From NCBI GenBank assembly GCA_000004985.1, contig GG738930.1: a DNA stretch of 64,000 nucleotides; one strand, given 5' to 3'. Source of the stretch: Naegleria gruberi (taxonomy: Eukaryota). Position 1 is the stretch's first letter, and every line of letters begins with the position of its first letter. The notes below the pieces were generated by a model. It saw only the letters and a list, made by a program, of their open reading frames with translations. It made no database searches and was not told where the DNA came from. This document shows, one piece after another, positions 1 to 64,000 of the stretch. The position numbers were made by a program, and so were the translations under genes.

Positions 1-200
1 GTTGTTGAGGATAACCTTGCATTGGTTGTTGAGGGTAACCTTGTTGAGGATATCCCTGTTGAGGGTATCCTTGTTGTGGATAACCTTGCATTGGTTGTTG
101 AGGATATCCTTGTTGAGGGTATCCTTGCATTGGTTGCTGTGGATAACCTGTTTGCATTGGTTGTTGTGGATAACCTTGTTGTGGAACCATTGCTTGAATT
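1..200. repeat. Imperfect tandem 15-24 bp repeats (gttgttgagg[g/a]ta[a/t]ccttg / cattggttgttgaggataaccttg); this is the coding repeat for the QGYPQQ tail of the minus-strand C2 protein
   Basis: Direct reading of the sequence: at least 9 degenerate units; plus-strand ORFs 2..220 and 22..324 are antisense artefacts of it. Confidence 0.8.
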
Positions 201-663
201 CCAAAGTCTTGAGCCAATAAGTCAACAACAAGACTTCCAGATTTGGCTCCAGTCAAAGATAATGTCAACTTTTCAACTACACCTCTCTTCAATGAAGACA
301 ATGGTGCTGAACAACTTCCCATAGAATCATGTTTACCGATCAAATCATGATCAAATACATCAAAAGTTACCATTTCTCTACTAGGATCACTAACAGAGAA
401 TGTAAAAGTTTGTGCCCAGGTTGGATTGAGGGTAGCTGGTTTCACAGATGTTTTCTGAGAGGAACTTCCAACTCTAACCACAACATATGGATCTGTTAGT
501 TATTATTATTATTGGCGTCGTTTTTGATCATCACAAAACAATTATTTCACATCAAATCACGATCAATAACCAAATTTTAATCACACTACTTACCCGATGT
601 ACCACTAATGTCTTTAGCAACAAGTCTTTGACCTGCAACAACGGTTACTGTCAATGTTGGCAT
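1..663 (-). CDS. C2-domain protein with a C-terminal Gln/Pro/Gly/Tyr-rich repeat tail (QGYPQQ / PMQGYPQQ); exon 1 663..594, intron 593..493, exon 2 from 492 running off the window edge (3' partial)
   Basis: Minus-strand translation [23 protein letters not shown]|[71 protein letters not shown] is a typical C2 signature (SDPYV, NPxW). Intron has GTAAGT donor and AT-rich ..aactaacag acceptor. Tail ...[19 protein letters not shown] continues with no stop to position 1. Confidence 0.7.
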
Positions 664-1100
664 ATTGATGATGATGAATTATTGAATATTTGAATGGATG
701 ATGGACAAATCCTTTTTCCTATTTTTTTGATGAAGATTTGTACTTGTTGGAAAATGTTTTAATAGACGACAGGTAACATGGGGCGCTCTGAAAATGAATG
801 TAACCATTCATCCATGATCCTTCTATTAGGGTTCTTCTTCTTGTGCAGTTAGTTATTTAATTATTAATAATAATTACTATCGTGATGATTAATCAAATTC
901 TTTTCCTTTTGATTTTTTAAATTGTATCAAGTACAAGGTACAATTATCAGTGTTTTCATCTAGACTACATCCGTTCTCATTAATCTTCCAGCTACTTCAA
1001 ATGTTTACTTTAAGAAAGACATCGCTTCTTGTTCAATGTTTTTTTAGAATATTTGGCGCCGTTTTTAATTATTTAATTTCAAATCTTAAAAAAATTGAAA

Positions 1101-3461
1101 ATGACAAAGATTAGAGAGTTGGATGATCAAGGAGTGGAAATACCTGTGGAGGATGATTCGGATGATTGGGTTGATGAAGAAGAGGAGGACAATGAAGATG
1201 ATTGGGAGGATGATGATTCAGATGAAGAAGAAGAGGATGGAGAGGACGATGATGATGAATTAGGAGCTGATATTACGGAATTGTTTTGTTTTTCGGAATC
1301 ATTTAATCCTAATGAATATATTGAAAGAATTAAAAGCAGAGGAGGCTTAGTCGTGGAGCATCCTGAAGACTTTTTGAGAGTTTGTCTCTTTGATAATGAG
1401 TCTGATCTTACAAATGAAGATGAAAAGAAGGCTTTTGCAATGCTTACCAAGAGAAAAACCAGAGAAGACTGTTTCCAACTCCTATCTGAAGAGGAAAAGA
1501 AATACATCTCTCATATTAGTGATGACTATACTGTTGTAATAATTACTTCAAAGGAAGATTATCAAAAAAAGACTCCAACTTGTCAATTAGCTTCCTTCCT
1601 CATCGATTATACACAAATAATGGTTGGATCAATAGTGAATTCAAACTTTTTGGATATTTATTTGGAAAATCCTTCGAAAAATGTTGATGATATCATCTAT
1701 TCAGAATCTAACGATTGTTCGATTGGAATTCCCTTCCAAACAAATCATCCAGTGTTTCTCTTGTCCACAAGTGAAGAAAAGATGCAAGAAATGAGACAAT
1801 ACTTTTCTGAAAAGGACGTACCAATCATGTCCAGAGAAGTTTATGACTTTCAACCAATTACCTTGTCAGATTGTACTATTGTGATGAATGAGGAATTCTT
1901 CTCCAGAGATCCAAAATCTCTTACTTTGGAGGAAATTGATATTTTACAATTCTATGTCCACACAAATGGTATCACCTTTGAAAGAGCAAAAGAGTTATTT
2001 GAAGAATGTAAGGACATTAGTAGTGCAGACTATGACTATTGTGAGGAAATGTTGAAAAAGATGAACATTTTCCAACAGGTCTACAATTTCTCAACCATTA
2101 ACAAGAGAAGATTCAGAAGACGTATCTTGGATGAAGCAAAATCAAAAGAATTTACTGAACATTTGAAAGAATTGCCAATCTACTTCAATGACTTGATTGA
2201 AAACATACCTAACGAAATTATTTATCATATTCTTCCATACTTGCCAGTTCATGAATTACTGCAATTTAGATTGCTTTCTCATGTAGCCAATTTAATTTGC
2301 TTGCAAGACTTTTTGTGGAAGGATGTTTGTTCGAGCACTTGTAAAAACCATCACTTCTTGAAACCTCTTCTCTCCAATGAAAAGATATTCAACCTTCCCT
2401 ACATGCTCATCTACAGAAATCATATCCAACCTTTAATTATTGATTACAAACAAATCAAGAAGGAGATGTTTTTGGAAAACCTTGCAGAAGAGAAAGTCTT
2501 TAAACAATTTATTACACCTGCTCTATTTATTGATACATGTGTTAGTGAAGATTCCTCAGTACCTATTGGAACAACTAAAATGTCAGGTGAACCTGATCTA
2601 CCAAAAGGATTTGACTCTCAAAGAATAGTGAATTTGACTCTTCTTTTGCAGTTGAATATTGAAGAAAATAAGGATAGTGATCTCTTTGGATTGGCCTACC
2701 AAGTATTTAAGCAAAAATCCTCCATGTTCCCAACAACAGGCATATTATTTATATTTTGCAATAGTGACGACGAATTATCTCCTTCTAAGGTTTTCCACTA
2801 TGTGGGATCAACTGATAATTTGGAACGACTCAAAAGAAGTGCTAATGATTCAAGATTTTGCTTTACTGTCAAATTCTATGAAGCTTTGAGTTTATGTAAC
2901 GATTCCCAAAACTTGTTTGCCAAAGATATTGATGAATATGAAAAACAACTCAATAAGGGTGATGATGACAAGTCTGAAAAGTTGAGTCAAAGTTTACACG
3001 CACCATTCTTAACATCAGAACCTCACAAACTTTTTGGTGCTCTTCCTGTTCTCTATGATGATGAATGGTATGATGAGAATGATGATGCATCAAGCAGTGG
3101 ATCCGAGTCTGAAGATGATTACGAAGAAGATCCATACTTTTACATTGACCTTAACCAATTTGCAACACCTTTAATACAATTATCAGAGGACAGTAAAACA
3201 CAGGAGAATAACATATTGGAGAGTTCTGTTGATGTTGAGAGTGCCTTCCTTCTCGCTGGATCTGGAGAAGGCGTTGCTGTAGATAAGGACTGTACATGGA
3301 AGGAAATAATGAGCTTAGAGGATGGCTCCAAGCTCTTTGAATTGCAAAATCATTTCACATCATGCTTCTCCTATCAACCAGGAACTAAAATGTACAAAAA
3401 GTACAATCATCTCGTTAAACAAATGAAAAAACAAGCCAAAAAATCAAGACATGAACATTAA
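1101..3461 (+). CDS. F-box protein with extremely acidic N- and C-terminal regions (D/E runs)
   Basis: First ATG at 1101 (the ORF-track start at 1095 is TTG). F-box motif LIENIPNEIIYHILPYLPVHELLQFRLLSHVANLICLQDFLWKDVC. Continuous 787-codon ORF, A-rich ATG context. Confidence 0.6.
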   Translation: MTKIRELDDQGVEIPVEDDSDDWVDEEEEDNEDDWEDDDSDEEEEDGEDDDDELGADITELFCFSESFNPNEYIERIKSRGGLVVEHPEDFLRVCLFDNESDLTNEDEKKAFAMLTKRKTREDCFQLLSEEEKKYISHISDDYTVVIITSKEDYQKKTPTCQLASFLIDYTQIMVGSIVNSNFLDIYLENPSKNVDDIIYSESNDCSIGIPFQTNHPVFLLSTSEEKMQEMRQYFSEKDVPIMSREVYDFQPITLSDCTIVMNEEFFSRDPKSLTLEEIDILQFYVHTNGITFERAKELFEECKDISSADYDYCEEMLKKMNIFQQVYNFSTINKRRFRRRILDEAKSKEFTEHLKELPIYFNDLIENIPNEIIYHILPYLPVHELLQFRLLSHVANLICLQDFLWKDVCSSTCKNHHFLKPLLSNEKIFNLPYMLIYRNHIQPLIIDYKQIKKEMFLENLAEEKVFKQFITPALFIDTCVSEDSSVPIGTTKMSGEPDLPKGFDSQRIVNLTLLLQLNIEENKDSDLFGLAYQVFKQKSSMFPTTGILFIFCNSDDELSPSKVFHYVGSTDNLERLKRSANDSRFCFTVKFYEALSLCNDSQNLFAKDIDEYEKQLNKGDDDKSEKLSQSLHAPFLTSEPHKLFGALPVLYDDEWYDENDDASSSGSESEDDYEEDPYFYIDLNQFATPLIQLSEDSKTQENNILESSVDVESAFLLAGSGEGVAVDKDCTWKEIMSLEDGSKLFELQNHFTSCFSYQPGTKMYKKYNHLVKQMKKQAKKSRHEH

Positions 3462-3496
3462 ATAAATCCCTGAAGTGTTATTATTTATTATGTACA

Positions 3497-4876
3497 TTAT
3501 TGCTCAGGAACGTGAACGAATGATATGTTATGGAATTTGAAATTATTCTTTGAATTCTTCTTTTCATTTTCAAAGGCCTCCTCCTTATAGAAAGTCCAAG
3601 ATTGATTTCTTGCATTTCCTCCATTCGAAGATGAAGATGCTTGTTGTTGTACACTATTTCCCGATGAATTCACAAATGTGGAATCTTTTGGAAATTCAAC
3701 ACAGTGATGAATGGTTGAACTCGTTGTGGTCACAGTTTCAGTAACGAGTGTTCCAGTCTTTCTCTGTTTCGAAATTCCTCTCAAATTATTCAGAGAACTA
3801 GAACTGTTACTCTTTCTTGAGAGTGAGGCCAATGAAGGAGTAGGTGACAAATTTCCAGGAGTATTCGTTGTTGGACTGGCAGGTGAAGTGCTTGGATTTT
3901 TCACAACTGCCGACAATAAATTATTAGACGAAGCACTCCTATTATTCACAATGAATGAATTTCTTCTCTGGAGAGTGGACAACTTGAGTGATCTTTCAAT
4001 CATTGCATTACTAAATTGTTGTTGCTGTTGTTGTTGAATGATATGATTGTTTTGATTGTTTTGGGAATTGTTAAATTGTGGTGGACATGTACTAGTTGTG
4101 GTATTGTTGTTAAATGTTGTGAATGGAGTTGTGGATAAATTAAATGATAATTGTCTTGGGAGTTGTTTCGTATTATTGTGAACATCTTCAATTGGTGTTT
4201 TGGATTGATTTAATTCAGAAACTAATCCATTGATATCCAATTGTAAGAAACATGGAGTTTGTGGACTCAATCCATCCAAAGCTCTATCAAGATCAGTTAT
4301 TGCTTCCATTGAATTCGAATGTGAAAGTGTCATACTATTCGAAATGATACTGTTACAAGTGGATTGTGAAGGAGAGGTGCAATTATTCATAGGAGAAGGT
4401 GTTTTGGATTTTAAATTATTTCCATTCTTGTTACAAAACATGCATGGTTGCTTTAGGTTTCGACTAGTTTCGCAATATTTACAAGTGTTTGATGATTGTT
4501 GGAAGGAATGAAATTTGTTTGGATAACTTGTGGTTCTTCGGAGTGAAGATAATGATGAATCTGATGGGATGTGGAGTGAAGAGGGAAGTTGTGTAAAGGT
4601 TTCGTCTAGCATCATGTGGCTTTCGATTTGTTGTTCGAAAGTTAGATTCGTTGGAGAGGAAGGTCCAGAAGTTTTAGGAGGGCAATTAAATGATTGTCCA
4701 TTCACATCTGGATTATGATTGTTAATCAGCTTATTGTACAATTGGTTATTTGAAATGTTAGAAACGTTATTCGAAAGTAAAAGATTCATCAAACTGGCAC
4801 TTTCATTACTATTGGACGTAGAAGAAAGCGAACTATTCATACCACTGAAATTGAAATGTGGTTGAGAAGTCATCAT
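3497..4876 (-). CDS. Ser/Asn/Thr/Gln-rich low-complexity protein with a C-x2-C-x9-C-x2-C motif (CKYCETSRNLKQPCMFC); function unknown, possibly a nucleic-acid-binding regulator
   Basis: Real ATG at 4876 (MMTSQPHF...); 459-codon ORF; poly-Q run QQQQQQQ; long ORF in AT-rich DNA. Confidence 0.5.
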   Translation of the reverse strand: MMTSQPHFNFSGMNSSLSSTSNSNESASLMNLLLSNNVSNISNNQLYNKLINNHNPDVNGQSFNCPPKTSGPSSPTNLTFEQQIESHMMLDETFTQLPSSLHIPSDSSLSSLRRTTSYPNKFHSFQQSSNTCKYCETSRNLKQPCMFCNKNGNNLKSKTPSPMNNCTSPSQSTCNSIISNSMTLSHSNSMEAITDLDRALDGLSPQTPCFLQLDINGLVSELNQSKTPIEDVHNNTKQLPRQLSFNLSTTPFTTFNNNTTTSTCPPQFNNSQNNQNNHIIQQQQQQQFSNAMIERSLKLSTLQRRNSFIVNNRSASSNNLLSAVVKNPSTSPASPTTNTPGNLSPTPSLASLSRKSNSSSSLNNLRGISKQRKTGTLVTETVTTTSSTIHHCVEFPKDSTFVNSSGNSVQQQASSSSNGGNARNQSWTFYKEEAFENEKKNSKNNFKFHNISFVHVPEQ

Positions 4877-6122
4877 TGTGTGTAAAAGTTTTTTTGTTTA
4901 GTTTTCTTCAGACGAAACTTGATAAACACTGAAAAGGATCGAACACAATATCTAAAGTTCGGCTTTTAGAACGCCAAAGGTGTTTGCCGTTGTATTTCGG
5001 TTGTGTCAGTTTTCTTGTTACTTTCTTTCACAATAAGCAAGCAAACGCCAAGATTTTCTTATTTCGTCAACTTTCGTAAATTGTTTATGGCATGTAAAAA
5101 AACCGACTTGAGAGATTTCCATTCCAAAGAGTTAATGTTTGGTCTTTCACAGTTTGTTGAGCTTGTACATTTAATTATTTAAAAACTATTTACATTACTA
5201 ATTGACTATTGTTTCTAATAATTGAAATTAAACTAAACTGATCAGAAGAAACGAATCAGATACAGTAGTAAGGAACAATGAAGATGAAAGTATTGTGAAG
5301 TGTTTCTCATCTATTTTTATTTCCACAACGGTCTTGTTTGGTAAGAACCAGAAAAAAACATTTTCATTTCGAATATCTTCTCTCGCGTTCTATTTGGTCT
5401 ATTCGAAACACGTCAAAATTACAACATCCTAAACAGTGAAACGTGTTGAATCCTTCTCTTCAAAATCAGATAGGTTTCGCCTATTCGTAAAACTAGACAA
5501 ACCGAAACTCAACACAACGGACGCATTATCTGCTAACAAGAAAGCCACAAGCAAAAGGGTTGCCAAAAGAATTAAATCATCATCAATGGTTACAAACTTT
5601 CATATATGGTTGATATTAAACAATTTTAGAGGTTGTAATTTTATATTATTAATTTAAATTTGTTGTTATTAAAGAAATTGAAATATTGTCTGACAATTTT
5701 CGAAAATTATCTTGGAATTCATGAGAAGGAATCATTTTGAAAGAAACAGTCTCCTCACAATTCATATTTCTTAAATGTATTGAATTTCATGTACATGTTG
5801 TGAAAGTTCGTACAGAATATAAAGATTTTGTATTTGTGGAATCAATTGACAATCACCTCGTTTTCCACAGAATGAACTGTGAATAATCATGAATTTCTAA
5901 TCTTTTATCAACCTAATTGACCAAATCAAGTCTATTTAGATTCGAATGAAAATTGTAATAAACGATCTTATACAATAAAACAAAAAAATTGAAAGATCAC
6001 CAATGAGATAGTAAAGAGACTTAGATCGCCCATTTCAAGTTCAAATTAGTTCCGTCTCATTACTATCCATTTTAAAAACCTCAGTTTAGTCTCACATACA
6101 AAAATAAATCACACTTTAAAAA

Positions 6123-7964
6123 ATGTCATCCTCTCCATTTGGCATTCACAAAACTGATAAATCATCATCAGCAACTCCACCAACCACCATCAACAATAGT
6201 GTGCCACCACCTCCTCCTAACAATATTGTTAATAATAATAATAACACAACTTTACCAAATTGGAGACAACAACAATTGACAAAAAAGGAAGAATCAAAAA
6301 GTGTTGCTGTTGGTTGTAGTTTACCAAATGTTCCACCTCCACCACCTTCAATTGGTTCAGGTTATCAAATTCCTCCTAAAAATGTCACTACTTCACAGTT
6401 GACTAGTTCAAGTAAATCTACTACTCAACCAATTGTTCCTCCTCCTCCACCTGGTATTGTTAACAACCATTCAATGAATCAACAACCAAATTGGAGACAA
6501 CAACAACAAATTAAAAAGGAAGAATCTAATAGATCTGTAACTAATGCTACTCAACAACTGCCAAATGTTCCACCTCCACCTGGTAATAGTGTCACTCAAA
6601 ATCTCCAACAACCAAATTGGAGACAACAACAACAAGCAATGAATACTAAAAAAGAAAACATAACCATTCCACCTCCAATACCAAGCTCAACAACAACTGT
6701 CAAACTTCCAACTAGTACAGCACCTCCAACAAGCTCAACAACTGTCACATCCTCTCATGCTGTTACAGTAGGTAGTGGTGGAATTGTTGTTCCTCCCCCT
6801 CCACCTGGTAATTTTGTGGCAATAACTCACCAAGCAAATGTCAGAAAACCAATTATTAACACTTACATTCCACCAGTAGTTGTCAGTACTGAAGAAACTT
6901 TGGAATTTTACAAGGAATTATGTGATAAAATTCCAGAAAAGAGAATTGGACCTGGATTTAAGGACATTCCAGAACCAAAATTCAATTGTAAAAAGCATAC
7001 GAATACTGGTGATTCAGAATTGGAACTTTCGATTGAGGATAGTGATCCAAATTATGTTGTAATACCTTCTCAATTCCAATACGATAGTGGACTGGGATTT
7101 AGTTTTGCATTCTCTGTCAGAATTCACAATCCAAAGCCTTATTACATTTTTGTAAGGGAGGTGCAAGTTTTTTACAAGGATATGACTGGAAAGTGGATTG
7201 AAGCAAATTTTCCATCCTACCAAACATTGGGAATCAATTTTCATCACGATGACAAGTTAAAAGTTGAAGGAATGGAAAAACTTTGGTGTCATTTCACAGC
7301 CAATTTCACACCAATTCCAAAACTTAGTCAAGTTATTTGGGGAACTTCTTACAGTTATATTACACATCCCTCTCTCCCTCAACCATTGACCTTGAAATTG
7401 ATCATTCATGATTCTCTTGAAAAAACCAAAGAGTTACTTGTTGAGCAAGTGAATGTAATTTTCCCAAAAAAGAGAAACAATCGATACATTGAAATATTGA
7501 ATGAAATCTCAACATTTAAAAAGGGAACCAAGTATGGAATTGAAACTGTCGAATCGTTCTATAAGATTGTTTTTTGTGAAGATATGTATTATGGGGATGC
7601 CAAATTCATCTCATTTGGATTTCAAGATCATGAGGAACGAGAGGAAAATAGAGATAAAATCCCAACCTCAATCGAGATTAGTTGTGGCAGTATGAGTGAA
7701 AGTTCCAACTACAGTGAAACACAATACATCCAAATTGATTTTATTGAAAAGTTGGAACAGCAAGCAAAGAAGGAAAACCTTTCTGAGATTCCATATGCAC
7801 ACTTTGGTGTTGTCTTTCTATTCGATTCGAAAGGGCTCATGTATGGGGCGAGAGTGAAGATTGAGTCGACCTCTCAAACTGTGGAAAAAATTGTCTTGCT
7901 TAGAGATTTGATTAAGGTACTCAAATTGGACAAACAAACTATCAAGAAGAGATTTATTTATTAA
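6123..7964 (+). CDS. Proline-rich repeat protein with three tandem ~45-60 aa modules (PNWRQQQ..KKEES..PNVPPPPP) and five poly-Pro tracts, followed by a globular C-terminal domain of unknown function
   Basis: ATG at 6123 in A-rich context; 613-codon ORF; internal DNA repeat ccaaattggagacaacaacaa present three times. Confidence 0.6.
   Translation: MSSSPFGIHKTDKSSSATPPTTINNSVPPPPPNNIVNNNNNTTLPNWRQQQLTKKEESKSVAVGCSLPNVPPPPPSIGSGYQIPPKNVTTSQLTSSSKSTTQPIVPPPPPGIVNNHSMNQQPNWRQQQQIKKEESNRSVTNATQQLPNVPPPPGNSVTQNLQQPNWRQQQQAMNTKKENITIPPPIPSSTTTVKLPTSTAPPTSSTTVTSSHAVTVGSGGIVVPPPPPGNFVAITHQANVRKPIINTYIPPVVVSTEETLEFYKELCDKIPEKRIGPGFKDIPEPKFNCKKHTNTGDSELELSIEDSDPNYVVIPSQFQYDSGLGFSFAFSVRIHNPKPYYIFVREVQVFYKDMTGKWIEANFPSYQTLGINFHHDDKLKVEGMEKLWCHFTANFTPIPKLSQVIWGTSYSYITHPSLPQPLTLKLIIHDSLEKTKELLVEQVNVIFPKKRNNRYIEILNEISTFKKGTKYGIETVESFYKIVFCEDMYYGDAKFISFGFQDHEEREENRDKIPTSIEISCGSMSESSNYSETQYIQIDFIEKLEQQAKKENLSEIPYAHFGVVFLFDSKGLMYGARVKIESTSQTVEKIVLLRDLIKVLKLDKQTIKKRFIY
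6240..6670 (+). repeat. Coding tandem repeat (3 copies, ~125-230 bp spacing) inside the Pro-rich protein gene
   Basis: ccaaattggagacaacaacaa at ~6258, ~6486 and ~6612, each followed by a ccacctcc poly-Pro coding stretch. Confidence 0.7.
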
Positions 7965-8066
7965 AATATGAATAAACAAAACGAAACCATTTTTTTTATT
8001 AGAAAATATTATATCAGATATTGCTATTTATTATTTAATAATAATTATAAATATTACATAATAAAA

Positions 8067-10603
8067 ATGAATAGACAACTATTGGAATATGTTTATAATC
8101 TCTTTCCGAATCCAACAACTGTAAAATTAAAATTCATCCGATCGGATGATGATATGAGCCTTGTACTACATCAAAACATTGCAGTCTTGTTTTTTCATTA
8201 CAAGGGAAAGACTGTTAATGTAATTGATGAAACAATTTTAGATAATTTGGGAAAGGTTTGTTTTTAAAGATCATCAGCTGATTGAATATTTAAATTATTT
8301 AAATATTAATTATTGGAAAATTACAGATGATCGGAGATGTAGAACGTTTAGTATTGGAAGGTAAAATACATGGATTAATGATGTACAGTTTAAAAAAGGA
8401 TTGTTTTATTGCAGGAGCTGATGTAAATATGATTTATACAATAACTGATAGAGAAAAAGCAAAAACTCTCTCAAGAACAGGACAATACCTCACGAGAAGG
8501 ATTGAATATTTACCAATTGTTGTTTTGGCTGCAATTCATGGAGTTTGTTTGGGAGGAGGATTTGAATTGTGTTTGGCAGCATCCCATAGAGTTTGTTCTA
8601 ATTATTCAAAAACTTATTGTGGACTTCCTGAAACGAAATTGGGGATTTTGACAGGTTCAGGTGGGTGTGTCAGATTGCCACGATTGATTGGATTGGATAA
8701 TTCGATTCAAATGATTTTACAAGGAAGTTCCATTGGAGCTAAGAGTGCATTGGAATGTGGAATTGTTGATCAGGTGTTTCCTTACGAAGTTGAACAGAAT
8801 AATGATGAATACATATCAAAAACCAAACCTCAAGCACAAGATGTGGAATTCTTTCAAAGATCTTTCGAATATATCAAGGATTTATCTGTACAGACACTTC
8901 CTGAAAGGGAGGAATTAATTGCTGAAGCAATGAAGGATATATTACAAGTTGCTTCCTCACGATTATTCAATAGGGAGCCATCTTTCCAATTACAAAAGTA
9001 CAAGAGAAGGAAAATATCTATCAGAGAATATCTGAAAGACAATCCAATTGGAAGATTATTTATCGAGTTTATTGCTTCAAATAATATCAAGAAACAAACA
9101 AGAGGAAGACCATTCCATTCGCCACACAAAATATTGGAAACAATAATTAGTGGATATACCATGACAATAGATCAAGCCCTGGAGATTGAGGCATCTAATT
9201 TTGCAGAGCTTGTCATTGATCCAGTTTCTAAAAATTTGATTTCCCTCTTTAACATGTTGGAAGCTGCTAAAAAGGCCGAAAATTATTGTGATCCTCAATA
9301 TTGTCATTTGAAGATCAAGCAAGTAATCAACAGGATTGCTGTTTGTGGAGCTGGTCAAATGGGATGTGGAATTACTCAACTCTGTCTATCAAAAGGTTAC
9401 AACGTCTATCTAAAAGAGGTGGAATATCACTACTTGGAAAATGGATTGAAACGTATCAAGAATGAGCTCTACTCTAAACAAATTCGTTCTGGAAAGGTAA
9501 CAGAAAATCAACGAGATGAAGTCATTTCCAAATATTTAGAAACTGGCTTGAAATATGACCCAATAGAAAATTGCCAAATGGTTATTGAAGCAGCCCTTGA
9601 AAGAATTGACATTAAGAAGGAAGTTCTCGAGAGAGCACAAGCATTCAACAAGGAAATAATTTTTGCCACCAATACCTCCTCAATTCCATTAACATCCATC
9701 GCAGAGGAGAGTAACATGAAGCAAAATGTGATTGGGTTGCACTTTTTCAATCCAGCCAATGAGATGCCACTTGTGGAAATTATTGCTACGAGATATACTT
9801 CACAGGAGGTATTAGCGAAAGCTTACCAATTTGCTCTAGATTTGGGGAAAATTCCAATTGTTGTGAATGATAGTCCAGGATTTTTAACAACCAGATTATT
9901 TGTGGTGTATTGCATTGAGGCAACAAGTATTGTATTGGATGGTGTTCCATTTGAGGAAATTGATCAACGATTACAAGAATTTGGATTTTCAACAGGTGTA
10001 TTGTCTATGCTAGATCACAATGGTCTCGATGTTGCCATTCACGTCATGCCAATCCTAGCCCAAAATTTGGCACTCAGATTTGACCACTACGAAGCCCTTA
10101 AAGAACTAGTTAAAGGTGGCAATACAGGTGTGAAAAATAGAAAGGGTTTCTACTTGTACGATGAATATGGAAGACAAACTGGAATCAATCCGGAAGCTCT
10201 CAAAATTATTTCTCGCTATCAAGCCAAGAGAGAAAGAAAAGTAACACTGGCAACACTCTACGATGATATTGTTGATCGATGCATTCTCGTCTTGGTCAAT
10301 GAGGCAAGTAAATGCATTGAGGAAGGAATTATTGCACTACCTGAAGCTGTGGATATTTCAATGATTATGGGATTTGGATTTCCATCATTCCTTGGAGGTT
10401 TACTTTCATTTGCTGATTCGTTGGGAATTGCAAATATTGTAAAAAGATTGGAAGAGCTCTCTATTAGATATGATTCTGTCAAAATGCCATCAAAACTGTT
10501 GGTTGATATGGCAAAATCTAATCATCACTTCTTCCCTGAACGAGTTGTTTTGCATTCAATTATTGCCAAACAACAAAATCAACAACATGCAAGTAAATTG
10601 TAA
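8067..10603 (+). CDS. Peroxisomal multifunctional fatty-acid beta-oxidation enzyme (enoyl-CoA hydratase domain plus 3-hydroxyacyl-CoA dehydrogenase domain), C-terminal PTS1 -SKL; join(8067..8255, 8327..10603), intron 8256..8326
   Basis: Enoyl-CoA hydratase motifs AVLFFHYKGKTVNVIDETILDNLGK|MIGDVE..DCFIAGADVNMI..LAAIHGVCLGGGFELCLAASHRVCS. 3-hydroxyacyl-CoA dehydrogenase NAD-binding motif IAVCGAGQMGCGITQ. Ends ...HASKL*. Intron GTTTGT..TTACAG, phase 0, joins the conserved hydratase N-terminus. Alternative start ATG at 8154. Confidence 0.85.
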
Positions 10604-10814
10604 AGTATTGTAAAAGAATTTGAAATTTATTTTAACGGATGGAGAAAAGTTTATTTGAATGGTAGGATTTTGATGAAGCAATAACACGAAAGTGTTATTA
10701 ACGTTGATCAGTGGTTGGGAGAAATTTACAAAGAAAGGAATGGAGGTTAGAATACAGAGTTTCGAATAAACTTTCTCCATCATAGGCAGTTGAAGATTAT
10801 TTTACAAGCAGTTG

Positions 10815-11006
10815 TTAATGTTTTACAAAGTGTGGCTCTGACTTGATTGTTGTAACAGTACTAACAGCAGCAACAATTGCAAGAGTAACAGCAGCAGTTC
10901 TTAAATTCCACATTACGAATTGAGTTTTGGTGAAAGGAGTTTTTTTCTGATTTTTTGTTTGTAACAAGATTGATGTGATCAAAGTTTTCATTTGATCAAA
11001 TACCAT
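10815..11006 (-). CDS. Small (63 aa) possible tail-anchored membrane protein
   Basis: ATG at 11006 (MVFDQMKTLITSILLQTKNQKK...), one C-terminal hydrophobic helix LRTAAVTLAIVAAVSTVTTI; could be chance. Confidence 0.25.
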   Translation of the reverse strand: MVFDQMKTLITSILLQTKNQKKTPFTKTQFVMWNLRTAAVTLAIVAAVSTVTTIKSEPHFVKH

Positions 11007-11443
11007 ATTTGAAACCAATTTGTTTATCTCTTTCGAATATCAAACATCATTTTACAATAGTTTAATCATCTTGAATACAATGATCTACCAAATATCATAC
11101 AATTCAATTCCATCAACTCCTGCCTCATTGCATTATCAGTATACTGTTCAATAATGGTCTTATTTTCATCAATAGCTTTTGTTGGAAGTTGAGAAATTCC
11201 ACCCTTTTGAGGTTTGCTCAAATCAAACCATGGAAAAATAATTCAGCTTTTACATTCCAAGGAAATAATTATTTCTTGTAAAATCATGAGCAATAATTCT
11301 AGGCGCTGTAGTCTTCATACAACTGTCCGAATGTTTTATTGTTGACAGCGCGTGCGTTTTATTCAAGTTTAACACGCACACATTCTTAATAAAAAAAACA
11401 GAAGAACTTTTTGAAAAACATATTCGAAATAAGACAAAAAAAA

Positions 11444-12259
11444 ATGAAGATTGGAATTATTGGTGCAGGTCATATAGGATCAACCCTTGCAAAACTACTT
11501 GTTCAACAAGGTCACACTGTTTTGATTGCCAACTCAAGAGGTCCTCAAACATTGAAACAAGTACAAGAGGAGACTAAGGCAAAACCTGTCGAGCTGTTGG
11601 AGATTGTTCAAGAAGGTGATTTGGATATCATCATTCTCACAATTCCATTTAAAAACGTTTCTCTCCTTCCCAAGAATTTGTTCCAGAACCTTCCTCAACA
11701 AGTGATTGTGGTTGATACGTGCAATTATTATCCAGGAGTTAGAGATTCTCCTACTGATGAATTGGACAAGGAGATCATTACCCATAGTGAATGGGTTTCT
11801 CAACAAATTGGTCATTCTGTAGTTAAAGTGTTTAACAATATTTTGACACATAGTTTGGCAGTTAAGGGTGCTAAAAAAGGTCAAACAAGAATTGCACTAC
11901 CAGTTGCTGGAAATGATCCTTCAAAAAAGAAAGTGATCCTTGATTTGGTTGATCAACTTGGATTTGATCCTGTTGATTCTGGAACTTTGGATGAATCATG
12001 GAGACAACATCCTGCCACACCTAGTTATTGTACTGATTTGAATGTGGATGATTTGAAACAAGCCCTTCATAGTGCTGACAAAACGATTAGAGTTCAACTT
12101 CTCAGTCAAGCATTTTCTCAATACGGTAAGGTACATCTTGCTTATTGTGAAAAGCATGGAAAAGATGCTACCAAGTTTACATTTCAAGACTTACTAGATG
12201 AGGGAGGTGATGAAATCAATGACATTGTTGTCAACATTAACCGTTCATTGTATCAATAA
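11444..12259 (+). CDS. Putative NADP oxidoreductase of the coenzyme-F420-dependent / COG2085 'dinucleotide-binding enzyme' family (bacterial/archaeal type), intronless
   Basis: MKIGIIGAGHIGSTLAKLLVQQGHTVLIANSRGPQTL is the characteristic Rossmann N-terminus of this family; aaaaaaaaATG context at 11444 (the ORF-track start at 11411 is TTG). Confidence 0.65.
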   Translation: MKIGIIGAGHIGSTLAKLLVQQGHTVLIANSRGPQTLKQVQEETKAKPVELLEIVQEGDLDIIILTIPFKNVSLLPKNLFQNLPQQVIVVDTCNYYPGVRDSPTDELDKEIITHSEWVSQQIGHSVVKVFNNILTHSLAVKGAKKGQTRIALPVAGNDPSKKKVILDLVDQLGFDPVDSGTLDESWRQHPATPSYCTDLNVDDLKQALHSADKTIRVQLLSQAFSQYGKVHLAYCEKHGKDATKFTFQDLLDEGGDEINDIVVNINRSLYQ

Positions 12260-12345
12260 TGAACTTATCTGTAAATTAAGGCACATTAAATATTGATTCA
12301 CGATTGTCATGTTTTTAAATCAATTATTGCAAAACTAAAATTATT

Positions 12346-12418
12346 TGCTGACGGACGGGATCGAACCGGCGACCAATGGCTTATTAGACCAACGCTCTAC
12401 CGACTGAGCTACGCCAGC
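12346..12418 (-). tRNA. tRNA-Ile (anticodon AAU), 73 nt
   Basis: GCTGGCG-TA-GCTC-AGTCGGTA-GAGC-G-TTGGT-CTAATAA-GCCAT-TGGTC-GCCGG-TTCGATC-CCGTC-CGTCAGC-A. Acceptor 7 bp with one G-U. A-box and B-box (GGTTCGATCC) present. Anticodon loop CT-AAT-AA. Confidence 0.9.
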
Positions 12419-12539
12419 TATATTCATTGATGAAATAAACCTTAATTGTTCTTCAAATTATCTTTTTCAAGAATGAATACGTTTAAGAGCATTGCAACAG
12501 AATGAAAGAGGATTTGAAAGGAAGTTAAGCAACAAAAAA

Positions 12540-13772
12540 ATGGAACAAATTCTTAAGGAAGAACACTACTTGAGGAATGAAGAAAACCTCAATGTATCAT
12601 CATCCGATAGCAAATGTTCTTCATCAAATAAGAGAGGCCACGAAAGTATTGAATCTTCAGAAGAACACAATCATGAACAATCCACCTTACAACCTCCTTC
12701 TAAATCGCTCAAATTAAATGTTGAACCTCATCAGCAACAAGACGATCTCGAAATACTTCTCAACCGATTGAAAGAAATTGAAGAGGAAAAGTGCAAGATA
12801 ATTCAAGAATTCAAATTACAAGAAGCCTTATTAGAGAAGGAACGTTTGGAAATTCTCTCCATGATAACTCTTGGTAATGAAGAATTTGATACAAAGAAGC
12901 CCGTTCACCTCAATGTTGGTGGATACATACTGACTATTTGTATGGGTGTATTTGTCAATTCTGTGAGGGAACCAAATAATGTAATTGATAAGATGTTTAA
13001 GGGAATAATTCCACTTCATGAAACTCCTTCATTAGTATTCGAGGAGAAGGTTTTCTTTATAGATTGTGATGTTGCTATTTTCAAGATTATTATCGAGTGG
13101 ATGAAAACAGGAGAATGTGAAAAGCTTTCGGAAAAGGAACTGAAATTAGTATTGAGAGCTTGTGAAGAGTTTGGATTTGAGAATTTTAGGAATCACTTGA
13201 TACAAGAAAAACAAGCAACTCTTCCACCAACAGCATCTGACACTATAACTAATTCTAATATTTTGGATCCTAACATATTAAGGGAACTCTTTGAAAAACA
13301 TGTAAAGTCAAAGAATGATGGTTTATTATATAGAGGAACAAGAGATGGTTTTAAGGCAACCGACTTTCACAAACATTGTGATCAACAAGGGAAGACTGTG
13401 ACGATTGTTCAATCAAGAAATGGTCATATATTTGGTGGATTTACATCAAATAATTGGGAATCTTCCAAAGGTTTCAGAACAGATCCCTCTGCATTCATAT
13501 TCAAGATTGATTCTGCATCCATTTCACGATTTGATATCAAATCTGACTCGTATAGGAATGCAATTTCTTGTGATATTGAAAGTCTTCCTTCTTTTGGTTT
13601 GGATTTCAAACTCTCCTCATCATGCAATGAAAATTCCAACTCATACTCCAACTTTGGGCACACCTATCAATTACCAACTGGATTCACTTATGAAAGTGAG
13701 CAGGCAAGAAAGTATTTAGCTGGTAGTTGCAAATTCCAAGTAGTGGAAATTGAAGTATTTAAAGCACTCTAA
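12540..13772 (+). CDS. BTB/POZ (K-channel-tetramerisation-like) plus TLDc domain protein
   Basis: BTB: KPVHLNVGGYILTICMGVF...FFIDCDVAIFKIIIEWMKTGE. TLDc: LLYRGTRDGFKATDFHKHCDQQGKTVTIVQSRNGHIFGGFTSNNWES...YLAGSCKFQVVEIEVFKAL. First ATG at 12540 (aacaaaaaaaATG). Confidence 0.6.
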   Translation: MEQILKEEHYLRNEENLNVSSSDSKCSSSNKRGHESIESSEEHNHEQSTLQPPSKSLKLNVEPHQQQDDLEILLNRLKEIEEEKCKIIQEFKLQEALLEKERLEILSMITLGNEEFDTKKPVHLNVGGYILTICMGVFVNSVREPNNVIDKMFKGIIPLHETPSLVFEEKVFFIDCDVAIFKIIIEWMKTGECEKLSEKELKLVLRACEEFGFENFRNHLIQEKQATLPPTASDTITNSNILDPNILRELFEKHVKSKNDGLLYRGTRDGFKATDFHKHCDQQGKTVTIVQSRNGHIFGGFTSNNWESSKGFRTDPSAFIFKIDSASISRFDIKSDSYRNAISCDIESLPSFGLDFKLSSSCNENSNSYSNFGHTYQLPTGFTYESEQARKYLAGSCKFQVVEIEVFKAL

Positions 13773-14173
13773 TTTTCAATACAATTTATTAACTTTAACA
13801 TATTTACAACTTCTCTAATATTTGCTAATTCGAAAAATTATTTATCTGTAAACCTCTGTAAACCTTCCTGCCTCACTTAATTGAATCTCTCTCATAGCCT
13901 TATTTGATATCAAACATTTGCAAATCAATATCTAAAAAAGTCCTTATGAGGATCATTCAGTCAAAAACCTATTTTTACTCATAATTTACAGTTCTCTCCC
14001 AAAATCAGAGCTAGACTTTACAAAAAAAAATCCAACACATAATATCTTGCGTTTTTTGCGGTCAACAAGAGAGAAGAATCTTTCTTGCAATTCGGAGAGG
14101 AAAAAAGAAAACCCTCATCATTTTCATCAATTAATTGCAACCATCACCATCAGCAGCAACAACAATTGCAGCA

Positions 14174-15784
14174 ATGACCATAGTTACTAATTCATACAAT
14201 TTTAATAATTGTCATAATAGTAGCACCAATAATGCAAGAAAAATGTTGATGAGAGAAAAATTTATTAAATTGGCGCTTCACCTGCAAGATTTGAATGAAA
14301 TTAAGAATGCATTTGTGGAAAAGTATGAAGAAATGAAGAGCCTTGTAGAAACAGTTTTGGAGTGTGGATACGAGCATGATGATGAGGATGAAACAGTTTC
14401 GAATTTTGTAAATGACGAAGAAGAAGAAAAATTGATCAAGGAAGAGTTTGTGAATTTTCTTGATCTGAATGAATTTTTACTGCCCTCACAACAGGAAGTT
14501 GTTGAGCAAGAATCTCATACTGGATTGTTCGATTCACAGTCAATTCCAAAGAGTCTTTCGTCTATGAGTTTATTCAGATGTGCTTCGAGTGAGAGTTTGC
14601 TAACTTCACAGCAATTGTTAAATGATTCTGTAATGATGCAACAAATTGCTTCACCAGAACATGAATCGACAAGTTCAGGAAGTGCATTACTACCATTAAA
14701 TGTGCTTTCAGTTGTTGGTCAACCTTCTGATTTGATTTCACAGAATCTTGTCAAGTCAACCAATAATGTGAAACGGCACAAGCGTGCCAATAAATCACAT
14801 AAGAGAAAGAAATTAATAGAGAAGGAAGATTCTTCAAAAAAGATCAAGATGGAAGAATCAATTGTTCAAACATCCATCGACAATTTTGCAACATTGCTAA
14901 CGAAAGAAAATCCAATCACATGTCAGTCGCCAAAACAAACAGTTTATGGCGAATTTAATTGGATTAATAGTTTTGGATCATTTGGATCTGCAGATGGTCA
15001 ATTTGATGGCCCAGTTGATATTAAATATCTCAGTAGAAGAGACTATCTCCTTGTGGCCTGTTACAATAATAAGAATATTCAAATTTTTGATGCTAAAACA
15101 CTTGAATACAAGTATCAAATTTCCACACAGAGCGAAATTAGAGGAATGGCACTCGATCCCACCAATGACAATTCAATCCTAATCAGTTGTGATGACAGCA
15201 TTGTATCCAGATATACCATTATGGAATCATGGCATGTGGAAATGTATGGCTCTAAAGGATGTAAATCGAATCAATTCAATGGGCCTACAGGAATGGTTGT
15301 CGATGAAGAGGGCAGAATATTCGTATGTGATTGTCTCAATTCTCGAATAGTTGTCCTCTCAAAGGAAGGTCAATTTTTGTACAATTTTGGAGAGAAGGGA
15401 ACTAAGAAAGGTCAATTTCTCATGCCATGGTCTATAACAATTGATTCGTTTGGTAATTTACTGATTACTGATAGTGGACGTCATGTAATTCAAGTTTATT
15501 CACCCAATGGAGAGCATTTGAATGAAATTGGAAAAAAGGGATCTTCCAAATTCGAATTCAACACACCGAGAGCCATCACAATTGATCAAATCACTGGGAA
15601 TGTTCTCATATGTGATGAAGGAAACAATCGTATACAAATATTCAATTCTACTCTGACAGAACATGTGAAAATCATTGAGGATCGACTCCATGCTCCAACT
15701 GGACTCACTTTAGATCCAACAAGAGCCCTCCTCTATGTTTCTGAATGGGATCTGGAACATAATTTCATACAAATTTTCAAATAA
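14174..15784 (+). CDS. NHL-repeat beta-propeller protein with a low-complexity N-terminal region
   Basis: Repeated NHL-type blades: FDGPVDIKYLSRRDYLLVACYNNKNIQIFD, FNGPTGMVVDEEGRIFVCDCLNSRIVVLS, FLMPWSITIDSFGNLLITDSGRHVIQVYS, FNTPRAITIDQITGNVLICDEGNNRIQIF; first ATG at 14174. Confidence 0.7.
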   Translation: MTIVTNSYNFNNCHNSSTNNARKMLMREKFIKLALHLQDLNEIKNAFVEKYEEMKSLVETVLECGYEHDDEDETVSNFVNDEEEEKLIKEEFVNFLDLNEFLLPSQQEVVEQESHTGLFDSQSIPKSLSSMSLFRCASSESLLTSQQLLNDSVMMQQIASPEHESTSSGSALLPLNVLSVVGQPSDLISQNLVKSTNNVKRHKRANKSHKRKKLIEKEDSSKKIKMEESIVQTSIDNFATLLTKENPITCQSPKQTVYGEFNWINSFGSFGSADGQFDGPVDIKYLSRRDYLLVACYNNKNIQIFDAKTLEYKYQISTQSEIRGMALDPTNDNSILISCDDSIVSRYTIMESWHVEMYGSKGCKSNQFNGPTGMVVDEEGRIFVCDCLNSRIVVLSKEGQFLYNFGEKGTKKGQFLMPWSITIDSFGNLLITDSGRHVIQVYSPNGEHLNEIGKKGSSKFEFNTPRAITIDQITGNVLICDEGNNRIQIFNSTLTEHVKIIEDRLHAPTGLTLDPTRALLYVSEWDLEHNFIQIFK

Positions 15785-16219
15785 ACTAAAGACATTAACA
15801 AGAATTCCGCCTCTAGAAAATTAAGAAACTTCCTTATATAGGTCAATGGGCTACCCTTGCTCTTGGAGTTTTAAATTTCTCTCAATTTCAAACATTTCCA
15901 CTGTTCAAAATATTTATGAATATCACTCTCAACCAATTCTTAGAACTCGTTACAATTTAACAAAAATACTTGTTGTTTTTTGTTCTTCAATTTTGTCGAA
16001 TATTTTTGTTGGCGCCCACAAAAAAATTTCAAAAACAAATCAAAAAAAACAACGCAATTTCTTACCTCACGTTTTTGAGAGTAAAAACAATTGATTTACA
16101 TCAACAACAAGCTTGTGAGAAGTGGGTGAATTCACGGACAAGATTCAATCATACCTCTCTATTAATATTATTCAGCAATATCTTAGCATCAAGCTATTTT
16201 TAATTTAAAACAAAAAACA

Positions 16220-17230
16220 ATGCCGTTGTTCTTTCATGAAGGCTTGCTCAAGAAGAGTCGTTCGAGAGCTTCTACGAAGAGGGAGAGAAACACAAACTCC
16301 ACCTCCGAAGGATCATCACTGAAGAGAAAATATACAGATTATGAGGAAGAAGAATTTTGTGATTGTACTGATGATTTTGCTTGGAATTTGCCGATTGCTT
16401 CACCAATTTCAAGTATGGAAGATGTTTGTGATTCTTTTGATCAAAAAGTTAAGAGAATCAAACCTTCATCAAATTTAATTAAATCGGAATTTAGTTTTGG
16501 ACAAACAAATCAAACCATTGTAAATAATTATATTAACATGAACTATAATACAAACAATTCAGAGTTGGACATTTTAAACACCAATTATGAAAGAGTTGAA
16601 AAGATTGAGGAAGATGAATATGCAGAATATTATAGAGTGACAAGAAAATACGACCACAAATTTTGTAAATTAATATTGTTGAAAAACAATTCAAGCGGAG
16701 ACGATATATACAAACTATTGAGTTTGAGAAATTCGAATATAGTAGAAATCACACATTGTGGTCTCATTGGTAAGCGACCATTCCTTGAAACGAAATGGTA
16801 CAGAGATGGTACATTAGACCAACTCCTCAAGAGAGGAGAATTTATTTCCGAGAATAGCTTAACGAGAATGGCCAGCAGTCTTTTAGATTCATTACTATTT
16901 ATTCAGGAAAATAATATTGTCTGCAGAGACTTCAGACCTTCTAACATTCTGGTCGAAAGACATGGTGCATTCGAGTATGATTTGAAATATAATTTGGAAT
17001 TTATTTGCTTTTCATCCCACTCCACTGAATCACAAAAGAGAAATATCAAATCCATTGGACAAATACTCTTCATGCTAATGACTAGAAAATCATGCATCAA
17101 TGAATCTATTACAAGAGAATATCTATTAGAGAACATTTCAGGAGTCTATTCTCCAAAGATTGTCGATCTTGTCCTTGTCCTACTCTTCTCTGATTTAACT
17201 ACTTGCGAAATCTTCCAATTCTTGAATTAA
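16220..17230 (+). CDS. Protein-kinase-like protein, probable pseudokinase (degenerate catalytic loop IVCRDFRPSNILV, no Gly-loop or DFG)
   Basis: ATG at 16220 in aaaaaacaATG context; 336-codon ORF; kinase-like subdomain VIb motif present but HRD is changed to CRD and DFG is absent. Confidence 0.5.
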   Translation: MPLFFHEGLLKKSRSRASTKRERNTNSTSEGSSLKRKYTDYEEEEFCDCTDDFAWNLPIASPISSMEDVCDSFDQKVKRIKPSSNLIKSEFSFGQTNQTIVNNYINMNYNTNNSELDILNTNYERVEKIEEDEYAEYYRVTRKYDHKFCKLILLKNNSSGDDIYKLLSLRNSNIVEITHCGLIGKRPFLETKWYRDGTLDQLLKRGEFISENSLTRMASSLLDSLLFIQENNIVCRDFRPSNILVERHGAFEYDLKYNLEFICFSSHSTESQKRNIKSIGQILFMLMTRKSCINESITREYLLENISGVYSPKIVDLVLVLLFSDLTTCEIFQFLN

Positions 17231-18239
17231 TTCAAATAAAACACGTCCAATCTGTTAAATAATTCAACACTTTAGTAATATTCTATTATCCTTCTTGTCT
17301 CTTAATTGGAGTGTAATTATCAAAAGGCTCATTTATCATTGAAGCATCTGTGCAGCCAAGTTGAACGGACCTGTGGCTAGTACTTTTTGAGATTATTGAT
17401 AGAATCCAAAGTTCAGCACCTGAAACACTATAAAACCAAAATTGTGCATAGAGAGCGAGTAGGGATTATCTGTTACTGGAATAGGGGTCTCAAATTTATC
17501 GTTGCTTCACTAATCTTTCAACAAGTTGCTAAATATTTCAAGATCGCCACAATTCAAGGTATTTCCCCAGTTGCAACCTTTCCTAAAATGTACTTTCATC
17601 TTGTAAGATTTCTTAGGACAAAGTTCTTTTTTGATTTAATTGTCAAGATTCTTCAATACCTTTGCGTTTCATAAACGAAAAAAGTGGAGAGACAACATGC
17701 TATAAAGTACTACTCTATTTCCAAGAACATATGCGGCTGAGAGTTAGTATGAAACAAAAAGAACAACATCGAGTCGATGATTAAGAAGAAGAAGCATATT
17801 GAATCCTATAAAACACAAAGAAAAAGCAAACATTGATCACCAACAACACTTTTTGACACGTTGATACAAAATAATTGCTCAAAGCAACAACTAACCAAAA
17901 GTTCAAAGTCTTCTAATACGGCAACTCGAGACAGAATTGGAAACCTCGTCAGCCATGAGTTTTTTAAGATCGAGTTTCCTACTGCCCATGCATGTGTCAA
18001 CAGTGTTGATTGTAAATAATAACAAGAAGAATATTTAACAGAAAAAAAAGCTTTACTCGCAATCTATACAAGCTGAGTATTAATTATGTGTGATTGAAGA
18101 TAACCACTGTCAATGAAACATGATTTGGTTTCGATTAAAATGACGCTTGAATTGCCATTTTACAAACACTCATTGGAACTATTGATACTTTCCATTACTT
18201 TCTGTCCATGAGTGAAAACGAAAGTGGTCTAAACTGGAC

Positions 18240-19775
18240 TTATTTAAAGGTACAGGTGTGGAATTGAAGACCAGTATCCTTCTTATTCTTACTAATTCCA
18301 TCTTCGATCTGAATCTTGATTCCACCATCAACAAGTTTACATTGTTGCATCTTGATTGGCTTATCGTTTGGATTTGCTTCAACTAACAAACCTTTCGAAT
18401 GTTGTTGATTAACAAAAGTGAATTGATTATGATTGTTCTTATCTTGTCTATTGGCTGGAATCTTTCCCTTCTTATTTGAACTGTTATTACTGTTGTTTGC
18501 AGAGTGTTGATTAACAACAACTTGTTGTCCAACAGTAGTAGTAGTATTATTATTATTGGACATGTAAACTTGTCCATTACTGTTATTCATCATGATTGAA
18601 TTGCCAAATGAATTGGTGGACACATTGGCTGGAGACATGGACATATTGGATGAACAAGTTGAAGTAACAGATGGTGAATTCAATCCACCATTCATATTAT
18701 TCACCATTAACATGTTATTAGCACCACAACTTTGCATCTTGGAATTTGAATAACTTTGAATGGCTTGGAAACATGAAGTTGATCTCTGATGACTACCACC
18801 CTTTCTAATACCTCTTGATTGAGAGGATGAGGATGAGGATGAATTGATGGAGCCTAAGGAAGGAGACTTTGAATGATGGTGAATGCTACGTCTCATACTT
18901 GGGGAGAGACTTTGAATGTTGGTACAATTGGCGAGCATGGAACCCAAGTAGGCTACTTGTTGGGATTGATTGTTATTGGTAATGCTTGGAGAGTTGTTGT
19001 TGATCAACATGGTATTGTTGTTATTATTATTGGTCATGATTGTAGGGGTGGAAATATTTAAAGTATTATGATTGTTTGGGTTGGTATTATTGGAAATGGC
19101 GAGTTGATTGAGTAATTCTTGAACTTGTTGTTCAATACTGGTTGTATTTACATTATTATTACATGAATTATTATTATTATTATTAATATTAATATTATTA
19201 TTTAAATTTAAATTATTATTATTATTAATAGGAGTTGTAGTGGAAGTATTATTTGGATTATTATTATTATTAATGAATTGTTGCCATAATTCAAACACTG
19301 AATTAGTATCCAAGGAGAGTCTTGGTGTACTAGGTGAATGTTGTTGTTGTTGTGTTTGATGATTATTTACATAGCTTTGACTCGTTGTATTACAAAAGGA
19401 GGTGGAAGGATACATCATCATTGTACGATCAACTGCAGCATCCTCACCACATCCAGCCAACAAGACATTACTCTTTGTATGAGGCGTAACAACAACAATA
19501 TTGTGTGCTACTGCTGATGATGATGCTGATGAGGAGGAGGCTTGTGTTGTGGAAGGTATAATAACAGTTGGTGGAGAGAGCGGATGATTCAAGGCTTCGT
19601 GACTCTCCAACTCTTCTCGCATTACAGCGCTAAAATCAAGTTCATCTTCATCGAGCATGGAATCAAAGAGACTTTCTATGGAGGAGGAATTATTGCAAGT
19701 CATCATCATGTGGTGCTGATTATTATTATTATTTGATGATGATGATGATGATTGGAAAAGATTGGAGTAGTCCAT
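18240..19775 (-). CDS. Asn/Ser/Gln/Thr-rich low-complexity protein (homopolymer N and Q tracts), function unknown
   Basis: ATG at 19775 (MDYSNLFQSSSSSSNNNNNQHH...); 511-codon ORF; long (AAT/ATT)n coding microsatellites around 19140-19260. Confidence 0.5.
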   Translation of the reverse strand: MDYSNLFQSSSSSSNNNNNQHHMMMTCNNSSSIESLFDSMLDEDELDFSAVMREELESHEALNHPLSPPTVIIPSTTQASSSSASSSAVAHNIVVVTPHTKSNVLLAGCGEDAAVDRTMMMYPSTSFCNTTSQSYVNNHQTQQQQHSPSTPRLSLDTNSVFELWQQFINNNNNPNNTSTTTPINNNNNLNLNNNININNNNNNSCNNNVNTTSIEQQVQELLNQLAISNNTNPNNHNTLNISTPTIMTNNNNNNTMLINNNSPSITNNNQSQQVAYLGSMLANCTNIQSLSPSMRRSIHHHSKSPSLGSINSSSSSSSQSRGIRKGGSHQRSTSCFQAIQSYSNSKMQSCGANNMLMVNNMNGGLNSPSVTSTCSSNMSMSPANVSTNSFGNSIMMNNSNGQVYMSNNNNTTTTVGQQVVVNQHSANNSNNSSNKKGKIPANRQDKNNHNQFTFVNQQHSKGLLVEANPNDKPIKMQQCKLVDGGIKIQIEDGISKNKKDTGLQFHTCTFK

Positions 19776-21954
19776 GATGTTATTATTATTATTATTGGTG
19801 ATGATGATTTGATGATAAATGAGGGTTTAATTTACAATAATCTGTTGATTGTTTCGGATAGGAATTTGAAATTAATGAGAAGTCAGTCAGTATCATCAAC
19901 AATGAGAATGTACTTACGTTTTTTTGATAACTATTTCGAATAGAATTGCTGATATAATGAGAATGTACTTCAAAAACGTTTCGAATAATAGATGATGAAT
20001 GATGAATATCGCTGATTGGATGGAAAAGAGTGCTCTACTTTAATCTGAGAAAACAGATGACAGACCTAATAAGGAGCTTGCAATATGATCCTCGTAAACA
20101 GACCTAGGTTGAAATGGTTTCTTTTCAGATAGTTTCGAATAAGAAAGGTGTCCTCTGTTCACCAGCGATTTTTGTTGTTTGTTTTTATTTTAAAAGTAAA
20201 GAACCAACTGCTAGAAACAAGTTTGCTTTTGAAAATGATCGGATTTAAAAATCGTCCGCTTTCATTTCTATCAAAAACTACATGGAAGAATCTGGTGACT
20301 CGATGCGCTTGTATGCAAAAACCAAATATCGAACTGTTCACTACCCCATGAGATGTGCATCATTCAACGATCAACAAGTAGGATTGTGATGAGTTTTAAT
20401 GTCATCCATTGTAGTAGTATTATATTTGGGAGCACATTGGACGAAACTGGTCATTTAGAATATGATGATTGTGGGTGAAATCACAGAATCTAACCATTTA
20501 CAACACAAATACAAGAATGTAAATTTTATGGAGCAAATTGAATGTCGTTTGTAGAGCTCATTAAAATTGATGATAGATGGCGTTGCATGCAAAGTTCAGT
20601 TAGATTCAGAATACATTCTGCTTGGGTAACAAAGATAACAACGGAATTACTAATAAAGATCATTAAAATTTCATTTGGAAATTTGATGTATTCATATTTT
20701 TAAATTGTCAACATCAACTGCCATTAATCAGGGCTTTGTTTTGAGGTCAGAAATCATTTTCATTGTCTGATAATTAAGGAACTGAGGCATTGGTACCTCA
20801 TTGTCAAGTGTAGGAATTTTCAATACTACAAACAGAAGTAATAATTTCAAATTTGGTCAATTAGGGAGAACACCTTATTTAATCATTGAAAATGAGTTTG
20901 GATCACAACAAATCTCAAACAAATTCAAAGTAGTGAGATTTCAATAGAATTGACAATATTCATCACCATTTGAATCTCTTTCAATTATTTTCATGAAGAG
21001 AGAAGAAACCAAGTTTCGGATAACCACATGTTTATCCTTCTAACCCAATAAATAATTGAACAACGAAAGAGCCATGAAAAACTCAATGAAAAGTTGTTAA
21101 TTACCATGATGATGATGCAAAGTGCACCAATCTCTTTTACAAAAAACCCAAACATTCGAATTGTCTATCAGAAACCAAACGAATAACGGCCACAACTCGA
21201 TCGATAATTAAAACCAAATTTGCACCTTCCCATTGAACCGTTTTTCCTTAATCACAACAACTGTTTTTATCGAACAACGGAAACATGTTCGGAATTTTTC
21301 AATCCTTTTTAATAAAAATTGCATCCAATTAAAAAAACTGTAAATTCTCACCGTAGTTTGGAAATTGAAGTTTACAAAAAAAAAGTCATCTCACGTGATT
21401 GGTTTCGAATGAGAATTTGAAAATTGTAAAATGATGGAACAAATCTTTCCTTTTAAAAATGTTCAAATATAAAATTGGTTATAAATGACCTGATTTGAAG
21501 GCGTCGTAATTTTGTATGTAAACGTCAACTAGCGCACTAATGAAAAAGTATTAGAAAGTTTCGTATTTCAATACAACATGGTGAATCAATGCATGAAGAG
21601 TTTACTTTTTTGTAATTATTAAAGTTGAGAAAACGTGTTTGGTAAGCAATTTAAAATTTCCAAGTTAAAACTTTGCGAAAGAGAATCTTCAATGTTTAGT
21701 TTACTTTCTAACAAGGATGATCATGCAAAACGGAAGATTAAATATCTTACCCCGGTTGTATAGATCCAATCAGTTGCTTGTGGTGATTGCATTTTCATTG
21801 TAAAAATAGATTCGAATAGATTTTCACAAACTACAATTTTTTATTATTGGGTAGGAGAAAATTCAAGACTTTAATTGTAGATCATTGTAAACCATTGAAA
21901 ATGATCATTGATTTCAATGTTCTTTTTTTTAATATTTAATTTAATTTGAAAAAA

Positions 21955-22569
21955 ATGAATGAAAGTGTTGGGATTAGTTTAGATTCGTTTATTGGCTCTT
22001 CACTGCTTTATTCCAAACTTTCGGTTAATTCACTTTCCCATACACAATCCAACATTCTAAATAACCATCAATTTCTCTCATTATTCCAAGAAACTCTCCA
22101 CTGCAAACAAGTTATCCGAAACTTTGTTGGTTCTGTGGATGGATTCAAATCCGAAACTCTTCATTCCAAATGCAATTATCTGAGAAACATTGTGGTGGTT
22201 ATCAGATCGAGAGTTTATCGTTCAATATTTGGAGGTTTTACAAGAGAACACTTGACAGACAAGTTTCGTATTTTCAAGACAGATTCTAATGCTTTCTTAT
22301 TTAAATTCAATGAAAGTGGAATATTGGAAAGGTTTCCCATCAAGAAAGCTAATTCGTGTGCATTGATCAGTTGGAGTGAAACTCATTTAATTGAATTTGG
22401 AAGTGATCTGGCAATAGTTGAGAATTGTAATGTGAATTTTCATTCATTTTCAAGCTTTTGGATGTTTGAAAGTCCTCCAGAAATGAATATTATGGAAGCA
22501 AATTCATATCTGGCTGGATCTTGTCGATTTCAAGTTGAGGAATTGGAAGTATTTAGTGTGGAAATTTAG
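21955..22569 (+). CDS. TLDc-domain protein (about 205 aa)
   Basis: FVGSVDGFKSETLHSKCNYLRNIVVVIRSRVYRSIFGGFTREHL...SYLAGSCRFQVEELEVFSVEI parallels the TLDc part of the 12540 gene; first ATG at 21955. Confidence 0.55.
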   Translation: MNESVGISLDSFIGSSLLYSKLSVNSLSHTQSNILNNHQFLSLFQETLHCKQVIRNFVGSVDGFKSETLHSKCNYLRNIVVVIRSRVYRSIFGGFTREHLTDKFRIFKTDSNAFLFKFNESGILERFPIKKANSCALISWSETHLIEFGSDLAIVENCNVNFHSFSSFWMFESPPEMNIMEANSYLAGSCRFQVEELEVFSVEI

Positions 22570-22702
22570 ATGAGCTCAACTCTGTGTGAAATTGACTTGC
22601 AAAATTGAAAAGCTCAGCTCGTGGATAGGCACATGTTTTTTTCTAATTTTGAACAACTCCTTTGAGCTTCTTCACCAACAATCTGCGCCATTACATTAAA
22701 AA

Positions 22703-23687
22703 ATGTTTTCATTCAAAGGAGGACATTCTTTGATGGTCATTTTGCTCAGTTTGCTCTTCATCATCATCTCACAGCATCTGATTTGGAATGTACTGCAGCT
22801 CAATTGGAAAAAACAGCCAATTTGTTGAGAAAATCAAATTCACCATTCGCATCGACTCGATTTGCACAATTGGCCAAAGTTAAAAAAGCATTGGCAAATG
22901 TTCGAAATGAGATTGAAATTGTCAATTCGACATGTGTTGCATTTGATGGTCCTGATTGTAATATAACAAAATTAACTAGCAGCCCCATCTTAATACAAAC
23001 ATGTAATTCTAAATGTATAGCATGTCTATCTCAAGATCAGTGCTCTCTGTGTTCTGGAAATTGGATGGGATTCAATTGTTCATTATGTAAATCAGGTTGG
23101 ATTGGAACAGATTGTAATTTAGCTGATATTGGGGATTTGGTGTCATCAACAATTCTCACAAATACCAATCATTCTGTAAGGCTACTGACTGAAATTTTGA
23201 ATAATGTTCCTACCAGCAATAAGAAATTACTTTTCAGAGCTTCAAGGGATGGTTTCACATCAAGCTCATTCCACACTTGGTGATAATAAGGGACCAACGA
23301 TTGTATTAATCAAAGCAAAAGGTGGAGCCGTATTCGGAAGTTATGCAAGGTTTTCTTGGGCTTCTTCTTGGACTAATGGATTTGCTTTGGATACATCTTC
23401 CTTCTTATTTAATTTCTTCAACCAATCAAGAAAGATTTGTCAAATTTCCTCTCATTGGTTCAGTTTCTATTAATTATAACAGTGCTTATGGACCAATTTT
23501 TGGTGGAGGTCATGATTTATTAATTGTTGATAATTCAAATCAGAACTCCAACAGTTATGCGAACTTGTGTTACAGTTATTGTAACAATGATGCAACAATG
23601 ATACCTGGTAGTATTACGGCACAATCATTTATGGCTGGATCAGCTTACTTCCAAGTTGATGATTATGAAGTGTATTCATTACAATAG
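22703..23687 (+). pseudogene. Degraded, or sequencing-error-affected, gene for a secreted Cys-rich (EGF/laminin-like) plus TLDc protein; it reads only with three 1-nt frame changes (~22780, ~23272, ~23420)
   Basis: Signal-peptide-like MFSFKGGHSLMVILLSLLFIIISQHLI (ATG 22703) in frame A; ECTAAQ...CNSKCIACLSQDQCSLCSGNWMGFNCSLCKSGWIGTDCN...LLFRASRDGFTSSSFHTW* in frame B; GDNKGPTIVLIKAKGGAVFGSYARFSW...FLFNFFNQ in frame C; KFPLIGSVSINYNSAYGPIFGGGHDLLIV...FMAGSAYFQVDDYEVYSLQ* back in frame B. The concatenation is a full TLDc domain. Confidence 0.4.
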
Positions 23688-23749
23688 AAGGAGAGGAATG
23701 TGGAGTGGGATTCAAGGTTTAGAATTATTAAGAATGAGTCATTCTATAT

Positions 23750-24262
23750 TCAATTCATTTCCAACAAGGCCAATAAATCTTCCAAATCCGATCTAATATT
23801 TGAGATTGGGGAGCGTAGAGTAGCATTGTGATCCCAATTTCTTTTTACAATTTCAAAATATTTCATTACTACTATTACAATGTTGGGAGATGTTTTTTCA
23901 TCTGGCAGCATGTACTCTGAAATCCATTTGAATATTTGATCTTCTGTTTTGAAAGGAATTATAGGTCTAAGTCCTTTAACAACCAATCCTGGAATGTTGA
24001 AAAGACTCACATTAGACCATAACCTTTCTTCCTCATTGTTGGTTTCGTACATTCTTGTCAATTTGAAACTTGATGAATAAGGTATCACTTCAAAGAATAC
24101 TTCCCACATAATAATTGCAAAGGAATAGACATCTATCATGGTTGCTGTTTGTCTCGAGGCCATATTCGATTCACTTGGTCCTTCTAAAACCTCGCTTGGA
24201 CAATAAAACAATGTACCTAAATTAGTTCTGTATTTAAATTGCAAGAGTTTTCTGTAAAAGAA
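23750..24262 (-). CDS. C-lobe fragment of a TKL-type protein kinase (subdomains VIII-XI) with no N-lobe on the same strand
   Basis: ...RKLLQFKYRTNLGTLFYCPSEVLEG(x13)IDVYSFAIIMWEVFFE...GLRPIIP...KWISEYMLPDEKTSPN matches the APE / DVYSFGI-LWE / GxRPxIP kinase C-lobe motifs. The ORF's 'M' is TTG and the frame stays open upstream through 24262. Confidence 0.6.
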   Translation of the reverse strand, partial: FFYRKLLQFKYRTNLGTLFYCPSEVLEGPSESNMASRQTATMIDVYSFAIIMWEVFFEVIPYSSSFKLTRMYETNNEEERLWSNVSLFNIPGLVVKGLRPIIPFKTEDQIFKWISEYMLPDEKTSPNIVIVVMKYFEIVKRNWDHNATLRSPISNIRSDLEDLLALLEMN

Positions 24263-25415
24263 GTTGTGCCAGGTAAACCACTAACCTTGAAGCTGCTAGT
24301 CCATAATTTTTTCGGTGATACTATTACTGATTTAAGCAAGATTAGGATTATGTATGATATTGATCAAGACATTGTTCTTTCTCTAAATTTCTCAACAGAC
24401 AGCACAATTCAAATAACACCCTACCCAGTCCAAAAGGAAATTGGAGCCTTAGAAAGGAGTTTGACACTTTATTCAGAAGACTCTCAGTATTTTTTTAATG
24501 TTTCATTCACATTTGTAAAATGCCCTCAAATGTTTACAATGGATGATGTGGTTATATCAGGTCAACCAGCAGTTGAATGTATCCCAGAACAAGTTGTACT
24601 CTCAAGAGATTTTGTAATTCTAGTTGCTGTTCCAACTTCAATTGCTGTTCTAATACTGGGAATATCTATTGGTCTGTTTTCTCTTTATGTCCTTAACTTT
24701 ATTTCGGTAAGAATGTGGAGACTGAAAAAGAAAGAAAAAGCAGAATTGGAATTGGAAATGAGAATTATTGACAAGAAAGTAATATTTCAAAATTCTGTGG
24801 TTTCTTCCCAATCTACATTGTCAGAAACTGCCAAATCAAAACAATCAAACAATAGTGATCTATCCGTTCCACTGATAGAAAAGAATGAAAAACCGTCATT
24901 TATTATTCCTATTGAAAATATTGAAATTGTTAGAAAACTTGCCGAAGGAGGACTAGGAATAGTTTATCTTGGGAAATTAGTTGGAAAAATTGACGTTGCC
25001 ATAAAACTTCTGAAATCGACCGACCAAGGAGATGAGTTTGAGCAAGAAGCTTCATTACTGAGCTCACTGAGACATGATAACATTCTGACATTATTTGGTA
25101 TTTGTGTAACATCAGAAAACAAATACATGGTTACTGAGTTTGCTGAAATGGGCTCTCTTGATAAATCCTTATACAGAGCCAGGATTGGGGAAATTACTCT
25201 TCCACTGAAGAACAAACTCTCTATATTAATAGCCACAGCTAAAGGCATTGAATATTTACACAATTTGACACCAACTGTTGTTCACCGTGATTTAGTAAGT
25301 ACTACAATCTTGTTAATTTATTGTTATTAACCAATATTAACTTCAACAGAAACCTGGAAATATCTTGCTTGATAAGAAGAGTGTTGCCAAGATTTGTGAT
25401 TTTGGCCTATCAAGA
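24239..25415 (+). CDS. Receptor-like kinase fragment: extracellular segment, one TM helix, and kinase N-lobe through DFG; join(24239..25294, 25350..25415). It has no ATG start and no kinase C-lobe downstream
   Basis: TM: FVILVAVPTSIAVLILGISIGLFSLYVLNFISV then RMWRLKKKEK. Kinase: LAEGGLGIVYLGK..VAIKLL..E..VVHRDL|KPGNILLDKKSVAKICDFGLSR. The intron 25295..25349 (GTAAGT..CAACAG, phase 0) restores a perfect HRDLKPGNIL catalytic loop. Confidence 0.65.
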
Positions 25416-27008
25416 ACGATTTCCAATTCCATGAACAGTGTCTTGACAGGGGCACTCATAAACTCTGTATTTGGAGGTTTCTTGAATTGGAAAGATGATC
25501 CAGTAGACTTTAGATTGGACAAATATCCTTCTGCTCCGAGTGATGCTGTATTCTTGTTAAAGGTACATGTTTCAGAAATGATTAGTGATTTTGGATTCTC
25601 ATCTCCCTGGTTTCTTCCAAATAATAGAGCTCCACCTTTAGATGCCTTATTGTTTAGAAATTTACATCCTGATATGAGACCAGTTTTTTCAATTCCAAGA
25701 ACAGATATTGCTCCTCCACCACCTTTAACGTAGCCAATTGAGTCATCTTTTCTTTGACTGTAACTTTCCAATAAAACTCTATTTCTTATGAAAGTAGAAT
25801 CTGAAACTTCCAATTCTTTTACATACTCTATATGAACTGCTCCTCCACTAATAGATGCATTATTTCCAATGAACGTATTGTTTGATAACTGAGCTTTTGC
25901 AATGAATAGAATGAACATTCCCCCTCCACTTTCGGCACTGTAATTATTTTCGAATATATTATTAGTTACTGAGGCCCAACAATAAGTTGTCATATCAGGT
26001 TGACAATATCCTAGGAAAAGTGCTCCACCCTTCTGTCCCCTATTTAGCTGAAAAATATTGTTATCAAGTTTGGCAGTCACATAATTATTGACATATACAC
26101 TTCCTCCATAAAGACTACCCTTATTACGAGCAAAATATGAATTGGTAATATTCACATTGGCACAATTAAACGTCAACAATGAACAAGTGTAGAAACACTC
26201 TCTAGTTATTTCACTATTCATCATTGAAAAATAGTCCACAAGCACATCTTTCACATCGATAATGCTAATTACTTGTCTATTTGATGTGCTATTAGCATTT
26301 TGTAGCAAGGCATACGCTCCTGATTGAAGATATAGCTTTGGTCTCTTTAGTGATGTACCCTTAATATTAGAATCAGTAAATTTGAATGTTTCAAAATCTC
26401 GAACAAATATCTTTCCTTCTTGATCTATAATTCCATTTGTTGCTGTTACTTGTTGTATTTTAGAGAATCTTAAAAGTGCAGCTACCTCATAATTGTGCAA
26501 TTGGGCATAATTTCCCATATTTACCTCCATATGACTGTCAGAATCCAAAAGAGAGGAATTTTCAATTACTAAATTCCCTGAAAACACGATAGCAAAATAT
26601 TCTACAGTGCTGTTGACTATTTCGAAAGTAGTAGATTTTACATCTCCTTGAATGTCATTTCTAGGATAGTACTTGAAATCAGAATCATTAAAGTATGAGT
26701 TACTGATCGTAAATGAGATGAGCTGGTCAAAATTATAATTGACACCGTATAAATTACAATACTCATAAGATATGTAGGATATATCTGNNNNNNNNNNNNN
26801 NNNNNNNNNNNNNNNNNNNNNNNNNNNNNNNNNNNNNNNNNNNNNNNNNNNNNNNNNNNNNNNNNNNNNNNNNNNNNNNNNNNNNNNNNNNNNNNNNNNN
26901 NNNNNNNNNNNNNNNNNNNNNNNNNNNNNNNNNNNNNNNNNNNNNNNNNNNNNNNNNNNCTAGCAACAACAAGAAAATCACCACCATCACGTTGTTGATT
27001 CTTTCCAT
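25343..27008 (-). CDS. Secreted right-handed beta-helix (pectin-lyase-fold-like, GGA[LV]/NNxF repeat) protein, interrupted by assembly gap 26788..26959; the 3' limit is uncertain because the last ~25 codons are antisense of the kinase exon
   Basis: Signal peptide MERINNVMVVIFLLLL at 27008; repeats ...GGALFLGYC...NNIFENNYSAESGGGMFILF...SNNTFIGNNASISGGAVHIEY...VKGGGGAISVLG...NNKASKGGALLFG. Confidence 0.5.
26788..26959. other. Assembly gap (172 N) inside the beta-helix protein gene
   Basis: Run of n. Confidence 1.
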
Positions 27009-27600
27009 TTTTTTGTGTGGGAATTGCTAGATTTTTCAACACTGTTTTTGGTCAAAACATCATGACGGAGTGAACCAACAAACCAACACAATTTGTTGCT
27101 TTGCATACTTTTTTCCTTCCGATACAACGTCAATCCCAATCGTCATCATTTTCCGTACATCAATATTTGTTACCGTAATCACAACAATTAAAAATGTTGA
27201 AGGAGATGTGAGGGTTAACCTCGTGCGAAATACTAGAATTTTGAATACTATAGTGTGATGATTTTCATACTTTCTTTTGGTGATGATGAATATCAACTAT
27301 TGTATTTTTTTAAATTGTTAAATAATAATAATATTTAAGAGTGATTAATAATTAATAATATCAAATTGAATATTAGGGATATTTCAAAATAATGAAGAAC
27401 ACACCAAGTTGGTTTTCAATACTCTAAATCTAATGGTTATTGAGTTAATTCGAATTCCTAGTAATATGTGTATGAAACTTCAGAACAGATTACAACAAAA
27501 TGGAAAGGTTACATTGAAATAACGGTTTCACTTTAAATGATTGGTTATAATCAACTTACTGGTTGGTTGATAGCACTACTTTTTAACACAACTAAAAAAA

Positions 27601-27987
27601 ATGCAAGACTCAGATGAAACATTCATTATCAGAAACATTCAACAATATGAAGAAGTAGACATGCCACTCAGTGCCTTGTTACTTCAAATCGTTCAATCCT
27701 ATGGTTTCCAGTTGAAAGACCATTCACAATTTGACGACTTGGAAAGAAAAATAAGAGAATCGGCAATTTCCACCTCGGGCTCTGAACTTTCTGATAAAGA
27801 ATTGCAAGAAATTTCAAAGTTGGCACAACAAGCAGAACCATTATTGACAGAAAAATCAAAAATTAGAGGAGCTTTGAGAGAAAGAATGATACTTGTTGCT
27901 CCTCGAGTTTATGAAAAGCTTGGTGAAGTTGTTGGAGCTAGAATGATCCAAAAGTTTGGATTAGAAAACATGATTAATCAGGAATAA
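27601..27987 (+). CDS. Hypothetical 128-aa protein, no recognised domain
   Basis: ATG at 27601 after aaaaaaa; ORF MQDSDETFIIRNIQQYEEVDMPLSALLLQIV... Confidence 0.4.
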   Translation: MQDSDETFIIRNIQQYEEVDMPLSALLLQIVQSYGFQLKDHSQFDDLERKIRESAISTSGSELSDKELQEISKLAQQAEPLLTEKSKIRGALRERMILVAPRVYEKLGEVVGARMIQKFGLENMINQE

Positions 27988-28442
27988 TAAATACAGTTGA
28001 CCATTAACTGAACAATGTGTGTTTTGTAGAATTCTCCCGAGGTAAACTTTGTGTAAAATTAGCAAGGAAAAATATTCCATTTTAATTGTTATTTGAACTA
28101 GAGGGGTTATTATCAAGATACTAATCGAGATTCATCAAGGGAAGTAAGGCCGAGACTGACCCAAATGCCCTGAGATAAAACCTAATGAATTTTCTACGTT
28201 CCATCATCAACGTGGTTGATGATCAACAACTGGGACACTTTATCTTGTTCCTACTGTCTATTCAAACTTCTTTGCAATTTCCTTCTTTTTCCATTCCAAT
28301 CTCCTAAGCAATTAATTCCAACCTTTCTTTTGCACAGTTGAAATGCAAAAAGATTCGACAGAACATTCAAAGCATGTCCAAGATTTGTTGCATGAACTAG
28401 AATCACTGACTCACAGCCATTATCCAAAGTTTAGATAAAAAA

Positions 28443-28733
28443 ATGTCTGAACTAGACGAAAGCGACTGTTGTTTGAGCTGTATTAATTCTTCATTCAAAA
28501 GTCTCGAAGAAAAACAGGAAGAGCTCATTTCCATGTATTTTTGTTGCTGTTTCCTCTTTTTTCCCCCTTTGGCTTTCTATTTAATGTTTAAACGAATTGG
28601 ACGAATCAGTTGGAAAGTTATTGGAGTTTCAACAGTTTTAACTTTCTTTTGTTGGATACCTGGAGTAATCCATGGACTTGTCAAGTTTTTCAAGCTGAGA
28701 AAGGCACTTGTTACATTTGGTGGAAAGGTTTAA
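28443..28733 (+). CDS. Pmp3/UPF0057-family small proteolipid with a Cys-rich N-terminal extension
   Basis: FPPLAFYLMFKRIGRISWKVIGVSTVLTFFCWIPGVIHGLVKFF matches the LPP.A.....G.....FWI..LLT.LG.IPG.I.A signature of PF01679; ATG at 28443. Confidence 0.5.
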   Translation: MSELDESDCCLSCINSSFKSLEEKQEELISMYFCCCFLFFPPLAFYLMFKRIGRISWKVIGVSTVLTFFCWIPGVIHGLVKFFKLRKALVTFGGKV

Positions 28734-29226
28734 ATTTGTTTCATTCCATGAATTCAATCAATTTTCGCTTATTTATATTTTTCCAATTTTGATTTTTCAA
28801 ATTTTCCCTTAATCCGAGATGAATCCAATGATTTTTCTCATCCACAACAATAAATCCATCACTTGCATAATATCATGTTTTTCAAAGTTGTGCAATTCTT
28901 GAATTGAATGAGCTAATTAAAAATATCGTTTAGATAACCCAATCAAGTGCTTGGGAATTCTCAAGCACCTTTCAATGTGGAGATGTAATCATATGATACG
29001 CTTCACGTTGTTACCTTCATACTGAATGCAACCATTCAAGCTAACCAACATTTCAAAGATACTTTTTTAAAATTGATTAAAAACCTTCAAGCCTGAAAAA
29101 GATTCAAAAATATTTAATTAGCATTAAAAAAAAATCACAACAGGAAGACTTTGATTTTCTATAGAACGAGTCTTTTTTAATCAAATTTTGTTTTAATAAC
29201 ATCATAGCTTGTAAGCCAATACAACA

Positions 29227-32200
29227 ATGAGTAATTATAGTGATCATCAGAAGAGTGGTAATTCTTCTTACGCATCTTCTAGTAATAATAATAGCCGAGG
29301 AGGAAAAAGACCATCCAGAGGTAGAGGAAATTATCATCATACAAGTAGTGCTGGTGGTAGTGGCAGCAGTGTTAGTGGTGGTTACCATCATCATCATGCC
29401 TCCCAACCACAACAGCCTCCACAACAACAACAACAACATGTTAGAGAGGGTCCACCAAAATACAAAAAGAAACAACCTCTCGCTTTTGTCAAGATTCCAT
29501 CTTCAAGTAGTGTTGAAGAACAAGAAGCTAAGAAACAAAAACAAGAAACCAAAATTGTAAATAATAATACAATTAATGATGAACAAGTTGATGCCGATGA
29601 TGAATTAGGCCTCGATGTTGCAGACTTTATTCCAACATACATCAACAGATTCCGTGAACTTTTGACCACATTGTATAGTAATAGCCAATTAAATCAAGAC
29701 CAATTGTTAAATATTGCAAATAGAATTTGGAGTGAAGTTTTAGAACCAACACTTCTTGCCGAATTAAATCCAAGCCTAGAATCACTCTATACAGCATCAT
29801 CTAGGAAGGGAAAACTCACGAATTTTATTGGTGATAAGGATATTAGACTTGTCACAGTAATAATGGGCATTGATAAGCTGATTACTAAGGTTCATCATTC
29901 TAGTAGCATTGTAGAAGTTGTTCCAGAATTCATTTTACATCAAAAGGGTATTAAAGTTGAAGGAGATGATAGAATTATTGAGTTGCTTCCTCAATTTGAT
30001 ACACTCTTTTTCGAGATATTAACACATGAAACAAGAAGAATTTGGAGACAATCCAACTCTGATATGAGTATTAGTATTTCCAATTTTGAAACTGATTTTA
30101 ACAAGTCTCTGGTTGGTTGTAATATTTCTCAATTTGAGAAGCAAATTGAGGAATTAAAGAATGAAATTGAGCAATTGAAAAAGTCAGAATCTATCTATGC
30201 AAAGAAGAGAAAGGAAATTGAGAATGAAATTGATCGTTTAATGGAAAAGTCTTTGGACTTGATTGATTTGGTTGAAGAAGCCGAGAAGGAAGAAAAGCTT
30301 TCCAAGAGAACCATGTCTAGTCGTTCATTGTCAGAAGAATCTGATGAAACTACAGAGGATGAAGCAATCACACCAAAGACCTCACAACCACCAGTTGTAG
30401 AACAAATTCTTCCAACAACAAATGTCAGCCAAGAAGGCAAGACTGTCTTTTTGCAAAAGATTGCAGCACTCATCAAGGTTGCCCAAGCTGAAGAAACAGA
30501 AAGTTCCGAAAAGCTCAAAACCTACTCTACCATTGCTTCAATGATTGATGCCTCTTTCAATTATTTCAAGGATAAGAGTAATCAAACTGAAGGTATTGTT
30601 CCTTTGAGCTATTCTTCGATATCAACACCAACCATTCTCTTCTTGTTGGACTTTTTTAAGGAAAATCCTGAAAAGATTCCATCCAGTGTTATTTCCAAGG
30701 TTTTGTCATTGACATCTTGCTCTTTGAAGGGAAGAAGATTTGAGGAAAAGAATGAAATATTTGCTCGATATCATGTTGTTTTGATGCATTTTACCAAGTA
30801 TCTTACTATCAGAAAGATGGAACTTTTCATGAATCTTATGAATAAGATTTCTTCTTCTCTCAATGGTGTTGATTCTGAATTTATCTTTTCTCTCTTGAAA
30901 CAAAATGCTCCTACACAATATAGAAATGGTAATACTCTTATGGGATTCTCAGATAGAGTTAACTTGGTAAGATTGTGGCAAGTACAAGCATTCTGTGCTA
31001 CTCTCGTTATGACTAATCCAAAACTTGCCAATCAAATTTTCACCTTCTATGAACGTCACTGTCTCTCATGGATGAATCTTTGGGAAGAAATCAAAAATGT
31101 TTGCCTCAGAGAAACATCACTCACTGCCGTAAAGAAGAAGAAACAAAAGAACGACCTAGCTTCATCATCAAACGTAGCTAGTGCATCTTCATCTGAAAAG
31201 GAAGAGTCTGAAGTTGTAGCTGTTGCCTCTCAAATTACAGAAAAGGTGCAATCACAAGTTGCCATTAGTGAATCACTCGAAACTGACATTCAGAATATTG
31301 AAACTCAATTAGGTAAATCTCCTGAAGTTTTAAAACAAGAAGCTGAAGAACATACCATGCTTCAAATAACTAGAGATTGTACCAAGATTTTCAAGGAAGA
31401 ACTCGAACCAAGTGAGGAAGAACGTAAGGGTAAGAAAGAATTGGTAGATGAAATTTCTCAAGTTATTCAATCCCTCTTCTCTTCTAATCAAAATATTGGA
31501 GATCAACAAGTTCAACCACCAAAGATTTATACCTATGGTTCCTATGCTAGCGACTTGAGTTTAAAGGGTTCCAGTGATATTGATATGTGTGTTTCATTTG
31601 CAGGTTTGGAGAATATTCAAGAAAACAGCAAGATCCAAGGTAGATTATTGGAAATGATAAGAAAGGAAATGGACGGAAAGAGTAAGAAGGATACCAACAC
31701 TCTCTTCCCTCATTTGAAATCCCAAAATCAAGAAGTTATCAGAAGCAGTAGAGTACCAATTCTCAAGATTCATGATAACAAGAGAGATTTGGATTGCGAT
31801 CTCTGTGTTGCCACCTATTTGGGTGTAGTTAACACTAGAATGATCAGCACTTATTTGCAAGTCGATTCAAGAATGTTGGCCTACTATAAGGAAAATGGTT
31901 TGGCAACCCTTGCTGATTCTGAAATTGATAGAATCAAGACCTTTATTTACATGATCAAGAGATGGGCCAAGAGAAGACATATCAATGATCCTCCAGGTGG
32001 TTCACTTTCATCATACAGTTATGTTCTCATGTGTCTTCAATTTTTGCAACATTTAGAAATTTTACCATCCCTCCAACAAATTGCTGAAGATACATCACTT
32101 GGATTAACTGACGAAGATTATTCCAAGCCACAACATGTCAATGCTTATAATACCAAGTATTTGAAGAATTTGGAAAAGCTTCCAACTATTTGGAAAGCCA

Positions 32201-35200
32201 AGAACCCTCAAAAGGTTGCTTCCTATACACTTGGTCACTTGATCTACTTGTTCTTTGAATTCTATGCTAAGAAGTTTGACTTTGATACTAATTGTATCTC
32301 AATTAGAGCTGGTAGTCCAGTTCCAAAGAAAAATGCCAAGACTATTATTTCACTTGAAGATCCATTCGAAATTCGTGATCTTGGATGTGTTGTTTCTAAT
32401 GAAATGGGTCCTGTCATTGTTTCTGAATTTAGAAGATCTCATGAAATTTTGTCTGCTGGTGGTTCTATCAATGACTTGCTTGAGGAAAGAGAAGGAGTCT
32501 CCTCTGTTAATATTTATCAAATGAAGAGAGAAGTAGGAAAACAAGGTTATGATGATTACTTAGCCAGTGAAGCTGTTGATGAAATGTTGGCCAAGGGCGA
32601 ACTTTATCAAGGTGAATTGAGAGTCAATAAGAAGCGTTTCACAACTGAGGCCTATGTTTCAGTTGAAGGTTTTAAAAAGGATGTCTTGGTTGAAGGCCTT
32701 AAGAATCGTAACAGAGCAATGCATGGTGATGTTGTTGCCATTAAGATTCAAAAGACCAAGGTTGTTGCTGGTTCTGTCATGAGCAATACTCAACAAGAAT
32801 CTGCTAAGAGTCCAGAAGATACTGAACCTGCCACTGAAAAGATTGAAGTCGTAGCAACTGATTCTAATCTTGATGAGTCTGATGAAAATGTAATGATAAC
32901 TGGTGTTGTTGTTTCGATCTTGAAGAAGAAATCACCATCTATTTTCCCATGTACTTTAATGGCTCAAGATGATATTAGAGGTTACAGATGGCTGTTACCA
33001 CTCGAAAAGACCTATCCAAAGCTCAACGTTCCTTTCGAAGAATTTGAAAAACAATTCAATGCCAAATCTATTACTTTGGAAGAAGGTATTTTCGTTGTTG
33101 AAATGAAACCTTGGAATAAGAATTCAAACTTCCCTAAGGGTGCTATTATTGGTTGCCTTGGTTTGAAGAAGGATTTGTGGAGTTTAAAGAGAGCTCTCCT
33201 CCTTCAATACTGTCCAATTATGTTTGATAATATTTTCTCTGAAAGAAAGGTTGATAGAGACACTGAAAAGGAAATTACTTCTGCAACTTCAAGTTCTGTT
33301 ATGAGTCAATCCATGGCAGGATCTACTGCAGGAAGTGTCGTGGCCAAATCTGGTCTCGAAACTCATGCAGATGATGTTAAAAGAAGAAGTGATTATGGTC
33401 AAAATCAAGTTGCAAACATTGGTGATACTATCAGTGATATCAAACTTGAATCAGTTTCTTCAGATGAAATTATTCAAATTCAAGACTGGAGAGAATCGAG
33501 AAGAATTTTCACTATCGATCCTACTGAATCCAGAGATCTTGACGATGCTATCGCCATTGAACCAATTCTTGAGAATGGCCAACAACTTAACAATGATGCC
33601 TACCGTAAACCATATGCTGGTGTTCGTAAATTCTTAGTCACTGTTGCCATTGCTGATGTTTCTCAATTTGTTCCTGAAGGTTCACCAATTGATAAGGAAG
33701 CCAGAAAGAGAGGTACCAGTGTTTACATGGTCAATAGTGTTGAACATATGCTTGATCCTTCATTGTCTCAAAATCTTTGCAGTTTGCACGGAGGTGTCAA
33801 TCGTTTTGGTGTTGCTGTTGAATTTGTAATTGATAGAGAAACTGCTACCATTGAAAAGAGTAGTATCAAGTTTAATAGATGCATGATGAGATCCGCATGT
33901 CGTTTGGACTACAACAGAGCCCAAAAGATGATTGTTCACTACAAGAATAAGTTCTTTAATGGTCAAAATGAGACTGATCCAAAACGTAGATATGGTCTTG
34001 AACCAGAAGAAGTCCCAGCTGTCTATGGCTCTTTTACCTTGGATGAAATTTATGAAGATGTTCAAATTTTCAATGAACTTTCTCAAAAGTTGAGAAAGCA
34101 AAGAGCTGATAAGGGAAGTATTTTCTTGCAAAACGAACAACTTCGTTTCGAATGTGACATGGATGGTAAAGGTTTCCCATTGAAGGTTGCCTGTGATGAA
34201 CATAATGAATCCCACATGCTCATTGAAGAAATGATGTTGGTTGCTAACGAACTTGCTGCTACCGTTTTGAATGATCATTTTGGTGATGCAACCTTGTTGA
34301 GAGTTCACTCCTCTCCAAAGGTTGAAAAATGGGCTGTCACTGTTTCATTGCTTGCTGATAAGATTTACAAGTGGAAGCTTGACAATGTTACCAGATCAGG
34401 TATTGCAGTTGAAGCAGAAAAGGAAAAGGCTCACGTTTTAGATAAGTTGGAAAAGTGCGTTAAACATGTAACAAAGGGAGCTGAAAACAATGAGAAGCCA
34501 ATTACAATTCAAAACATTATCAATCTCCTCATTGAATCCACCAAGGATTATCCAACATTGATGCATACTATTCAACACAGTCTTTTGAGAGAAATGCAAT
34601 TGGCTCAATACGCCACTGTTGGAGATTGTAAGAAGGGAAAAGAAACTACTAAGGAAATTGTTGTTGAACCAACAGATATTGGCTCCAAGAGAATGGTTCC
34701 TAAGAAGCAATTTGAGAATACTTGGCATTTTGCTTTGTGCAAGGAATTCTACACTCACTTTACTTCTCCAATCAGAAGATATGCCGATTTGGTTGTTCAC
34801 AGATTGTTGCTTCAAATGATTCGTGAAAAGAGACTCAAGGAAATGAATCAATCAGATGAATCTATTCTCAGTAAGAGAGAAACTTCCTTGTCAGCTCAAG
34901 AAATTTCCTCCATTGCTGAACATCTTAATGATCAAGCCTATAGAGCAAGATTACTCCAAGACGAATGCGAAAAGCAATACTTGGCATATTATTTGTGGCC
35001 AAAACTTTCCAAGTCTGTTGAAAGAGTTGAAGCAGTTGTCTTGTCTATGGGTAAGAGAAGTTTCACCCTCTTTGTACCAAAATACGGTCTCGAACTCCAA
35101 GTTAATGCTATGAAGCACTTCTCCCCAACTCCTACCACACTCAAGATGGACGAAATTGAAATGGAAAGCCTTGTTTCAAACAGTATTTTGAAATTAGGAT

Positions 35201-35829
35201 CTCAAAGTGGTGAAGATGAAGATGCTCCAGTTATTGGTGGTACTATTATTGAAAAATTGACCATCACCTGGTCTGGTGCTTCACAAGCCCTTATTTCTGT
35301 GGATGATGACGAAAATTCAGCTCCTACAGACTCTGTTCCTGTTGCCTCTCAACATAACAAAACTATTGAGCTCAAACCACTTAAACAAGTTCTTGTTGAT
35401 TTGGACATTAATACCTCGTCTGTTCCTCTTGAAATTATTTGTTACAATATTTGGGAAAAGGATGAAAATTTGATCAATAATGAGTTCAGTAAGAAGATTA
35501 TTGATAAGAATACCAAGGCTGTCTGCAGTAGAAATGCACATGGTTCCAAGCAATTCTCCTCTGATAGTACTACAGCTGTCCTCAAGAGCTCATCAGAAGC
35601 TCAAGGCAAGCAAATGGAAAAGCTTATCGATAACATGCAAAAGATCAATAGAAGAAAGAAATTCTTTGAACAAGACAATAACAACAATTCATCTCCATAC
35701 ACATCAGGAGGAGGTTCTTCTTCATCAGGCCCTAACAATAATTTTGAAAGAAGAGGAAAACCATTTGCAAGAGGAGGTGGTAACGTGAATTCAAGAGGAG
35801 GTGGTTCCAGAAGACAATACAATCAATAA
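29227..35829 (+). CDS. 2,200-aa fusion protein: N-terminal low-complexity/coiled-coil region, then Cid1-family nucleotidyltransferase (terminal uridylyl / non-canonical poly(A) polymerase, NTase plus PAP-associated), then DIS3L2-type 3'-5' exoribonuclease (CSD, RNB, S1), then an RGG-box tail
   Basis: Uninterrupted 6.6 kb ORF. NTase: [25 protein letters not shown] (GS..DxD), [65 protein letters not shown]. PAP-associated: [19 protein letters not shown]...[40 protein letters not shown]...[80 protein letters not shown]. S1: [26 protein letters not shown]. Tail: [22 protein letters not shown]. Confidence 0.85.
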   Translation: [2200 protein letters not shown]

Positions 35830-35868
35830 TTCTCTTCACGAATAAATTTCTTTAAATTCAAATCCACC

Positions 35869-35918
35869 NNNNNNNNNNNNNNNNNNNNNNNNNNNNNNNN
35901 NNNNNNNNNNNNNNNNNN
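35869..35918. other. Assembly gap (50 N) in the intergenic region after the fusion gene
   Basis: Run of n. Confidence 1.
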
Positions 35919-36049
35919 CAACACACCAATCCTATTAAGTTGTTCGTTCATCAAAAAACTCAACACTTATTATTATTTTGATTGTATTGATTAATCCTCT
36001 ATTTTGTTAATAGATCCTTCTTCTCATCATTGTTATTGAGAAAACAAGA

Positions 36050-37531
36050 ATGGATCCTAATAATAATAATTTACCATCTTCAACAATAGATTCCTCCCCT
36101 TCATCATCATCAAACAAAAAGACTAAGAAGAAACTTACCTTCTCTTCCTCTACTGATAATACCCAACAAAAACAACAGAATGTCCCATCACCAACAGGAG
36201 GGAAGAAGAACGTTTCCTTCCGAGGATCTTCATCCAATGAGGCAATTTCATCCTCTGCTGCTTCCTCTTCAAAAAAGAGTACTAGTATTAGTATTAAACC
36301 TTCTAGTAACAGTAGCTTTATTCCAGAAACTCCACCAGATCATGTGATGGCCTCCAATTCATTGAGAATGAGATATCTATCGGATGATATGATTGAGGGA
36401 GATTCGTCCGATGATGATAATAGTAAATCAGATTCATCTGCGAATGGAGATGATAATAGAGCTGCTTCTGTGATTAGTACGAGAACTAATTCACAGGGAT
36501 TAATGGATTTGGAAGATCAAGATGTGATTGAGGAAACACCAAAAAGGCCATCCATTAGAAAATCAGCAAAATCTGTAGCTTATACAATGGAACATTTGGG
36601 AAATAGATCTTCTTTCTATGATTTTGAAACTATTGGAATGCATCGATCAGCTACGAGATCAAATTTCACAGGAAGAACTATGGATCGTTCCATGTCTTTT
36701 TATCCAGGTTCTGCTGTGAGTCCTAGTTCTAAGCTCACTCAACAAGAATTCAAACGTAGAAATTCAATTAGAAGAATGAAATCAGTATTTGACTTTTCGA
36801 GAGATGAAAATATGCTCCACGATGGACGTGCCTTATTTTTTGATCCTGAAAGAGGAGCTTTTATTGGAGGATCAGAGGATGATTTAATGTATTCAGGTGG
36901 AATGAGTCAAGATGAAGATGAAATGAGTGAATCAGCAAAGAAAAAGTTTTCGTACAGAGCCAAGAAGTGGATGAAGGAAAAGTATGCTGCCTTTGTGGAA
37001 AAGTTAAAGATTGTAATGAGATTTATCTATACTATCACTTTTGGAGTTTTATTGTTTTTGATATTTAATTTATTCTCTGGATTGAGTTTCATTACAGTCT
37101 TTGGGGCTGATTATGGCAAAACCTTATTTAAATTATCCTTCTTTATGCTTAATCCGTTTAACAAGAGAGTTTTCTTTGGATATTTGATAGAGCAGACAAC
37201 CAGTGGTGCAGGAGAAAGAACTGGGTTGTTATCTTCTTCAAACACCTCATCAGAAAAGCAAAAGAAAAAGTATCCAATCTCAAGGTTAGTGAAACACTTG
37301 TTTTGGGTGTTACTTATTGGACTGCCAATGACTTTTGTACAATCATTTATTGTCATTATGTGTTGGTTCCCAATTATACCAATTCCAATTTCAAAACTCA
37401 TTTTCAGTATTAACAAGAACATGTTCTTGCCAAGTTTTATTGATTTGACCATTACAAGGAGAGTGGAAACATCAAATTCCAATTCAATTAATAACGAAGA
37501 TAATGATGAAGAGAAGAAGGAAGAAACCTAA
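36050..37531 (+). CDS. Ser-rich protein with 2-3 C-terminal TM helices; possibly the N-terminal (regulatory) part of the downstream CAX gene if the TAA at 37529-37531 is bypassed by an unrecognised intron or is an error; otherwise a separate gene
   Basis: ATG 36050; 493-codon ORF; TM helices IYTITFGVLLFLIFNLFSGLSFITVF and LVKHLFWVLLIGLPMTFVQSFIVIMCWF; ends 16 bp before the CAX ATG. Confidence 0.45.
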   Translation: MDPNNNNLPSSTIDSSPSSSSNKKTKKKLTFSSSTDNTQQKQQNVPSPTGGKKNVSFRGSSSNEAISSSAASSSKKSTSISIKPSSNSSFIPETPPDHVMASNSLRMRYLSDDMIEGDSSDDDNSKSDSSANGDDNRAASVISTRTNSQGLMDLEDQDVIEETPKRPSIRKSAKSVAYTMEHLGNRSSFYDFETIGMHRSATRSNFTGRTMDRSMSFYPGSAVSPSSKLTQQEFKRRNSIRRMKSVFDFSRDENMLHDGRALFFDPERGAFIGGSEDDLMYSGGMSQDEDEMSESAKKKFSYRAKKWMKEKYAAFVEKLKIVMRFIYTITFGVLLFLIFNLFSGLSFITVFGADYGKTLFKLSFFMLNPFNKRVFFGYLIEQTTSGAGERTGLLSSSNTSSEKQKKKYPISRLVKHLFWVLLIGLPMTFVQSFIVIMCWFPIIPIPISKLIFSINKNMFLPSFIDLTITRRVETSNSNSINNEDNDEEKKEET

Positions 37532-37546
37532 GATAAATCCATTCAC

Positions 37547-39450
37547 ATGGTTGATCCTTTCACTTTCAAAGCATTCAAGATGAAATTATTCTCTATTAGA
37601 GTTCCACTCATCAACTTGCTTCCTCTCGTTGCCTTAACTATTGGACTTCATTATGGTATGGAAGATGACTTTACAACCAAATATAGTATGGTCATCTTTG
37701 CCTTGTCAATTGTTGCTGCCATGCCTCTTGCTTTCATTATTGGCCATTGTGTTGAATCTATTGTTGCTCAAACTTCATTTGTTTTTGGAGCATTGTTGAA
37801 TGCCACATTTGGTAGTATAATTGAACTGATATTATACTTCTTAGCTCTGTACAAGGGGTTGCAGGGTGTGGTTGTGAACTCTGTAAGTGGTGCAATCTTA
37901 GGTGCTGTCTTACTTACTCCAGGGCTTGCCATGGGCTGTGGAGGTCTTAGATACAGGGAACAATACTTTAATAGATATGCTGCAGGTGTTTCCAGCATCT
38001 TGTTATTCATTGCAGTTGTTGGTGCCTTCTTGCCATGTTTGTACTACTTGTCATTTGGTGTTCAGCAATTGAAATGTGGCCAATGTTTGAATGGTTTGCC
38101 ATACAATAGAACGAAGGAAGAGCCAGATATTTATTCGAAAGGACTATTATCAACTAGTACAGCACCTTATTCATCATTTTCATCCAATATTGAAGGAGTC
38201 AACAATCCTCCTGAAGCTGATTCCTCTTGGTTTGATACTGCTAAACGTAGCTTTAAGAGTTTGTATGGTAGAAAGTACAAGAGGCCCAACAAATCAGTTC
38301 ATGGAGCGAACCTTAAAGAAATTACCAAAAAGACAACAATTGGAACAATTTATGGGGCTCCTGTCGAAATTGCTCCTCGCTCCTTCTCACCAATGGATGA
38401 AATTCAAAATTATCACACCTTATTGGACTTAAAATCTGCAGATTTATTATTGACCAGTAATTATACTCCAGTGAGTAATTTCACCAACAACAGTACCTTT
38501 AGTATTCGGTGTGTTGGTTGTGATATTTCATTGGAAGACTTTGTCCATGATCCTCTCTATGAAAACAAGGTGAGACCACTTGCATTCACAGCAGCAATTA
38601 TCTTACCATTTGCCTACTTTTTCGGATTATTCTACAGTTTGAGAACCCACAGATTCTTAATGCAAAAACCACCAAAGAAGGGATTCTCTGGAGAAGGAGA
38701 ACACCAAGAAAAAGAGCCAGAAGATGACCAAGAACAAGAGGAAACAAACTCAACAAAAGGAGATCAATTAGATGATAATAAGAGTGCTAGTAAGGCGTCA
38801 ATGGAAAATCTGAAAGATTCTGACAGCGAAGGACATGACCAATCTCTAATTAAATCAGAAAAAGACGAGTCGAACAAAACAGAAGAAGAGGAGGAGGAAA
38901 GTATTTGGCCTATCTGGTTGGCTATTTTAGTTCTCATTTTGTGTACTGCAGCATATTCGTTCGTTGCAGTTATGACTTCAGCACTTGGTAAGTTTGTTTT
39001 TTACTATATTTCTCAAATATTTAAATGAAATTGTTAACTCGTTCATCAACAAATTCAGAACCTGCCTTTGAAAGTATTGGAGTTAGTGCAGAATTTGCTG
39101 GATTAACCTTCATTGCAACTGTGCCAAGTATGGGCGAATTCCTCAATGCAATTCAATTTGCCTGGATGGACAATGTTACACTTGCTTTGGAAATTGGTAA
39201 CGTTGCTGCTATTCAAATTTCTCTCCTTCAAATTCCAGCTCTTGTCTTGGGATCCTTCCTCATCTTTGAAGGAAATGAAAATATGATTTTTTCCCTTACT
39301 TTCCCTCAATTCAATTTGATGGCCATCTTCTTCTCAGTTCTCATGTTGAATTACATTAGTAGAGATGGACGTAGTAATTACTTCCACGGACTGGCTCTGG
39401 TGTTTGTCTATATTTTCATTGTGGTTGGATTTTTCTTCATTTATCTGTAA
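37547..39450 (+). CDS. Ca2+/H+ antiporter, CAX/VCX1 family; join(37547..38987, 39059..39450), intron 38988..39058
   Basis: Alpha-repeat 1 GALLNATFGSIIELILYFLALYKG, acidic cytosolic loop EEEEEES..., alpha-repeat 2 LTFIATVPSMGEFLNAIQFAWMDNVTLALEIGNVAAIQISLLQIPALVLGSF. Intron GTAAGT..AATTCAG, phase 1, removes the in-frame stop and joins ..MTSAL|EPAFESIG. Confidence 0.75.
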
Positions 39451-39751
39451 TTTGTCAAGTTGGATTCAAAAATGGAAAAATTCCATAAACTAGTTTTGGT
39501 ATCGATTTAAATTCAAAGAAATAAATAATTCAATTCTTTCGATTCAAAGAAGAAATAAATACTAATTTACACCAAATGCAAGAGTCAAGCGATATTCCTT
39601 TGAATCCAATTTTTATCTATCATTCTTTCGAATAGAATTGTTTTCTTCTCTGATCTAGAGGAACTAAGAAAATAGTTTTGCAAGTCTGAAAGCTGTCAAA
39701 CTCCGTTTGACTCCTGAAAAATCCCTTAACAATCTCAAAAAAAAAACAAGC

Positions 39752-41294
39752 ATGACCCAACAACTGCACTCTTTCTCCGGAGCTCATCTCCTCCTCATAT
39801 TATTGTTAATAAATAACAGTATTATTGGCCTCGTGACTTCACTCTATGTTCCAGTTTATATCATGATGCCACTCAATACAGTGAATTCAGACGGATCGTT
39901 GAATAATCCAGAGAAAATTTACGATTACTTGCAACGAGTAAAACAAGTAGGAACAGACGGGTAAGTTTGATGATTGTGTTGAATATTTCAATTAATTTCA
40001 ATGTCATCAACTAGAATAATGATTGACGTTTGGTGGGGAATTATTGAACCATCTCCCCAACAATACAATTTCAATGCCTACATGCAACTGTTTACCATGT
40101 GTCGACAGGTGGGTTTAAAGGTGGAGCCAGTTCTTTCCTTTCATCAATGTGGAACCAATGTAGGTGATGCATGCTACATTCCATTGCCATTGTGGATTCA
40201 TCAAGTGGTGGGTGATAAAAATCCAGAGATTTTCTACACTGACCAGAATGGACACAGAGACAGGGAGTATCTTTCGCTAGGAGTTGATTCGGAAGCACTA
40301 TTTCCAAGCAATGATTCGAGAAGAAATAGAACTCCTCTCGAAATGTACGAACAAGTTATGATTCAATTCAATGCTACATTTTCTTCGTTTATTAAGGGTG
40401 GAGTAATTGATACGATTGAGATTGGTCTAGGACCTGCTGGAGAAATGAGATATCCCTCCTATCAGTTGCAAGATAATATGTGGAGTTTTCCTGGAATTGG
40501 CGCATTTCAATGGTGAGTTTTTGTTTTCAATGTTTCTGTTCAATAACACAAGAAAAATTTATGAATTATTTTCGAATACTTTCTGGATTAGTTATGATCG
40601 ATATATGCTGCAAGATTTGGCCAAGGCAGCGAGAGAAGTAGGTCATCCAGAATGGGGAAAGACAGGTCCGGCCAATGCTGGCAATTACAACTCTCGGCCA
40701 TTCGAAACTGGTTTCTTCTCTGAGAATACTTTTGATAATTATGATTCCAGTTATGGTAAATTCTTTATTGGATGGTATACAGCCAAACTTATTCAACATG
40801 GTGATGCCATTTTGGGAAGAGCTAGATCAGTATTTGGTCAATCAAGCAAATTGGCAACCAAAATAGCAGGCATTCATTGGTGGTATTATACATGGAGTCA
40901 CGCAGCTGAACTCACGGCCGGTTACTACAACACGATCCATTACAATGGTTATATTGACATTGCCAAAATGTTCAAAAAACACAATGTAGAATTCCAATTT
41001 ACATGTTTGGAAATGAAAGATCGAGAACAACCCTCCGATTGTGCATGTGGTCCAGAAGAGTTGGTTGCCCTCACACGAGAATCAGCTTTCAATTTGGGAT
41101 TGAAATATGGAGGTGAGAATGCTTTGGAAATTTTGGGAAATTACGCAGCAAATCAACAAATTGCAAAACAGTCGATTAGTGACGGCAAGTCAATTTCTAG
41201 TTTTACATTTTTGAGAATGTCAGATGAGTTGATGGCTAGTTCTCAGTATATGGGAAGTTATGCTAATCTTGTTTACGTGATGCATAATTTGTAA
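39752..41294 (+). CDS. Beta-amylase (glycoside hydrolase family 14), secreted; join(39752..39960, 40015..40512, 40592..41294)
   Basis: Signal peptide MTQQLHSFSGAHLLLILLLINNSIIGLVTS. GH14 motifs VGTDG|IMIDVWWGIIE, HQCGTNVGDACYIPLPLWI, GLGPAGEMRYPSYQ, GIGAFQ|CYDRYMLQDL. Introns 39961..40014 (GTAAGT..CTAG, phase 2) and 40513..40591 (GTGAGT..ATTAG, phase 2) restore conserved residues. Confidence 0.85.
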
Positions 41295-41930
41295 TTGGAT
41301 TCGAATAAAATTTGGTGGAATACGAAAGGTATAGTTTGTGAGTTGTCGATGATCAAGTGATTGTATAAAATGAATTTTGTTAGCAGAGAAATGGTTTCTT
41401 TTGTTTTGGACTTTGAATTATGAGCTAGGGAGGTCAATGTTCTATAAATGAATCTAACGTGCATTTTGTACGATTGACTAAACTCCTTATCCGAAACTTG
41501 TCTGTTAAGTATCGCGCGAGCATCAATAATAATGGTAGATATGCAGTTGACTAGTGCACTCTATGCATTTTTATATTCTAAACATTGCATACCATTAGAA
41601 CAATCAAAAGAACATTCGAATAATTTATACTAATTGACAAGATCTCTTTTCCAAAAAATACAGATCTGGTATTCAGAGATAACCATCATTGTTATTTTCA
41701 TGCAGCGATAACTCAATTGATAGATACCAAGTAGTTGCTTTCTTATTCGAAAGTAGTCGATTCTATCAATGTAATTACCAGTTATTGTCGAAACCGGGTC
41801 TATATTTGGTATGTAGCACTTATCCTGCACAAAATAAGAAACTCAAAGCCAATTTTTGGTAGATAAAAGTTTAGACAACTTTCGCTCTCTTTCGTCCAAA
41901 TTAAAAAAATTGTCAACACACAACAATAGC

Positions 41931-43532
41931 ATGCCAACCTCCACCTCAACAGCTGCTGCAGCCACATCAAGGAAACAACGTGATGGGTATGAATTATTAG
42001 TCATTCCACTTGAAGCAGTCATTGGCTATACGAATCTCTTGTCGAAAGAAAACCGAAACTCATTATCAAGCTTTAGAAGTCATGATTCGGCAAATTCATC
42101 AAAAAGTAAAACCACCAACACCACAACCAACCTTTCGTCCAATTTACCAATTGACATTGCTCCACTCGATGAATTACGTTGTAAATTTGAAAATCACATT
42201 TCGAGTGGTGAGTTGAAAAATTGTGCCACATTGAATTTGCAAAAATTGCAATTTCTTGACAGATTTTACGATTCCAAGAGGAAGAAACCTATCAAGTTTG
42301 AGAGAAAGATATTTTATTCGAAATTGAATAGTTTTATATTCGAGTTGATACAAGATTCGAATTGTCAAGGATTGATTATTCAGAATACAGCAGTTGAGAA
42401 TGGTTTCTTATTGCAATTTGATATGATTCAATCAGAAAATGAAGGAATGATTCCACTTTTCTCTGAACATGCATATATTCGAAACTGGTTTTCGAAACAA
42501 CAAGCTAATTACAAATTATTTATGGAAGGAAAAGACATAGCACAAGAGATTGACATTGATAATGGTCAATTGGGTTTAATAGTTAACATGTTCTATTCAG
42601 ATTTGAAAGAATTTTTCTTTTACTTTCAAAAACACGAAACTAAATATTGTAAAAACTGGATTGAAGATAATATTCTAACACTTCCTAAATTCCTCCTCGT
42701 TGACTTGAAAGCCAAACAAGATAAGATTGCTAAATATAGAGATTTATTGGTTTACAAAGAAGAGGATATGAACAATAGGATTGTTCTAGATTCGGATTTT
42801 GAATTTATTTATCATTTGGCTGAGCATACGAGTGATTGGAAACTTTCTAAACATTCGAAACTTGGTTCCTGTCATGTCTATTCATCCAAGGAGAATTACA
42901 CAACTGTTACAGGAACGAAAATCCAGAAATATGTCCACACTGTAAATATGAGTATTGAAAAGTGTACGAAAGCTTTCTTTTCATACGATGCAAAGGATTT
43001 AATGATAATCTTTGGTGATTATAGAGATTACAAGGAATTGGATAACAGCAATTCATTGAAAAAGTATAGTAGTGTGGTGAGAAGTTGTACAGTGGATTTT
43101 GGAAGATTCTTCTCGAAACGTTACTTGGAAACTGTCTTTGCCACAAAGGGAAAATTTGTGGGTTCTGAATTGGTTGAGGCTGTCTATCTATTCAAGACTT
43201 GTGACATTGCAAATAATCAAAAGGAACAGAAAAACAGATGCATGACTATTGGAGGAGCCATTCTCCAAAAATGTGGAGCTAATTCCACACGTTTCACAGA
43301 CATCAAAATGTTCAATGTTGGTGGAATCTTACAAAAGGATTTCATAATCAATAATATTGGAATTAAGTTGTACATGAAGCAGATTCCTTCCTACATGGAT
43401 GGCATGACTAAATCATTGGAAAAGATGGGCGGAAAGGTTGATGAGAATGAGAAACCAATTTGGAGAACTTTCTGTGATTATGCCAGAGCCAACTATAAAA
43501 TTGATCCAAATGAATTACCAGTGTTGGATTAA
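41931..43532 (+). CDS. Hypothetical protein (about 530 aa), no confidently recognised domain
   Basis: First ATG 41931 (MPTSTSTAAAATSRK...); long continuous ORF; the ORF-track start 41856 is TTG. Confidence 0.45.
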   Translation: MPTSTSTAAAATSRKQRDGYELLVIPLEAVIGYTNLLSKENRNSLSSFRSHDSANSSKSKTTNTTTNLSSNLPIDIAPLDELRCKFENHISSGELKNCATLNLQKLQFLDRFYDSKRKKPIKFERKIFYSKLNSFIFELIQDSNCQGLIIQNTAVENGFLLQFDMIQSENEGMIPLFSEHAYIRNWFSKQQANYKLFMEGKDIAQEIDIDNGQLGLIVNMFYSDLKEFFFYFQKHETKYCKNWIEDNILTLPKFLLVDLKAKQDKIAKYRDLLVYKEEDMNNRIVLDSDFEFIYHLAEHTSDWKLSKHSKLGSCHVYSSKENYTTVTGTKIQKYVHTVNMSIEKCTKAFFSYDAKDLMIIFGDYRDYKELDNSNSLKKYSSVVRSCTVDFGRFFSKRYLETVFATKGKFVGSELVEAVYLFKTCDIANNQKEQKNRCMTIGGAILQKCGANSTRFTDIKMFNVGGILQKDFIINNIGIKLYMKQIPSYMDGMTKSLEKMGGKVDENEKPIWRTFCDYARANYKIDPNELPVLD

Positions 43533-43548
43533 TAAATGTATTATTTGT

Positions 43549-44475
43549 TCAATATTCTTCACAAATTATTACCAAATCGGTCAATCTATTGCGTTGATTT
43601 TTCAATTTTTCCATTAATGAGTTCTTCCTCAAATTATTACATTTACCATTGAACTCTTCAATGATATTTCCCTGCTCATCTTGATATTCATTAACAAAAT
43701 TGTCTAAAGCTTGAATTACTTCCGGTATGATTTGATTTTCACTTTTTACATATTCTACAGAAAAGAAATCCAGGTAGGCTTCAATACTCTTTTCCCTGTC
43801 AACAACTTCCATACAATTATATTCAAATCCATCCATTAATTCGTACCAATTAATCTCAAACAATTCATGATATCCTCCACCACACAATTCTTTCGCAACA
43901 TTCAAAAATTCATTTCTGAAAGCAATAGAAATAGGTTTTTCGTGATAGTATCTCAACTTGGAGAAGTGATTCACATCCGCTCCATACTTCAACAATACTC
44001 TAACTTTATCCAAACTTCCACTTTTTGCACAAACATAGAGAATGTGATAAGCTTCCCAAGAGTCCCTTGTATATATTTCATTTGCATTTGCTTTATAATT
44101 CTTCAATAGCCATTCTCCCATCTTGGCCAAATCCGAATCCTTTCTTTCTCTTTCTTCATCTCTAATCACTCGCTCATTGTTATAGTCAACTTTCTCATTC
44201 ATACATAAAACTTTCCAGAGCCAACTTTGTGGAAAACCCTCATTAGAACAAAACTCACATGATCCATATTCTTCAACAAGCCTTTCCAGCTGCCCAATAA
44301 TCCATTCGGAATCAACAAGAACACTCTCGGAATGATTGAAATCATCATCATCACAAATTTTCGAATTTTTAAATAATTTAAATAAATTAATTAGTAAAGG
44401 ATCGTTTTTCTGCAGTCTTTCCAAGTGATGATCGATATAGAGTGAGAGTAAATGCTGAACATCTCGTTGCGACAT
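43549..44475 (-). CDS. Ankyrin-repeat-containing protein
   Basis: ATG 44475 (aaaaaaaATG). Ankyrin-like unit AYHILYVCAKSGSLDKVRVLLKYGADVNHFSKL. Confidence 0.5.
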   Translation of the reverse strand: MSQRDVQHLLSLYIDHHLERLQKNDPLLINLFKLFKNSKICDDDDFNHSESVLVDSEWIIGQLERLVEEYGSCEFCSNEGFPQSWLWKVLCMNEKVDYNNERVIRDEERERKDSDLAKMGEWLLKNYKANANEIYTRDSWEAYHILYVCAKSGSLDKVRVLLKYGADVNHFSKLRYYHEKPISIAFRNEFLNVAKELCGGGYHELFEINWYELMDGFEYNCMEVVDREKSIEAYLDFFSVEYVKSENQIIPEVIQALDNFVNEYQDEQGNIIEEFNGKCNNLRKNSLMEKLKNQRNRLTDLVIICEEY

Positions 44476-45160
44476 TTTTTTTGAATGAATTTTTCAAGTT
44501 TACAATGAAAATTTGTTTGTTTTTCCTTGTGTGTAAAATATTAAGGTTATCCAGTAATTGACACAGCACGTTTTCCACGAGATTACTGTAAATAACTCAT
44601 CAACACATTACAAATGTCAGTAATCAAAAGATATCAACTGAACTTACCGGTTAATTACAAAACCACAGGATTCTTTACTGAAAATCATGATAATGGTTTC
44701 CATTCCAGACTTACATGTGTATTCATACCACAACTAACAAATATCAACAAAGAATCTTCATCTCACTTTACAATTCGGCTTATAAATTATTTCCCGCCAA
44801 TTATCCAAAATCTACAACAAAACAAAATAGAAAAAAATGCACCAACTTGAAGCCTTGATGTCGCTTTAGATTACCTTAGAGACGGCCAAATACCAAAGAA
44901 AATGATTATTATATGGAAGAGTCCAAAACGCTTCTTTTTAATGATTCCAAACATGTCAAGTACCTTCTCAAGAAGAAATTTGCACTTCATGTTTTTTTGA
45001 CTTTCTCACTAATTATGAGAGTAACCCGTAAAATTTGGGTATGGACTGTGAAAGGAGCTTTGCTAAAATATTTTGTTACTTTCATCCTTTGTGTGTTGTT
45101 CAATAATCAAACAGATGTTGTTGTTTGGCAGAGAAGCAAAATATTAAAAAAACATTTTAG

Positions 45161-46882
45161 ATGACATCGAATAACTCTTCATCCTCGAATGGTGGGGATA
45201 GCACTTCTACTACTTCAGAAACCACAACGACAGAGAGAATGAATTCTCCACAACAAATGTCATTAACTGTCAACAATAATCAGCCGCAAGCCAGTGTTTC
45301 AACACAGTGTGAAATCGAATTGGCAGATATAAAGGATAACCAGATTTCTCCTAACTCTGCTGAAGAACATATTAAATCCTCTGAAACTAGAACACCAAGT
45401 GATTGTGATGACGTCTTATCCACTACTGCTGAAGTTAACTTTGATTGTCAGTCACCAATGAAAAAGCCAACATCAAAGTGTGATTTTGAAATTCCAACTT
45501 CACCACAATCGTTGAATCCAGCTGGATCCAGCACCACTAACCTAATTTCTGATGATAAGCTTGTGAAAAAGTTACCAAACAATAGCAAGTCAGTCACAAT
45601 GATAACACAAGAAGAACAAGCATTCGATACCAAAACTGTAAATAGTTACCAAAGCAAAGCAACCTCTAAGACATCAAAGACATCAGGCGGGTTTTCAGTT
45701 GCCACTTGTTGTGGTACTGTGGAGCTAAACTGTATTCGTGTCTTGTCAATTCTAGGTATGATGATCAACATTATTGCCTTTGTTGCCATGGCAGTTGTGA
45801 TTTCAGTTGCCTTCTCCGTCTCCACTACTAACGAAACTGAATTGTTGATACTCAGAGCTGATGCTAACTTGATGAGTGAAGTAGCTGCTTCTTCACTAAA
45901 GATTGCCGTGTATTCTAATCAAACCGAACCCTATATTTCCAGATGGAAAACAACTAAAGATAAGGCCGTTGCAGCTATTGCTTCGATCGTTGATGCCCTC
46001 CCACCCGATGTTTTCCTCAGACTTCTCAATGGTTCTACATACTTCAACTCTAGCGCAATTCCAGTCAATCCCTATGAACAACAAGTGGTAAACCTGTTAA
46101 AATCAGGCAAGCAGAAGGAAGCCATCACTCTCATTGAAAGTAAGAATTATACTTCCTACTCTCTTGGATGGAAGAATGTGGTTTCTAACTTGTTGACCTA
46201 TGCAAAGGAATTGGCAAGAAACAAGAATGATTACTTGTTGACCTCTTCAAGTGTCAACATGGGTCTCATTGGTTTTTCAATTCTGCTGGTTGTTCCAATT
46301 GTGTTGGCCATCTTTATTATGGCCATCAATAGAGAAGGTGTTTCTCAAAAACGTCTCAAAAAGGCAAATGCTGTCATGTTACTCGACACACTGCAGGATC
46401 ATGCACTCAAAGCACTCTTTAGAAAGCATTGTGAAACTGAAAGATGTTTGGAATCATTTGAATTTTTGGAAAAGATTCATTACTATAAGGAATTCTGTAA
46501 TGACTCATTCGATATTCAAGTCAAACTTTATGACAGTAGTCACCCAACACAAACAGAAAAGAAGTCCCTCGAATCCGATCTCAAGGAAGTTGAACAAAAG
46601 AAGTATGAGGTTGCCTTTGAAATTTTCACAGAATTTATTGATGAACATGGAGAAAAGGCACTTGTTGTCACAAGCCATTTGTGTGAAGATGTCAAGATGA
46701 AATTGGATCATTTCAATACAGGACAATCAGACCATTTGAGTGACGAACTATTCGACAAACTTCAAACTGAAGTTGCCATCCACTTGTTGGATTGCCATGC
46801 CAGATTCAAGCAAAGTATTGCATTCCAAAAGAAGATGAAAATTCAAGATATTCGTTCCAAAACCAAGATTACAGGTAAATGA
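45161..46882 (+). CDS. Membrane protein with a Ser/Thr-rich N-terminus, two TM helices and a C-terminal RGS (regulator of G-protein signalling) domain
   Basis: TM: VLSILGMMINIIAFVAMAVVISVAFSV, GLIGFSILLVVPIVLAIFIMAI. RGS: LQDHALKALFRKHCETERCLESFEFLEKIHYYKEF...YEVAFEIFTEFIDEHGEKALVV...VAIHLLDCHARFKQSIAF. Confidence 0.7.
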   Translation: MTSNNSSSSNGGDSTSTTSETTTTERMNSPQQMSLTVNNNQPQASVSTQCEIELADIKDNQISPNSAEEHIKSSETRTPSDCDDVLSTTAEVNFDCQSPMKKPTSKCDFEIPTSPQSLNPAGSSTTNLISDDKLVKKLPNNSKSVTMITQEEQAFDTKTVNSYQSKATSKTSKTSGGFSVATCCGTVELNCIRVLSILGMMINIIAFVAMAVVISVAFSVSTTNETELLILRADANLMSEVAASSLKIAVYSNQTEPYISRWKTTKDKAVAAIASIVDALPPDVFLRLLNGSTYFNSSAIPVNPYEQQVVNLLKSGKQKEAITLIESKNYTSYSLGWKNVVSNLLTYAKELARNKNDYLLTSSSVNMGLIGFSILLVVPIVLAIFIMAINREGVSQKRLKKANAVMLLDTLQDHALKALFRKHCETERCLESFEFLEKIHYYKEFCNDSFDIQVKLYDSSHPTQTEKKSLESDLKEVEQKKYEVAFEIFTEFIDEHGEKALVVTSHLCEDVKMKLDHFNTGQSDHLSDELFDKLQTEVAIHLLDCHARFKQSIAFQKKMKIQDIRSKTKITGK

Positions 46883-47213
46883 ATAAGTTGATTTTTATCA
46901 AAACCTTCCTTGGTATTGTATCATGAATAAACCAAATTACCGAAATTACTTTTTGGTTTTATTCTTGGCGAGTGGTATTCGATTATTTCGAATCGTCGGC
47001 ACTCTTGTCAATTATTTGCAGTACTGTCATTTGTAAATGTTTCTGCACATTATTGATCATCCATTGTCAGGTGTTTCAAGTGAAAAGTCAAATGAATGAA
47101 ATGTTATCTAGATCACTAACCAAACCTTGCAACAGAATCTGGTACCAACAAGATCACCAGGGATTCCAATAACTCTTGACAAGCGAAGTTTTTTTCATCA
47201 TTTTTCATTCATT

Positions 47214-50200
47214 TCAATTATATATACTTTGAGTAATCCAAGTATCCAATGGAATATTGATAGGACTTGAATATTTATCCAATGCAATCTCTTCTCCTTT
47301 CATTAGATTTTCAGAAAAGAGAGATTTTGATTTTTCACTTCTCAGTTCCTTGTAAGTTGAGTTTGAGATGTGAACTTGATTGACCTTTCCTGTTGCTTCC
47401 ATCATTTGAGCAATTTCAACTGCAGGTCCAAATAAATCATATGTTCGTTTCACTTTTCCAACAACTGCTGCGATCACATCATTTCCAGTGTGAATTCCCA
47501 ATCGAACTGATAATAAATGATCAGTATTTGTGTAGGTAGTATATTGTTTCATGTTTCGAATCATTGCAAGACCTCCCTTTACAATGTTATCTGCATGATT
47601 GGTCTCACTCTTCGAAAGACCTGAAGCAACAAAGTAACAATCACCAATGGTCTTGATTTTCTCCAAATTCAGTTCAGTACAAACATTGTCAAAGAGTGTG
47701 AAAATGTCATGTAAGATTTTGACAACATCTTTTGGTGATTTTCTTGAAGAGAAATCAGTGAAACCAACCATATCACAATATAACATGGAGCAGGAATCGA
47801 TTGTGTCAATGACAGTCTGGCCCATGCTCAATCTTTCTGCAATACTTTTTGGGAAAATCTTTTCTGCAATTCTTGTCATGTGTTCTTCTGGTGTTGACAA
47901 TGATTTGTAATCTCTGAGATAGGCCACATAGGATGGTTTTCCATCAGTGACAATTTGTGAAATTTTAATTTCCAAAGAAATGATCTTTCCAGATTTGGTT
48001 TCTCCCTTCACTTTCCGTGTTACATCCACAACGCCATTTTCTCTACTTCGACATCTATCCAAATAACTGTCATGTTTCAACCTATCTCTACTGTTGCAAA
48101 TAATCTTGACATTTCTTCCAACAATTTCCTTTGGTTCATATCCAAATGTAGATGAAGCTGCCTTGTTAAAAACTTGAATAATTCCCTTGTCATTAATTGT
48201 AATGACTGGAATGATACTTAGATCAGTAATAGCATGTTTGAAAGAGTTTGTAACAGCTGCCTGATGTTCATTATCAATTTCCTTGAAGAATTTCAAATAG
48301 ACACAAAAGTGAATTTCTTGAAGTTTCTTAATTGGAATAATTCTTGCAGTTACAATGAAGAATTGTTTAAGCATGGTAGCTTTGGCTCTGAGATATCGTT
48401 CCTCTGAGAGTGATTTCCTTCTTGTTGCTTTTTCTTCCTCACTCAATTGACTATATGGCTTAATATCATCGAGATAGTTCTGATCAGATCCAATTTTATC
48501 TGCCTTCAGAGTGCTATTCTCTGTTGGACCCAAGAATTCATACATGGCTTGATGAAGTTCAACGGAGGCATCATCCAAGAATAATTCACTAACATGTTCT
48601 CCCATTGCACTGAATGAATAAACTCCAAATAAATCCTCTGCTTCCTTATTAAGAAACTCAATGGATCCAAGTTTGTCAAAAACAAGAACTGGAAATCCAC
48701 AATGAACAAATTGATGAACTAAATAATTCAATTGAGAGAATTCTACCTGATGTGTAAATCCAACTTCATCACAAATTTCTCTCTGACTCAATACAGTAGT
48801 ATCTGTTGTTGACCTGATTGAAATTTCACTTGTTGTATCAGAAAAGTTTCCATCAGATTCTTCCAATCGTTGCTTCAATTTTGAAAGGAATCTTTGATTA
48901 ATTGACTGTTTGTATCCTTGATCATTTCTTGACATTCCTCTATCCACAGGAGGTGGTCGTTCCTGAGTGGTGTTTGTTGTTGGTGTTGGTCTTTGTTTTG
49001 GTACAGAACTAGCTTCTCTCATATAGACACTACTCTCTCTTTGAAGTGCCCCTCTTGGAAGCTCAGAAGATCTCGTCACTACACTATTTTCTCTTTGAAG
49101 TTGACCACGAGGTCTTTCAGAAGATGACGACTGATTCCTGACAGAGTTTTCTCTCTGTAAAAATCCTCGAGGTGCTCCACTTGTCATGATGCTGTTCTCT
49201 CTCTGGAGAGTTCCTCTTGGATTTTGAGAGGCAATCATCAGACTATTCTCTCTTTGTAAAACAGAGGTTGCTCTCCTATTAGAGGAAGTCATTTCAGTAA
49301 TTGGTGTCTTTTCTGTTGTTGAGGTAAAAACTGAATTTTCTCTCTGGAGAGTTCCTCTCTTAATCATTTGTGAATTTGATGAAACCAGAGGAGGAGGAGG
49401 AGCCTGTTGTTGAAGAATATCCTTTGTAACAAGTAAGGAAGATCCCTCTCTGATGAGTATTCCTTTTGGTTTTGATGACTCGCCTGCTATTGAATTATCT
49501 CTAATCAATCGAAAACTTGGCTTTAAATCCACACCCTCCAGAATATTCCGAGAACTTGATGTATTGATTGATGAGGAATCGAGTGGAGCTGATGATACAG
49601 AGCTTGTTGGTTGCTGTTGATTTTGCTTCTTTGCCAAGAATTCTGCAAAAGCTAGTTGATGTTCATCGAGTAATTGTTGAGTGGAGGAGCTTATCTCAAC
49701 ACTGCCTCCACTACCAGAATTCATGTTATTCTTTGGAGTTGGTTTGAAATTCACACCAGAGAGAATATTCCTCGAACTCTGACTATTCAATGTGCTTTTT
49801 GGTGATGAAGAATTTTGAAGAGAAATTGCTGATGGTGAGGAAACTTCAGGTTGAGCTTCTTGTATGGTTATCTTTTTAATCATGGTACCTCCAGAGCCAG
49901 CCAGTATATTCCTCGAGCTCTGGCTATTCAATGCGCCACCTGTTGTTGCTATCTGTTCCTTCTTTTGTGCAATGTATTCCCTTAATTCCCGATCATCATC
50001 ATCATTGCTTAATTGAATTTTTCTGGATGATGAAGAGAAGCCATTGGCATTCAGTGGAATCTTTCCATTGTTTGCCATCATGATGGAAGAATTGGCAAAT
50101 ATATTTCTCGAACTCTGATGATTGAATTGTGCTGATGATTGTTGAGCTGTTGTTGGAGTTGTTTTCATCTTTTGAGCCAAAAACTCCTGTAAGGCCTTCT

Positions 50201-50231
50201 CATCTTCATTGTATCCATACAAATCGTCCAT
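47214..50231 (-). CDS. PAS-PAS-class III nucleotidyl cyclase (adenylyl-cyclase-like), soluble; the N-terminal region contains 4 repeats of an acidic-ALQEFLAKK...QSSRNIL.G module
   Basis: PAS 1: CGFPVLVFDKLGSIEFLNKEAEDLFGVYSF..; PAS 2: IPVITINDKGIIQVFNKAASSTFGYEPKEIVGRNVKIICN...GKIISLEIKISQ; cyclase: LYCDMVGFTDFSS...EKIKTIGDCYFVASGL...GIHTGNDVIAAVVGKVKRTYDLFGPAVEIAQMMEATG. Probable start ATG 50231 (MDDLYGYNEDEKALQEF); the ORF stays open upstream to 50369. Confidence 0.8.
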   Translation of the reverse strand: MDDLYGYNEDEKALQEFLAQKMKTTPTTAQQSSAQFNHQSSRNIFANSSIMMANNGKIPLNANGFSSSSRKIQLSNDDDDRELREYIAQKKEQIATTGGALNSQSSRNILAGSGGTMIKKITIQEAQPEVSSPSAISLQNSSSPKSTLNSQSSRNILSGVNFKPTPKNNMNSGSGGSVEISSSTQQLLDEHQLAFAEFLAKKQNQQQPTSSVSSAPLDSSSINTSSSRNILEGVDLKPSFRLIRDNSIAGESSKPKGILIREGSSLLVTKDILQQQAPPPPLVSSNSQMIKRGTLQRENSVFTSTTEKTPITEMTSSNRRATSVLQRENSLMIASQNPRGTLQRENSIMTSGAPRGFLQRENSVRNQSSSSERPRGQLQRENSVVTRSSELPRGALQRESSVYMREASSVPKQRPTPTTNTTQERPPPVDRGMSRNDQGYKQSINQRFLSKLKQRLEESDGNFSDTTSEISIRSTTDTTVLSQREICDEVGFTHQVEFSQLNYLVHQFVHCGFPVLVFDKLGSIEFLNKEAEDLFGVYSFSAMGEHVSELFLDDASVELHQAMYEFLGPTENSTLKADKIGSDQNYLDDIKPYSQLSEEEKATRRKSLSEERYLRAKATMLKQFFIVTARIIPIKKLQEIHFCVYLKFFKEIDNEHQAAVTNSFKHAITDLSIIPVITINDKGIIQVFNKAASSTFGYEPKEIVGRNVKIICNSRDRLKHDSYLDRCRSRENGVVDVTRKVKGETKSGKIISLEIKISQIVTDGKPSYVAYLRDYKSLSTPEEHMTRIAEKIFPKSIAERLSMGQTVIDTIDSCSMLYCDMVGFTDFSSRKSPKDVVKILHDIFTLFDNVCTELNLEKIKTIGDCYFVASGLSKSETNHADNIVKGGLAMIRNMKQYTTYTNTDHLLSVRLGIHTGNDVIAAVVGKVKRTYDLFGPAVEIAQMMEATGKVNQVHISNSTYKELRSEKSKSLFSENLMKGEEIALDKYSSPINIPLDTWITQSIYN

Positions 50232-50733
50232 CTTTTCTTTGTCAATAAATGTACAAGGTAAATTATCTTCCGTCTTATTAAGGCACTTAATATTCTTCTT
50301 CTTCTGCTTCCAATTATTGAATTGATAATACAAAAAACAAACTCTAGCAGCAGTAGCAGAACAATACAAGTTGGGTTGATCTTTTTCTTTTACGTTAACT
50401 GTTTTGAATATTATTGTGTTTGCTAGTTTGCAAGTTTCCTTGCTTGTGTGAAGAGTTTTTTCTAAACCTCAAATCAGAAGTTCATGATGCCTTATTCTTA
50501 AAGTGCGGATGAGGGCACTTTATGACCAGTTATGGAAGAGAGCTGTTGTGTGAGATTCTAAGGGCCTTGTTGAGGGAACAATTTCACAATTACATTCATC
50601 AAGCATTGAAATCATGAAAAGTCTTGATATTTAATATATATATAAATAAATGGTCGAAAATTGATAAAGAAAATTTGAATATTTAATTTCTTGTGAATTT
50701 GTAATGAAATAATTATTAAAATTGAGTATTTAA

Positions 50734-51354
50734 TTATTCAATTTTATCCTTTTCCAATACTTTTGAATGATCCAATTGTTTTGGTATTTCCAATGAATTT
50801 GAATGTTTGGAAGAAACACAACAAAATGCCCAAATTATTAATCCAAACAAGAAAATCAGCAAAATTCCAACAATTACCATCAAGAATGCAATCACTACAA
50901 ATGCAATTCCATATCCAACAAGTAAATTAAACAAAAATTCCAAATCTTCTTCTTTCCATCCCCATTCCTTTCTGAGATAAATTCCTATTCGAAAGAATTG
51001 ATCATAAATTTGTTTACGTGTTGGATCGGAGAGTGTTTCATAGGCTTTAGTCATTTGGGAATATTGTTCTGTGAGGAGGGAAAAGTCACTCCGATTAAAT
51101 CCGAATTGTGTTAGAGTTTCGTCTGATTGTGGAGATTCGTCTTGAACCAAGGATTGAATTTGTTCATATCTTTCCTTGACGGTTTTAAATTTCTCGTTAA
51201 TTTCTTCGATAGTTGCTGAACGTGTTAAATCCAACACTGAATAAAAATCGGAAGTTTCTTCTTCATCTTGTTGGAAACTAGAAGAAACTAGAACCACAAG
51301 AATTGACATGAAAATTAAAAGGATAATACCTCTCCCAACCATCATTGATGCCAT
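50734..51354 (-). CDS. Membrane protein with a signal/TM helix, a J-like domain lacking the HPD tripeptide, and a C-terminal TM helix
   Basis: MASMMVGRGIILLIFMSILVVLVSSS; DFYSVLDLTRSATIEEINEKFKTVKERYE...AYETLSDPTRKQIYD (J-domain helices II-IV, with HPD replaced by an insertion); YGIAFVVIAFLMVIVGILLIFLFGLIIWAF. Confidence 0.4.
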   Translation of the reverse strand: MASMMVGRGIILLIFMSILVVLVSSSFQQDEEETSDFYSVLDLTRSATIEEINEKFKTVKERYEQIQSLVQDESPQSDETLTQFGFNRSDFSLLTEQYSQMTKAYETLSDPTRKQIYDQFFRIGIYLRKEWGWKEEDLEFLFNLLVGYGIAFVVIAFLMVIVGILLIFLFGLIIWAFCCVSSKHSNSLEIPKQLDHSKVLEKDKIE

Positions 51355-51421
51355 TTTTTATTTTAATATTAAATTAAATAATCAAATAATTAGCTCCTTC
51401 TATTTCTAGAAACAAAGTTTC

Positions 51422-52303
51422 CTAATTTGTAATCAAATCGTACAAAATGAAACCTCCAGAAATTGCCAAAGAGGTAGCAATACTAATCTTCCATCCTCTG
51501 AAAAATCCAGAAATTCCTTCTTCCTTATAAGTTTTTTGGAAACAATCCAAAGTTCCAGAAAAAGTTTTTTCCTTCTTGTCAGCTTGAACTTGAAGTTTTC
51601 TTTCGACAGTTTCCAATGGATAGCAGATGAGAAAGTTGGAAAATGAAATGAGTTGGGCGATTAGGAATTTGGCCCTGATGTCGTTTGGATATGGATTGAC
51701 ACTTGTCAAAATGTCATACATGACAAAATAGGAAAATCTGTATACGATTAATTTGATTAAGGAAGCGTCAAGACCAACAAATAGAGCAGAATAACCATTG
51801 GTTTCAATAGTCTTCTTTAAAACATCGATTGGACCTGAATATTGTCTCTTGCCAATTGTGTCAAATGCCAATTTAAATCTGACATAGGCTAATGGTCTTG
51901 TAAGAGCTTCCATGGCAGTTCCTATCAAAGCTCCACCAACTACATTTCTCAAATAGTACTTTCCCAAGTCAGTGCTTGGATCAAATTTTGGGATTATATT
52001 GAAAATCTTCATTAACATTGGAGAAAACATGCCAGTCAAGATATTTTTCAATAATTCAACAGGAAATCCTCTGAACCAACTGGAAATTCCTTGATCTTGT
52101 TTAATTTGTTGCAGGATTGTAATGGTATTCAACTGTTTATCACCAATTTGCTTGGCCAATTGATGATCGGCTTGGTGAGATTGAAGAATGCATGCGGCTG
52201 TGAAAAGAGGACAAATTGGCAATTTAACAAGTAGACTGGACGAAACCTTTGCTACAATACCGACGGTCACCTGTACGAGTGGGCTGTTGTTGCTTGTTTG
52301 CAT
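51422..52303 (-). CDS. Mitochondrial carrier family protein, ADP/ATP-carrier-like but divergent (no RRRMMM signature)
   Basis: Three carrier repeats. Motifs YSGTLDCFQKTYKEEGISGFFRGWKISIATSLAISGGFILYDLI and ALFVGLDASLIKLIVYRFSYFVMYDIL resemble the AAC motifs YTGTVDCWRKI..EGxxAFFKGAWSNVLRG and LYRGFxVSVQGIIIYRAAYFGxYD. ATG 52303. Confidence 0.6.
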   Translation of the reverse strand: MQTSNNSPLVQVTVGIVAKVSSSLLVKLPICPLFTAACILQSHQADHQLAKQIGDKQLNTITILQQIKQDQGISSWFRGFPVELLKNILTGMFSPMLMKIFNIIPKFDPSTDLGKYYLRNVVGGALIGTAMEALTRPLAYVRFKLAFDTIGKRQYSGPIDVLKKTIETNGYSALFVGLDASLIKLIVYRFSYFVMYDILTSVNPYPNDIRAKFLIAQLISFSNFLICYPLETVERKLQVQADKKEKTFSGTLDCFQKTYKEEGISGFFRGWKISIATSLAISGGFILYDLITN

Positions 52304-52322
52304 TTTTTTGTTTTGACCGACG

Positions 52323-53733
52323 ATGAAAAAAATACCTCAACAAGACCATCCTCCGGATACGGAAGGGAGTAATTTGCTTGCTGACAGGATTTTTGTGTTA
52401 GAGAGAGCAATTAAAACCTACCAAAAGGAAAACAATAATCTCCGTGACTATCTTCAACAACTTGTAAATATATGTAATGGTCACCCGTTATTGAATAATA
52501 ATAATAATAATCCCATCAAACCTGTAAATAATAATCTGATCAATACCCAACCATCAGAAAATGAAAATCTATTTATTACTAGAAATCCAGTAAATGTTAG
52601 AAATCTACCAACTAGTAGAAATTTAATTAATGGTGGAAATTTCTTGACTGAGACAGTTCAAATATGCGATAGTAATCCTAAAAATAGAACTGTCAGTTAT
52701 GCTGATATTACAAGATTAGCTCCTATTAAAGCTCAGCCATCTATTAAGAAAACAATAGCAAAACAAAAATCAACAACTAATAAGATGAAAAGAAATATGG
52801 CAACTAATACTAGACCTAACAAACGTAAATCTAATTACAATCTTAATCAAATAATTAATGTAATTTGCTACAAAGATGTTACTAACGAATTTGTTGAACA
52901 AATTACAGACCTACTCGGTGACTCTGTAATCATTAGAGTTAATCGATACTGTAATAATATTATTAATGTAATTTGCCCTGATGAAACCAGTTATAAAGAG
53001 TGTTTCAATCAATTAGTGCAAGGAAGTCATGGAGGAAAATTCATATTAGAATGCTTTCCATCTCCAGCAATCTTTAATCCTAAACCTTTAGCACTTTCAC
53101 ATACTACTTCCAGTAAAACTACTCACCTTAAAATGCTAGAAAATATTATTAGCAAATATATATTGGAAGATAATATTTCTGTTGAGGAACTCTACACTAA
53201 CTATTCTCATAACCAATTTATAATTAGAATATCATTTGAGGATCAAACTATTTGCTCTCAAATGGCACAAAATCTTGGTTTAAATCAATATAAAACTATT
53301 GAACAGATTAGAAATGAAACCAAGGAGACAACATCTCAATGCTCTATTCCAATTAATTATACTAATGATGAAATTAAAAAAGGAATTATCCAAGCATTTA
53401 CCAGAATTAATAAGACTCTCCAAGAAAACAATCTTACCATTACTGATACAACTAACCGCTCTGGAACAACTAAATACAAATTAATTAAAATTGTACACAA
53501 TGATATGGATGAAATGAATGAATTTTGCAAGAAATCTATCTCCCTAAAGGATAAACAAAGAAATCATAGTGGAAATGGATTTAAATTTAAGCCATCTATT
53601 CAAATATTGGATTCTAAAATCCAAAGGAAAAGTAAATTACACCCATATCTTCCTCAATTAGAGTTATCACCTATTGATAAACTCGTATTTATTGATGAAC
53701 CAATTAGACAACTACCAACTACTACTATTGTTA

Positions 53734-53738
<5 letters not shown>
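52323..53738 (+). CDS. Retroelement ORF1 (471 aa; Asn-rich, no recognised domain); an alternative frame continues to 54024 across the (AAT)n tract
   Basis: ATG at 52323 is 19 bp from the divergent carrier-gene ATG. Ends in the (AAT)n microsatellite. ORF 53674..54024 in another frame encodes a coiled-coil-like IDKIEKSIIDLTQQLML... and overlaps the ORF2 start by 4 nt. Confidence 0.6.
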
Positions 53739-53770
<32 letters not shown>

Positions 53771-53771
53771 T
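53734..53771 (+). repeat. (AAT)n microsatellite (~12 units) at the ORF1 stop
   Basis: taataataataataataataataataataataata. Confidence 0.9.
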
Positions 53772-54020
53772 CACAAATGCAAATAATAGAATTGATAAAA
53801 TTGAAAAAAGTATTATAGATTTAACTCAACAGCTCATGCTCACTAATAACAATATTAATAATATAGTTGAAATACTTAAACAAGCAAATATTATTAGACC
53901 TAATAATGATAACAAAATGTTAAATAATCCTAATAATAAGATGTTAGAGGATTCTAATAATAGTAATAATAATATGTTAGATGATGAATTAAGTTCATCA
54001 TCTAATCCATCTACTCTACC

Positions 54021-57000
54021 TTGAGTAGAACCACAACAAGTTTAAGGCTAGCGTGCTATAACGTAAATGGTTTATATAAGCACGCAAGCCATAAATCAGT
54101 TACTCCTGAATTGAAATCCATGTGTTTAACACATGGAATTCACTTTATGAGTTTAACTGAAACTCACTTAAATACCCCAGAACTAGAAATAGAAGTCAAA
54201 AACTCTGGATCAGGGTACCTATTATTTAACTCATTAATGAATACAAGAAAAGGTTGCAAAGGTACTGCAGCTATGCACTTTCTAAATAATTATAGAAAGC
54301 GCAATATTACAAATAATAATCTCGTACCTGGAACATTACAATGGACACGATTCGAAAGTCGTGGAATTCCAATTAACATCTTCACAATTTATCTTAGTGG
54401 AAGATAATGATTATGACAATGAGGAAGAAGCTCTTAATAGCTTTATTAATGCTGCCCTCACAATTAAAGATGAACATATTATTTTAAGTGGTGATATTAA
54501 TATTGATACAAGAAATCCCACTAGTAAAAGAGAAAAAGACTGGCTATGGATACTTAATCTACTCAGACTAACCGAATTACAAACATCCAATAATACTTGG
54601 ATAAGAAGAGTTCAATCTAATATTTTTGAATCGAAACCTGATCATGTCTTTGTGTCAAAAGACATAAGAATAGTTAAAGAAGTGCTCATGCCTCCATTAA
54701 CCACTAATGATCACATTCCTTTCTATATAGATCTCGAATTTAAATCTAACTTAACCTGGAGACCTTACTTTAGTAAGAGTAAGAGAAAGAAAATATATGA
54801 AGAAATTAATAAGTCTCCTATAGATAATTTCAAAGAGTTAAATCAAGCTATCTTGACTCAAATTAACAAATATGGCTCCAAAACTGATAGATTAGGTGTT
54901 GGTCGAATCTCAACAGCCTATAAAGAAGAAATTCAAGATTTGGAAGAAGAAATTCTTCACAAATTAAATAATGAAACTATTTCTCAATCAGAAATATCTG
55001 AATTACAAACATTACTGAAAGAAACTCATATTAAAAATGGAAAACATATTAAGGAAAAATTGATAGAAGAATTCAATGATAGAACTTCATCTAAAATGTA
55101 TCAATTTGATAGAATGGTTCATTCCAAAGAAATTAAATGGAAAGATATTAATTTCGAAGAAGAGGAAATTTTAGAATACTTTACAAATAAGTTTACCTCG
55201 ACTAATCAACTTCCAACATTCATTCCAAGTAGATCAACTATTAAAGAAGGACCAAATTGGACCAACTCGATCCATATAGAAGAATTGGAAAAAGCTTTAA
55301 AACGTATGAAATCAAATACCCCTGGTCCTGATCTAATTTCTCTGGATATTATTAAGCATCTCACAGAAAAAAATCAGAAAATTTTATTGAACGAATTTAA
55401 TAATTGCCTAAGAATAGGTGATATCTCTGAAGATTGGAAGCAAGGATGGGTGAAACTCATTCCTAAAAGAGATATCACTTCTCTCAGTGACATTCGTCCA
55501 ATCACTATTTTACCTACATTTTATAGAATTTTATTTAATATTATAGCCTTTCGACTTAGATCTTGGGCATCATCTCATATAAATATGAGACAACAAGCAT
55601 TTATTACAGACAGAAACACTTTAAATCATGGTGTCCTTCTATCATCATTAGCTATGAAAACTAAGAAAAGAACCTTCATTCTTGTTAACCTAGATATTGA
55701 AGGAGCTTATGATGCTGTAGAATTGTCAGTGATTAAAATGGCACTAGACCATTGTAAATTTCCTAACGAACTCACTCAATTTATTATTAATGCCTATAGC
55801 AACCATGAATTGAGCCTAGAAATTGATAATCATCTATCCACAAAATTTACAAAAACTCGAGGAATCCCACAAGGATGCCCATTGGCTCCTCTTATATACG
55901 ATTGTATCACACAATTAATTATTGATAAAGCAATAGATAAATGGAAAATACCAATCAAACCAAACAAACTATGTGCTAATGATATTGCACTCTGTTGCTT
56001 TGCAGATGATATGAATGTTGTCTGTGACAGATATGCCAAATACAATGACAGGCTAGATAACATACATGACTGGCTAGGTCAACTACTTTTTAAACTAAAT
56101 GCAAAGAAATCAGTTGCAACTCTACTACCTAAAACAAGCAAAGTATCTCCCAAAATTAAGGGTACACCTATTCCTAAACAAAAAAACCTTAGGATACTTG
56201 GACATTATCCATGGGATGATATTCTGGTTCGACAAGATATCCAAAACAAAATTGAAAAATTTACCAAATCTTTGAAATTTCTCCCATTATTCAAAATTGA
56301 ACCAGATAACCTTAAACAAATTATTCACGCTAAAGCTATTAGCTTATTTACACACCTTTCTAAAATTAACTTAATTCCTCTGAAAAAGGCACAACAAATT
56401 GATATAGCCATTAGAGGAGCAATTAGAAGAAAACTATATATGGACAGGAAAACACCAACCAGCTTATTCCACTTACCATTAGAAAAAGGTGGATTAGGAC
56501 TACCATCTATTGTAGAATTTTCTGAAAGAATGAACCTAAGAACCATGACCTTAATTGCTAACAGTAACAATTTACTCGTCAAGAAAGCTTTCAAACATGG
56601 TATCAAGCACTGTGAGGAAACGAAAGACAATATTTATTCGAAATGGCTACTAGTACTAAAAGAATACAACCTCACACTTAAGAAAAATGAAATGAAATTC
56701 AAGTTGAAAAAAATCAAAACAGGAAATAATTTTGATATTCACACTGACGGATCAAGACTCGAATCAAAGACTGGAATGGGGATTAATATCTATGATTGCT
56801 CCAATATGAACACTCCAGTTAGATCTTTATCCCTCCATATTAATGATCAATATTCAAATAATGTAGCTGAAATATGCTCTATTATTACAGCAGCTAAAGT
56901 TATCCCAAGAGACTCCAAGATTAAAATCCATACTGATAGTAATGTGGCAATTGAAGTTCTCAAAGAACGATATAAGGGAAACTTTCTACCACTAAAAAAA

Positions 57001-57705
57001 GCCTTCTTTAAAACCATTAAGGATAGAAAACTTGAATATGAATTCAAGAAAGTTGAAGCTCATAAGGATAAGGAAAATATCAAAGTTGATTTATTGGCAA
57101 AGAATGCAACTCTGAAACCTAAAATCTTTGATATCCGTAAACTACTCTTTAATCAATATATCCTCACAAAGAACGATATTATAATCTTTGACTATAAGAG
57201 GTTAACTACCTCACAACATTTAAGGCTAATGCTTGACAAGATAGAGAGTCACCCCAATCACATACCTAACCTAGATTGGAACTCTATCAACGTCAGCTAC
57301 CTTAAATCCCATTTGTCTCCTAAATCTAAATATTATATTTGGAGAAACTCTTCAAATGCCCACATCAATTTTGGTGAGGGTAAAAGTTTCTGTCATGATT
57401 GTAACACAGAATCTGACCTTAATCACTATATTCATGAATGCCCTGCTCTGGATAGTGCCAGATACTTTTGCTTGTCAAAAATATCTGATATTCTTGATCA
57501 GAGAGAGTGTAAACTCACTCATATTCAATTCAGACCAGAAAAGCATCACCATGTACTCTTCTTCCACCATTCTGGAACCACATTCTTCGAAGATGGATAC
57601 GTACAACAATACCCAGACATTGCAGAGAAATGGCCTGAGATCCAGGGAGCCATTTCTAACTTTGTCGGCCGCTCCTATAGATATTATTATATTGACTCAA
57701 TGTAA
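54021..57705 (+). CDS. Retroelement ORF2 (endonuclease-RT-RNase H-Zn knuckle) with a +1/-1 frameshift near 54365-54410 (defective copy or sequencing error) and no ATG at its start
   Basis: Frame A (54021..54407) encodes the endonuclease N-terminal part through IYLSGR*; frame B (54361..57705) continues ...DNDYDNEEEALNSFINAALTIKDEHIILSGDINIDT... through RT and RNase H to the stop at 57703-57705. Confidence 0.8.
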
Positions 57706-57720
57706 ATTTACAAATTCAAA

Positions 57721-57775
57721 GAGAATCTGAATAGATTCGTTATTATTGCAATAAAAGATTTTTTTGTTTTGATCG
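57721..57775 (+). repeat. Retroelement terminal module copy 1: gagaatctgaatagattcg..atttttttgttttgatcg
   Basis: Same bipartite unit recurs at 58382..58452; the second half also forms the element's 5' end (52304..52322). Confidence 0.7.
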
Positions 57776-58381
57776 TCCCTCAAAAAAATACCTCAACGTC
57801 TAGTACGTTTGTGCGGTTTTCTAGATTGACCAAGATGCAAGTAGCACAGCGCTAAACTATCGCCGTAACTTTCGGCATCGAGGTTTAGATGGATTCAAAC
57901 TATGTATTGTTTATTCTTGTCTGTAGAATAACATATAGCTATCTTCTGTCAAAGATTTAAAGCAGGTTTCTTTAGTTTAGCACGGGCAAAACAATGTAAA
58001 GATACCGAGGCGTGGAGAGTAATGATTTAATTATGAACAGAAAGGAAATTTTATAAGAATATAATCAAAGAGAATAGATATTGTAGAACGTTACGTAAGA
58101 ATTTTATTGCAGCGTAAGAGATGGTATTGGATCACCTTCTCGATATCCTTGACAGATATTTCAGATGCTTCCCCATTTAATTTTCTATTATTTCGCGATG
58201 TTTACTTTCCCTATGGTTTCCATTAGTCACGGTCTAACTCTTGATTAGTTTCCAACTATGCAACTTAAAGGCTAGGCGATAACTCCACTCCTAAAAGTCC
58301 CCGTCCAATGACGAAGCTGTGAATGAACTTTGTTCCTACGATACACACTCCAAAAGTACACCATCACAAGAGTGTTTGGTC

Positions 58382-58452
58382 GAGAATCTGAATAGATTCG
58401 AAAAATTGTAGTGTATAATAATCGGTATTATAAATTTTTTTGTTTTGATTGG
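58382..58452 (+). repeat. Retroelement terminal module copy 2 (solo, no ORFs attached): gagaatctgaatagattcg-N33-aatttttttgttttgattgg
   Basis: 19/19 match to 57721-57739 and 15/15 match to tttttttgttttgat. Confidence 0.7.
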
Positions 58453-58457
58453 TTTTT

Positions 58458-58569
58458 ACAAACAGCCCATGCATTAAATTTGTGATATTGTGAAATGATT
58501 TTGATTGAGTGGTTTCGATGAACTTTTTGCTTCTTCCAAATGAGGGTTGTTTAATGCATGGCTGTTTGT
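58458..58569. repeat. Inverted repeat / hairpin candidate: 21-nt arm acaaacagcccatgcattaaa (58458-58478) and its complement, minus 1 nt (tttaatgcatggctgtttgt, 58550-58569), with a 71-nt loop
   Basis: Direct reading: 20 of 21 positions complementary, with a single-C bulge. Confidence 0.75.
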
Positions 58570-58726
58570 AAGCAAATAAAACGATGCAACAAAGTTTCCA
58601 ATTTAGCATTTGACCTCTAGAAAATATTTAGAATTCTAGTAGTAAAAATTAATGCATAAAATAATTGATGACATAGGTATCTGCCTACTTCGTTAATGTT
58701 TTACATTTTTTTTCCAATATCGTGAA

Positions 58727-58807
58727 GCAGGGGTTCCCGAGTGGTCAAAGGGGGTAGACTCAAGTTCTACTGCGCAAGCTTCGTGGGTTCAAATCCCACC
58801 TTCTGCA
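58727..58807 (+). tRNA. tRNA-Leu (anticodon CAA), type II, 81 nt
   Basis: GCAGGGG-TT-CCCGAGTGGTCAAAGGG-G-GTAGA-CTCAAGT-TCTAC-TGCGCAAGCTTC-GTGGG-TTCAAAT-CCCAC-CTTCTGC-A. Very close to the canonical eukaryotic tRNA-Leu(CAA) D-arm and anticodon arm (GCCGAGTGGTCTAAGGCGCCAGACTCAAGTTCTGG). Long variable arm. Confidence 0.85.
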
Positions 58808-58810
58808 AAT

Positions 58811-58825
58811 TTTGTTTTATTTTTC
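58811..58825 (+). terminator. Pol III T-run downstream of tRNA-Leu
   Basis: tttgttttatttttc starting 4 nt after the tRNA. Confidence 0.5.
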
Positions 58826-58999
58826 TTCATCTTCGAGATTGGAGCTTTTCTTTACCAATGAATATGTTCCAGTAATTCCTTGTATCTATGGTTGAAAGAT
58901 GATATTTTACAAATAAGAGATTATTTAGAAAATCAACAAAGATTACAAGCACCTCAAATTTTCTTGCTAAAAATGCTATTAATTTTGTTAGCTCAATAT

Positions 59000-60279
59000 T
59001 TACTTTTTCTTTCCGCCACTCGACACATTGAATTTAAAGTGCAAAATATCACCATCCTCTACCTCGTAGGTCTTTCCCTTCTCCTTGAGCTTTCCATTAT
59101 TTTTACATTCCGATTCACTACCATATTGCTTGTAATCTTCAAAACTCATAACTTCAACACAAATAAATCCCTTTTCAAAATCACTGTGAATTTGACCAGC
59201 AGCAGCTGGGGCCTTCATTCCTCTCTTGATGGTCCATGTACGCACATGTTGACCACATGTGAAATAATTGATGAGATTAAGCATGGCATATCCAATCTTG
59301 ATAATATCTGCCATCTTGGAGTTGATTCCCTTCTTGATTAATTCTTGTCTCTTTTCTTCATCAGTCTCTTGCCATTTCTTTTCAAAGGCAGCACTGTATG
59401 GAATGACAGGTTCAGCAATTGCACTCTTAGAAGTGACATATTCTCTAATCTTAATGACATGCTCATTCTTTTCTGGATCCACAACATCTTTTGGTGTCAT
59501 ATTCACAAGATAAATCATTGGTTTAGAGGTCAACAATTGGTGAGGATTGAGTAATTCAATATCCTTACTAGCCCAATCACCAAATCTCACTTCCTTTCCT
59601 TCCTTCAACATTTCCAATGCCTTTTCGACAGCAACGAGTTCAGAAGCCTTCTCCTTCTTTTGCTTTCCCATCTTTTCGAGTGGTCCCTTAACATTTTCCA
59701 AATAGGAAATATCCTTCTTGATCAATTCCTGTTCAATGGTTTTAATATCTCTCACTGGATCAATACTACCCTCAACGTGAGTAATATTCTTCGATTCGAA
59801 TGTTCTTACCATATGGAAAATGGCATCAACAGCTCTAATATGAGAAAGGAATGCATTTCCCAATCCTTCACCTAATAATTATTTCCAATCCAATTCATGA
59901 ATTATTTGAATTTAAAAATCCACATTTTCACACACACAAAATATTCACAAAAACACTTCTCACACTCCTAAAACAAACCTTCTGAAGCATTCTTGACCAA
60001 TCCAGCAATATCAGTCACATTCAAAATAGCTGGGGCATTATCTGTTGCTCCCAAATGTTTCACCAACCAATCATATCTCTCATCTGGCACTGCAACATGA
60101 CTCGTGCTCGGATCAATGGTACAGAATGGAAAATTCTCAGCTGGCACTGAAGAATTGGTGAGAATGTTAAAGAAGGTTGATTTACCAACGTTTGGCAAAC
60201 CAACGATGCCAATATTCAAGTTGGTTCCCACTCTGCCAAAGGCAATATTCTTATTTTCTGTTGTTGTTGAAGAAGACAT
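59000..60279 (-). CDS. Obg-like ATPase 1 (OLA1/YchF family GTPase/ATPase); join(59979..60279, 59000..59871) on the minus strand, intron 59872..59978
   Basis: G1 motif [35 protein letters not shown]|G|[15 protein letters not shown] (intron GTTTGT..TTATTAG, phase 1, restores the conserved GxGLGNxFL), TGS region [19 protein letters not shown]...[18 protein letters not shown]. Confidence 0.9.
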
Positions 60280-60460
60280 TTTTTTTGAGCTGATTGGAGA
60301 GTTATCATGATTCTTGTTGAAGTTGTGGCGTTGGCGAAAATATTACCAAATGGAGAAAGGAGTCGTTCAGTGCACTGATTTATTTGGCACGATTATTATA
60401 ACTATCAGTTCTCTAAAAAAATTAAGAGTTTTGTAATAAATCTTTAAATTACTTTGGAAA

Positions 60461-60479
60461 ATAAAAAGAAAACAAAAAG
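60461..60479 (-). terminator. Pol III T-run downstream of tRNA-Thr (minus strand tctttttgttttcttttta)
   Basis: Immediately 3' of the tRNA on its own strand. Confidence 0.45.
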
Positions 60480-60480
60480 A

Positions 60481-60554
60481 TGCCTCCCTTGGGAATCGAA
60501 CCCAAGACCTCTGTCTTACTAGGACAGCGCTACTGCCAACTGAGCTAGGAAGGC
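60481..60554 (-). tRNA. tRNA-Thr (anticodon AGU), 74 nt
   Basis: GCCTTCC-TA-GCTCAGTTGGCAGTAGC-G-CTGTC-CTAGTAA-GACAG-AGGTC-TTGGG-TTCGATT-CCCAA-GGGAGGC-A. Perfect anticodon stem. Anticodon arm is near-identical to the animal tRNA-Thr(AGU) (TGTCTAGTAAACAGG). Confidence 0.85.
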
Positions 60555-60613
60555 GCACATTTCATTAAAATCCTTAATAAAATTGTTTTTCATATATGCA
60601 GCTTTCTTTTTTA

Positions 60614-61870
60614 TTACACAATAATCAAAATGAGTAGTAAAGCAAGAATGATCCAATTTCCAATTAGCTTCTCTGCTGATGAAACCTTTGTGCTATTTGC
60701 TGGTTGAATAATTGGTTGACTTACGGTTGGTGTTACCATTGGCGTCACAAAAGTTACATAGACCAATCCTTCAGTTTCCTTCACTGTGAATGTATTATCT
60801 TTTGAAACAGTTACATTTCTTCCAAAAATATCTACTACTGAACTGGCACTATTTGCCTTAATATTAACTGAAGCTCCAGTTTCAGTTGGCAACAGGACAA
60901 TAACTGAATCATTTGAACTCTTAAATCTCATAGCAGTTACAGAAGGGTGTTCAATTTGAATATATCCATCAAATAATCTATTTCTTACGATTGAACTCAA
61001 TTGCTTGACGGCTTTCATGGCTGGCTTGTCAGTATAATTATTGAAAAGCAAACCGAAATTGTGTTCTCTATTTGTTGGGTCAACTCCATCATTTCTCAAA
61101 TCGTAATAAATGTAAATTGGGAAACCAACTGCGCATGAGGAGAGTAATCTTCCTACTACATTATTAGCATGAAGTCTCAATGCTGCTTCGTCCAATCCAT
61201 TCGAGTTTGAGTCGAAATCAGTTGCTGTGAGACCCCATTCAGTATCCCAAACAGGTGGCACCGTAGAAATCAAAGATTTTTGAGCACTTGTCAATGTAGA
61301 TGCCTTTCCTTGAAGAGTGGCATTGATGTTATCATTAATAATTGATCTGAACTTTCTAGTCAAATCTGGGAATCTTCCGAATGGTGATTTAGGACTACCA
61401 ACTCCATAAGGATGCAATCCTATTCCAGAAAACAATTGAGAACCATTCTTTGAGGCAGCACCACCTTCAGATGTGAAACCTCTCACAAAAGTATACGAAA
61501 AACCAGCGACACCAGTTGTAGAAACTTGAGCATTTGGGTTTCCCTCTCGAATGGCAGCAACTGCAGCTTTTGATAATGCAGCATAAGTAACTGGAGTGAA
61601 TCCCTGAAGATCTGCCTCATTATAAACCTCGAAAATAACATTCTCATTAGCGTAATGCTTAGCAGCTGCTCTACTATAATTAGCAAAAGCTTCGATGGCG
61701 ATATCGGTAGTTGGTGGAGTAGAGGCACTTCCAGTGTAGAGAGTATTGGAATAGGTTAGAATGAACAATGCTTTCAATCCTCTCAATTTCAATGCAGTCA
61801 ACAATGTGTCATAAGAAGCAAAGTTGTAAACTTGTTTGGTTGTTTCAACTGATGACCAGAACAAATCCAT
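60614..61870 (-). CDS. Clan GH-A (GH5-like) glycoside hydrolase with a C-terminal GPI-anchor-type hydrophobic tail; the N-terminal signal peptide is probably missing (the gene abuts gap 61924..61983)
   Basis: Acid/base motif VIFEVYNEADL (NEP-like) and nucleophile motif VWDTEWGL (TEWG); Ser-rich stalk then IGNWIILALLLILIIV*; the ATG at 61870 is preceded by an in-frame stop and no signal peptide is seen. Confidence 0.55.
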   Translation of the reverse strand: MDLFWSSVETTKQVYNFASYDTLLTALKLRGLKALFILTYSNTLYTGSASTPPTTDIAIEAFANYSRAAAKHYANENVIFEVYNEADLQGFTPVTYAALSKAAVAAIREGNPNAQVSTTGVAGFSYTFVRGFTSEGGAASKNGSQLFSGIGLHPYGVGSPKSPFGRFPDLTRKFRSIINDNINATLQGKASTLTSAQKSLISTVPPVWDTEWGLTATDFDSNSNGLDEAALRLHANNVVGRLLSSCAVGFPIYIYYDLRNDGVDPTNREHNFGLLFNNYTDKPAMKAVKQLSSIVRNRLFDGYIQIEHPSVTAMRFKSSNDSVIVLLPTETGASVNIKANSASSVVDIFGRNVTVSKDNTFTVKETEGLVYVTFVTPMVTPTVSQPIIQPANSTKVSSAEKLIGNWIILALLLILIIV

Positions 61871-61923
61871 TCTAATCCATGAGAAACCACCTGCTTGACA
61901 GCATCTAATCCCTTATCATCACT

Positions 61924-61983
61924 CGAAAGAATANNNNNNNNNNNNNNNNNNNNNNNNNNNNNNNNNNNNNNNNNNNNNNNNNN
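61924..61983. other. Assembly gap (60 N) that truncates the second PAS-cyclase gene and probably the 5' end of the glycoside hydrolase gene
   Basis: Run of n; the sequence on its high-coordinate side (61984-62023, minus strand ..AYIRDYKSLSTPE) is homologous to 47884-47923 of the first cyclase gene, which is immediately followed there by the cyclase domain. Confidence 1.
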
Positions 61984-63976
61984 CTTCTGGTGTTGACAAT
62001 GATTTGTAATCTCTAATATAAGCAATGTATGAAGATTTACCATCTTTTAGAATGTGGGATACTCTGATTTCTACCGAGATGATCTTGCCTGACTTGGTTT
62101 CTCCCTTCACTTTCTTTACCATATTGAGAGTATTCTTATCTTTGGTTTTACATTTTTCCAAATAGCTGTCATGTTTGAGTCTATCCTTCTTATTACAAAT
62201 AATTTTGACATTTCTTCCAACAACTTCTTTAGCTTCGAAACCAAAAGTGGATGAGGCAGCCTTGTTAAAAACTTGAATAATTCCCTTGTCATTGATTGTA
62301 ATAACTGGAATAGTAATCATTTCTGTTACTGCTTGATTCAGTGAGTTGGTCATTTGTGAATATTTGCCATTTTCTGCTTGTTGAGCAAACCTCATGTATA
62401 TACAAAAGTGAGTTTCTTGTAATTTTGATATTGGGATAATCTTGGCGGATACTGAAAAGAATTGCTTGATTGTTGTTGCTTTGGCTCTCAAAGTTCTTAA
62501 CTGTGAAAGGGCCCTTCTTCTCTCCAGTTTTTCTTCCTCACTGATTTGATTGTAAGGTCGAATATCATCGAGATAGTTCTGGTCTGAACCAATTTTATCT
62601 GCCTTCAGAGTGCTATTCTCAGTTGGACCCAAGAATTCATAAATTGCCTGATGTAGTTCAACAGAAGCATCATCCAAAAACAATTCACTCACATGTTCCC
62701 CAAGAGCACTGAATGAAAAGACTCCAAATAAATCCTCGGCTTCCTTATTCAAATATTCTATTGAGCCAAGTTTGTCAAAAACAAGAACTGGAAATCCACA
62801 AGTCATGAATTGAGACACCAAATGATTCAACTGTACAAATTCTACCTGATGTGTAAATCCAACTTCTTCATTAATTTCTCTATCACTCAGTAGGGCAGTT
62901 TCTGTCGACCTCACAGACATAACAGAAACTTCGCTCACTGTATCAGGAAAATCATCAAATCCTTCATTCTTCGTTTTCATTTTGGAAAGGAATCTCTGAT
63001 TAATTGACTGTTTGTAGCCTTGATCGTTTCTTGACATTCCTCTTTCGAGTGGAGGTCTTGCTCTGGGCACAGATTGTGATCCCTCCCTCATCATTAAACT
63101 GTTTTCTCTCTGTAGTGGCCCTCTCTTTGTTGGAACATCAGACAAGGGTTTATCAGATAGCTCATATTCATTATTCTTCCTAGTAATAAAACTACTATTC
63201 TCTCTTTGTAACATTCCTCTCCTAGGAGCAGATGGTGCTGTTGTCATTGTAGAATTACCTCTCAATAGAGGAGGTGGTCTCGATAGTGTGCCATCGTTAT
63301 TCGTCAGCAGAGAAGAACCTTCCCTCCTTAACATTCCTCTTGGTTTTTGGGAGATAGTAGAATTTTCTCTTGTCAGTTTTGGAGCTACTCTCAACGATGA
63401 AGAAACTCCAACTTTAAGCATTGCAGAGGTATCCAAACCTTCAAATATGTTCCTAGAACTTGCTGTATTTTTCGACGATACCTCATACATGGATTGTTTT
63501 TTAGACATGAACTCATTAAGTGCTTTTTGATCTTCGTCTTCCTTCTCCTTTCTAGCAGAGGCAGGTGTTTCTGTTATTGTAAATGGAGCAAGAAAGTCTG
63601 AACCACCTACTCCATCATTATTTGGAATCCGTGTTGGTACTTTAGGTTTTACTGGACTAAACCCTACCAATACATTTCTCGAACTTTGAGTATTGAAAGC
63701 TCCAGGAGACGGTTTTGACTTTTTTGCTTGGAGAAACTCTTGGAGAGCCTTCTCATCCTCATCTTCATCATCCTTATTGTTTTGTTTTGTTGGGGAGGTT
63801 AGAGGTTTTTTAGGAGAAGTACTTTTAGAAAGAGCAGAAGCATCAAACGAAGCAAATATATTCCTCGAACTCTGATGATTAAAATTGGAAGAGGGTGAAT
63901 GAAGGTTTGCTGTCTTCTTCTTGGCTAGAAATTCCTGTAGAGCCTTATCGTCATCATCGTCATCATAATTTGTCAT
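61984..63976 (-). CDS. PAS-PAS-(cyclase) paralogue, 3'-truncated by the assembly gap; the N-terminal region carries 3 copies of the acidic-ALQEFLAKK...QSSRNI module
   Basis: ATG 63976 (MTNYDDDDDDKALQEFLAKKK). Same domain order and many identical blocks versus 47214..50231 (CGFPVLVFDKLGSIE[F/Y]LNKEAEDLFGV[Y/F]SFSA[M/L]GEHVSELFLDDASVELHQA[M/I]YEFLGPTENSTLKADKIGSDQNYLDDI; IPVITINDKGIIQVFNKAASSTFG[Y/F]E[P/A]KE[I/V]VGRNVKIICN). DNA about 85% identical over long stretches. Confidence 0.7.
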
Positions 63977-64000
63977 GTTGTTGTTATTATGAATAATTGA

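What the first reader, a model, noticed from the sequence alone, without database searches (positions are those of the whole stretch)
23750..27008. Receptor-like TKL kinase split across strands: the C-lobe on the minus strand abuts a TM + N-lobe segment on the plus strand, next to a beta-helix ectodomain gene; this fits a ~1.2 kb inversion or misorientation
Minus strand 24262-23750 encodes only kinase subdomains VIII-XI (..KYRTNLGTLFYCPSEVL..DVYSFAIIMWE..GLRPIIP..). Plus strand 24239-25415 starts at the very same point, has no ATG, and encodes an extracellular stretch, one TM helix and kinase subdomains I-VII ending in KICDFGLSR; it has a bona fide intron that restores HRDLKPGNIL. No C-lobe follows on the plus strand. 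Immediately beyond, on the minus strand (27008-~25430), lies a signal-peptide-bearing beta-helix repeat protein whose ORF tail is antisense to the kinase exon. If the segment ~24240-25430 were flipped, a single minus-strand gene would read: signal peptide, beta-helix ectodomain, juxtamembrane segment, TM, N-lobe..DFGLSR, then (R)KLLQFKYRTNLGTLFYCPSEVL.. C-lobe. That is a complete receptor kinase with a sensible activation loop. So this is either a real inversion that destroyed the gene (two pseudogene halves) or an orientation error in the draft assembly.
Basis: partly seen in the sequence, partly recalled or inferred. Interest (0 to 1): 0.6.

Follow-up and report, generated by a model that had tools for sequence, protein, structure and literature searches.

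The report
Receptor kinase gene split by inversion
A Naegleria gene for a cell-surface receptor kinase is broken into three pieces because its 1.2-kb middle part lies on the opposite strand; this is an ordinary gene-killing inversion (or, less likely, an assembly error) in one copy of a large, undescribed receptor family.

Summary
Minus strand 26785->25449 encodes a PMP-repeat beta-helix ectodomain. Plus strand 24245->25448 (55-nt intron 25295-25349) encodes stalk, TM helix, juxtamembrane segment and kinase N-lobe. Minus strand 24226->23753 encodes the kinase C-lobe.

A profile of 12 intact relatives (Naegleria lovaniensis, N. fowleri, N. gruberi, Willaertia magna; 1046-1273 aa) places the pieces at nodes 204-581, 616-998 and 999-1155. 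The kinase halves therefore abut with no column lost or duplicated. The closest relative's contig carries all three blocks on one strand. One gene was inverted over ~24227-25448 (1,222 nt).

The activation-loop join is ...DFGLSRTISNSMNSVLT|(R)TNLGTLFY, not DFGLSR|KLLQFKY (+20 bits). No exact flip restores one ORF: the beta-helix|stalk junction is always off by one nucleotide.

There are no gaps and no significant inverted repeats at the junctions. All pieces are still open and score like intact members. If real, the event is younger than ~1-2% neutral divergence.

Real inversion (possibly one allele) versus assembly artefact cannot be settled here. I favour real, about 0.65 to 0.28. The result is ordinary; the family itself is mildly interesting.

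The parts
26960..27008 (-). Start codon (27008-27006) and hydrophobic signal-peptide-like leader, MERINNVMVVIFLLLL
   Evidence: Sequence and ORF list. The h-region has mean KD 3.7. Reading-frame continuity with the rest of the gene cannot be checked because of the N gap.
26788..26959 (.). Assembly gap (172 N) inside the ectodomain coding region
   Evidence: Relatives have about 60-240 more N-terminal residues than the resolved window sequence (offsets).
25449..26787 (-). PMP-repeat right-handed beta-helix ectodomain (family-profile nodes 204-581 = 26716->25490), followed by the unconstrained linker 25489->25449
   Evidence: Pfam Chlam_PMP, E 7.6e-6. Family HMM, E 6e-42. The AF2 model is all-beta with pLDDT 75-95 over residues ~200-400. 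Foldseek top hits are almost all beta-helix proteins, but weak, with best E 4e-3.
25343..25448 (-). Out-of-context tail of the beta-helix ORF. It reads antisense through kinase exon 2 and the intron to a stop at 25343-25345.
   Evidence: It has no homology to the family (the HMM alignment ends at 25490).
24227..25448 (+). Inverted segment of ~1,222 nt. It holds the stalk (24245-24610), TM helix (~24611-24703), KKEKAE-type juxtamembrane segment (24704-24919), kinase N-lobe exon (24920-25294), intron, and exon 2.
   Evidence: Family HMM nodes 616-998, E 1.5e-112. Pfam PK_Tyr_Ser-Thr positions 1-150, E 1e-32. TM hydropathy. tblastx against the single-strand relative L001 shows the plus-strand block 24845-25472.
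25295..25349 (+). 55-nt GT-AG intron, phase 0, after HRDL
   Evidence: P0129 and P0133 show read-through at the same position.
25350..25448 (+). Kinase exon 2: KPGNILL...DFGLSR plus the first 11 residues of the activation loop (TISNSMNSVLT). It ends at profile node 998.
24227..24244 (.). Junction A zone. Both strands are open here, there is no family homology, and it is bracketed by a 7-nt direct repeat TTCTGTA (24226-24232 and 24250-24256).
23750..24226 (-). Kinase C-lobe (TNLGTLFYCPSE...DVYSFAIIMWE...GLRPIIPF...), profile nodes 999-1155 of 1161. The stop is at 23750-23752.
   Evidence: Family HMM, E 2.9e-48. Pfam Pkinase positions 154-207. 43% identity to P0127 residues 435-601.

Best explanation
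The locus is one member of a heterolobosean family of single-pass receptor Ser/Thr (TKL-type) kinases. The family architecture is signal peptide, PMP-repeat beta-helix ectodomain, stalk, TM helix, basic juxtamembrane segment and kinase.

In this genome, most probably Naegleria gruberi NEG-M, a ~1.22-kb internal segment (~24227-25448) was excised by two double-strand breaks. One break lay in the ectodomain-stalk linker and one lay inside the kinase activation loop. The segment was re-ligated in reverse orientation by end joining that did not depend on repeats, with a net 1-nt (3n+/-1) discrepancy at the linker junction. The breaks and the end joining are inferred, not shown.

The result is a null allele. 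The native promoter can now produce at most a secreted beta-helix ectodomain with a ~38-residue nonsense tail. The TM plus N-lobe piece has no start codon or leader. The C-lobe piece is an orphan.

The event is very recent and may be heterozygous, because none of the pieces has decayed.

Intact family members presumably sense an extracellular, probably carbohydrate-like, ligand through the beta-helix and signal by phosphorylation of the S/T-rich activation loop. That functional step is inferred from domain types and was not tested.
For: The family exists and has this architecture. An exhaustive HMMER search gave 48 hits at E < 1e-30. Full-length members of 1046-1273 aa come from N. lovaniensis, N. 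fowleri, N. gruberi and Willaertia magna. All 8 members scanned have a complete kinase domain, and 7 of the 8 also match Chlam_PMP.

The three pieces are collinear and non-overlapping. They cover HMM nodes 204-581, 616-998 and 999-1155. On P0128 they align to 418-674, 706-1089 and 1081-1273; on P0127 the mid piece ends at 432 and the C-lobe starts at 435.

The single-strand relative L001 matches the window in the order minus, plus, minus.

No N gap lies at either junction; the nearest is 26788. There is no inverted repeat beyond a 7-mer, which is expected by chance (P = 0.27).

An exact flip never restores an ORF. That is what imprecise end joining predicts, and not what a simple misorientation of correct sequence predicts.

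The pieces are undecayed. There is no stop in 2,949 coding nt, where 5.1% of substitutions would create one, which bounds K below 0.007-0.02. The composite scores 608-663 bits, compared with 640-817 bits for intact members in leave-one-out tests, despite the missing N-terminus. VAIK, HRDLKPGN, DFG and DVYSF are all intact.

The source assembly is probably Sanger-based and from a heterozygous diploid (PMC9928731).
Against: No independent reads, transcripts or second assembly could be reached. Seven exact protein look-ups found nothing.

Complete absence of decay is equally what an assembly artefact predicts.

An N gap sits only 1.3 kb away in the same gene, so the assembly is imperfect in this region.

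The 1-nt frame discrepancy lies in a ~56-nt linker with no homology constraint. It could instead be a base-calling error or an unrecognised feature, which weakens the argument that the flip is not clean.

The organism identity, and therefore the assembly technology, is inferred and not proven.
Confidence: 0.65

Rival explanations
1. Assembly or cloning artefact. The genome carries an intact collinear receptor-kinase gene, and the 1.2-kb segment was mis-oriented in the draft consensus, for example through chimeric or rearranged clones in a low-coverage region next to a gap.
For: All three pieces are perfectly open and score like intact members. The intron and every catalytic motif are intact. 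The draft has a 172-nt gap 1.3 kb away inside the same gene.
Against: Both junctions lie in contiguous sequence, not at gaps. No inverted repeats exist that could mislead an assembler. The nearest paralogues are only 32-43% identical at protein level, or 69% for a 98-aa fragment, so paralogue collapse is implausible. Un-flipping does not give an intact ORF for any breakpoint pair, so a second, independent 1-nt error would be required.
Confidence: 0.28
2. There was no inversion. Instead, the locus holds three independent remnants or genes: a secreted beta-helix protein gene, a truncated TM/N-lobe gene on the other strand, and a C-lobe fragment. They would derive from different paralogues or function separately.
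For: The beta-helix ORF keeps its start, leader and an in-frame stop, so a secreted product is conceivable. Fragmentary family members exist in public protein sets, for example P0147, P0131 and P0139.
Against: The pieces are exactly complementary on the family profile, with 998|999 adjacent and no overlap. That would be an extraordinary coincidence for unrelated fragments. All three have the same best relatives, P0127 and P0128. The plus-strand piece has no ATG before 24350 and no leader. A kinase N-lobe or C-lobe alone has no known function.
Confidence: 0.04
3. A programmed arrangement. Either the segment is a reversible DNA switch, or an mRNA is assembled from pieces transcribed from both strands by trans-splicing, as for some Giardia genes.
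For: AG dinucleotides that look like splice acceptors precede the C-lobe piece on the minus strand (TTTTACAG at 24259-24252 and AAATACAG at 24235-24228).
Against: There are no flanking inverted repeats for a recombinase. Flipping back would not restore the frame. There is no GT donor after the last homologous codon of the plus-strand piece (25448), nor at the end of the beta-helix piece in a compatible phase. No recombinase domain occurs in the neighbouring ORFs.
Confidence: 0.02

Closest known systems
Intact family members: N. lovaniensis C9374_000528 (P0128), C9374_009604 and C9374_010964; N. fowleri FDP41_007123; N. gruberi NAEGRDRAFT_74710, _69813, _80827 and _65139; Willaertia magna ABK040_003088. 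All are annotated only as hypothetical or protein-kinase-domain proteins.
   Same: They have the same domain order and motifs: GGA-type PMP repeats, the [VY]PG[QK] stalk, the CP..F motif before the TM, the KKEKAE juxtamembrane segment, HRDLKPGN, DFGLSR followed by an S/T-rich loop and GTLFY, and DVYSFAIIMWE. Some also share the intron after HRDL.
   Different: In those proteins everything is one collinear product. In the window the middle 1.22 kb is on the opposite strand. Identity is only 32-43%, so no strict orthologue was found.
Entamoeba histolytica transmembrane kinases (EhTMKs)
   Same: Both are large protist families of single-pass receptor kinases in which many copies are truncated. 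Only 6 of 35 EhTMKB1 genes are full length (PMC2880585 abstract).
   Different: As far as I know, EhTMK ectodomains are Cys-rich (CXXC) repeats, not a beta-helix. They belong to a different eukaryotic supergroup. Truncation there is not reported to be caused by inversion.
Plant RLK/Pelle receptor kinases (FERONIA, SYMRK, BRI1, CERK1) and CTR1/Raf-type TKL kinases
   Same: These are the nearest solved kinase domains (E 1e-25 to 2e-30). The RLK/Pelle receptor kinases among them also share the single-pass receptor layout; CTR1/Raf are cytosolic. The catalytic loop is of the Ser/Thr HRDLKxxN type.
   Different: The ectodomains are different (malectin, LRR, LysM). Similarity is limited to the kinase domain. 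Recruitment into a receptor was probably independent.
Chlamydia polymorphic membrane proteins (Pmp autotransporters)
   Same: They share the short GGA(I/L/V)/FxxN-type repeat recognised by Pfam PF02415 and the predicted beta-helix fold.
   Different: There is no autotransporter beta-barrel. The repeat domain is anchored by a TM helix and fused to a kinase.
Gene-disrupting inversions mediated by inverted repeats (for example the human F8 intron-22 inversion; from my own knowledge)
   Same: An inversion with one breakpoint inside a gene separates its 5' and 3' parts and abolishes the product.
   Different: Those arise by homologous recombination between long inverted repeats and span hundreds of kilobases. 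This one is 1.2 kb, lies wholly inside the gene, and has no repeats at its ends.

Membership tests
Heterolobosean PMP-beta-helix receptor TKL kinase family (defined here from 12 full-length relatives) | PMP-repeat beta-helix ectodomain | tested here: met
   Chlam_PMP, E 7.6e-6. Family HMM nodes 204-581, E 6e-42. The model and Foldseek hits agree qualitatively.
Heterolobosean PMP-beta-helix receptor TKL kinase family | N-terminal signal peptide continuous with the ectodomain | tested here: inconclusive
   An ATG and a hydrophobic leader are present at 27008-26960, but a 172-nt N gap prevents checking frame continuity.
Heterolobosean PMP-beta-helix receptor TKL kinase family | Stalk, single TM helix and KKEKAE-type juxtamembrane segment | tested here: met
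   HMM nodes 616 to about 830 align with high posterior probability. TM hydropathy is 2.6.
Heterolobosean PMP-beta-helix receptor TKL kinase family | Complete kinase domain with the catalytic motifs | tested here: met
   It is present as two halves that abut at nodes 998|999. VAIK, E(alphaC), HRDLKPGN, DFG, GTLFYCPSE, DVYSF and the subdomain XI Arg are all present.
Heterolobosean PMP-beta-helix receptor TKL kinase family | All domains encoded collinearly on one strand as one gene | tested here: not met
   The middle segment 24227-25448 is on the opposite strand. No flip restores a single ORF. The locus is therefore a disrupted member by descent, not a functional one.
TKL group of eukaryotic protein kinases | Closest similarity to TKL kinases and a Ser/Thr-type catalytic loop | tested here: met
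   The top PDB hits are CTR1, FERONIA, SYMRK, RIPK2 and BRI1. PK_Tyr_Ser-Thr scores at least as well as Pkinase. Formal kinome-HMM classification was not run.
Chlamydial Pmp autotransporters | C-terminal autotransporter beta-barrel | tested here: not met
   Pfam finds only Chlam_PMP repeats plus kinase domains in the window pieces and in 7 of 8 relatives scanned.
Site-specific invertible DNA switch | Inverted repeats at both ends of the invertible segment, with a recombinase nearby | tested here: not met
   The longest inverted match between the junction zones is 7 nt (P = 0.27 by resampling). No recombinase domain occurs in the neighbouring ORFs scanned.
Trans-spliced split genes | Splice donor and acceptor at the piece boundaries in compatible phases | tested here: not met
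   Acceptor-like AGs exist before the C-lobe, but there is no GT donor at 25449 or in a compatible phase nearby. RNA evidence is not available.

The most novel reading that the evidence does not exclude
The inversion is a real, very young micro-inversion made by end joining and caught almost at birth (less than ~1-2% neutral divergence), possibly as one allele of a heterozygous diploid. It leaves the native promoter, signal peptide and beta-helix ectodomain intact. A membrane receptor kinase is thereby converted in one step into a secreted, kinase-less ectodomain that could act as a soluble decoy or adhesin. This would be a concrete route by which large protist receptor families spawn secreted paralogues.
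Probability: 0.08. Interest if true: 0.5.

Novelty: new member of a known kind. Interest (0 to 1): 0.3.

Why it matters
For genome annotation, three ORFs at this locus should be treated as one disrupted receptor-kinase gene, or flagged as a possible mis-orientation, and not as separate genes.

For biology, the useful by-product is the recognition of a sizeable, apparently undescribed family of beta-helix-ectodomain receptor TKL kinases. The family is shared by Naegleria (including the pathogen N. fowleri) and Willaertia. These proteins are candidate environmental or prey sensors, and they are surface-exposed.

The inversion itself, if real, is an ordinary example of gene death by a small rearrangement that did not involve repeats.

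Tried and rejected
(1) A word-indexed homology search with the stitched composite found only distant kinases and one beta-helix protein. The same tool with the mid exon returned only P0127. The exhaustive HMMER search was needed to find the family.

(3) I looked for an independent assembly of the locus by exact protein look-ups of five window ORFs and two N. gruberi paralogues. Nothing was on record. The source genome appears to be withheld from the DNA index.

(4) I tested every clean flip with a in 24225-24274 and b in 25405-25469. None gives one ORF. Frame arithmetic shows this is general.

(5) I looked for an intron that could bridge the beta-helix|stalk junction in the un-flipped sequence. 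By my manual inspection of the un-flipped sequence, the only frame-restoring GT...AG candidate is 38 nt, has a GTGCCC donor, and would delete residues that align to the family. I rejected it as implausible.

(6) I looked for inverted repeats or microhomology at the junctions. Only a 7-mer was found, at chance level.

(7) I considered trans-splicing and a programmed inversion switch. Neither has the required signals.

(8) The ACTAAC plus AG at 24280-24292 looks like a branch point and acceptor. However, the upstream VVPGKPLTLK aligns to the family's YPGQ motif, so this stretch is coding.

(9) Literature searches found no description of this receptor family in Naegleria. The N. gruberi genome paper is not in the library.
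Full report
WHAT IS IN THE SEQUENCE

The window is eukaryotic and about 34% GC. It has long ORFs, short introns and three N gaps, one of them at 26788-26959.

A conserved fatty-acid-oxidation enzyme at 8327-10603 is 68% identical to the Naegleria lovaniensis/N. fowleri orthologue cluster. No N. gruberi orthologue was returned, although N. gruberi proteins are present in the database. Together with 35% GC and a fragmented draft with gaps, this points to N. gruberi NEG-M with its own proteins withheld. PMC9928731 describes that genome as Sanger-sequenced, 35% GC and from a heterozygous diploid. This identification is an inference, not a proof.

- The minus-strand ORF 24262->23753 matches only the second half of a kinase domain (Pkinase profile positions 154-207).
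- The plus-strand ORF from 24239 has no ATG until 24350. It contains one strongly hydrophobic helix at ~24611-24703.
- That ORF matches PK_Tyr_Ser-Thr positions 1-150 of 258 (E 1e-32). A 55-nt GT-AG intron (25295-25349) restores HRDL|KPGNILL.
- The minus-strand ORF 26785->25343 carries Chlam_PMP repeats. It is preceded, across the N gap, by an ATG and a hydrophobic leader at 27008-26960.
- No other N-lobe or C-lobe exists in the 64 kb. The neighbouring genes are unrelated: TLDc-domain and Nop-domain proteins.

WHAT IT IS

An exhaustive HMMER search with the plus-strand exon found 48 proteins at E < 1e-30. The best full-length ones are 1046-1273 aa and come from N. lovaniensis, N. fowleri, N. 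gruberi (four paralogues) and Willaertia magna.

They share one architecture: signal peptide, PMP-repeat region, a stalk with a [VY]PG[QK] motif, one TM helix, a KKEKAE-type juxtamembrane segment, and a complete kinase. All eight members scanned have the complete kinase, and seven of the eight also match Chlam_PMP. Two relatives' gene models (P0129, P0133) run into an intron directly after HRDL, so the window's intron position is conserved.

The kinase is closest to solved TKL kinases: CTR1, FERONIA, SYMRK, RIPK2 and BRI1.

For the ectodomain, I made an AlphaFold model from a shallow three-sequence alignment. It is all-beta and confident over residues ~200-400. Almost all of its top Foldseek hits are right-handed beta-helix proteins, but with weak scores (best E 4e-3). 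The beta-helix fold is therefore supported only qualitatively.

EVIDENCE FOR AN INVERSION OF ONE GENE

I built a profile HMM from 12 intact members (1161 nodes). It places the window's pieces as follows:

- beta-helix piece: nodes 204-581 (26716->25490, minus strand)
- stalk/TM/N-lobe piece: nodes 616-998 (24245->25448, plus strand, spliced)
- C-lobe piece: nodes 999-1155 (24226->23768, minus strand)

The two kinase halves thus abut at adjacent profile nodes, with nothing lost or duplicated. Nodes 582-615 are a variable linker. Pairwise BLAST shows the same collinearity on individual proteins, with the same best relatives for all pieces.

The contig of the closest relative (L001, 43% identity) encodes everything on one strand. 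In tblastx it matches the window in the order minus, plus, minus.

Three unrelated fragments being exactly complementary in this way is not credible. This is one gene with its middle ~1,222 nt inverted (~24227-25448).

First, the activation-loop join. In 14 relatives, 13-16 S/T/N-rich residues separate DFGxS[RK] from GT[LMV][FLY]Y.

- The join ...DFGLSRTISNSMNSVLT|TNLGT gives 14 residues and scores 451.5 bits.

So the plus-strand coding continues to 25448, and the C-lobe starts at 24226-24229.

Second, flipping does not regenerate a gene. For all 50 x 65 breakpoint pairs tested, no single ORF results. The kinase junction requires a+b = 1 (mod 3), while the beta-helix|stalk junction requires a+b = 0 (mod 3). 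About 56 nt of linker (25489->25449 plus 24230->24244) lack homology constraint, and the 1-nt discrepancy lies somewhere in that stretch. By my manual inspection of the un-flipped sequence, the only frame-restoring GT...AG intron candidate there is 38 nt with a poor donor, which is implausible.

REAL OR ARTEFACT?

For a real inversion:

- Both junctions lie in contiguous sequence, not at gaps.
- No inverted repeat could have misled an assembler or mediated homologous recombination. The longest inverted match is 7 nt, P = 0.27.
- Paralogues are too divergent for collapse.
- A plain misorientation should be exactly reversible to an intact ORF, and it is not. Imprecise end joining commonly leaves such small indels.

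For an artefact:

- There is no decay at all. No stop occurs in 2,949 coding nt, where 5.1% of substitutions would make one. If the inversion is real, this bounds its age to K below about 0.007-0.02 substitutions per site.
- The stitched protein scores like intact members in leave-one-out tests (608-663 against 640-817 bits, despite the missing N-terminus).
- An assembly gap sits 1.3 kb away in the same gene.

I could not reach reads, transcripts or a second assembly. My estimate is about 0.65 for real, possibly as one allele of a heterozygous diploid, and about 0.28 for artefact.

CONSEQUENCES IF REAL

The gene is null. From its own promoter it can yield at most a secreted beta-helix ectodomain ending in ~38 nonsense residues (stop at 25343-25345). 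The TM/N-lobe piece lacks a start codon and a leader. The C-lobe is an orphan.

A programmed switch or trans-splicing is very unlikely. There are no flanking repeats, no donor sites in a compatible phase, and flipping back would not restore the frame.

COMPARISON WITH WHAT IS KNOWN, AND NOVELTY

By descent, the locus is a disrupted member of an existing heterolobosean receptor-kinase family. That family is annotated only as hypothetical proteins, and I found no literature on it.

Functionally the family parallels plant RLK/Pelle receptors and Entamoeba TMKs. Most EhTMKB1 copies are also truncated (PMC2880585). The ectodomain here is different: it uses Chlamydia-Pmp-type repeats but has no autotransporter barrel.

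The inversion itself is an ordinary structural lesion, or an error. I rate it as a new member of a known kind, with an interest of about 0.3.

Noticed in passing
window 29227-35829 (+): An uninterrupted 2200-aa ORF combines a Cid1/MTPAP-like terminal nucleotidyltransferase (aa ~720-1050: PF22600, PF01909, PAP_assoc) with a Dis3/Dis3L2-type exoribonuclease (CSD1, CSD2, and RNB at aa 1109-1866). This may be a single-polypeptide fusion of the tailing enzyme and the 3'-5' exonuclease of the uridylation-dependent RNA decay pathway.
   Followed up: no
window 26788-26959: A 172-nt assembly gap lies inside the ectodomain coding region of the same gene. The link between the signal peptide and the beta-helix is therefore unverified, as is roughly 60-240 aa of N-terminal ectodomain relative to relatives.
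   Followed up: partly
window 24226-24232 and 24250-24256: A 7-nt direct repeat, TTCTGTA, brackets the ambiguous 18-24 nt at junction A. Its significance was not tested. It could be chance or a footprint of the joining event.
   Followed up: no
P0129 (JGI/ENA metagenome) and P0133 (Logan; same cluster as N. fowleri FDP41_011633): Public gene calls for two relatives stop shortly after HRDL because they read into the conserved intron (HRDL|VS...). Truncated 'N-lobe-only' models of this family in databases are therefore often calling artefacts, not real truncations.
   Followed up: partly
P0147 = N. gruberi XP_002679469.1 (98 aa, 'partial'), on a 573-kb scaffold that also carries NAEGRDRAFT_65139: The closest N. 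gruberi sequence to the window's N-lobe (69% identity) is itself only a 98-aa fragmentary model. This hints at further fragmentary or poorly modelled copies of the family in that genome.
   Followed up: no
window 36050-37531 and 37547-39028 (+): Two adjacent ORFs of identical length (493 aa each) have YccF and Na_Ca_ex hits respectively. They lie just after the 50-nt N gap at 35869-35918 and may be parts of one transporter gene or a tandem pair.
   Followed up: no
window 21946-23687 (+): A TLDc-domain ORF is followed by Cys-rich, EGF-like ORFs in shifting frames. They converge on the kinase C-lobe stop with only ~60 nt between the stops. This is probably one or two intron-containing TLDc genes.
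   Followed up: no

What the first reader, a model, noticed from the sequence alone, without database searches (positions are those of the whole stretch)
29227..35829. One continuous ORF fuses a Cid1-type terminal uridylyl/nucleotidyl-transferase to a DIS3L2-type RNB exoribonuclease
A 6.6 kb uninterrupted ORF in AT-rich DNA cannot arise by chance. Codons ~770-1090 carry a complete Cid1/TUT-family catalytic core: GS motif, then the DIDMC and DCDLC Asp pairs, then the RWAKRR-type helix, then the [12 protein letters not shown] PAP-associated domain. After a linker of only ~35 codons comes a DIS3L2-like module: a cold-shock-like domain ([10 protein letters not shown]...[13 protein letters not shown]), the RNB catalytic domain ([34 protein letters not shown]), an S1 domain and an RGG tail. 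There is no PIN domain. In fission yeast and animals, Cid1 or TUT4/7 adds U-tails and a separate protein, Dis3L2, degrades the U-tailed RNA. In trypanosome mitochondria, a TUTase and an RNB nuclease also form a complex from separate polypeptides. A covalent fusion of the two activities would be a Rosetta-stone arrangement, that is, tail-and-degrade in one polypeptide. I am not aware of it being described. The first ~770 codons (low complexity plus coiled coil) have no recognisable domain and may add substrate targeting.
Basis: partly seen in the sequence, partly recalled or inferred. Interest (0 to 1): 0.85.

Follow-up and report, generated by a model that had tools for sequence, protein, structure and literature searches.

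The report
Tailing enzyme fused to DIS3L2 nuclease
In the amoeboflagellate Naegleria gruberi and its relatives, an enzyme that adds a short tail to RNA 3' ends and the DIS3L2-type nuclease that degrades tailed RNA are made as one protein, whereas in animals, plants and yeasts they are separate; I found no paper describing this fusion.

Summary
Window 29227-35829 (+) is one uninterrupted 2200-codon ORF with no assembly gap inside it. It is identical to the NCBI Naegleria gruberi protein named only 'ribonuclease II family protein'. The organism is a heterolobosean (Discoba), not an amoebozoan. Pfam and PDB searches place a TUT4/7/URT1-like terminal nucleotidyltransferase (TENT) at residues about 735-1075. 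A 29-34 residue linker follows, then a complete DIS3L2-type nuclease (CSD1, CSD2, RNB, start of S1) with no PIN domain. All catalytic residues of both modules are intact. The same single-ORF architecture occurs in N. lovaniensis, Willaertia magna, Acrasis kona (whose annotation wrongly splits it), Percolomonas cosmopolitus (from a transcriptome) and several environmental contigs. The linker is under purifying selection. One correction: the UTP-selecting histidine of Cid1/TUT7/URT1 is an invariant arginine here, so the added nucleotide is unknown. The most likely mechanism is tail-then-degrade within one polypeptide, a covalent version of the Drosophila Tailor-Dis3L2 and trypanosome RET1-DSS1 complexes. 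Literature searches found no description. Verdict: real, a new variant of a known kind, moderately high interest.

The parts
29227..35829 (+). Whole gene: single-exon ORF of 2200 codons plus stop. It equals the NCBI N. gruberi protein named 'ribonuclease II family protein'.
   Evidence: P0001: 100% identity, 100% coverage, 2200 aa
29227..29616 (+). N-terminal low-complexity segment (res 1-130) with RGG/RG repeats, His and Gln runs.
   Evidence: 37% identity to P0002
29617..31428 (+). N-terminal all-helical extension (res 131-734) with no recognised domain. It includes a coiled-coil-like stretch at about res 303-357 (30133-30297) and a better conserved block at res 401-640.
   Evidence: No Pfam family above cut-off. 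AF2 model is all-helical but unreliable, pLDDT 49. 30-50% identity to P0002. Similar to Willaertia only over res 452-734. Weak collinear hhalign match to the Acrasis/Percolomonas group, probability 29%.
31429..32451 (+). Terminal nucleotidyltransferase (TENT) module, res 735-1075: NTase palm inserted in a PAP/OAS1 substrate-binding domain, plus PAP-associated domain.
   Evidence: Pfam PF22600, PF01909, PF03828. PDB best matches URT1 1e-27, TUT7, TUT4, CutA, GLD2, Cid1. With the family profile: TUT4 275 bits, TUT7 255, URT1 244.
31537..31584 (+). hG[GS] motif (G771 S772) and the first two catalytic aspartates (D784, D786) in '[16 protein letters not shown]'.
   Evidence: Invariant in 8-11 family members
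31798..31800 (+). Third catalytic aspartate, D858 ('DLDCDLCV').
   Evidence: Invariant; aligned with the catalytic strand of URT1/TUT7
32356..32385 (+). Nucleotide-recognition motif '[10 protein letters not shown]' (E1044-G1053). R1050 (32374-32376) occupies the position of the UTP-selecting His (Cid1 H336, TUT7 'LNHNLG', URT1 'TSHDLG'), and the loop is one residue shorter.
   Evidence: HMMER alignments. Invariant 'EDPFExRDLG' in the fusion proteins aligned. Paralogue P0088 has 'DPFEYQRDLG', which is DxxExxR with normal spacing. The His rule and the CutA Arg are described in PMC5689010.
32452..32550 (+). Inter-module linker, res 1076-1108, with the conserved 'NIY' motif.
   Evidence: Length 29-34 residues in all members. 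60% aa identity to P0002 with pN 0.23 and pS 0.61. AF2 pLDDT below 50, so it is probably flexible.
32551..32766 (+). Cold-shock domain 1 (res 1109-1180), starting at the position where human DIS3L2 CSD1 starts (human residue 47).
   Evidence: Pfam PF17216 30.9 bits against cut-off 22; alignment to 8e29
32767..32901 (+). Poorly conserved, acidic insert between the two halves of the CSD region (res 1181-1225).
   Evidence: 38% identity, pN about equal to pS; AF2 pLDDT below 50
32902..33216 (+). Cold-shock domain 2 (res 1226-1330).
   Evidence: Pfam PF17849 43.9 bits against cut-off 22.8
33217..33471 (+). Ser/Ala-rich spacer between CSD2 and RNB (res 1331-1415).
   Evidence: low pLDDT
33472..34824 (+). 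RNB catalytic domain (res 1416-1866). Motif I is '[10 protein letters not shown]' (33517-33546; D1431, D1437, D1439, D1440). Motif IV is '[18 protein letters not shown]' (34750-34803). An expanded stretch of about 130 residues (34324-34725) sits where human DIS3L2 has its trihelix linker.
   Evidence: Pfam RNB 3.3e-79. DIS3L2 is the best PDB match. Motifs invariant. Trihelix linker P612-M669 in human DIS3L2: PMC10023572.
35014..35466 (+). S1-like C-terminal OB region (res about 1930-2080), interrupted by an insertion.
   Evidence: First strands align to human DIS3L2 770-799. Conserved blocks G1942, R1944, F1946, K2053, V2057, D2058, L2059, W2076. Pfam Dis3l2_C_term below cut-off.
35467..35826 (+). 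C-terminal low-complexity tail ending in RGG repeats (res 2081-2200).
   Evidence: 40% identity to P0002

Best explanation
The ORF encodes one protein of about 250 kDa in Naegleria gruberi. A catalytically competent TUT4/7/URT1-like terminal nucleotidyltransferase is joined by a short conserved linker to the N-terminus of a complete, catalytically competent DIS3L2-type 3'-5' exoribonuclease (CSD1-CSD2-RNB-S1, no PIN, so independent of the exosome). Proposed mechanism: the TENT module adds a short untemplated tail to the 3' end of a structured or aberrant RNA. That tail is the single-stranded landing pad which the CSD/S1 funnel of the nuclease module of the same polypeptide (or of a neighbouring copy) threads into the RNB tunnel, and the RNA is then degraded processively. 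Re-tailing is possible when the nuclease stalls. The N-terminal helical extension and the RGG tails probably supply RNA or partner binding. What is shown: one ORF, domain identities, intact active sites, conservation of the fusion and of the linker across Heterolobosea, and a fused transcript in Percolomonas. What is inferred: that both activities act on the same RNA in sequence, the identity of the added nucleotide (U, C or A, because Arg replaces the UTP-selecting His), the cytoplasmic location, and the substrates.
For: The ORF is continuous and contains no gap. Pfam domains appear in the order PF22600/PF01909, PF03828, PF17216, PF17849, PF00773, all above cut-off. The nuclease half aligns collinearly to human DIS3L2 residues 47-799. 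With the family profile, DIS3L2 scores 410 bits, above DIS3L1 (343) and DIS3/RRP44 (292). The TENT half is nearest to TUT4/TUT7/URT1. The catalytic residues G771/S772, D784, D786 and D858, and the RNB residues D1431, D1437, D1439, D1440 and '[13 protein letters not shown]', are invariant in all fused members. An exhaustive HMMER scan of 1.84 billion representatives put nine further proteins that have both modules in the same order above every plain RNB protein. They include N. lovaniensis, Willaertia magna and Percolomonas cosmopolitus. The Percolomonas ORF comes from an MMETSP transcriptome contig. In Acrasis kona the DNA is stop-free across both modules (1821 codons), although the annotation splits it. 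Three more junction-spanning environmental ORFs were found. The linker has a constant length of 29-34 residues, a conserved NIY motif, and pN 0.23 against pS 0.61. Precedent for physical coupling exists. Drosophila Tailor binds Dis3L2 through the N-terminal regions of both proteins (PMC5311484; PMC6344859). Trypanosome RET1 and DSS1 sit in one complex in which uridylation induces DSS1 decay (PMC5159558).
Against: There is no biochemical or transcript evidence for N. gruberi itself. The UTP-selecting His is replaced by Arg, and the NRM loop is one residue shorter, so canonical uridylation is not predicted. DIS3L2's base-specific contacts for U could not be checked. The AF2 model gives no confident relative placement of the two modules (pTM 0.43, linker pLDDT below 50), so direct hand-over of the 3' end is conjecture. 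A tailing enzyme and an exonuclease compete for the same 3' end, so fusion could equally serve to limit or time the nuclease rather than to feed it.
Confidence: 0.65

Rival explanations
1. Same fused enzyme, but its job is 3'-end maturation (trim-and-tail) rather than destruction. The nuclease trims a precursor until it stalls at a structure or a bound protein, and the TENT then caps the product with a short tail that releases or protects it, as proposed for guide-RNA processing by the trypanosome RET1-DSS1 MPsome.
For: The MPsome model has exactly this logic, and it operates in another Discoba lineage (PMC5159558). Both active sites are intact. The Arg-type NRM differs from decay-marking TUTases.
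Against: The TENT half shows no listed similarity to trypanosome TUTase structures and is nearest to TUT4/7/URT1. The nuclease half is nearest to cytoplasmic DIS3L2, a surveillance and decay enzyme. The MPsome is mitochondrial and needs three extra subunits. Nothing here suggests organellar targeting, though no targeting predictor was run.
Confidence: 0.2
2. Only one module is enzymatically relevant. The other has been kept as an RNA-binding or scaffolding pseudoenzyme, in the way Ssd1-type pseudonucleases are kept in fungi.
For: An environmental paralogue (P0088) keeps the TENT, PAP_assoc and CSD2 domains but has a degenerate RNB with motif I and IV residues lost and no Pfam RNB hit. So this family can tolerate loss of nuclease activity. 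Pseudonucleases have evolved repeatedly in the family (PMC8097288 abstract).
Against: In the window protein and in all nine or more orthologous fusions, every catalytic residue of both modules is invariant, despite only 35-67% overall identity.
Confidence: 0.07
3. The fusion is not what the cell makes. Either it is an assembly or annotation artefact, or two separate products arise from the one ORF by internal transcription or translation start, or by proteolytic cleavage in the linker.
For: There are no N. gruberi transcript data. The Acrasis kona annotation lists two gene models. AF2 predicts the linker as disordered, so it could be a cleavage site.
Against: An artefact is excluded. The same junction occurs in at least 12 independent assemblies, there is no N in the ORF, and the linker is under purifying selection in frame. 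The Acrasis DNA is stop-free across both models and 68% identical over about 1800 residues to an environmental ORF. Percolomonas transcript contigs carry the complete fused ORF. Separate products cannot be excluded, but nothing positive supports them.
Confidence: 0.05

Closest known systems
DIS3L2 (human, mouse, S. pombe; PDB 8e29, 4pmw, 4ro1)
   Same: Order CSD1-CSD2-RNB-S1 with no PIN domain. Collinear alignment from human residue 47 to about 799. Catalytic DPxxxRDLDDA and [13 protein letters not shown] motifs are intact. It is the best PDB match (410 bits with the family profile).
   Different: It carries about 1100 extra residues at the N-terminus, including a whole TENT enzyme. It has large insertions: res 1181-1225, 1331-1415, and an expanded region where the human trihelix linker lies. 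S1 is interrupted. The U-specific contacts were not verified.
TUT4/TUT7 catalytic module, Arabidopsis URT1, S. pombe Cid1 (terminal uridylyltransferases)
   Same: NTase palm inserted in a PAP/OAS1 substrate-binding domain. hG[GS] motif, DxD and third Asp. PAP-associated domain. The D and E of the DxxExxH cluster are kept.
   Different: The UTP-selecting His is Arg and the loop is one residue shorter ('EDPFExRDLG'), invariant in the fusion proteins aligned. There are no zinc knuckles and no Lin28-interacting module. The module is covalently linked to the nuclease.
Drosophila TRUMP complex (Tailor TUTase + Dis3L2)
   Same: The TUTase-family enzyme and Dis3L2 are physically coupled. In flies the contact is made by the N-terminal regions of both proteins (PMC5311484), and here the TENT sits directly on the N-terminus of the DIS3L2 module.
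   Different: In flies the complex is non-covalent and mediated by Tailor's DUF1439, whereas here it is one polypeptide. Tailor is the weakest TENT match listed (73 bits against 275 for TUT4), so the coupling arose independently.
Trypanosome mitochondrial 3' processome (MPsome: RET1 TUTase + DSS1 RNB nuclease + MPSS1-3)
   Same: A tailing enzyme and an RNase II-family nuclease form one particle, and tailing triggers decay (PMC5159558). Both organisms belong to Discoba.
   Different: The MPsome has separate polypeptides, is mitochondrial, and uses a RET1-type TUTase. No trypanosome TUTase structure appears among the PDB matches of the window protein.
Fungal CutA (C/U-adding TENT)
   Same: Arg at the position of Cid1 H336 in the nucleotide-recognition motif (PMC5689010). 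CutA is a significant PDB match (184 bits).
   Different: The CutA cluster is ExxNxxR, whereas here it is DxxE-x-R. CutA is a stand-alone enzyme. Other enzymes that lack the His differ in specificity: Cid13, which PMC5689010 groups with CutA by its cluster, adds mostly A, and PUP-3 adds U (10.1101/422972). The Arg therefore does not predict the nucleotide.
TRAMP-exosome (Trf4/5-Air-Mtr4 with Rrp44/Rrp6)
   Same: The general logic of adding a tail to give an exonuclease a single-stranded entry site (established knowledge).
   Different: It is nuclear, uses polyadenylation, and depends on a helicase and the exosome. Trf4 is a weak match (86 bits) and DIS3/RRP44 scores well below DIS3L2.

Membership tests
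Non-canonical TENT / Cid1-TUT family (NTase + PAP/OAS1 SBD) | hG[GS] motif and catalytic triad [DE]h[DE]h ... h[DE]h | tested here: met
   G771 S772, D784, D786, D858. Invariant in all family members and aligned to URT1/TUT7.
Non-canonical TENT / Cid1-TUT family (NTase + PAP/OAS1 SBD) | Central palm and PAP-associated domains above curated Pfam thresholds | tested here: met
   PF22600 71.9 bits (cut-off 27), PF03828 41.4 (22.6), PF01909 24.8 (21)
Terminal uridylyltransferase (Cid1/TUT4/7/URT1 type) | DxxExxH nucleotide-recognition cluster with the UTP-selecting histidine (Cid1 H336) | tested here: not met
   The window has 'DPFEIRDLG': D and E are kept, Arg replaces His, and the loop is one residue shorter. 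The rule comes from PMC5689010. The rule has exceptions, so U addition is not excluded.
Terminal uridylyltransferase (Cid1/TUT4/7/URT1 type) | Preferential UMP incorporation in vitro or in vivo | not testable with these tools
   Needs NTP incorporation assays or 3'RACE-seq of the tails.
DIS3L2 (exosome-independent RNase II/R-family exoribonuclease) | RNB domain with four-Asp motif I and motif IV Arg/Tyr | tested here: met
   PF00773 266.9 bits. D1431, D1437, D1439, D1440 and '[13 protein letters not shown]' are invariant.
DIS3L2 (exosome-independent RNase II/R-family exoribonuclease) | Two N-terminal cold-shock domains | tested here: met
   PF17216 30.9 bits (cut-off 22) and PF17849 43.9 (22.8); aligned to human CSD1/CSD2
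DIS3L2 (exosome-independent RNase II/R-family exoribonuclease) | Absence of the PIN and CR3 modules that tether DIS3/DIS3L1 to the exosome | tested here: met
   No PIN family at E<=0.1. The sequence upstream of CSD1 is the TENT module. A CR3 motif was not searched for separately.
DIS3L2 (exosome-independent RNase II/R-family exoribonuclease) | Closer to DIS3L2 than to DIS3 or DIS3L1 | tested here: met
   Family profile against PDB: DIS3L2 410 bits, DIS3L1 343, RRP44/DIS3 292, RNase R 227. No phylogenetic tree was built.
DIS3L2 (exosome-independent RNase II/R-family exoribonuclease) | C-terminal S1 domain | tested here: inconclusive
   Only the first strands align (human 770-799). PF17877 scores 15.9 bits against cut-off 31.6. 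Conserved blocks downstream suggest an interrupted S1.
DIS3L2 (exosome-independent RNase II/R-family exoribonuclease) | Base-specific contacts for oligo(U) along CSD/S1/RNB | not tested
   The residue list is in Faehnle et al. 2014 (PMC4192074), which is not held in the library.
TUTase-RNB nuclease assemblies (TRUMP, MPsome) | Physical association of the tailing enzyme and the RNase II-family nuclease | tested here: met
   The link is covalent: one ORF here and in at least 12 relatives.
TUTase-RNB nuclease assemblies (TRUMP, MPsome) | Orthology to Tailor (DUF1439) or to RET1/DSS1 | tested here: not met
   No DUF1439 hit. Tailor is the weakest listed TENT match (73 bits). No trypanosome TUTase structure is among the matches.

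The most novel reading that the evidence does not exclude
The fused enzyme is not a U-tailing machine. The invariant Arg and the shortened nucleotide-recognition loop would make the TENT module add C, A or mixed tails, and the attached DIS3L2-like nuclease would have co-evolved to read that tail. Heterolobosea would then use a different 3' 'degrade-me' mark, written and read by one polypeptide, possibly with direct hand-over of the 3' end between the two active sites.
Probability: 0.3. Interest if true: 0.75.

Novelty: new variant of a known kind. Interest (0 to 1): 0.6.

Why it matters
Tailing-dependent RNA decay by TUTases and DIS3L2 is a conserved surveillance pathway. They form a stable complex in flies and in trypanosome mitochondria, but there is no clear evidence for one in mammals (10.64898/2026.03.27.714668). 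A natural covalent fusion retained across a whole protist phylum is independent evolutionary evidence (a Rosetta-stone fusion) that the two activities work on the same molecule. It also offers a single-chain system for structural and kinetic study of how a 3' end passes from a polymerase to a nuclease. The Arg-for-His change raises the testable possibility of a tail other than U. In addition, the finding corrects several database entries, which are uninformative, truncated or split gene models.

Tried and rejected
(1) Homologue search with the full 2200-aa protein. The word-index candidates were swamped by low-complexity words and only 2 proteins were returned.

(2) Word-index searches with the N-terminal region returned nothing, not even the query itself. 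The search with the TENT domain alone returned 4 hits, none of them a fusion. Both are uninformative. The exhaustive HMMER scan did the real work.

(3) An AF2 model of the N-terminal extension had pLDDT 49, so it was unusable and no fold search was run.

(4) An AF2 model of residues 735-1930 with 11 sequences had pTM 0.43 and a low-confidence linker. It gives no information on the geometry between modules.

(5) An hhalign comparison of N-terminal extensions between the Naegleria group and the Acrasis/Percolomonas group gave only 29% probability.

(6) An apparent cold-shock-like 'GFGY' motif at the N-terminus of the Acrasis-group proteins got no Pfam support at E<=0.01 and was dropped.

(7) The DIS3L2 oligo(U)-contact residues could not be checked because the source paper is not held.

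(8) A mitochondrial, MPsome-like origin was considered and rejected on sequence affinity.

(9) Misassembly was considered and rejected.

(10) Conserved synteny was checked. A Mito_carr gene lies upstream in both Acrasis and N. lovaniensis, but none is visible upstream in the N. gruberi window.

Full report
**The observation**

The window holds one ORF, 29227..35829 on the + strand, of 2200 codons from an ATG. It translates without interruption. The ORF contains no N. The three assembly gaps of the window lie outside it, and the nearest (35869-35918) begins 40 nt after the stop codon. With the window's base composition (about 35% G+C, 7.3% stop codons expected) the chance of 2200 stop-free codons is about 10^-72. 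Codon-position G+C is coding-like along the whole length, including the junction.

**Source organism**

The translation is 100% identical over 100% of its length to an NCBI/UniRef protein of Naegleria gruberi named only 'ribonuclease II family protein'. The public gene model is therefore this same single exon.

**Domains**

- Pfam places these domains in order, all above their curated cut-offs: MTPAP-like_central (722-878, 7.5e-20), NTP_transf_2, PAP_assoc (1001-1048, 1.8e-10), Rrp44_CSD1 (1109-1175), OB_Dis3/CSD2 (1253-1328) and RNB (1424-1866, 3.3e-79). No PIN domain is found.
- Against PDB sequences the nuclease half matches DIS3L2 best and the transferase half matches Arabidopsis URT1 and human TUT7/TUT4 best.
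- The nuclease half aligns collinearly with human DIS3L2 from residue 47, the start of CSD1, to residue 795-799, the first strands of S1.
- With a profile of eight family members the ranking for the nuclease half is DIS3L2 410 bits, DIS3L1 343, DIS3/RRP44 292, RNase R 227.
- For the transferase half the ranking is TUT4 275, TUT7 255, URT1 244, GLD2 198, CutA 184, Cid1 158, mtPAP 123, Trf4 86, Tailor 73.
- No trypanosome TUTase structure appears in these lists.

**Active sites**

The G-S motif (G771, S772), the DxD pair (D784, D786) and the third Asp (D858) are present. So are the RNB motif I aspartates (D1431, D1437, D1439, D1440) and motif IV ('[18 protein letters not shown]'). All of these are invariant across the family.

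There is one clear departure from canonical uridylyltransferases. In the nucleotide-recognition motif Cid1, TUT7 and URT1 have DxxExxH. The histidine (Cid1 H336) is the main determinant of UTP selectivity (PMC5689010). The window protein has '[10 protein letters not shown]' instead. The Asp and Glu are kept, the loop is one residue shorter, and HMMER aligns Arg1050 with the histidine.

Every fusion protein in the family alignment has 'EDPFExRDLG', and a divergent paralogue has 'DPFEYQRDLG', that is DxxExxR with normal spacing, which fixes the alignment. The further ORFs checked also have the Arg (N. lovaniensis, Acrasis 'LEDPFELRELG', L004/L005); my pattern search found no match in L006, which I did not inspect further.

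An Arg at this position is the hallmark of CTP-preferring CutA, whose cluster is ExxNxxR. The rule is not absolute, however. Cid13, which PMC5689010 groups with CutA by its cluster, adds about 90% A. PUP-3 and Cid16 add U although they lack the histidine (10.1101/422972). The nucleotide added by this enzyme is therefore open.

**Is the fusion real and conserved?**

An exhaustive HMMER scan of 1.84 billion representative proteins was run with residues 735-1930. Nine proteins with both modules ranked first, at 1721 to 428 bits. A tenth, P0010 (369 bits), is the nuclease-half model of the Acrasis fusion. Ordinary RNB proteins begin only at 219 bits.

phmmer with each half separately confirms the order TENT, then CSDs, then RNB in each of them, and Pfam confirms it for those tested. 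Source names identify:
- Naegleria lovaniensis (XP_044554385.1, a truncated model);
- Willaertia magna (KAL9644295.1, 2008 aa);
- Percolomonas cosmopolitus (UniRef A0A7S1KTZ8, 1818 aa).

The Percolomonas protein comes from the MMETSP0759 transcriptome. The 6807-nt transcript contig carries the complete fused ORF.

For Acrasis kona, GenBank lists a 257-aa NTase model and a 771-aa RNB model side by side. The DNA, however, is stop-free for 1821 codons across both, and it gives a single tblastn segment to N. gruberi residues 721-2077. It has the full Pfam architecture. It is also 68% identical over about 1800 residues to an environmental ORF. The split is therefore an annotation artefact.

A metagenome scan with a junction-only alignment found three more junction-spanning single ORFs, L004, L005 and L006. 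The named species belong to Naegleriidae, Acrasidae and Percolomonadida, so the fusion predates the divergence of these Tetramitia lineages.

**The junction**

The closest relative, P0002 (an environmental contig, 2118 aa, 53% identity), is collinear through the junction. In a codon comparison the 33-residue linker has 60% amino-acid identity with pN 0.23 against pS 0.61, similar to the catalytic domains. Across the family the linker is 29-34 residues long and contains a conserved Asn-Ile-Tyr motif.

This excludes a misassembly, a hidden stop, or two genes read together. AlphaFold2 on residues 735-1930 with 11 sequences gave moderately confident domains but pTM 0.43 and pLDDT below 50 in the linker. 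The relative geometry of the two active sites is therefore unknown, and the linker may be a flexible tether with a short conserved motif.

**Other parts of the protein**

- The first roughly 730 residues have no recognised domain. They are predicted to be all-helical, at low confidence.
- They are conserved at 30-50% identity within Naegleria and only partly in Willaertia.
- Most family members with a complete ORF have an N-terminal extension of roughly 450-730 residues; the model for P0008 has about 230.
- Similarity between lineages is at best weak: hhalign probability 29% over about 100 columns just upstream of the TENT.
- RGG repeats occur at both ends of the protein.
- The nuclease half has lineage-specific insertions. 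One is an expanded stretch of about 130 residues where human DIS3L2 has the trihelix linker that wedges apart double-stranded RNA (PMC10023572; alignment).

**Mechanism**

The best-supported reading is a tail-then-degrade enzyme. The TENT module adds a short tail, and the attached DIS3L2 module uses it as a single-stranded entry and degrades the RNA. This is inferred from the established functional pairing of TUTases with DIS3L2. It is also inferred from two known physical assemblies. One is the Drosophila Tailor-Dis3L2 (TRUMP) complex, held together by the N-terminal regions of both proteins (PMC6344859; PMC5311484). The other is the trypanosome RET1-DSS1 MPsome, in which uridylation induces DSS1 decay (PMC5159558).

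In the fusion the TENT sits directly on the N-terminus of the DIS3L2 module, which is topologically analogous to the fly complex. By sequence it is unrelated to Tailor or RET1, so the coupling arose independently.

Rival readings are:
- an MPsome-like trim-and-tail maturation role;
- retention of one module as a pseudoenzyme, which the invariant catalytic residues disfavour, although the paralogue P0088 has lost its RNB motifs;
- separate products made from one ORF.

**Novelty**

Eight literature searches and targeted reading of TUTase, DIS3L2 and RNase II papers found no mention of a natural TENT-RNB fusion or of this Naegleria protein. The sequence and its precomputed Pfam domains are public, but under uninformative names. 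I rate it a new variant of a known kind: known enzymes and a known pathway logic in a new covalent architecture, with an unusual nucleotide-recognition motif.

Interest is moderately high. It is a clean Rosetta-stone case and a convenient single-chain model for coupling. It does not by itself overturn current understanding.

Noticed in passing
P0088 (JGI metagenome protein, 1412 aa; no window coordinates): A divergent paralogue of the fusion keeps the TENT, PAP_assoc and CSD2 domains, but its RNB region is degenerate. Motif I reads 'FTISDHKIK--STAFAVE', motif IV reads 'FTSPAMAFTNLFAHRM', and there is no Pfam RNB hit. It is probably a pseudonuclease version of the fused enzyme.
   Followed up: partly
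L034 4851-10313 (Acrasis kona JAOPGA020000687.1): GenBank splits one stop-free 1821-codon ORF into separate models: NTase (6855-7625, 257 aa) and RNB (8001-10316, KAL0480765.1). The upstream roughly 600 codons are not in either model.
   Followed up: yes
L035 4909-9678 (Naegleria lovaniensis PYSW02000005.1): The public model XP_044554385.1 (1226 aa) starts at an internal ATG of a 1590-codon stop-free stretch. The ORF ends at the equivalent of N. gruberi residue about 1911, so the S1/C-terminal part is missing, lies in another frame, or is separated by an intron. This was not resolved.
   Followed up: partly
window 26788-26959, 35869-35918, 61934-61983: There are three runs of N (172, 50 and 50 nt), which are scaffold gaps. 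The second lies 40 nt downstream of the stop codon of the fusion gene, so its 3' UTR is incomplete in this assembly.
   Followed up: yes
window 36050-37531 and 37547-39028 (+): Two adjacent ORFs are each exactly 493 aa and lie only 15 nt apart. One has a YccF membrane domain and the other a Na_Ca_ex domain. They are unrelated in sequence. They may be two exons of one transporter gene or two very tightly packed genes.
   Followed up: partly
window 12346-12418 (-), 58727-58807 (+), 60481-60554 (-): There are three tRNA genes: Ile-AAT, Leu-CAA and Thr-AGT.
   Followed up: no
L034 2694-3795 (-) and L035 3051-3974 (-): A mitochondrial-carrier (Mito_carr) gene lies upstream on the opposite strand of the fusion gene in both Acrasis kona and N. 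lovaniensis, which suggests old micro-synteny. No such ORF is visible upstream in the N. gruberi window.
   Followed up: partly
window 24239-25330 (+): This ORF's last roughly 135 residues are the N-terminal half of a protein-kinase domain that stops mid-domain. It is presumably one exon of an intron-containing kinase gene.
   Followed up: no
L004 and L005 (JAESGV010000425.1 / JAESGV010000204.1): Two contigs of one assembly carry fusion ORFs that are 98% identical (1714 and 1711 aa). They are alleles or a recent duplicate. They are 50% identical to the Acrasis protein. The organism is not identified.
   Followed up: partly

Follow-up and report, generated by a model that had tools for sequence, protein, structure and literature searches.

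Two genes of the same build lie about 12 kb apart on the minus strand of the window analysed here, a stretch of 64,000 nucleotides of the Naegleria gruberi contig GG738930.1. The first (copy 1, 47214–50231) is a complete single-exon gene encoding 1005 amino acids from its first plausible methionine (the mechanical ORF begins further upstream, at TTG 50369), and it corresponds to the NCBI N. gruberi 'predicted protein' P0001 (100% identity, 100% coverage). The second (copy 2, 61985–63976) comprises the 5′ 664 codons of an ORF that is still open at the edge of a run of Ns. Pfam searches detected PAS_4 and PAS/PAS_9 in both copies and Guanylate_cyc (PF00211) in copy 1 only (residues 809–969, E = 4.5e-44), which bears out the PAS and cyclase domains proposed in the initial annotation. 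Copy 1 thus encodes PAS-A (approximately residues 513–648, 48288–48695; PAS_4 at 512–565), PAS-B (approximately residues 674–774, 47910–48212; a PAS/PAS_9 match and a putative haem-PAS of the FixL/DosP type), a linker helix with a cyclase transducer element (47808–47885, containing STPEEHMTRIAEKIFPKSIAERL), which aligns with the LLLNILPxxIAxRLK segment of canonical class III cyclases, and a class III cyclase homology domain (47325–47807), all on the minus strand. The equivalent minus-strand domains of copy 2 lie at approximately 62387–62794 (PAS-A) and 62009–62311 (PAS-B). No transmembrane-like segment was found in copy 1 (maximum Kyte–Doolittle value of 1.25 over 19-residue windows).

Upstream of the PAS domains, a low-complexity region of copy 1 (approximately residues 1–450, 48882–50231, minus strand) gave no Pfam domain. 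A motif scan confirmed the repeated N-terminal module: in both copies SSRNI[LF] comes after an acidic, ALxEFL-containing stretch three to four times, and five to seven R-E-[NGS]-S motifs come next, copy 1 having four N-x-x-SSRNI[LF] and seven RGxLQRE[NS]S units. Copy 2 and the orthologous proteins of N. fowleri (P0006) and N. lovaniensis (P0007) carry the motifs of copy 1 as well. The R-x-x-S core of RGxLQRE[NS]S makes these repeats candidate sites for basophilic kinases.

The two proteins align end to end (BLASTP, 650 bits) with 48% identity overall and a much higher identity in the PAS-PAS half. Both are real minus-strand paralogues with N-terminal repeats and two PAS domains. At the DNA level, the approximately 85% identity over kilobases that had been claimed is not borne out: we measured 76.0% over one 1,085-bp segment (copy 2 61984–63056 against copy 1 47885–48954) and found a single further match of 32 bp. 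The N-terminal halves are scarcely alignable as DNA and are set apart by large indels and unequal repeat numbers. In the PAS-PAS region dS is approximately 1.05 and dN approximately 0.18, a dN/dS of approximately 0.17 that indicates long-term purifying selection. Phylogenetic analysis recovered the copies as sisters in 100% of bootstraps, grouped (77%) with P0006 and P0007, the single orthologues of N. fowleri and N. lovaniensis. These results support true paralogues that arose by local duplication; of the segmental duplication suggested previously, the local paralogy stands, but no duplicated flanks were seen in the small flank available, the similarity being confined to the gene body. With dS near 1 and dN near 0.18, the pair is an old, selected duplicate specific to N. 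gruberi and not an assembly artefact. The wider family comprises 14 PAS-PAS-cyclase proteins, 13 of them full-length, which come from three Naegleria species (N. gruberi, N. fowleri and N. lovaniensis), from Willaertia and from environmental assemblies; so far this family of putative soluble sensor proteins is found in Naegleria and Willaertia.

The scaffold gap that interrupts copy 2 is a run of 50 N at 61934–61983, not of 60 N at 61924–61983 as first described. Were 50 N a true estimate of its size and not a floor, there would be no room for approximately 1.1 kb. Copy 2 enters the run, as the initial annotation had noticed, at ...DYKSLSTPE, the boundary between PAS-B and linker, past which copy 1 runs on into its linker and cyclase domain. 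A cyclase domain follows the same junction in all 13 full-length family members. On the far side of the gap, where a stop and the start of the next gene had been correctly noted, three stop codons (61913–61921) are followed by an ATG at 61870. This gene (60614–61904, minus strand; Pfam Cellulase, PDB and PslG matches) encodes a PslG-like glycosidase of the GH39/GH5 clan, truncated at its 5′ end by the gap. Its frame is open over 418 codons, its homology reaches upstream of the ATG and a probable intron acceptor AG lies at 61905–61906. The Cellulase match begins only at profile position 60, and residue 6 of the query aligns with residue 43 of PslG (E = 1.4e-14; E = 4.6e-17 against PDB 5jvk); some 40 residues or more are missing from the N-terminus, as is a signal peptide, in line with the 5′ loss already suspected. 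The C-terminal tail is hydrophobic (value 2.29), and this tail or anchor points to the secretory pathway.

Exactly 50 N were found in two of the three gaps of the window, and the run here most likely represents a placeholder. It most likely hides the linker and cyclase domain of copy 2 (at least approximately 670 bp) together with intergenic DNA and one or more 5′ exons of the glycosidase, and, since the 5′ end of the glycosidase is also missing, it probably conceals at least 1.1 kb. This content, which the initial annotation had proposed, is the most economical explanation given the 13 relatives and the incomplete N-terminus of the glycosidase, although it is deduced and not seen. Copy 2 would then most likely be a gene whose 3′ third lies behind the gap and not a PAS-only gene. 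The public 1089-amino acid model P0002 joins DYKSL to CCQAGGFSW through an intron spanning the N-run and is probably an annotation chimera fusing copy 2 to the glycosidase.

PAS-A has no haem histidine, Ile or Val occupying that column across the family, and in an AF2 model of copy 2 it adopts a PAS fold with a low-confidence insert; the PAS-A of copy 1 is likewise predicted to contain a disordered insert. PAS-B carries a FixL-type haem signature that was overlooked in the initial annotation. The PAS-B of copy 1 matches the BjFixL haem domain (phmmer, E = 1e-17). A sequence search of the PDB with PAS-B gave 13 matches at E ≤ 0.01, every one of them a haem domain of FixL or DosP (E = 9e-14 to 6e-8), with DRLKHDSYL aligning on DRSRHDSYI of FixL. 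Equivalents of FixL His200, Arg206 and Arg220 are present in copy 1 (candidate proximal His720, codon 48072–48074, minus strand); in copy 2 the His is kept (His602, codon 62171–62173, minus strand), both Arg are replaced by Lys and His214 has no conserved counterpart. All 22 related PAS-B domains have the His corresponding to His200, and the two Arg equivalents are mostly retained among them; neither the unrelated N. gruberi PAS-cyclase P0072 nor the bacterial PAS-cyclases possess this His. The AF2 model (pLDDT 74.9) shows two PAS folds, with 'Dimeric PAS domains of oxygen sensor FixL' as the best PDB match (E = 3.5e-15) and DosP next. PAS-B is therefore a probable haem-based oxygen sensor, as judged from sequence and predicted fold.

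The cyclase domain of copy 1 has the metal-binding D820 and D864 and the ATP-type specificity residues K860 and D932, but E939 replaces the transition-state Asn and M943 the Arg, a second point that had escaped notice. Both residues are missing in all 13 clade members and present in 14 of 16 outgroup cyclases. The clade retains Asp, Lys, Asp and Asp at the metal and specificity positions, except that the orthologues of N. fowleri and N. lovaniensis have Glu in place of the first metal-binding Asp, and the domain is 73% identical between N. gruberi P0003 and Willaertia P0005. Having lost Asn and Arg while keeping the metal Asp/Glu and the Lys/Asp pair, the domain resembles, in its residue pattern, tmAC C1 or sGC alpha, and these are also its best PDB matches (AC9 C1 100.8 versus C2 57.4 bits, with YDLFGPAVEIAQMME aligned against YDIWGDTVNIASRMD; sGC alpha1 108.9 versus beta1 71.4 bits). 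Mammalian tmAC C1 and sGC alpha1 likewise keep the two metal-binding Asp and lack the transition-state Arg, and sGC alpha1 also lacks the Asn. Unlike them, the Naegleria domain keeps the Lys/Asp substrate pair, normally found on the C2/beta side, and resides in a single-domain protein expected to homodimerise. In tmAC C2 and in mycobacterial cyclases, kcat falls 10- to 100-fold when the corresponding Asn or Arg is mutated, and C1 and sGC alpha domains, which are without this pair, function only as heterodimers. The cyclase activity assumed in reading the proteins as cyclic-nucleotide sensors is itself doubtful because Asn and Arg are lost; a homodimer would probably be weak or inactive, and the domain probably pairs with a complete cyclase domain or serves as a regulatory pseudo-cyclase. 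No complementary partner domain for the clade was identified.

Among known systems, FixL, the O2-sensing histidine kinase of Bradyrhizobium and Sinorhizobium (PDB 1dp6, 1d06, 8js5), is the best match in sequence (E = 9e-14) as well as in fold. Both have a tandem PAS-A/PAS-B with haem (putative in Naegleria) connected through a helical linker with the output domain, and they share the proximal His on F-alpha as well as, apart from the two Lys of copy 2, the Arg206/Arg220 equivalents. The output of FixL is a histidine kinase, whereas that of the Naegleria proteins is a class III cyclase homology domain in a eukaryotic host, preceded by an additional disordered N-terminus of 330–450 residues with repeated motifs. 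Escherichia coli DosP (EcDOS), a haem-PAS phosphodiesterase and the second-best match group in sequence and fold, resembles the putative Naegleria sensor in its tandem PAS, its His-ligated haem and its control of a cyclic-nucleotide enzyme, but acts on c-di-GMP through GGDEF-EAL domains and uses Met95, not a FixL-type Arg, as distal ligand. Bacterial and cyanobacterial PAS-(GAF)-class III adenylyl cyclases (e.g. Scytonema P0040) and N. gruberi P0072 share with copy 1 the order PAS, transducer, cyclase and the Lys/Asp (ATP) specificity residues, but their PAS domains have no haem His and their cyclase domains are catalytically complete, Asn/Arg included. A FixL-type KHD(S/A)Y haem-PAS directly upstream of a class III cyclase, as in copy 1, also occurs in other microbial eukaryotes, namely in the diatom Cyclotella (P0018) and in environmental proteins P0015 and P0019; these uncharacterised proteins carry the His motif in one to five of their PAS domains and have a canonical cyclase with Asn/Arg and no Naegleria-type N-terminal repeats. 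In the protist Leishmania, HemAC-Lm couples a haem-based sensor of O2 to a class III cyclase domain; its sensor is a globin, whereas that of Naegleria is a PAS domain. Oxygen-sensing globin-coupled adenylate cyclases of Leishmania are mentioned as a class in PMC7719234.

Several other explanations of the locus were weighed. Uncollapsed alleles, or one locus assembled twice, might account for the common architecture and orientation of the copies and for the single orthologue in related species, but this is hardly conceivable, as the low nucleotide identity over so short a segment and the dS effectively refute an assembly duplicate, the N-terminal halves differ in indels and repeat number, and the divergence is far above the allelic level. 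We also find it improbable that copy 2 truly has no cyclase domain and the gap measures approximately 50 bp, whether because copy 2 lost its 3′ third and the glycosidase its 5′ end in one genomic deletion, leaving two truncated pseudogenes, or because copy 2 is a PAS-only protein. Only the cyclase domain of copy 1 is detectable in the window by tblastn, no orphan copy 2-like cyclase fragment occurs among the N. gruberi protein matches and the gap is written as just 50 N; however, the ORF is open up to the N-run at a boundary where every full-length relative continues, a clean deletion would be expected to assemble gap-free, the recurrence of 50 N suggests a placeholder, and the glycosidase retains its long open frame. 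Purifying selection on the PAS region argues in the same direction, although it is a weak point, being blind to recent loss. A scaffold misjoin, by which the contigs of copy 2 and the glycosidase would not be genomic neighbours, an intact copy 2 might exist at another site and the 12-kb arrangement would be an artefact, is more improbable still. It would explain why both genes break off precisely at the join, but a simple unsequenced stretch predicts this equally, and positive evidence for a misjoin is lacking. The gene order is also unlike that of N. lovaniensis, whose single orthologue sits immediately upstream of the MTPAP-RNB and YccF genes, which in the window lie at 29227–37531, far from both copies; this difference nevertheless extends to copy 1, which is embedded in uninterrupted contig sequence, so that for this copy at least the rearrangement is genuine.

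For the protein itself, we consider it unlikely, less so than the alternatives above, that PAS-B is not a haem sensor and that these are ordinary homodimeric PAS-regulated adenylyl cyclases in which Glu and Met/Leu functionally replace Asn/Arg. Consistent with this are the conserved metal Asp and Lys/Asp pairs, as in an active enzyme, the clear constraint on the cyclase domain (73–89% identity between species) and the published findings that approximately 40% of the FixL/DosP PAS cluster have no haem-binding features and that its members can change function (PMC10468136). The invariant proximal His and the mostly kept Arg equivalents nonetheless argue for haem, and an ordinary active enzyme is difficult to reconcile with the known kcat loss and the need of C1 and sGC alpha for a heterodimer.

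We regard as likely, taken as a whole, the reading of N. gruberi-specific paralogues with a haem-PAS and a C1-like cyclase domain, copy 2 being cut by a placeholder gap. In such proteins a disordered N-terminus with conserved short motifs, including five to seven R-x-x-S sites, would precede a FixL-like tandem PAS sensor, in which PAS-A would be without cofactor and PAS-B would use the FixL proximal haem His, and an output of linker helix and transducer element followed by a class III cyclase homology domain of the ATP (Lys/Asp) type. The proteins may dimerise through their PAS domains and linker helices; O2 or another diatomic gas on the PAS-B haem would then shift the register of linker and transducer, the shifted register would reposition both cyclase domains, and a cyclase domain without Asn/Arg would pair with a complete one or act as a pseudo-cyclase. 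The initial comparison with Dictyostelium was misplaced, the organism being N. gruberi, and to speak of a lineage-specific sensor system is an overstatement because large cyclase and PAS repertoires, of at least 81 cyclases (PMC9928731) and 50–80 PAS proteins (PMC10468136), have already been published for the genus Naegleria. The proteins described here form one Naegleria/Willaertia subfamily of this known expansion, and the finding is largely ordinary except for the likely haem sensor and a cyclase domain without two catalytic residues.

The window has a G+C content of 34% and contains three runs of N (172 N at 26788-26959, 50 N at 35869-35918 and 50 N at 61934-61983), the last of which had been read as 60 N in the initial annotation. 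Two long ORFs for PAS proteins lie on the minus strand. Copy 1 (47214-50231) encodes 1005 amino acids from the first plausible methionine, the mechanical ORF start being a TTG at 50369, and copy 2 (61985-63976) comprises 664 codons, its reading frame still open where it meets the third N-run. Public databases list both genes: the whole of copy 1 matches P0001, an NCBI 'predicted protein [Naegleria gruberi]' from a 158,571-bp scaffold, at 100% identity, and copy 2 forms part of P0002, a public model of 1089 amino acids. The identity to P0001 sets the pair in this heterolobosean amoeboflagellate and rules out a dictyostelid. Pfam detected PAS_4 and PAS/PAS_9 in both copies and Guanylate_cyc (PF00211) in copy 1 (residues 809-969; E 4.5e-44; 150.7 bits against a cut-off of 21.9), with no Guanylate_cyc match in the visible part of copy 2. 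The two proteins align end to end with 48% identity, which is much higher in the C-terminal PAS-PAS half, and copy 2 ends (...RDYKSLSTPE) at the point where copy 1 continues with EHMTRIAEKIFPKSIAERL... and its cyclase domain. The ORFs, the Pfam matches (including the PAS and Guanylate_cyc check that had been suggested) and the alignment therefore bear out what had been read from the DNA alone, i.e. two paralogous genes of shared architecture, the junction and a truncated neighbouring gene. In place of the identity of about 85% over kilobases that had been attributed to the pair, there is one 1,085-bp segment with 76.0% identity and a separate match of 32 bp.

The repeated N-terminal module that had been described is likewise real and is kept in the orthologues, with short motifs common to three Naegleria species. 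Its first part consists of an acidic run with ALxEFL followed by N-x-x-SSRNI[LF], present three to four times, and its second part of RGxLQRE[NS]S motifs, present five to seven times. These disordered regions with repeats (48882-50231 and 62986-63976, both on the minus strand) contain multiple hydrophobic-x-R-E-N-S-hydrophobic sites that would fit a basophilic kinase consensus (CaMK/PKA-like, with R at -3), and the count of R-x-x-S sites differs between the copies (7 vs 5).

The second PAS domain of copy 2 (PAS-B, residues 526-664) matched haem-PAS domains exclusively, all 13 PDB sequence matches at E<=0.01 being haem domains of FixL or DosP, e.g. Bradyrhizobium japonicum FixL (E 9e-14), Sinorhizobium meliloti FixL (E 2e-11) and Escherichia coli DosP/YddU (~1e-8). 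The motif DRLKHDSYL aligned on DRSRHDSYI of FixL, so that the proximal haem ligand of the latter, His200, is conserved. This residue of the F-alpha helix (numbered as in B. japonicum FixL) corresponds to His720 in copy 1 and His602 in copy 2, and an equivalent is found in 22/22 related PAS-B domains, whose sources are Naegleria, Willaertia, a diatom and environmental proteins of eukaryote-like type. Neither PAS-A nor the unrelated PAS-cyclase P0072 of N. gruberi has it, and the bacterial PAS-cyclases among the matches lack it as well. Arg206 and Arg220, the FixL residues for propionate and bound O2, have Arg/Arg equivalents in copy 1, as in most family members, and Lys/Lys equivalents in copy 2, and the equivalent of His214 is not conserved. 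Copy 2 residues 331-664 were modelled with AlphaFold2 from a 20-sequence alignment (mean pLDDT 74.9). From the N-terminus, the model consists of a helix, a PAS fold into which a disordered stretch is inserted, a linking helix and another PAS fold. Its best PDB match in Foldseek was a FixL PAS-A/PAS-B dimer, 'Dimeric PAS domains of oxygen sensor FixL' (8js5/8js6; E 3.5e-15; ~270 aligned columns), followed by DosP. Given these sequence and fold matches, the module is best described as a FixL-like PAS-A/PAS-B(haem) pair, and both sequence and model make it fairly probable that PAS-B binds haem. A flavin-binding LOV domain was also considered on account of the motif GRNVKIIC and was rejected, as Val occupies the position of the adduct-forming Cys of GRNCRFLQ and no LOV domain occurs among the 13 PDB matches at E<=0.01.

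The cyclase homology domain of copy 1 scored 100.8 bits against C1 and 57.4 bits against C2 of the adenylyl cyclase AC9, and 108.9 bits against alpha1 and 71.4 bits against beta1 of soluble guanylyl cyclase (sGC). Its segment YDLFGPAVEIAQMMEATG aligns with YDIWGDTVNIASRMDTTG of AC9 C2, and the transition-state Asn and Arg (N1025/R1029 equivalents of the C2 domain of transmembrane adenylyl cyclases, tmAC) are replaced by E939 and M943. We aligned these positions across a clade of 13 Naegleria and Willaertia members and 16 other cyclases from the searches: both catalytic residues were missing in 13/13 clade members, with E, A, T or S at the Asn position and M, I, L or S at the Arg position, and both were present in 14/16 of the others. 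The metal-binding aspartates are D820 and D864 in copy 1, the second being kept in all clade members and the first in all except the N. fowleri and N. lovaniensis orthologues P0006 and P0007, which have Glu, and P0009, which has a gap at this column. Class III cyclases specify their substrate through a residue pair, Lys/Asp for ATP and Glu/Cys for GTP; the pair is of the adenylyl type in copy 1 (K860 and D932), as in 13/13 clade members. The domain is well conserved between species (P0003 of N. gruberi and P0005 of Willaertia share 73% identity, and the orthologues of N. fowleri and N. lovaniensis 89%) and is not decaying.

The Asn and Arg are required for efficient catalysis by class III cyclases, and domains devoid of them (sGC alpha, or tmAC C1, which lacks the Arg) act only in heterodimers. 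Their absence here suggests that a homodimer would be weak or inactive, and a fully active homodimeric domain is, on its residues, rather unlikely. By analogy, the domain would instead either find its partner in a complete cyclase domain or have a regulatory role as a pseudo-cyclase. It shares the metal-binding Asp with tmAC C1 and sGC alpha and, like sGC alpha, is devoid of both Asn and Arg; unlike either, it has itself kept the Lys/Asp pair, which is usually found on the side of the partner. The haem-PAS cyclases outside the clade (diatom P0018, P0015 and P0019) carry the canonical catalytic set, so that the loss of Asn and Arg is derived.

The relatives were collected with the conserved C-terminal 576 amino acids of copy 1 as query, full-length copy 1 having been saturated by low-complexity words and having returned two matches only. 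The shorter query delimited a compact PAS-PAS-cyclase family with members in N. gruberi (P0003, P0012, P0013 and P0014), N. fowleri (P0006, P0009 and P0011), N. lovaniensis (P0007, P0008 and P0010) and Willaertia magna (P0005), and a few in environmental assemblies. An exhaustive representative search was dominated by giant multi-PAS proteins and added one further member, P0146. In a neighbour-joining tree of the PAS-PAS region, copies 1 and 2 were sisters in 100% of 500 bootstraps and grouped (77% bootstrap) with the one protein that has the N-terminal repeats in each of N. fowleri and N. lovaniensis, which places the duplication in the N. gruberi lineage. Over the same region the two copies differ by dS ~1.05 and dN ~0.18 (Nei-Gojobori). 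Paralogy is therefore real on both tree and divergence, the pair being an old duplicate whose two copies are each subject to purifying selection. That the two copies might be an assembly duplication of one locus, which had been offered as a possible refutation to be checked by read depth, or else two alleles, is excluded by the divergence itself (76.0% DNA identity; dS ~1.05).

The sequence beyond the third N-run belongs to a second incomplete gene. On the minus strand it reads tat tct ttc gag TGA TGA TAA, then ggg att aga tgc tgt caa gca ggt ggt ttc tca tgg att aga, and then the ATG of a PslG-like glycosidase (60614-61904, minus strand). The Pfam Cellulase match of this 418-codon ORF starts only at profile position 60, and with the 14 in-frame residues before the ATG it matched PDB 5jvk (E 4.6e-17) and PslG (E 1.4e-14), the latter from PslG residue 43. 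The ORF has no N-terminal signal sequence, and its C-terminal tail is strongly hydrophobic (KD 2.29), which indicates a secretory or membrane-anchored protein; its 5' exon(s) therefore most likely lie in the gap. The cyclase domain follows the same junction in 13/13 full-length family members, and that of copy 2 probably lies inside the gap; when cyclase domains were run by tblastn against all of the window, copy 1's was the only one to be detected. By analogy with copy 1, ~223 codons of copy 2 would be missing, and together with an intergenic region and the glycosidase 5' exon(s) the gap would probably measure at least ~1.1 kb, in agreement with the more than 1 kb put forward in the initial annotation. 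The occurrence of exactly 50 N in two of the three gaps of the window suggests a placeholder size; of the other two gaps, one is intergenic and one falls just after a signal peptide, so that neither calibrates the size of this one. The latter, the 172-N gap at 26788-26959, interrupts a minus-strand gene just after its apparent signal peptide (MERINNVMVVIFLLLL...), and this gene may be another whose model is affected by an assembly gap.

The public model P0002 bridges the N-run (60614-63976, minus strand), reading ...RDYKSL|CCQAGGFSWIRMD..., with the glycosidase part beginning CCQAGGFSW and the join being a GT...AG intron across the N-run. As it fuses a cytosolic PAS protein to a truncated secretory glycosidase, it is almost certainly an annotation chimera, probably one that merges two unrelated, incomplete genes. 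A homologue search with the PAS-PAS region of copy 2 returned two distant proteins only (42% identity), neither P0001 nor P0002 being among them, and looking up the glycosidase ORF, P0002 and P0001 as exact proteins yielded no contig. The N. gruberi model of 1089 amino acids should be split, the gap probably hiding parts of two genes.

The similarity between the copies detected by BLASTN is confined to the coding region, copy 2 having 24 bp of upstream flank and the gap downstream, and 'nearby gene duplication' is a safer term than the 'segmental duplication' of the initial annotation. Six other genes, one retrotransposon and two tRNAs lie between the copies, among them a DnaJ-like membrane protein, a mitochondrial carrier, a UPF0223-like protein, a split YchF/OLA1 GTPase gene and the glycosidase. 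The small membrane protein (50734-51354, minus strand) matches only positions 40-63 of the DnaJ J-domain profile, i.e. its last third, which suggests that an upstream exon was missed or that the J-domain is degenerate. The non-LTR retrotransposon ORF (54361-57705, plus strand, possibly from near 53674; 1114 amino acids) carries RVT_1 (E 4e-28) and RNase H, and short overlapping ORFs just upstream of it may be a frameshifted N-terminal part. The YchF/OLA1-type gene (59000-60279, minus strand) is divided into MMR_HSR1 (59968-60279) and YchF-GTPase_C (59000-59863) ORFs separated by ~100 bp, presumably a spliceosomal intron, and is flanked by tRNA-Leu(CAA) (58727-58807, plus strand) and tRNA-Thr(AGT) (60481-60554, minus strand). 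Directly 3' of copy 1 and convergent with it lies an RGS-domain protein (45161-46882, plus strand; 573 amino acids), a second signalling gene beside the cyclase. In N. lovaniensis the single PAS-cyclase orthologue is followed directly by an MTPAP-RNB gene and a YccF/Na-Ca-exchanger gene (12874-22661 of L001). The N. gruberi counterparts, an MTPAP-like/PAP_assoc/RNB fusion gene (29227-35829, plus strand; 2200 amino acids) and a YccF-domain gene (36050-37531, plus strand), lie on the other strand from the two copies, at a distance of 10-25 kb from them. The region has thus been rearranged as well as duplicated, the rearrangement having occurred in one of the two lineages.

The N. gruberi genome paper is said to have counted ~108 cyclases. 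At least 81 cyclases have been listed for Naegleria (PMC9928731) and N. gruberi is among the eukaryotes richest in PAS proteins, with 50-80 (PMC10468136), so that a PAS-cyclase pair is to be expected in this genome and the uniqueness implied by calling it a lineage-specific sensor system was overstated. The duplication and the gap are ordinary. What is new, as far as sequence and model can tell, is the predicted combination of a haem-PAS sensor with a C1-like cyclase domain, which joins known haem gas sensors to known PAS-regulated class III cyclases; the literature searched did not describe a class III cyclase with a FixL-type haem-PAS domain in either Naegleria or another protist. In the eukaryote-like proteins P0015, P0017 and P0018, from the diatom Cyclotella cf. 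meneghiniana and environmental assemblies, we also detected a class III cyclase domain preceded by three to five tandem haem-PAS domains of the FixL type (KHD(S/A)Y). Haem-PAS cyclases may therefore be commoner in microbial eukaryotes than the characterized literature suggests.

A speculative scheme, to which as a whole we assign a low probability, would have the Naegleria/Willaertia proteins combine a FixL-type haem-PAS sensor of O2 (or NO/CO) with a C1/alpha-like domain active only alongside a second, complete cyclase, i.e. a gas-gated heterodimeric adenylyl cyclase, the duplication having given rise to two differently tuned sensors (an Arg/Arg haem pocket in copy 1 and Lys/Lys in copy 2). 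If true, the logic would be analogous to that of the gas-gated heterodimer sGC, but with a PAS domain as sensor. The clade-wide loss of Asn and Arg in an otherwise conserved site raises the question of whether single-domain class III cyclases can become obligate heterodimer subunits or pseudo-enzymes. Naegleria alternates between amoeba, flagellate and cyst and between an aerobic life and one at low oxygen, and to our knowledge the means by which it senses oxygen have not been established. This conserved family of putative FixL-like haem-PAS cyclases, which includes orthologues in the pathogen N. fowleri, is a testable candidate for a link from O2 to cAMP.

What the first reader, a model, noticed from the sequence alone, without database searches (positions are those of the whole stretch)
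51422..57775. Non-LTR retroelement begins 1 bp from the start codon of a divergent mitochondrial-carrier gene
The carrier gene's ATG (52303-52301, minus strand) and the element's first base (52304) are adjacent, and ORF1's ATG is only 19 bp further. The carrier gene therefore has no native 5' flank left. It is expressed from element-derived sequence (TRE-type elements are known to carry bidirectional promoter activity in their terminal modules), or it is silenced, or the insertion is very recent. The carrier itself is unusual: it is AAC-like but lacks RRRMMM. The J-like gene lies only 67 bp downstream on the same strand, an unusually tight tandem pair.
Basis: partly seen in the sequence, partly recalled or inferred. 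Interest (0 to 1): 0.5.

Follow-up and report, generated by a model that had tools for sequence, protein, structure and literature searches.

The report
Naegleria LINE inserted at a start codon
A defective jumping gene (LINE) of the amoeba Naegleria gruberi sits head-to-head against the start codon of a mitochondrial-carrier gene because this LINE family inserts at runs of T, and the A-runs in front of Naegleria start codons supply exactly that target.

Summary
The window is Naegleria gruberi, not Dictyostelium, so the "TRE-type" reading fails. The adjacency is real. But 52303-52319 is a 17-bp target-site duplication (TSD), TTTTTTTGTTTTGAYYG, not element sequence. It recurs at 57759-57775 and 58435-58451.

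Two elements lie in tandem between the three copies:
- E1 (52320-57758) is a LINE with ORF1 and an endonuclease/RT/RNase H ORF2. It is disabled by two frameshifts.
- E2 (57776-58434) is a 659-bp non-autonomous relative that shares E1's 5' 16 nt and its 3' motif.

Four related copies in N. fowleri and N. lovaniensis carry their own locus-specific 12-16-bp TSDs. Every one starts with T5-T9, including two 5'-truncated copies. None has a poly(A) tail or a nearby tRNA gene. In two of them the left TSD again abuts the ATG of a divergent host gene.

About 18-30% of A7+ runs in the window directly precede an ATG. T-run targeting therefore explains the adjacency without any start-codon-specific mechanism.

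The carrier keeps 17 native bases upstream of its coding sequence. The rest of its former flank now starts at 58452. The carrier is AAC-like without RRRMMM, a trait shared by its relatives. Whether it is still expressed is untested.

The parts
50734..51354 (-). J-like gene (206 aa) with a partial DnaJ match, no HPD motif, and hydrophobic N- and C-terminal segments. It lies 67 bp downstream of the carrier.
   Evidence: the absence of HPD was read from the translation
51422..52303 (-). AAC-like mitochondrial carrier gene (293 aa). It is 100% identical to the N. gruberi protein annotated 'mitochondrial ADP/ATP-transporter'. The N-terminus is complete. The RRRMMM position reads ERKLQV.
52303..52319 (.). 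TSD copy 1, TTTTTTTGTTTTGACCG. This is native target DNA. Its first T is the complement of the A of the carrier's ATG.
   Evidence: by analogy with the TSDs of L010-L013
52320..57758 (+). E1, a near full-length but defective LINE (5439 bp). It has a 3-nt leader, ORF1, ORF2 (AP-endonuclease, RT, RNase H, C-terminal Cys/His motif), a short 3' UTR and no poly(A) tail.
52323..53738 (+). E1 ORF1 (471 aa). It is cut short by a frameshift at the (AAT)n tract. The conserved C-terminal coiled-coil continues in the +1 frame through 53739-54024.
54021..57705 (+). E1 ORF2. Its start is TTG overlapping the ORF1 stop (TTGA), where relatives have ATG or ATGA. A 1-nt insertion at about 54405 splits the endonuclease domain (54021-54407) from the remainder (54406-57705).
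57721..57739 (+). Conserved 3' UTR motif GAGAATCTGAATAGATTCG (6-bp hairpin). It is identical in E1, E2 and the Logan contig L001. An AATAAA follows at 57750-57755.
57759..57775 (.). TSD copy 2, TTTTTTTGTTTTGATCG, shared between E1 (as its right TSD) and E2 (as its left TSD).
57776..58434 (+). E2, a 659-bp non-autonomous element. It shares with E1 the 5' sequence AAAAAAATACCTCAAC and the 3' motif (58382-58400). Its interior is unrelated to E1, has no ORF and matches no Rfam family.
58435..58451 (.). TSD copy 3, TTTTTTTGTTTTGATTG.
58452..58726 (.). The carrier's former upstream flank, displaced by 6.1 kb. It contains a roughly 115-bp unit with 22-nt terminal inverted repeats (58456-58572).
   Evidence: reconstruction by removing E1, E2 and two TSD copies is an inference
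58727..58807 (+). tRNA-Leu(CAA). It is an incidental neighbour, not the target.

Best explanation
A Naegleria-specific LINE family that encodes an AP-type endonuclease inserts at oligo(dT) runs. The first nick falls at the 5' edge of a T5-T9 run, read on the element's sense strand. That is the 3' edge of an A-run on the other strand. A second nick 12-17 bp further on produces a TSD that always begins with the T-run.

Naegleria genes very often carry an A-run directly in front of the ATG. A large share of the available targets are therefore start-codon leaders. At such a site the element must lie head-to-head with the host gene, and the nick falls inside or right next to the ATG. The start codon survives only because the TSD restores it.

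At this locus the site was hit twice, once by the autonomous-type E1 and once by the non-autonomous E2. That gives the order TSD-E1-TSD-E2-TSD.

Shown:
- the three TSD copies and the element boundaries;
- the T-run rule at six insertion events;
- 5' truncation, and the absence of poly(A) tails;
- adjacency to a start codon at 3 of 5 loci;
- the frequency of A-run leaders.

Inferred:
- AATAAA lies 0-11 nt before each element end, so transcripts probably run into the flanking T-run.
- The resulting U-run could pair with the oligo(dA) primer at a new target and set the precise 3' junction.
- The carrier is probably still functional, because its ORF is intact and the residues conserved among its relatives are kept. 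It would then be transcribed from the retained 17-bp leader plus sequence inside E1.
For: - The 17-mer occurs three times, at 52303, 57759 and 58435. No other copy exists in the 64 kb, and no shuffle out of 100 gave 3 matches.
- E1 and E2 share their 5' and 3' end sequences but not their interiors.
- Related copies have locus-specific flanking repeats that all start with a T-run:
  - L010 (N. lovaniensis): T7GTTCTATT, 15/15 identical.
  - L011 (N. fowleri): T9GATATTA, 16/16 identical.
  - L012 (N. fowleri): T7CATGC.
  - L013 (N. fowleri): T5-6(C/A)GTGAAC.
- L012 and L010 begin at positions 1176 and 807 of the full-length L013 element, yet they still carry the left repeat. The repeats are therefore TSDs and not element termini.
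- The 3' ends of L001 and L002 are also followed by T8 and T7.
- In L011 and L012 the left TSD abuts the CAT of the annotated start of a divergent gene. These are a TELO2-like protein of 965 aa and a protein of 1923 aa.
- Background in the window: 40 A7+/T7+ runs lie outside the element. Twelve are followed by TG, and 7 are the first ATG of an ORF of at least 100 aa. Seven of 27 long ORFs have at least 5 A's before the ATG.
- A random oriented position starts a T7+ run with probability of about 3.5e-4 (my arithmetic).
- The carrier's N-terminus aligns with the starts of its relatives.
Against: - Only five loci (six insertion events) could be examined. The rest of the N. gruberi genome was not retrievable.
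- Three of five insertions at a start codon is only mildly more than T-run targeting predicts (binomial P about 0.04-0.16 for p = 0.175-0.30, my arithmetic). A more specific attraction to start sites is neither needed nor excluded.
- The N. gruberi and N. lovaniensis TSDs share T7GTT(T/C)T. This could hint at some sequence preference, or an element-templated contribution, beyond the T-run.
- The U-run annealing step and the continued expression of the carrier are inferences with no transcript data behind them.
- The host-gene starts in L011 and L012 are automatic annotations.
Confidence: 0.78

Rival explanations
1. The element starts at 52304 and is a TRE-like, tRNA-gene-targeted retroelement. 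Its terminal modules are repeated at both ends and act as a bidirectional promoter for the carrier.
For: A 40-nt stretch at 52302-52341 recurs at 57758-57797 with 88% identity. A tRNA-Leu gene lies downstream at 58727.
Against: - The organism is Naegleria.
- The 40-nt repeat breaks down into a TSD plus the 5' end of a second element. The 17-mer alone recurs a third time at 58435.
- The distance to the tRNA gene is 275 bp, against roughly 50 bp for TRE5 (from memory).
- Four related insertions have no tRNA gene within the fetched loci.
- There is no oligo(A) tail.
- Element leaders are only 3-18 nt long.
Confidence: 0.03
2. The 17-mer is element-encoded. It would be a short terminal direct repeat, or the element's true 3' tail, rather than duplicated target DNA. 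In that case the carrier's ATG really does touch element sequence.
For: The T-run follows every 3' end examined. The N. gruberi and N. lovaniensis repeats share T7GTT(T/C)T. The ends of contig L001 would join into a similar junction.
Against: - Beyond the T-run the repeats differ from locus to locus: GATATTA, CATGC, GTGAAC.
- Copies truncated at different internal positions still carry the left repeat.
- The sequence to the left of each left repeat shows no element 3' UTR.
- The T-run part of the right-hand copy could still be templated by the RNA. That is compatible with the best explanation.
Confidence: 0.07
3. The family homes specifically to start-codon leaders or promoters, for example by recognising the A-run+ATG context or factors bound at promoters. 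It would not target just any T-run. It would also supply promoter activity that keeps the host genes expressed.
For: - Three of five loci lie exactly at an ATG, and the other two lie about 50 and 110 bp from an annotated ATG.
- One host gene is a TELO2-like gene with an intact ORF. TELO2 is essential in other eukaryotes (my knowledge).
- The carrier ORF is intact.
Against: - The excess over the T-run background is weak (P about 0.04-0.16).
- L012 is 5'-truncated, so no element 5' end is available there to serve as a promoter, yet it occupies the same kind of site.
- There are no expression data.
Confidence: 0.12

Closest known systems
L1-type (APE-encoding) LINEs, e.g. human L1
   Same: - Two ORFs, with ORF2 carrying an AP-endonuclease and an RT.
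- Variable-length TSDs of 12-17 bp and frequent 5' truncation.
- A homopolymer target consistent with primer-template annealing.
- A non-autonomous partner that shares the element ends (E2).
   Different: - The target polarity is mirrored. The TSD begins with oligo(T) on the element's sense strand, so the primer ends in oligo(dA). In L1 the nick is at TTTT/AA and the primer is oligo(dT) (from memory).
- There is no poly(A) tail.
- An RNase H domain is present.
- ORF1 has no recognised L1 ORF1 domains.
- The leader is only 3-18 nt long.
- The clade was not determined. RT similarity to solved R2 structures (1e-17) and L1 ORF2p (1e-14) is equally remote.
Dictyostelium TRE5/TRE3 tRNA-gene-targeted retroelements
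   Same: - A LINE living in a compact, gene-dense protist genome.
- Insertion into narrow intergenic niches close to genes.
- Repeated hits at one site, giving tandem elements.
- Internally deleted or non-autonomous derivatives.
   Different: - It is not tRNA-linked.
- It has no A/B/C module architecture and no oligo(A) tail.
- The host lineage is different (Heterolobosea).
- The target here is a sequence feature, a T-run, rather than a position relative to a Pol III gene.
Site-specific LINEs whose read-through 3' flank anneals to the target (e.g. R1), recalled from memory
   Same: The proposed use of co-transcribed downstream target sequence, here the U-run, to fix a precise 3' junction without a poly(A) tail.
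   Different: The target here is a generic homopolymer found at thousands of sites, not one unique rDNA sequence. The annealing step is inferred here, not shown.
Mitochondrial ADP/ATP carriers (SLC25A4-6, yeast Aac2/3)
   Same: The carrier has three Mito_carr repeats. AACs are by far its best solved-structure matches.
   Different: - RRRMMM is replaced by ERKLQV.
- The first repeat has lost the charged residues of the P-x-[DE]-x-x-[KR] signature.
- The carrier groups with relatives that share (R/K)(R/K)(L/M)Q.QA(D/E)K, including the N. gruberi paralog NAEGRDRAFT_67085 at 41% identity.
- Its substrate is unknown.

Membership tests
Dictyostelium TRE retroelements | Integration at a fixed short distance from tRNA genes (about 50 bp upstream for TRE5, about 100 bp downstream for TRE3) | tested here: not met
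   The distal TSD ends 275 bp upstream of tRNA-Leu. There is no tRNA gene in any of L010-L013.
Dictyostelium TRE retroelements | Modular A/B/C untranslated regions and an oligo(A) tail | tested here: not met
   The leader is 3-18 nt and the 3' UTR is 15-70 nt. Elements end in A and are followed directly by the TSD. The apparent terminal repeat is a TSD plus the 5' end of E2.
Dictyostelium TRE retroelements | Host is a dictyostelid | tested here: not met
   The carrier is 100% identical to a Naegleria gruberi protein. The ORF2 relatives that carry a species name are all from Naegleria; the other close relatives come from unnamed environmental contigs.
APE-type LINE (non-LTR retrotransposon) | ORF2 with an AP-endonuclease domain followed by a reverse transcriptase | tested here: met
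   RVT_1 scores 4e-28 and RNase_H 4e-11. The endonuclease N-terminus aligns with L001 ORF2 at 63% identity. Exo_endo_phos_2 is on record for the homologues.
APE-type LINE (non-LTR retrotransposon) | Variable-length TSDs and 5'-truncated copies | tested here: met
   TSDs are 12-17 bp. L012 and L010 are truncated at positions 1176 and 807 of the full-length element.
APE-type LINE (non-LTR retrotransposon) | 3' poly(A) or simple-repeat tail | tested here: not met
   All eight 3' ends read AATAAA (TATAAA in E2) + 0-11 nt, ending in A, then a T-run. None has an A tail.
L1-like target-site rule | Insertion at TT/AAAA, so that the TSD begins with an A-rich sequence after the tail | tested here: not met
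   The TSDs begin with T5-T9 on the element's sense strand.
ADP/ATP carrier (AAC) | Three mitochondrial-carrier repeats, with closest similarity to AACs | tested here: met
   Mito_carr matches in 3 stretches at 1.8e-34. The top four PDB matches are all AACs, at 1e-27 to 3e-25.
ADP/ATP carrier (AAC) | RRRMMM signature in the third repeat | tested here: not met
   The position aligns as ERKLQV. The relatives in alignment A2 also lack the signature.
J-domain protein | HPD tripeptide between helices II and III | tested here: not met
   Only the C-terminal third of the DnaJ profile matches. No HPD occurs in the translation.

The most novel reading that the evidence does not exclude
This Naegleria LINE family has made the oligo(A) leader at the start-codon junction of protein-coding genes its dedicated niche. 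It inserts head-to-head at position -1 of host genes. The TSD preserves the ATG and the minimal leader. Either the element supplies antisense promoter activity, or Naegleria core promoters need almost no upstream DNA. Under either option even genes such as the TELO2-like gene would stay expressed. This would be a safe-haven strategy in a very compact genome, functionally parallel to tRNA-gene targeting in Dictyostelium but aimed at Pol II gene starts.
Probability: 0.15. Interest if true: 0.7.

Novelty: new variant of a known kind. Interest (0 to 1): 0.45.

Why it matters
The curious adjacency becomes a rule that can be tested. A LINE family in one of the most TE-poor and compact eukaryotic genera uses a target polarity opposite to L1 and carries no poly(A) tail. 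Because Naegleria leaders are A-runs, it lands again and again on start codons.

If the neighbouring host genes are still expressed, these insertions are natural promoter-replacement experiments. They would show how little upstream DNA a Naegleria gene needs, or that the LINE carries antisense promoter activity.

There is also a practical lesson for annotation. Here the 17 bp next to the ATG are host sequence and not element sequence. The short non-autonomous partner E2 is easy to miss.

Tried and rejected
- Exact-protein look-ups for N. gruberi proteins (the carrier, P0001, P0013, P0015) found nothing on record. Other N. gruberi copies and a possible empty allele were therefore out of reach.
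- The metagenome scan for the 3' motif GAGAATCTGAATAGATTCG gave six hits. All are chance matches in unrelated sequence.
- The ORF1 profile search returned no hits.
- ORF2 profile scans of genome contigs and viral contigs found no relatives.
- L002 and L009, both environmental copies, are truncated or decayed. They gave no usable 5' junction.
- Rfam found nothing inside E2.
- I first considered that the 16-mer might be the element's 5' end, or a 3' tail shared by tandem elements. I rejected both after seeing locus-specific repeats around 5'-truncated copies.
- I tried to order the E1 and E2 insertions from the TSD mutations. Both orders need two substitutions, so the order is undetermined. My earlier notebook claim that E2 came first is withdrawn.
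- The bacterial promoter scan is irrelevant to a eukaryote.
- Hairpin energies are not better than those of shuffled sequences, except in L011.
- Literature searches found no description of Naegleria LINE target sites.
Full report
**What is at the coordinates**

The minus-strand ORF at 51422-52303 encodes a 293-aa protein with three mitochondrial-carrier repeats (Pfam Mito_carr, 1.8e-34). It is 100% identical to the NCBI protein 'mitochondrial ADP/ATP-transporter [Naegleria gruberi]'. The window is therefore N. gruberi, with about 34% G+C. It is not a dictyostelid.

On the plus strand, an ORF1 starts at 52323. It is followed by an ORF2 with reverse transcriptase and RNase H domains. The N-terminal AP-endonuclease part of ORF2 aligns with a related ORF2, L001/P0012, at 63% identity. 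The rest aligns at 51%. The ATG is at 52303-52301, the ORF1 ATG lies 19 bp beyond 52304, and the J-like ORF (50734-51354) lies 67 bp downstream of the carrier stop.

The 17-mer TTTTTTTGTTTTGAYYG occurs three times, at 52303-52319, 57759-57775 and 58435-58451. It occurs nowhere else in the 64 kb. The 16-mer core gave 3 matches against 0.42 expected, and no shuffle out of 100 reached 3.

Copies 1 and 2 bracket the long element E1 (52320-57758). Copies 2 and 3 bracket a 659-bp element, E2 (57776-58434). E2 shares two things with E1:
- a 5' end in which six unrelated bases are followed by the shared 16-mer AAAAAAATACCTCAAC;
- the 3' motif GAGAATCTGAATAGATTCG, followed by an AATAAA-like hexamer and a terminal A.

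The interior of E2 is unrelated to E1. It has no ORF and no Rfam match. The 40-nt 'terminal repeat' seen by the repeat finder is thus one 17-mer plus the common 5' end of two related elements.

**Is the 17-mer a target-site duplication or element sequence?**

Other N. gruberi copies could not be fetched. I therefore used relatives from N. lovaniensis (L010) and N. fowleri (L011, L012, L013). Each is flanked by a direct repeat of its own:

| Locus | Species | Flanking repeat | Match |
|---|---|---|---|
| L010 | N. lovaniensis | T7GTTCTATT | 15/15 |
| L011 | N. fowleri | T9GATATTA | 16/16 |
| L012 | N. fowleri | T7CATGC | 12-14 bp |
| L013 | N. fowleri | T5-6(C/A)GTGAAC | 12-13 bp |

The sequence after the T-run differs from locus to locus. 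L012 and L010 start at positions 1176 and 807 of the full-length L013 element. In both, the similarity begins exactly after the left repeat and ends exactly before the right T-run. Copies truncated at different internal points cannot carry the element's own 5' terminus. The repeats are therefore target-site duplications.

Two further 3' ends, L001 and L002, are also followed by T8 and T7. None of the eight 3' ends has an A tail. All read AATAAA (TATAAA in E2), then 0-11 nt ending in A, then the T-run.

**Consequence for the finding**

52303-52319 is native carrier-side DNA. Its first T is the complement of the A of the carrier's ATG, so the first nick fell within or beside the start codon. The ATG survives because the duplication restores it.

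Removing E1, E2 and two TSD copies rebuilds the earlier state. In that state the carrier ATG was followed by one 17-mer and then by the sequence from 58452. tRNA-Leu(CAA) lay 292 bp from the ATG. This reconstruction is an inference.

The site was hit twice. The TSD substitutions (GACCG, GATCG, GATTG) fit either order of insertion equally well.

**Why next to a start codon?**

In L011 the left TSD abuts the CAT of the annotated start of a divergent TELO2-like gene. In L012 it abuts the annotated start of a divergent 1923-aa gene. Three of the five loci therefore repeat the configuration seen in the window. The other two lie about 50 bp upstream of the mitofilin ATG (L010) and about 110 bp from a small annotated gene (L013).

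The background explains most of this:
- The window holds 40 A7+/T7+ runs outside the element.
- Twelve of these are followed by TG.
- Seven are the first ATG of an ORF of at least 100 aa.
- Seven of 27 long ORFs, including the carrier and the J-like gene, have at least 5 A's directly before the ATG.

If any T7+ run is a target, the chance of landing at an ATG is 0.175-0.30 per event. Three or more out of five then has P of about 0.04-0.16 (my arithmetic). By contrast, a random oriented position starts a T7+ run with probability of about 3.5e-4. The T-run rule itself is therefore far beyond chance.

An A-run+ATG site fixes the orientation. The T-run must lie on the element's sense strand, so the element is divergent from the gene.

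**Mechanism**

Shown: the TSD always starts with the T-run, so the primer strand ends in oligo(dA). There is no poly(A) tail, and the 3' ends are precise.

Inferred: the polyadenylation hexamer sits only 0-11 nt before the element's end. Transcripts should therefore extend into the donor's flanking T-run. The resulting U-run could pair with the oligo(dA) primer at a new T-run target. This would explain the target rule, the missing A tail and the exact 3' junction. It would also re-create a T-run downstream of every new copy.

The 19-nt 3' motif is identical in E1, E2 and L001, although the E1 and L001 ORF2 proteins are only 51% identical. It forms a 6-bp hairpin in the predicted folds, but the folding energies are no better than those of shuffled sequences. 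It is a candidate RT recognition element, and that too is an inference.

**State of E1 and of the carrier**

E1 is defective in three ways:
- ORF1 stops at the (AAT)n tract. Its conserved coiled-coil C-terminus continues in the +1 frame.
- ORF2 has a 1-nt insertion at about 54405, inside the endonuclease domain.
- ORF2 begins with TTG where relatives have ATG.

Each TSD pair differs at 1 of 17 positions. A very recent insertion is therefore unlikely, although the frameshifts could already have been present in the RNA that was copied.

The carrier ORF is intact and its N-terminus aligns with the starts of its relatives. It keeps the residues conserved in a small group of relatives. The nearest is the N. 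gruberi paralog NAEGRDRAFT_67085, at 41% identity. That group shares (R/K)(R/K)(L/M)Q.QA(D/E)K where AACs have RRRMMM. The missing signature is thus a trait of the group and not a sign of decay.

These observations lean towards a gene that still functions, but they do not prove that it is expressed. N. gruberi TEs are reported to be methylated and heterochromatic, and methylated genes there are mostly silent (PMC12344493). Silencing therefore remains possible.

**Comparison with known systems**

The element is an APE-type LINE with an RNase H domain and belongs to a Naegleria-specific family. The ORF2 relatives that carry a species name are all from Naegleria, at 36-75% identity. A few equally close relatives come from unnamed environmental contigs, and the next hits fall below 30%. 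Its clade was not determined.

It fails every defining test for Dictyostelium TREs:
- It has no link to tRNA genes.
- It has no modular UTRs and no A tail.
- Its host is not a dictyostelid.

It behaves like L1 in its use of a homopolymer target, its variable TSDs, its 5' truncation and its short non-autonomous partner. The target polarity, however, is the mirror image of L1.

I found no description of this target preference in the searchable literature. A recent preprint puts the TE content of Naegleria genomes at 0.13-0.28% (bioRxiv 10.64898/2026.06.24.734286). Curated repeat databases could not be consulted.

**Verdict**

The TRE interpretation is wrong. The adjacency to the start codon is a predictable result of a LINE family that targets T-runs in a genome whose start codons are preceded by A-runs. 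That rule, together with the double insertion and its three TSD copies, is the result worth keeping. How the neighbouring genes are transcribed remains the open question.

Noticed in passing
window 57776-58434: A 659-bp non-autonomous element (E2) carries the LINE's 5' 16 nt and its 3' motif, but its interior is unrelated to E1. It has no ORF and no Rfam match. A weak resemblance to A and B boxes around 57848 and 57893 was seen by eye only.
   Followed up: partly
window 47885-48954 and 61984-63056: A segmental duplication with constant 14.1-kb spacing and 77-89% identity. It corresponds to two paralogous cyclase-like genes (large minus-strand ORFs). Together they bracket the J-like gene, carrier, LINE, tRNA-Leu, GTPase and tRNA-Thr block.
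   Followed up: no
window 58456-58572: A roughly 115-bp unit with 22-nt near-perfect terminal inverted repeats (TTACAAACAGCCCATGCATTAAA ... TTTAATGCATGGCTGTTTGTAA). It lies between the distal TSD and tRNA-Leu. It could be a MITE or a regulatory palindrome. Fold z-score is -2.2.
   Followed up: partly
L012 4563-8341 versus L013 4384-9622: Two N. fowleri copies at different loci are 97-99.5% identical. One is 5'-truncated and has an internal deletion. The family was therefore active recently in N. fowleri.
   Followed up: partly
L010 about 5886, L012 about 4886, L013 about 5886; window 54021-54024: In the N. fowleri and N. lovaniensis subfamily the ORF1 stop and the ORF2 start overlap as ATGA, which suggests termination-reinitiation. 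The window copy has TTGA at the same place.
   Followed up: no
L011 2370-2401; window 52301-52325: The host-gene ATG and the LINE ORF1 ATG face away from each other only 28 bp apart in L011 and 19 bp apart in the window. If both are transcribed, each promoter must lie inside the other's coding sequence, or the leaders must be extremely short.
   Followed up: no
window 36050-37531 and 37547-39028: Two same-strand ORFs of exactly 493 aa each are separated by only 15 bp. They may be tandem paralogs. The pair at 40001-40516 and 40530-41294 (13-bp gap) may be one gene with an intron or a frameshift.
   Followed up: no
window 50734-51354: The J-like protein has a signal-peptide-like N-terminus and C-terminal hydrophobic segments. 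A 30-residue insert sits where HPD would be. Only the last third of the J-domain profile matches.
   Followed up: partly
window 59000-59863 and 59968-60279: A YchF/OLA1-like GTPase, judged by eye from the translations and not scanned against family libraries, appears as two minus-strand ORFs, presumably two exons. tRNA-Thr(AGT) follows at 60481-60554.
   Followed up: no
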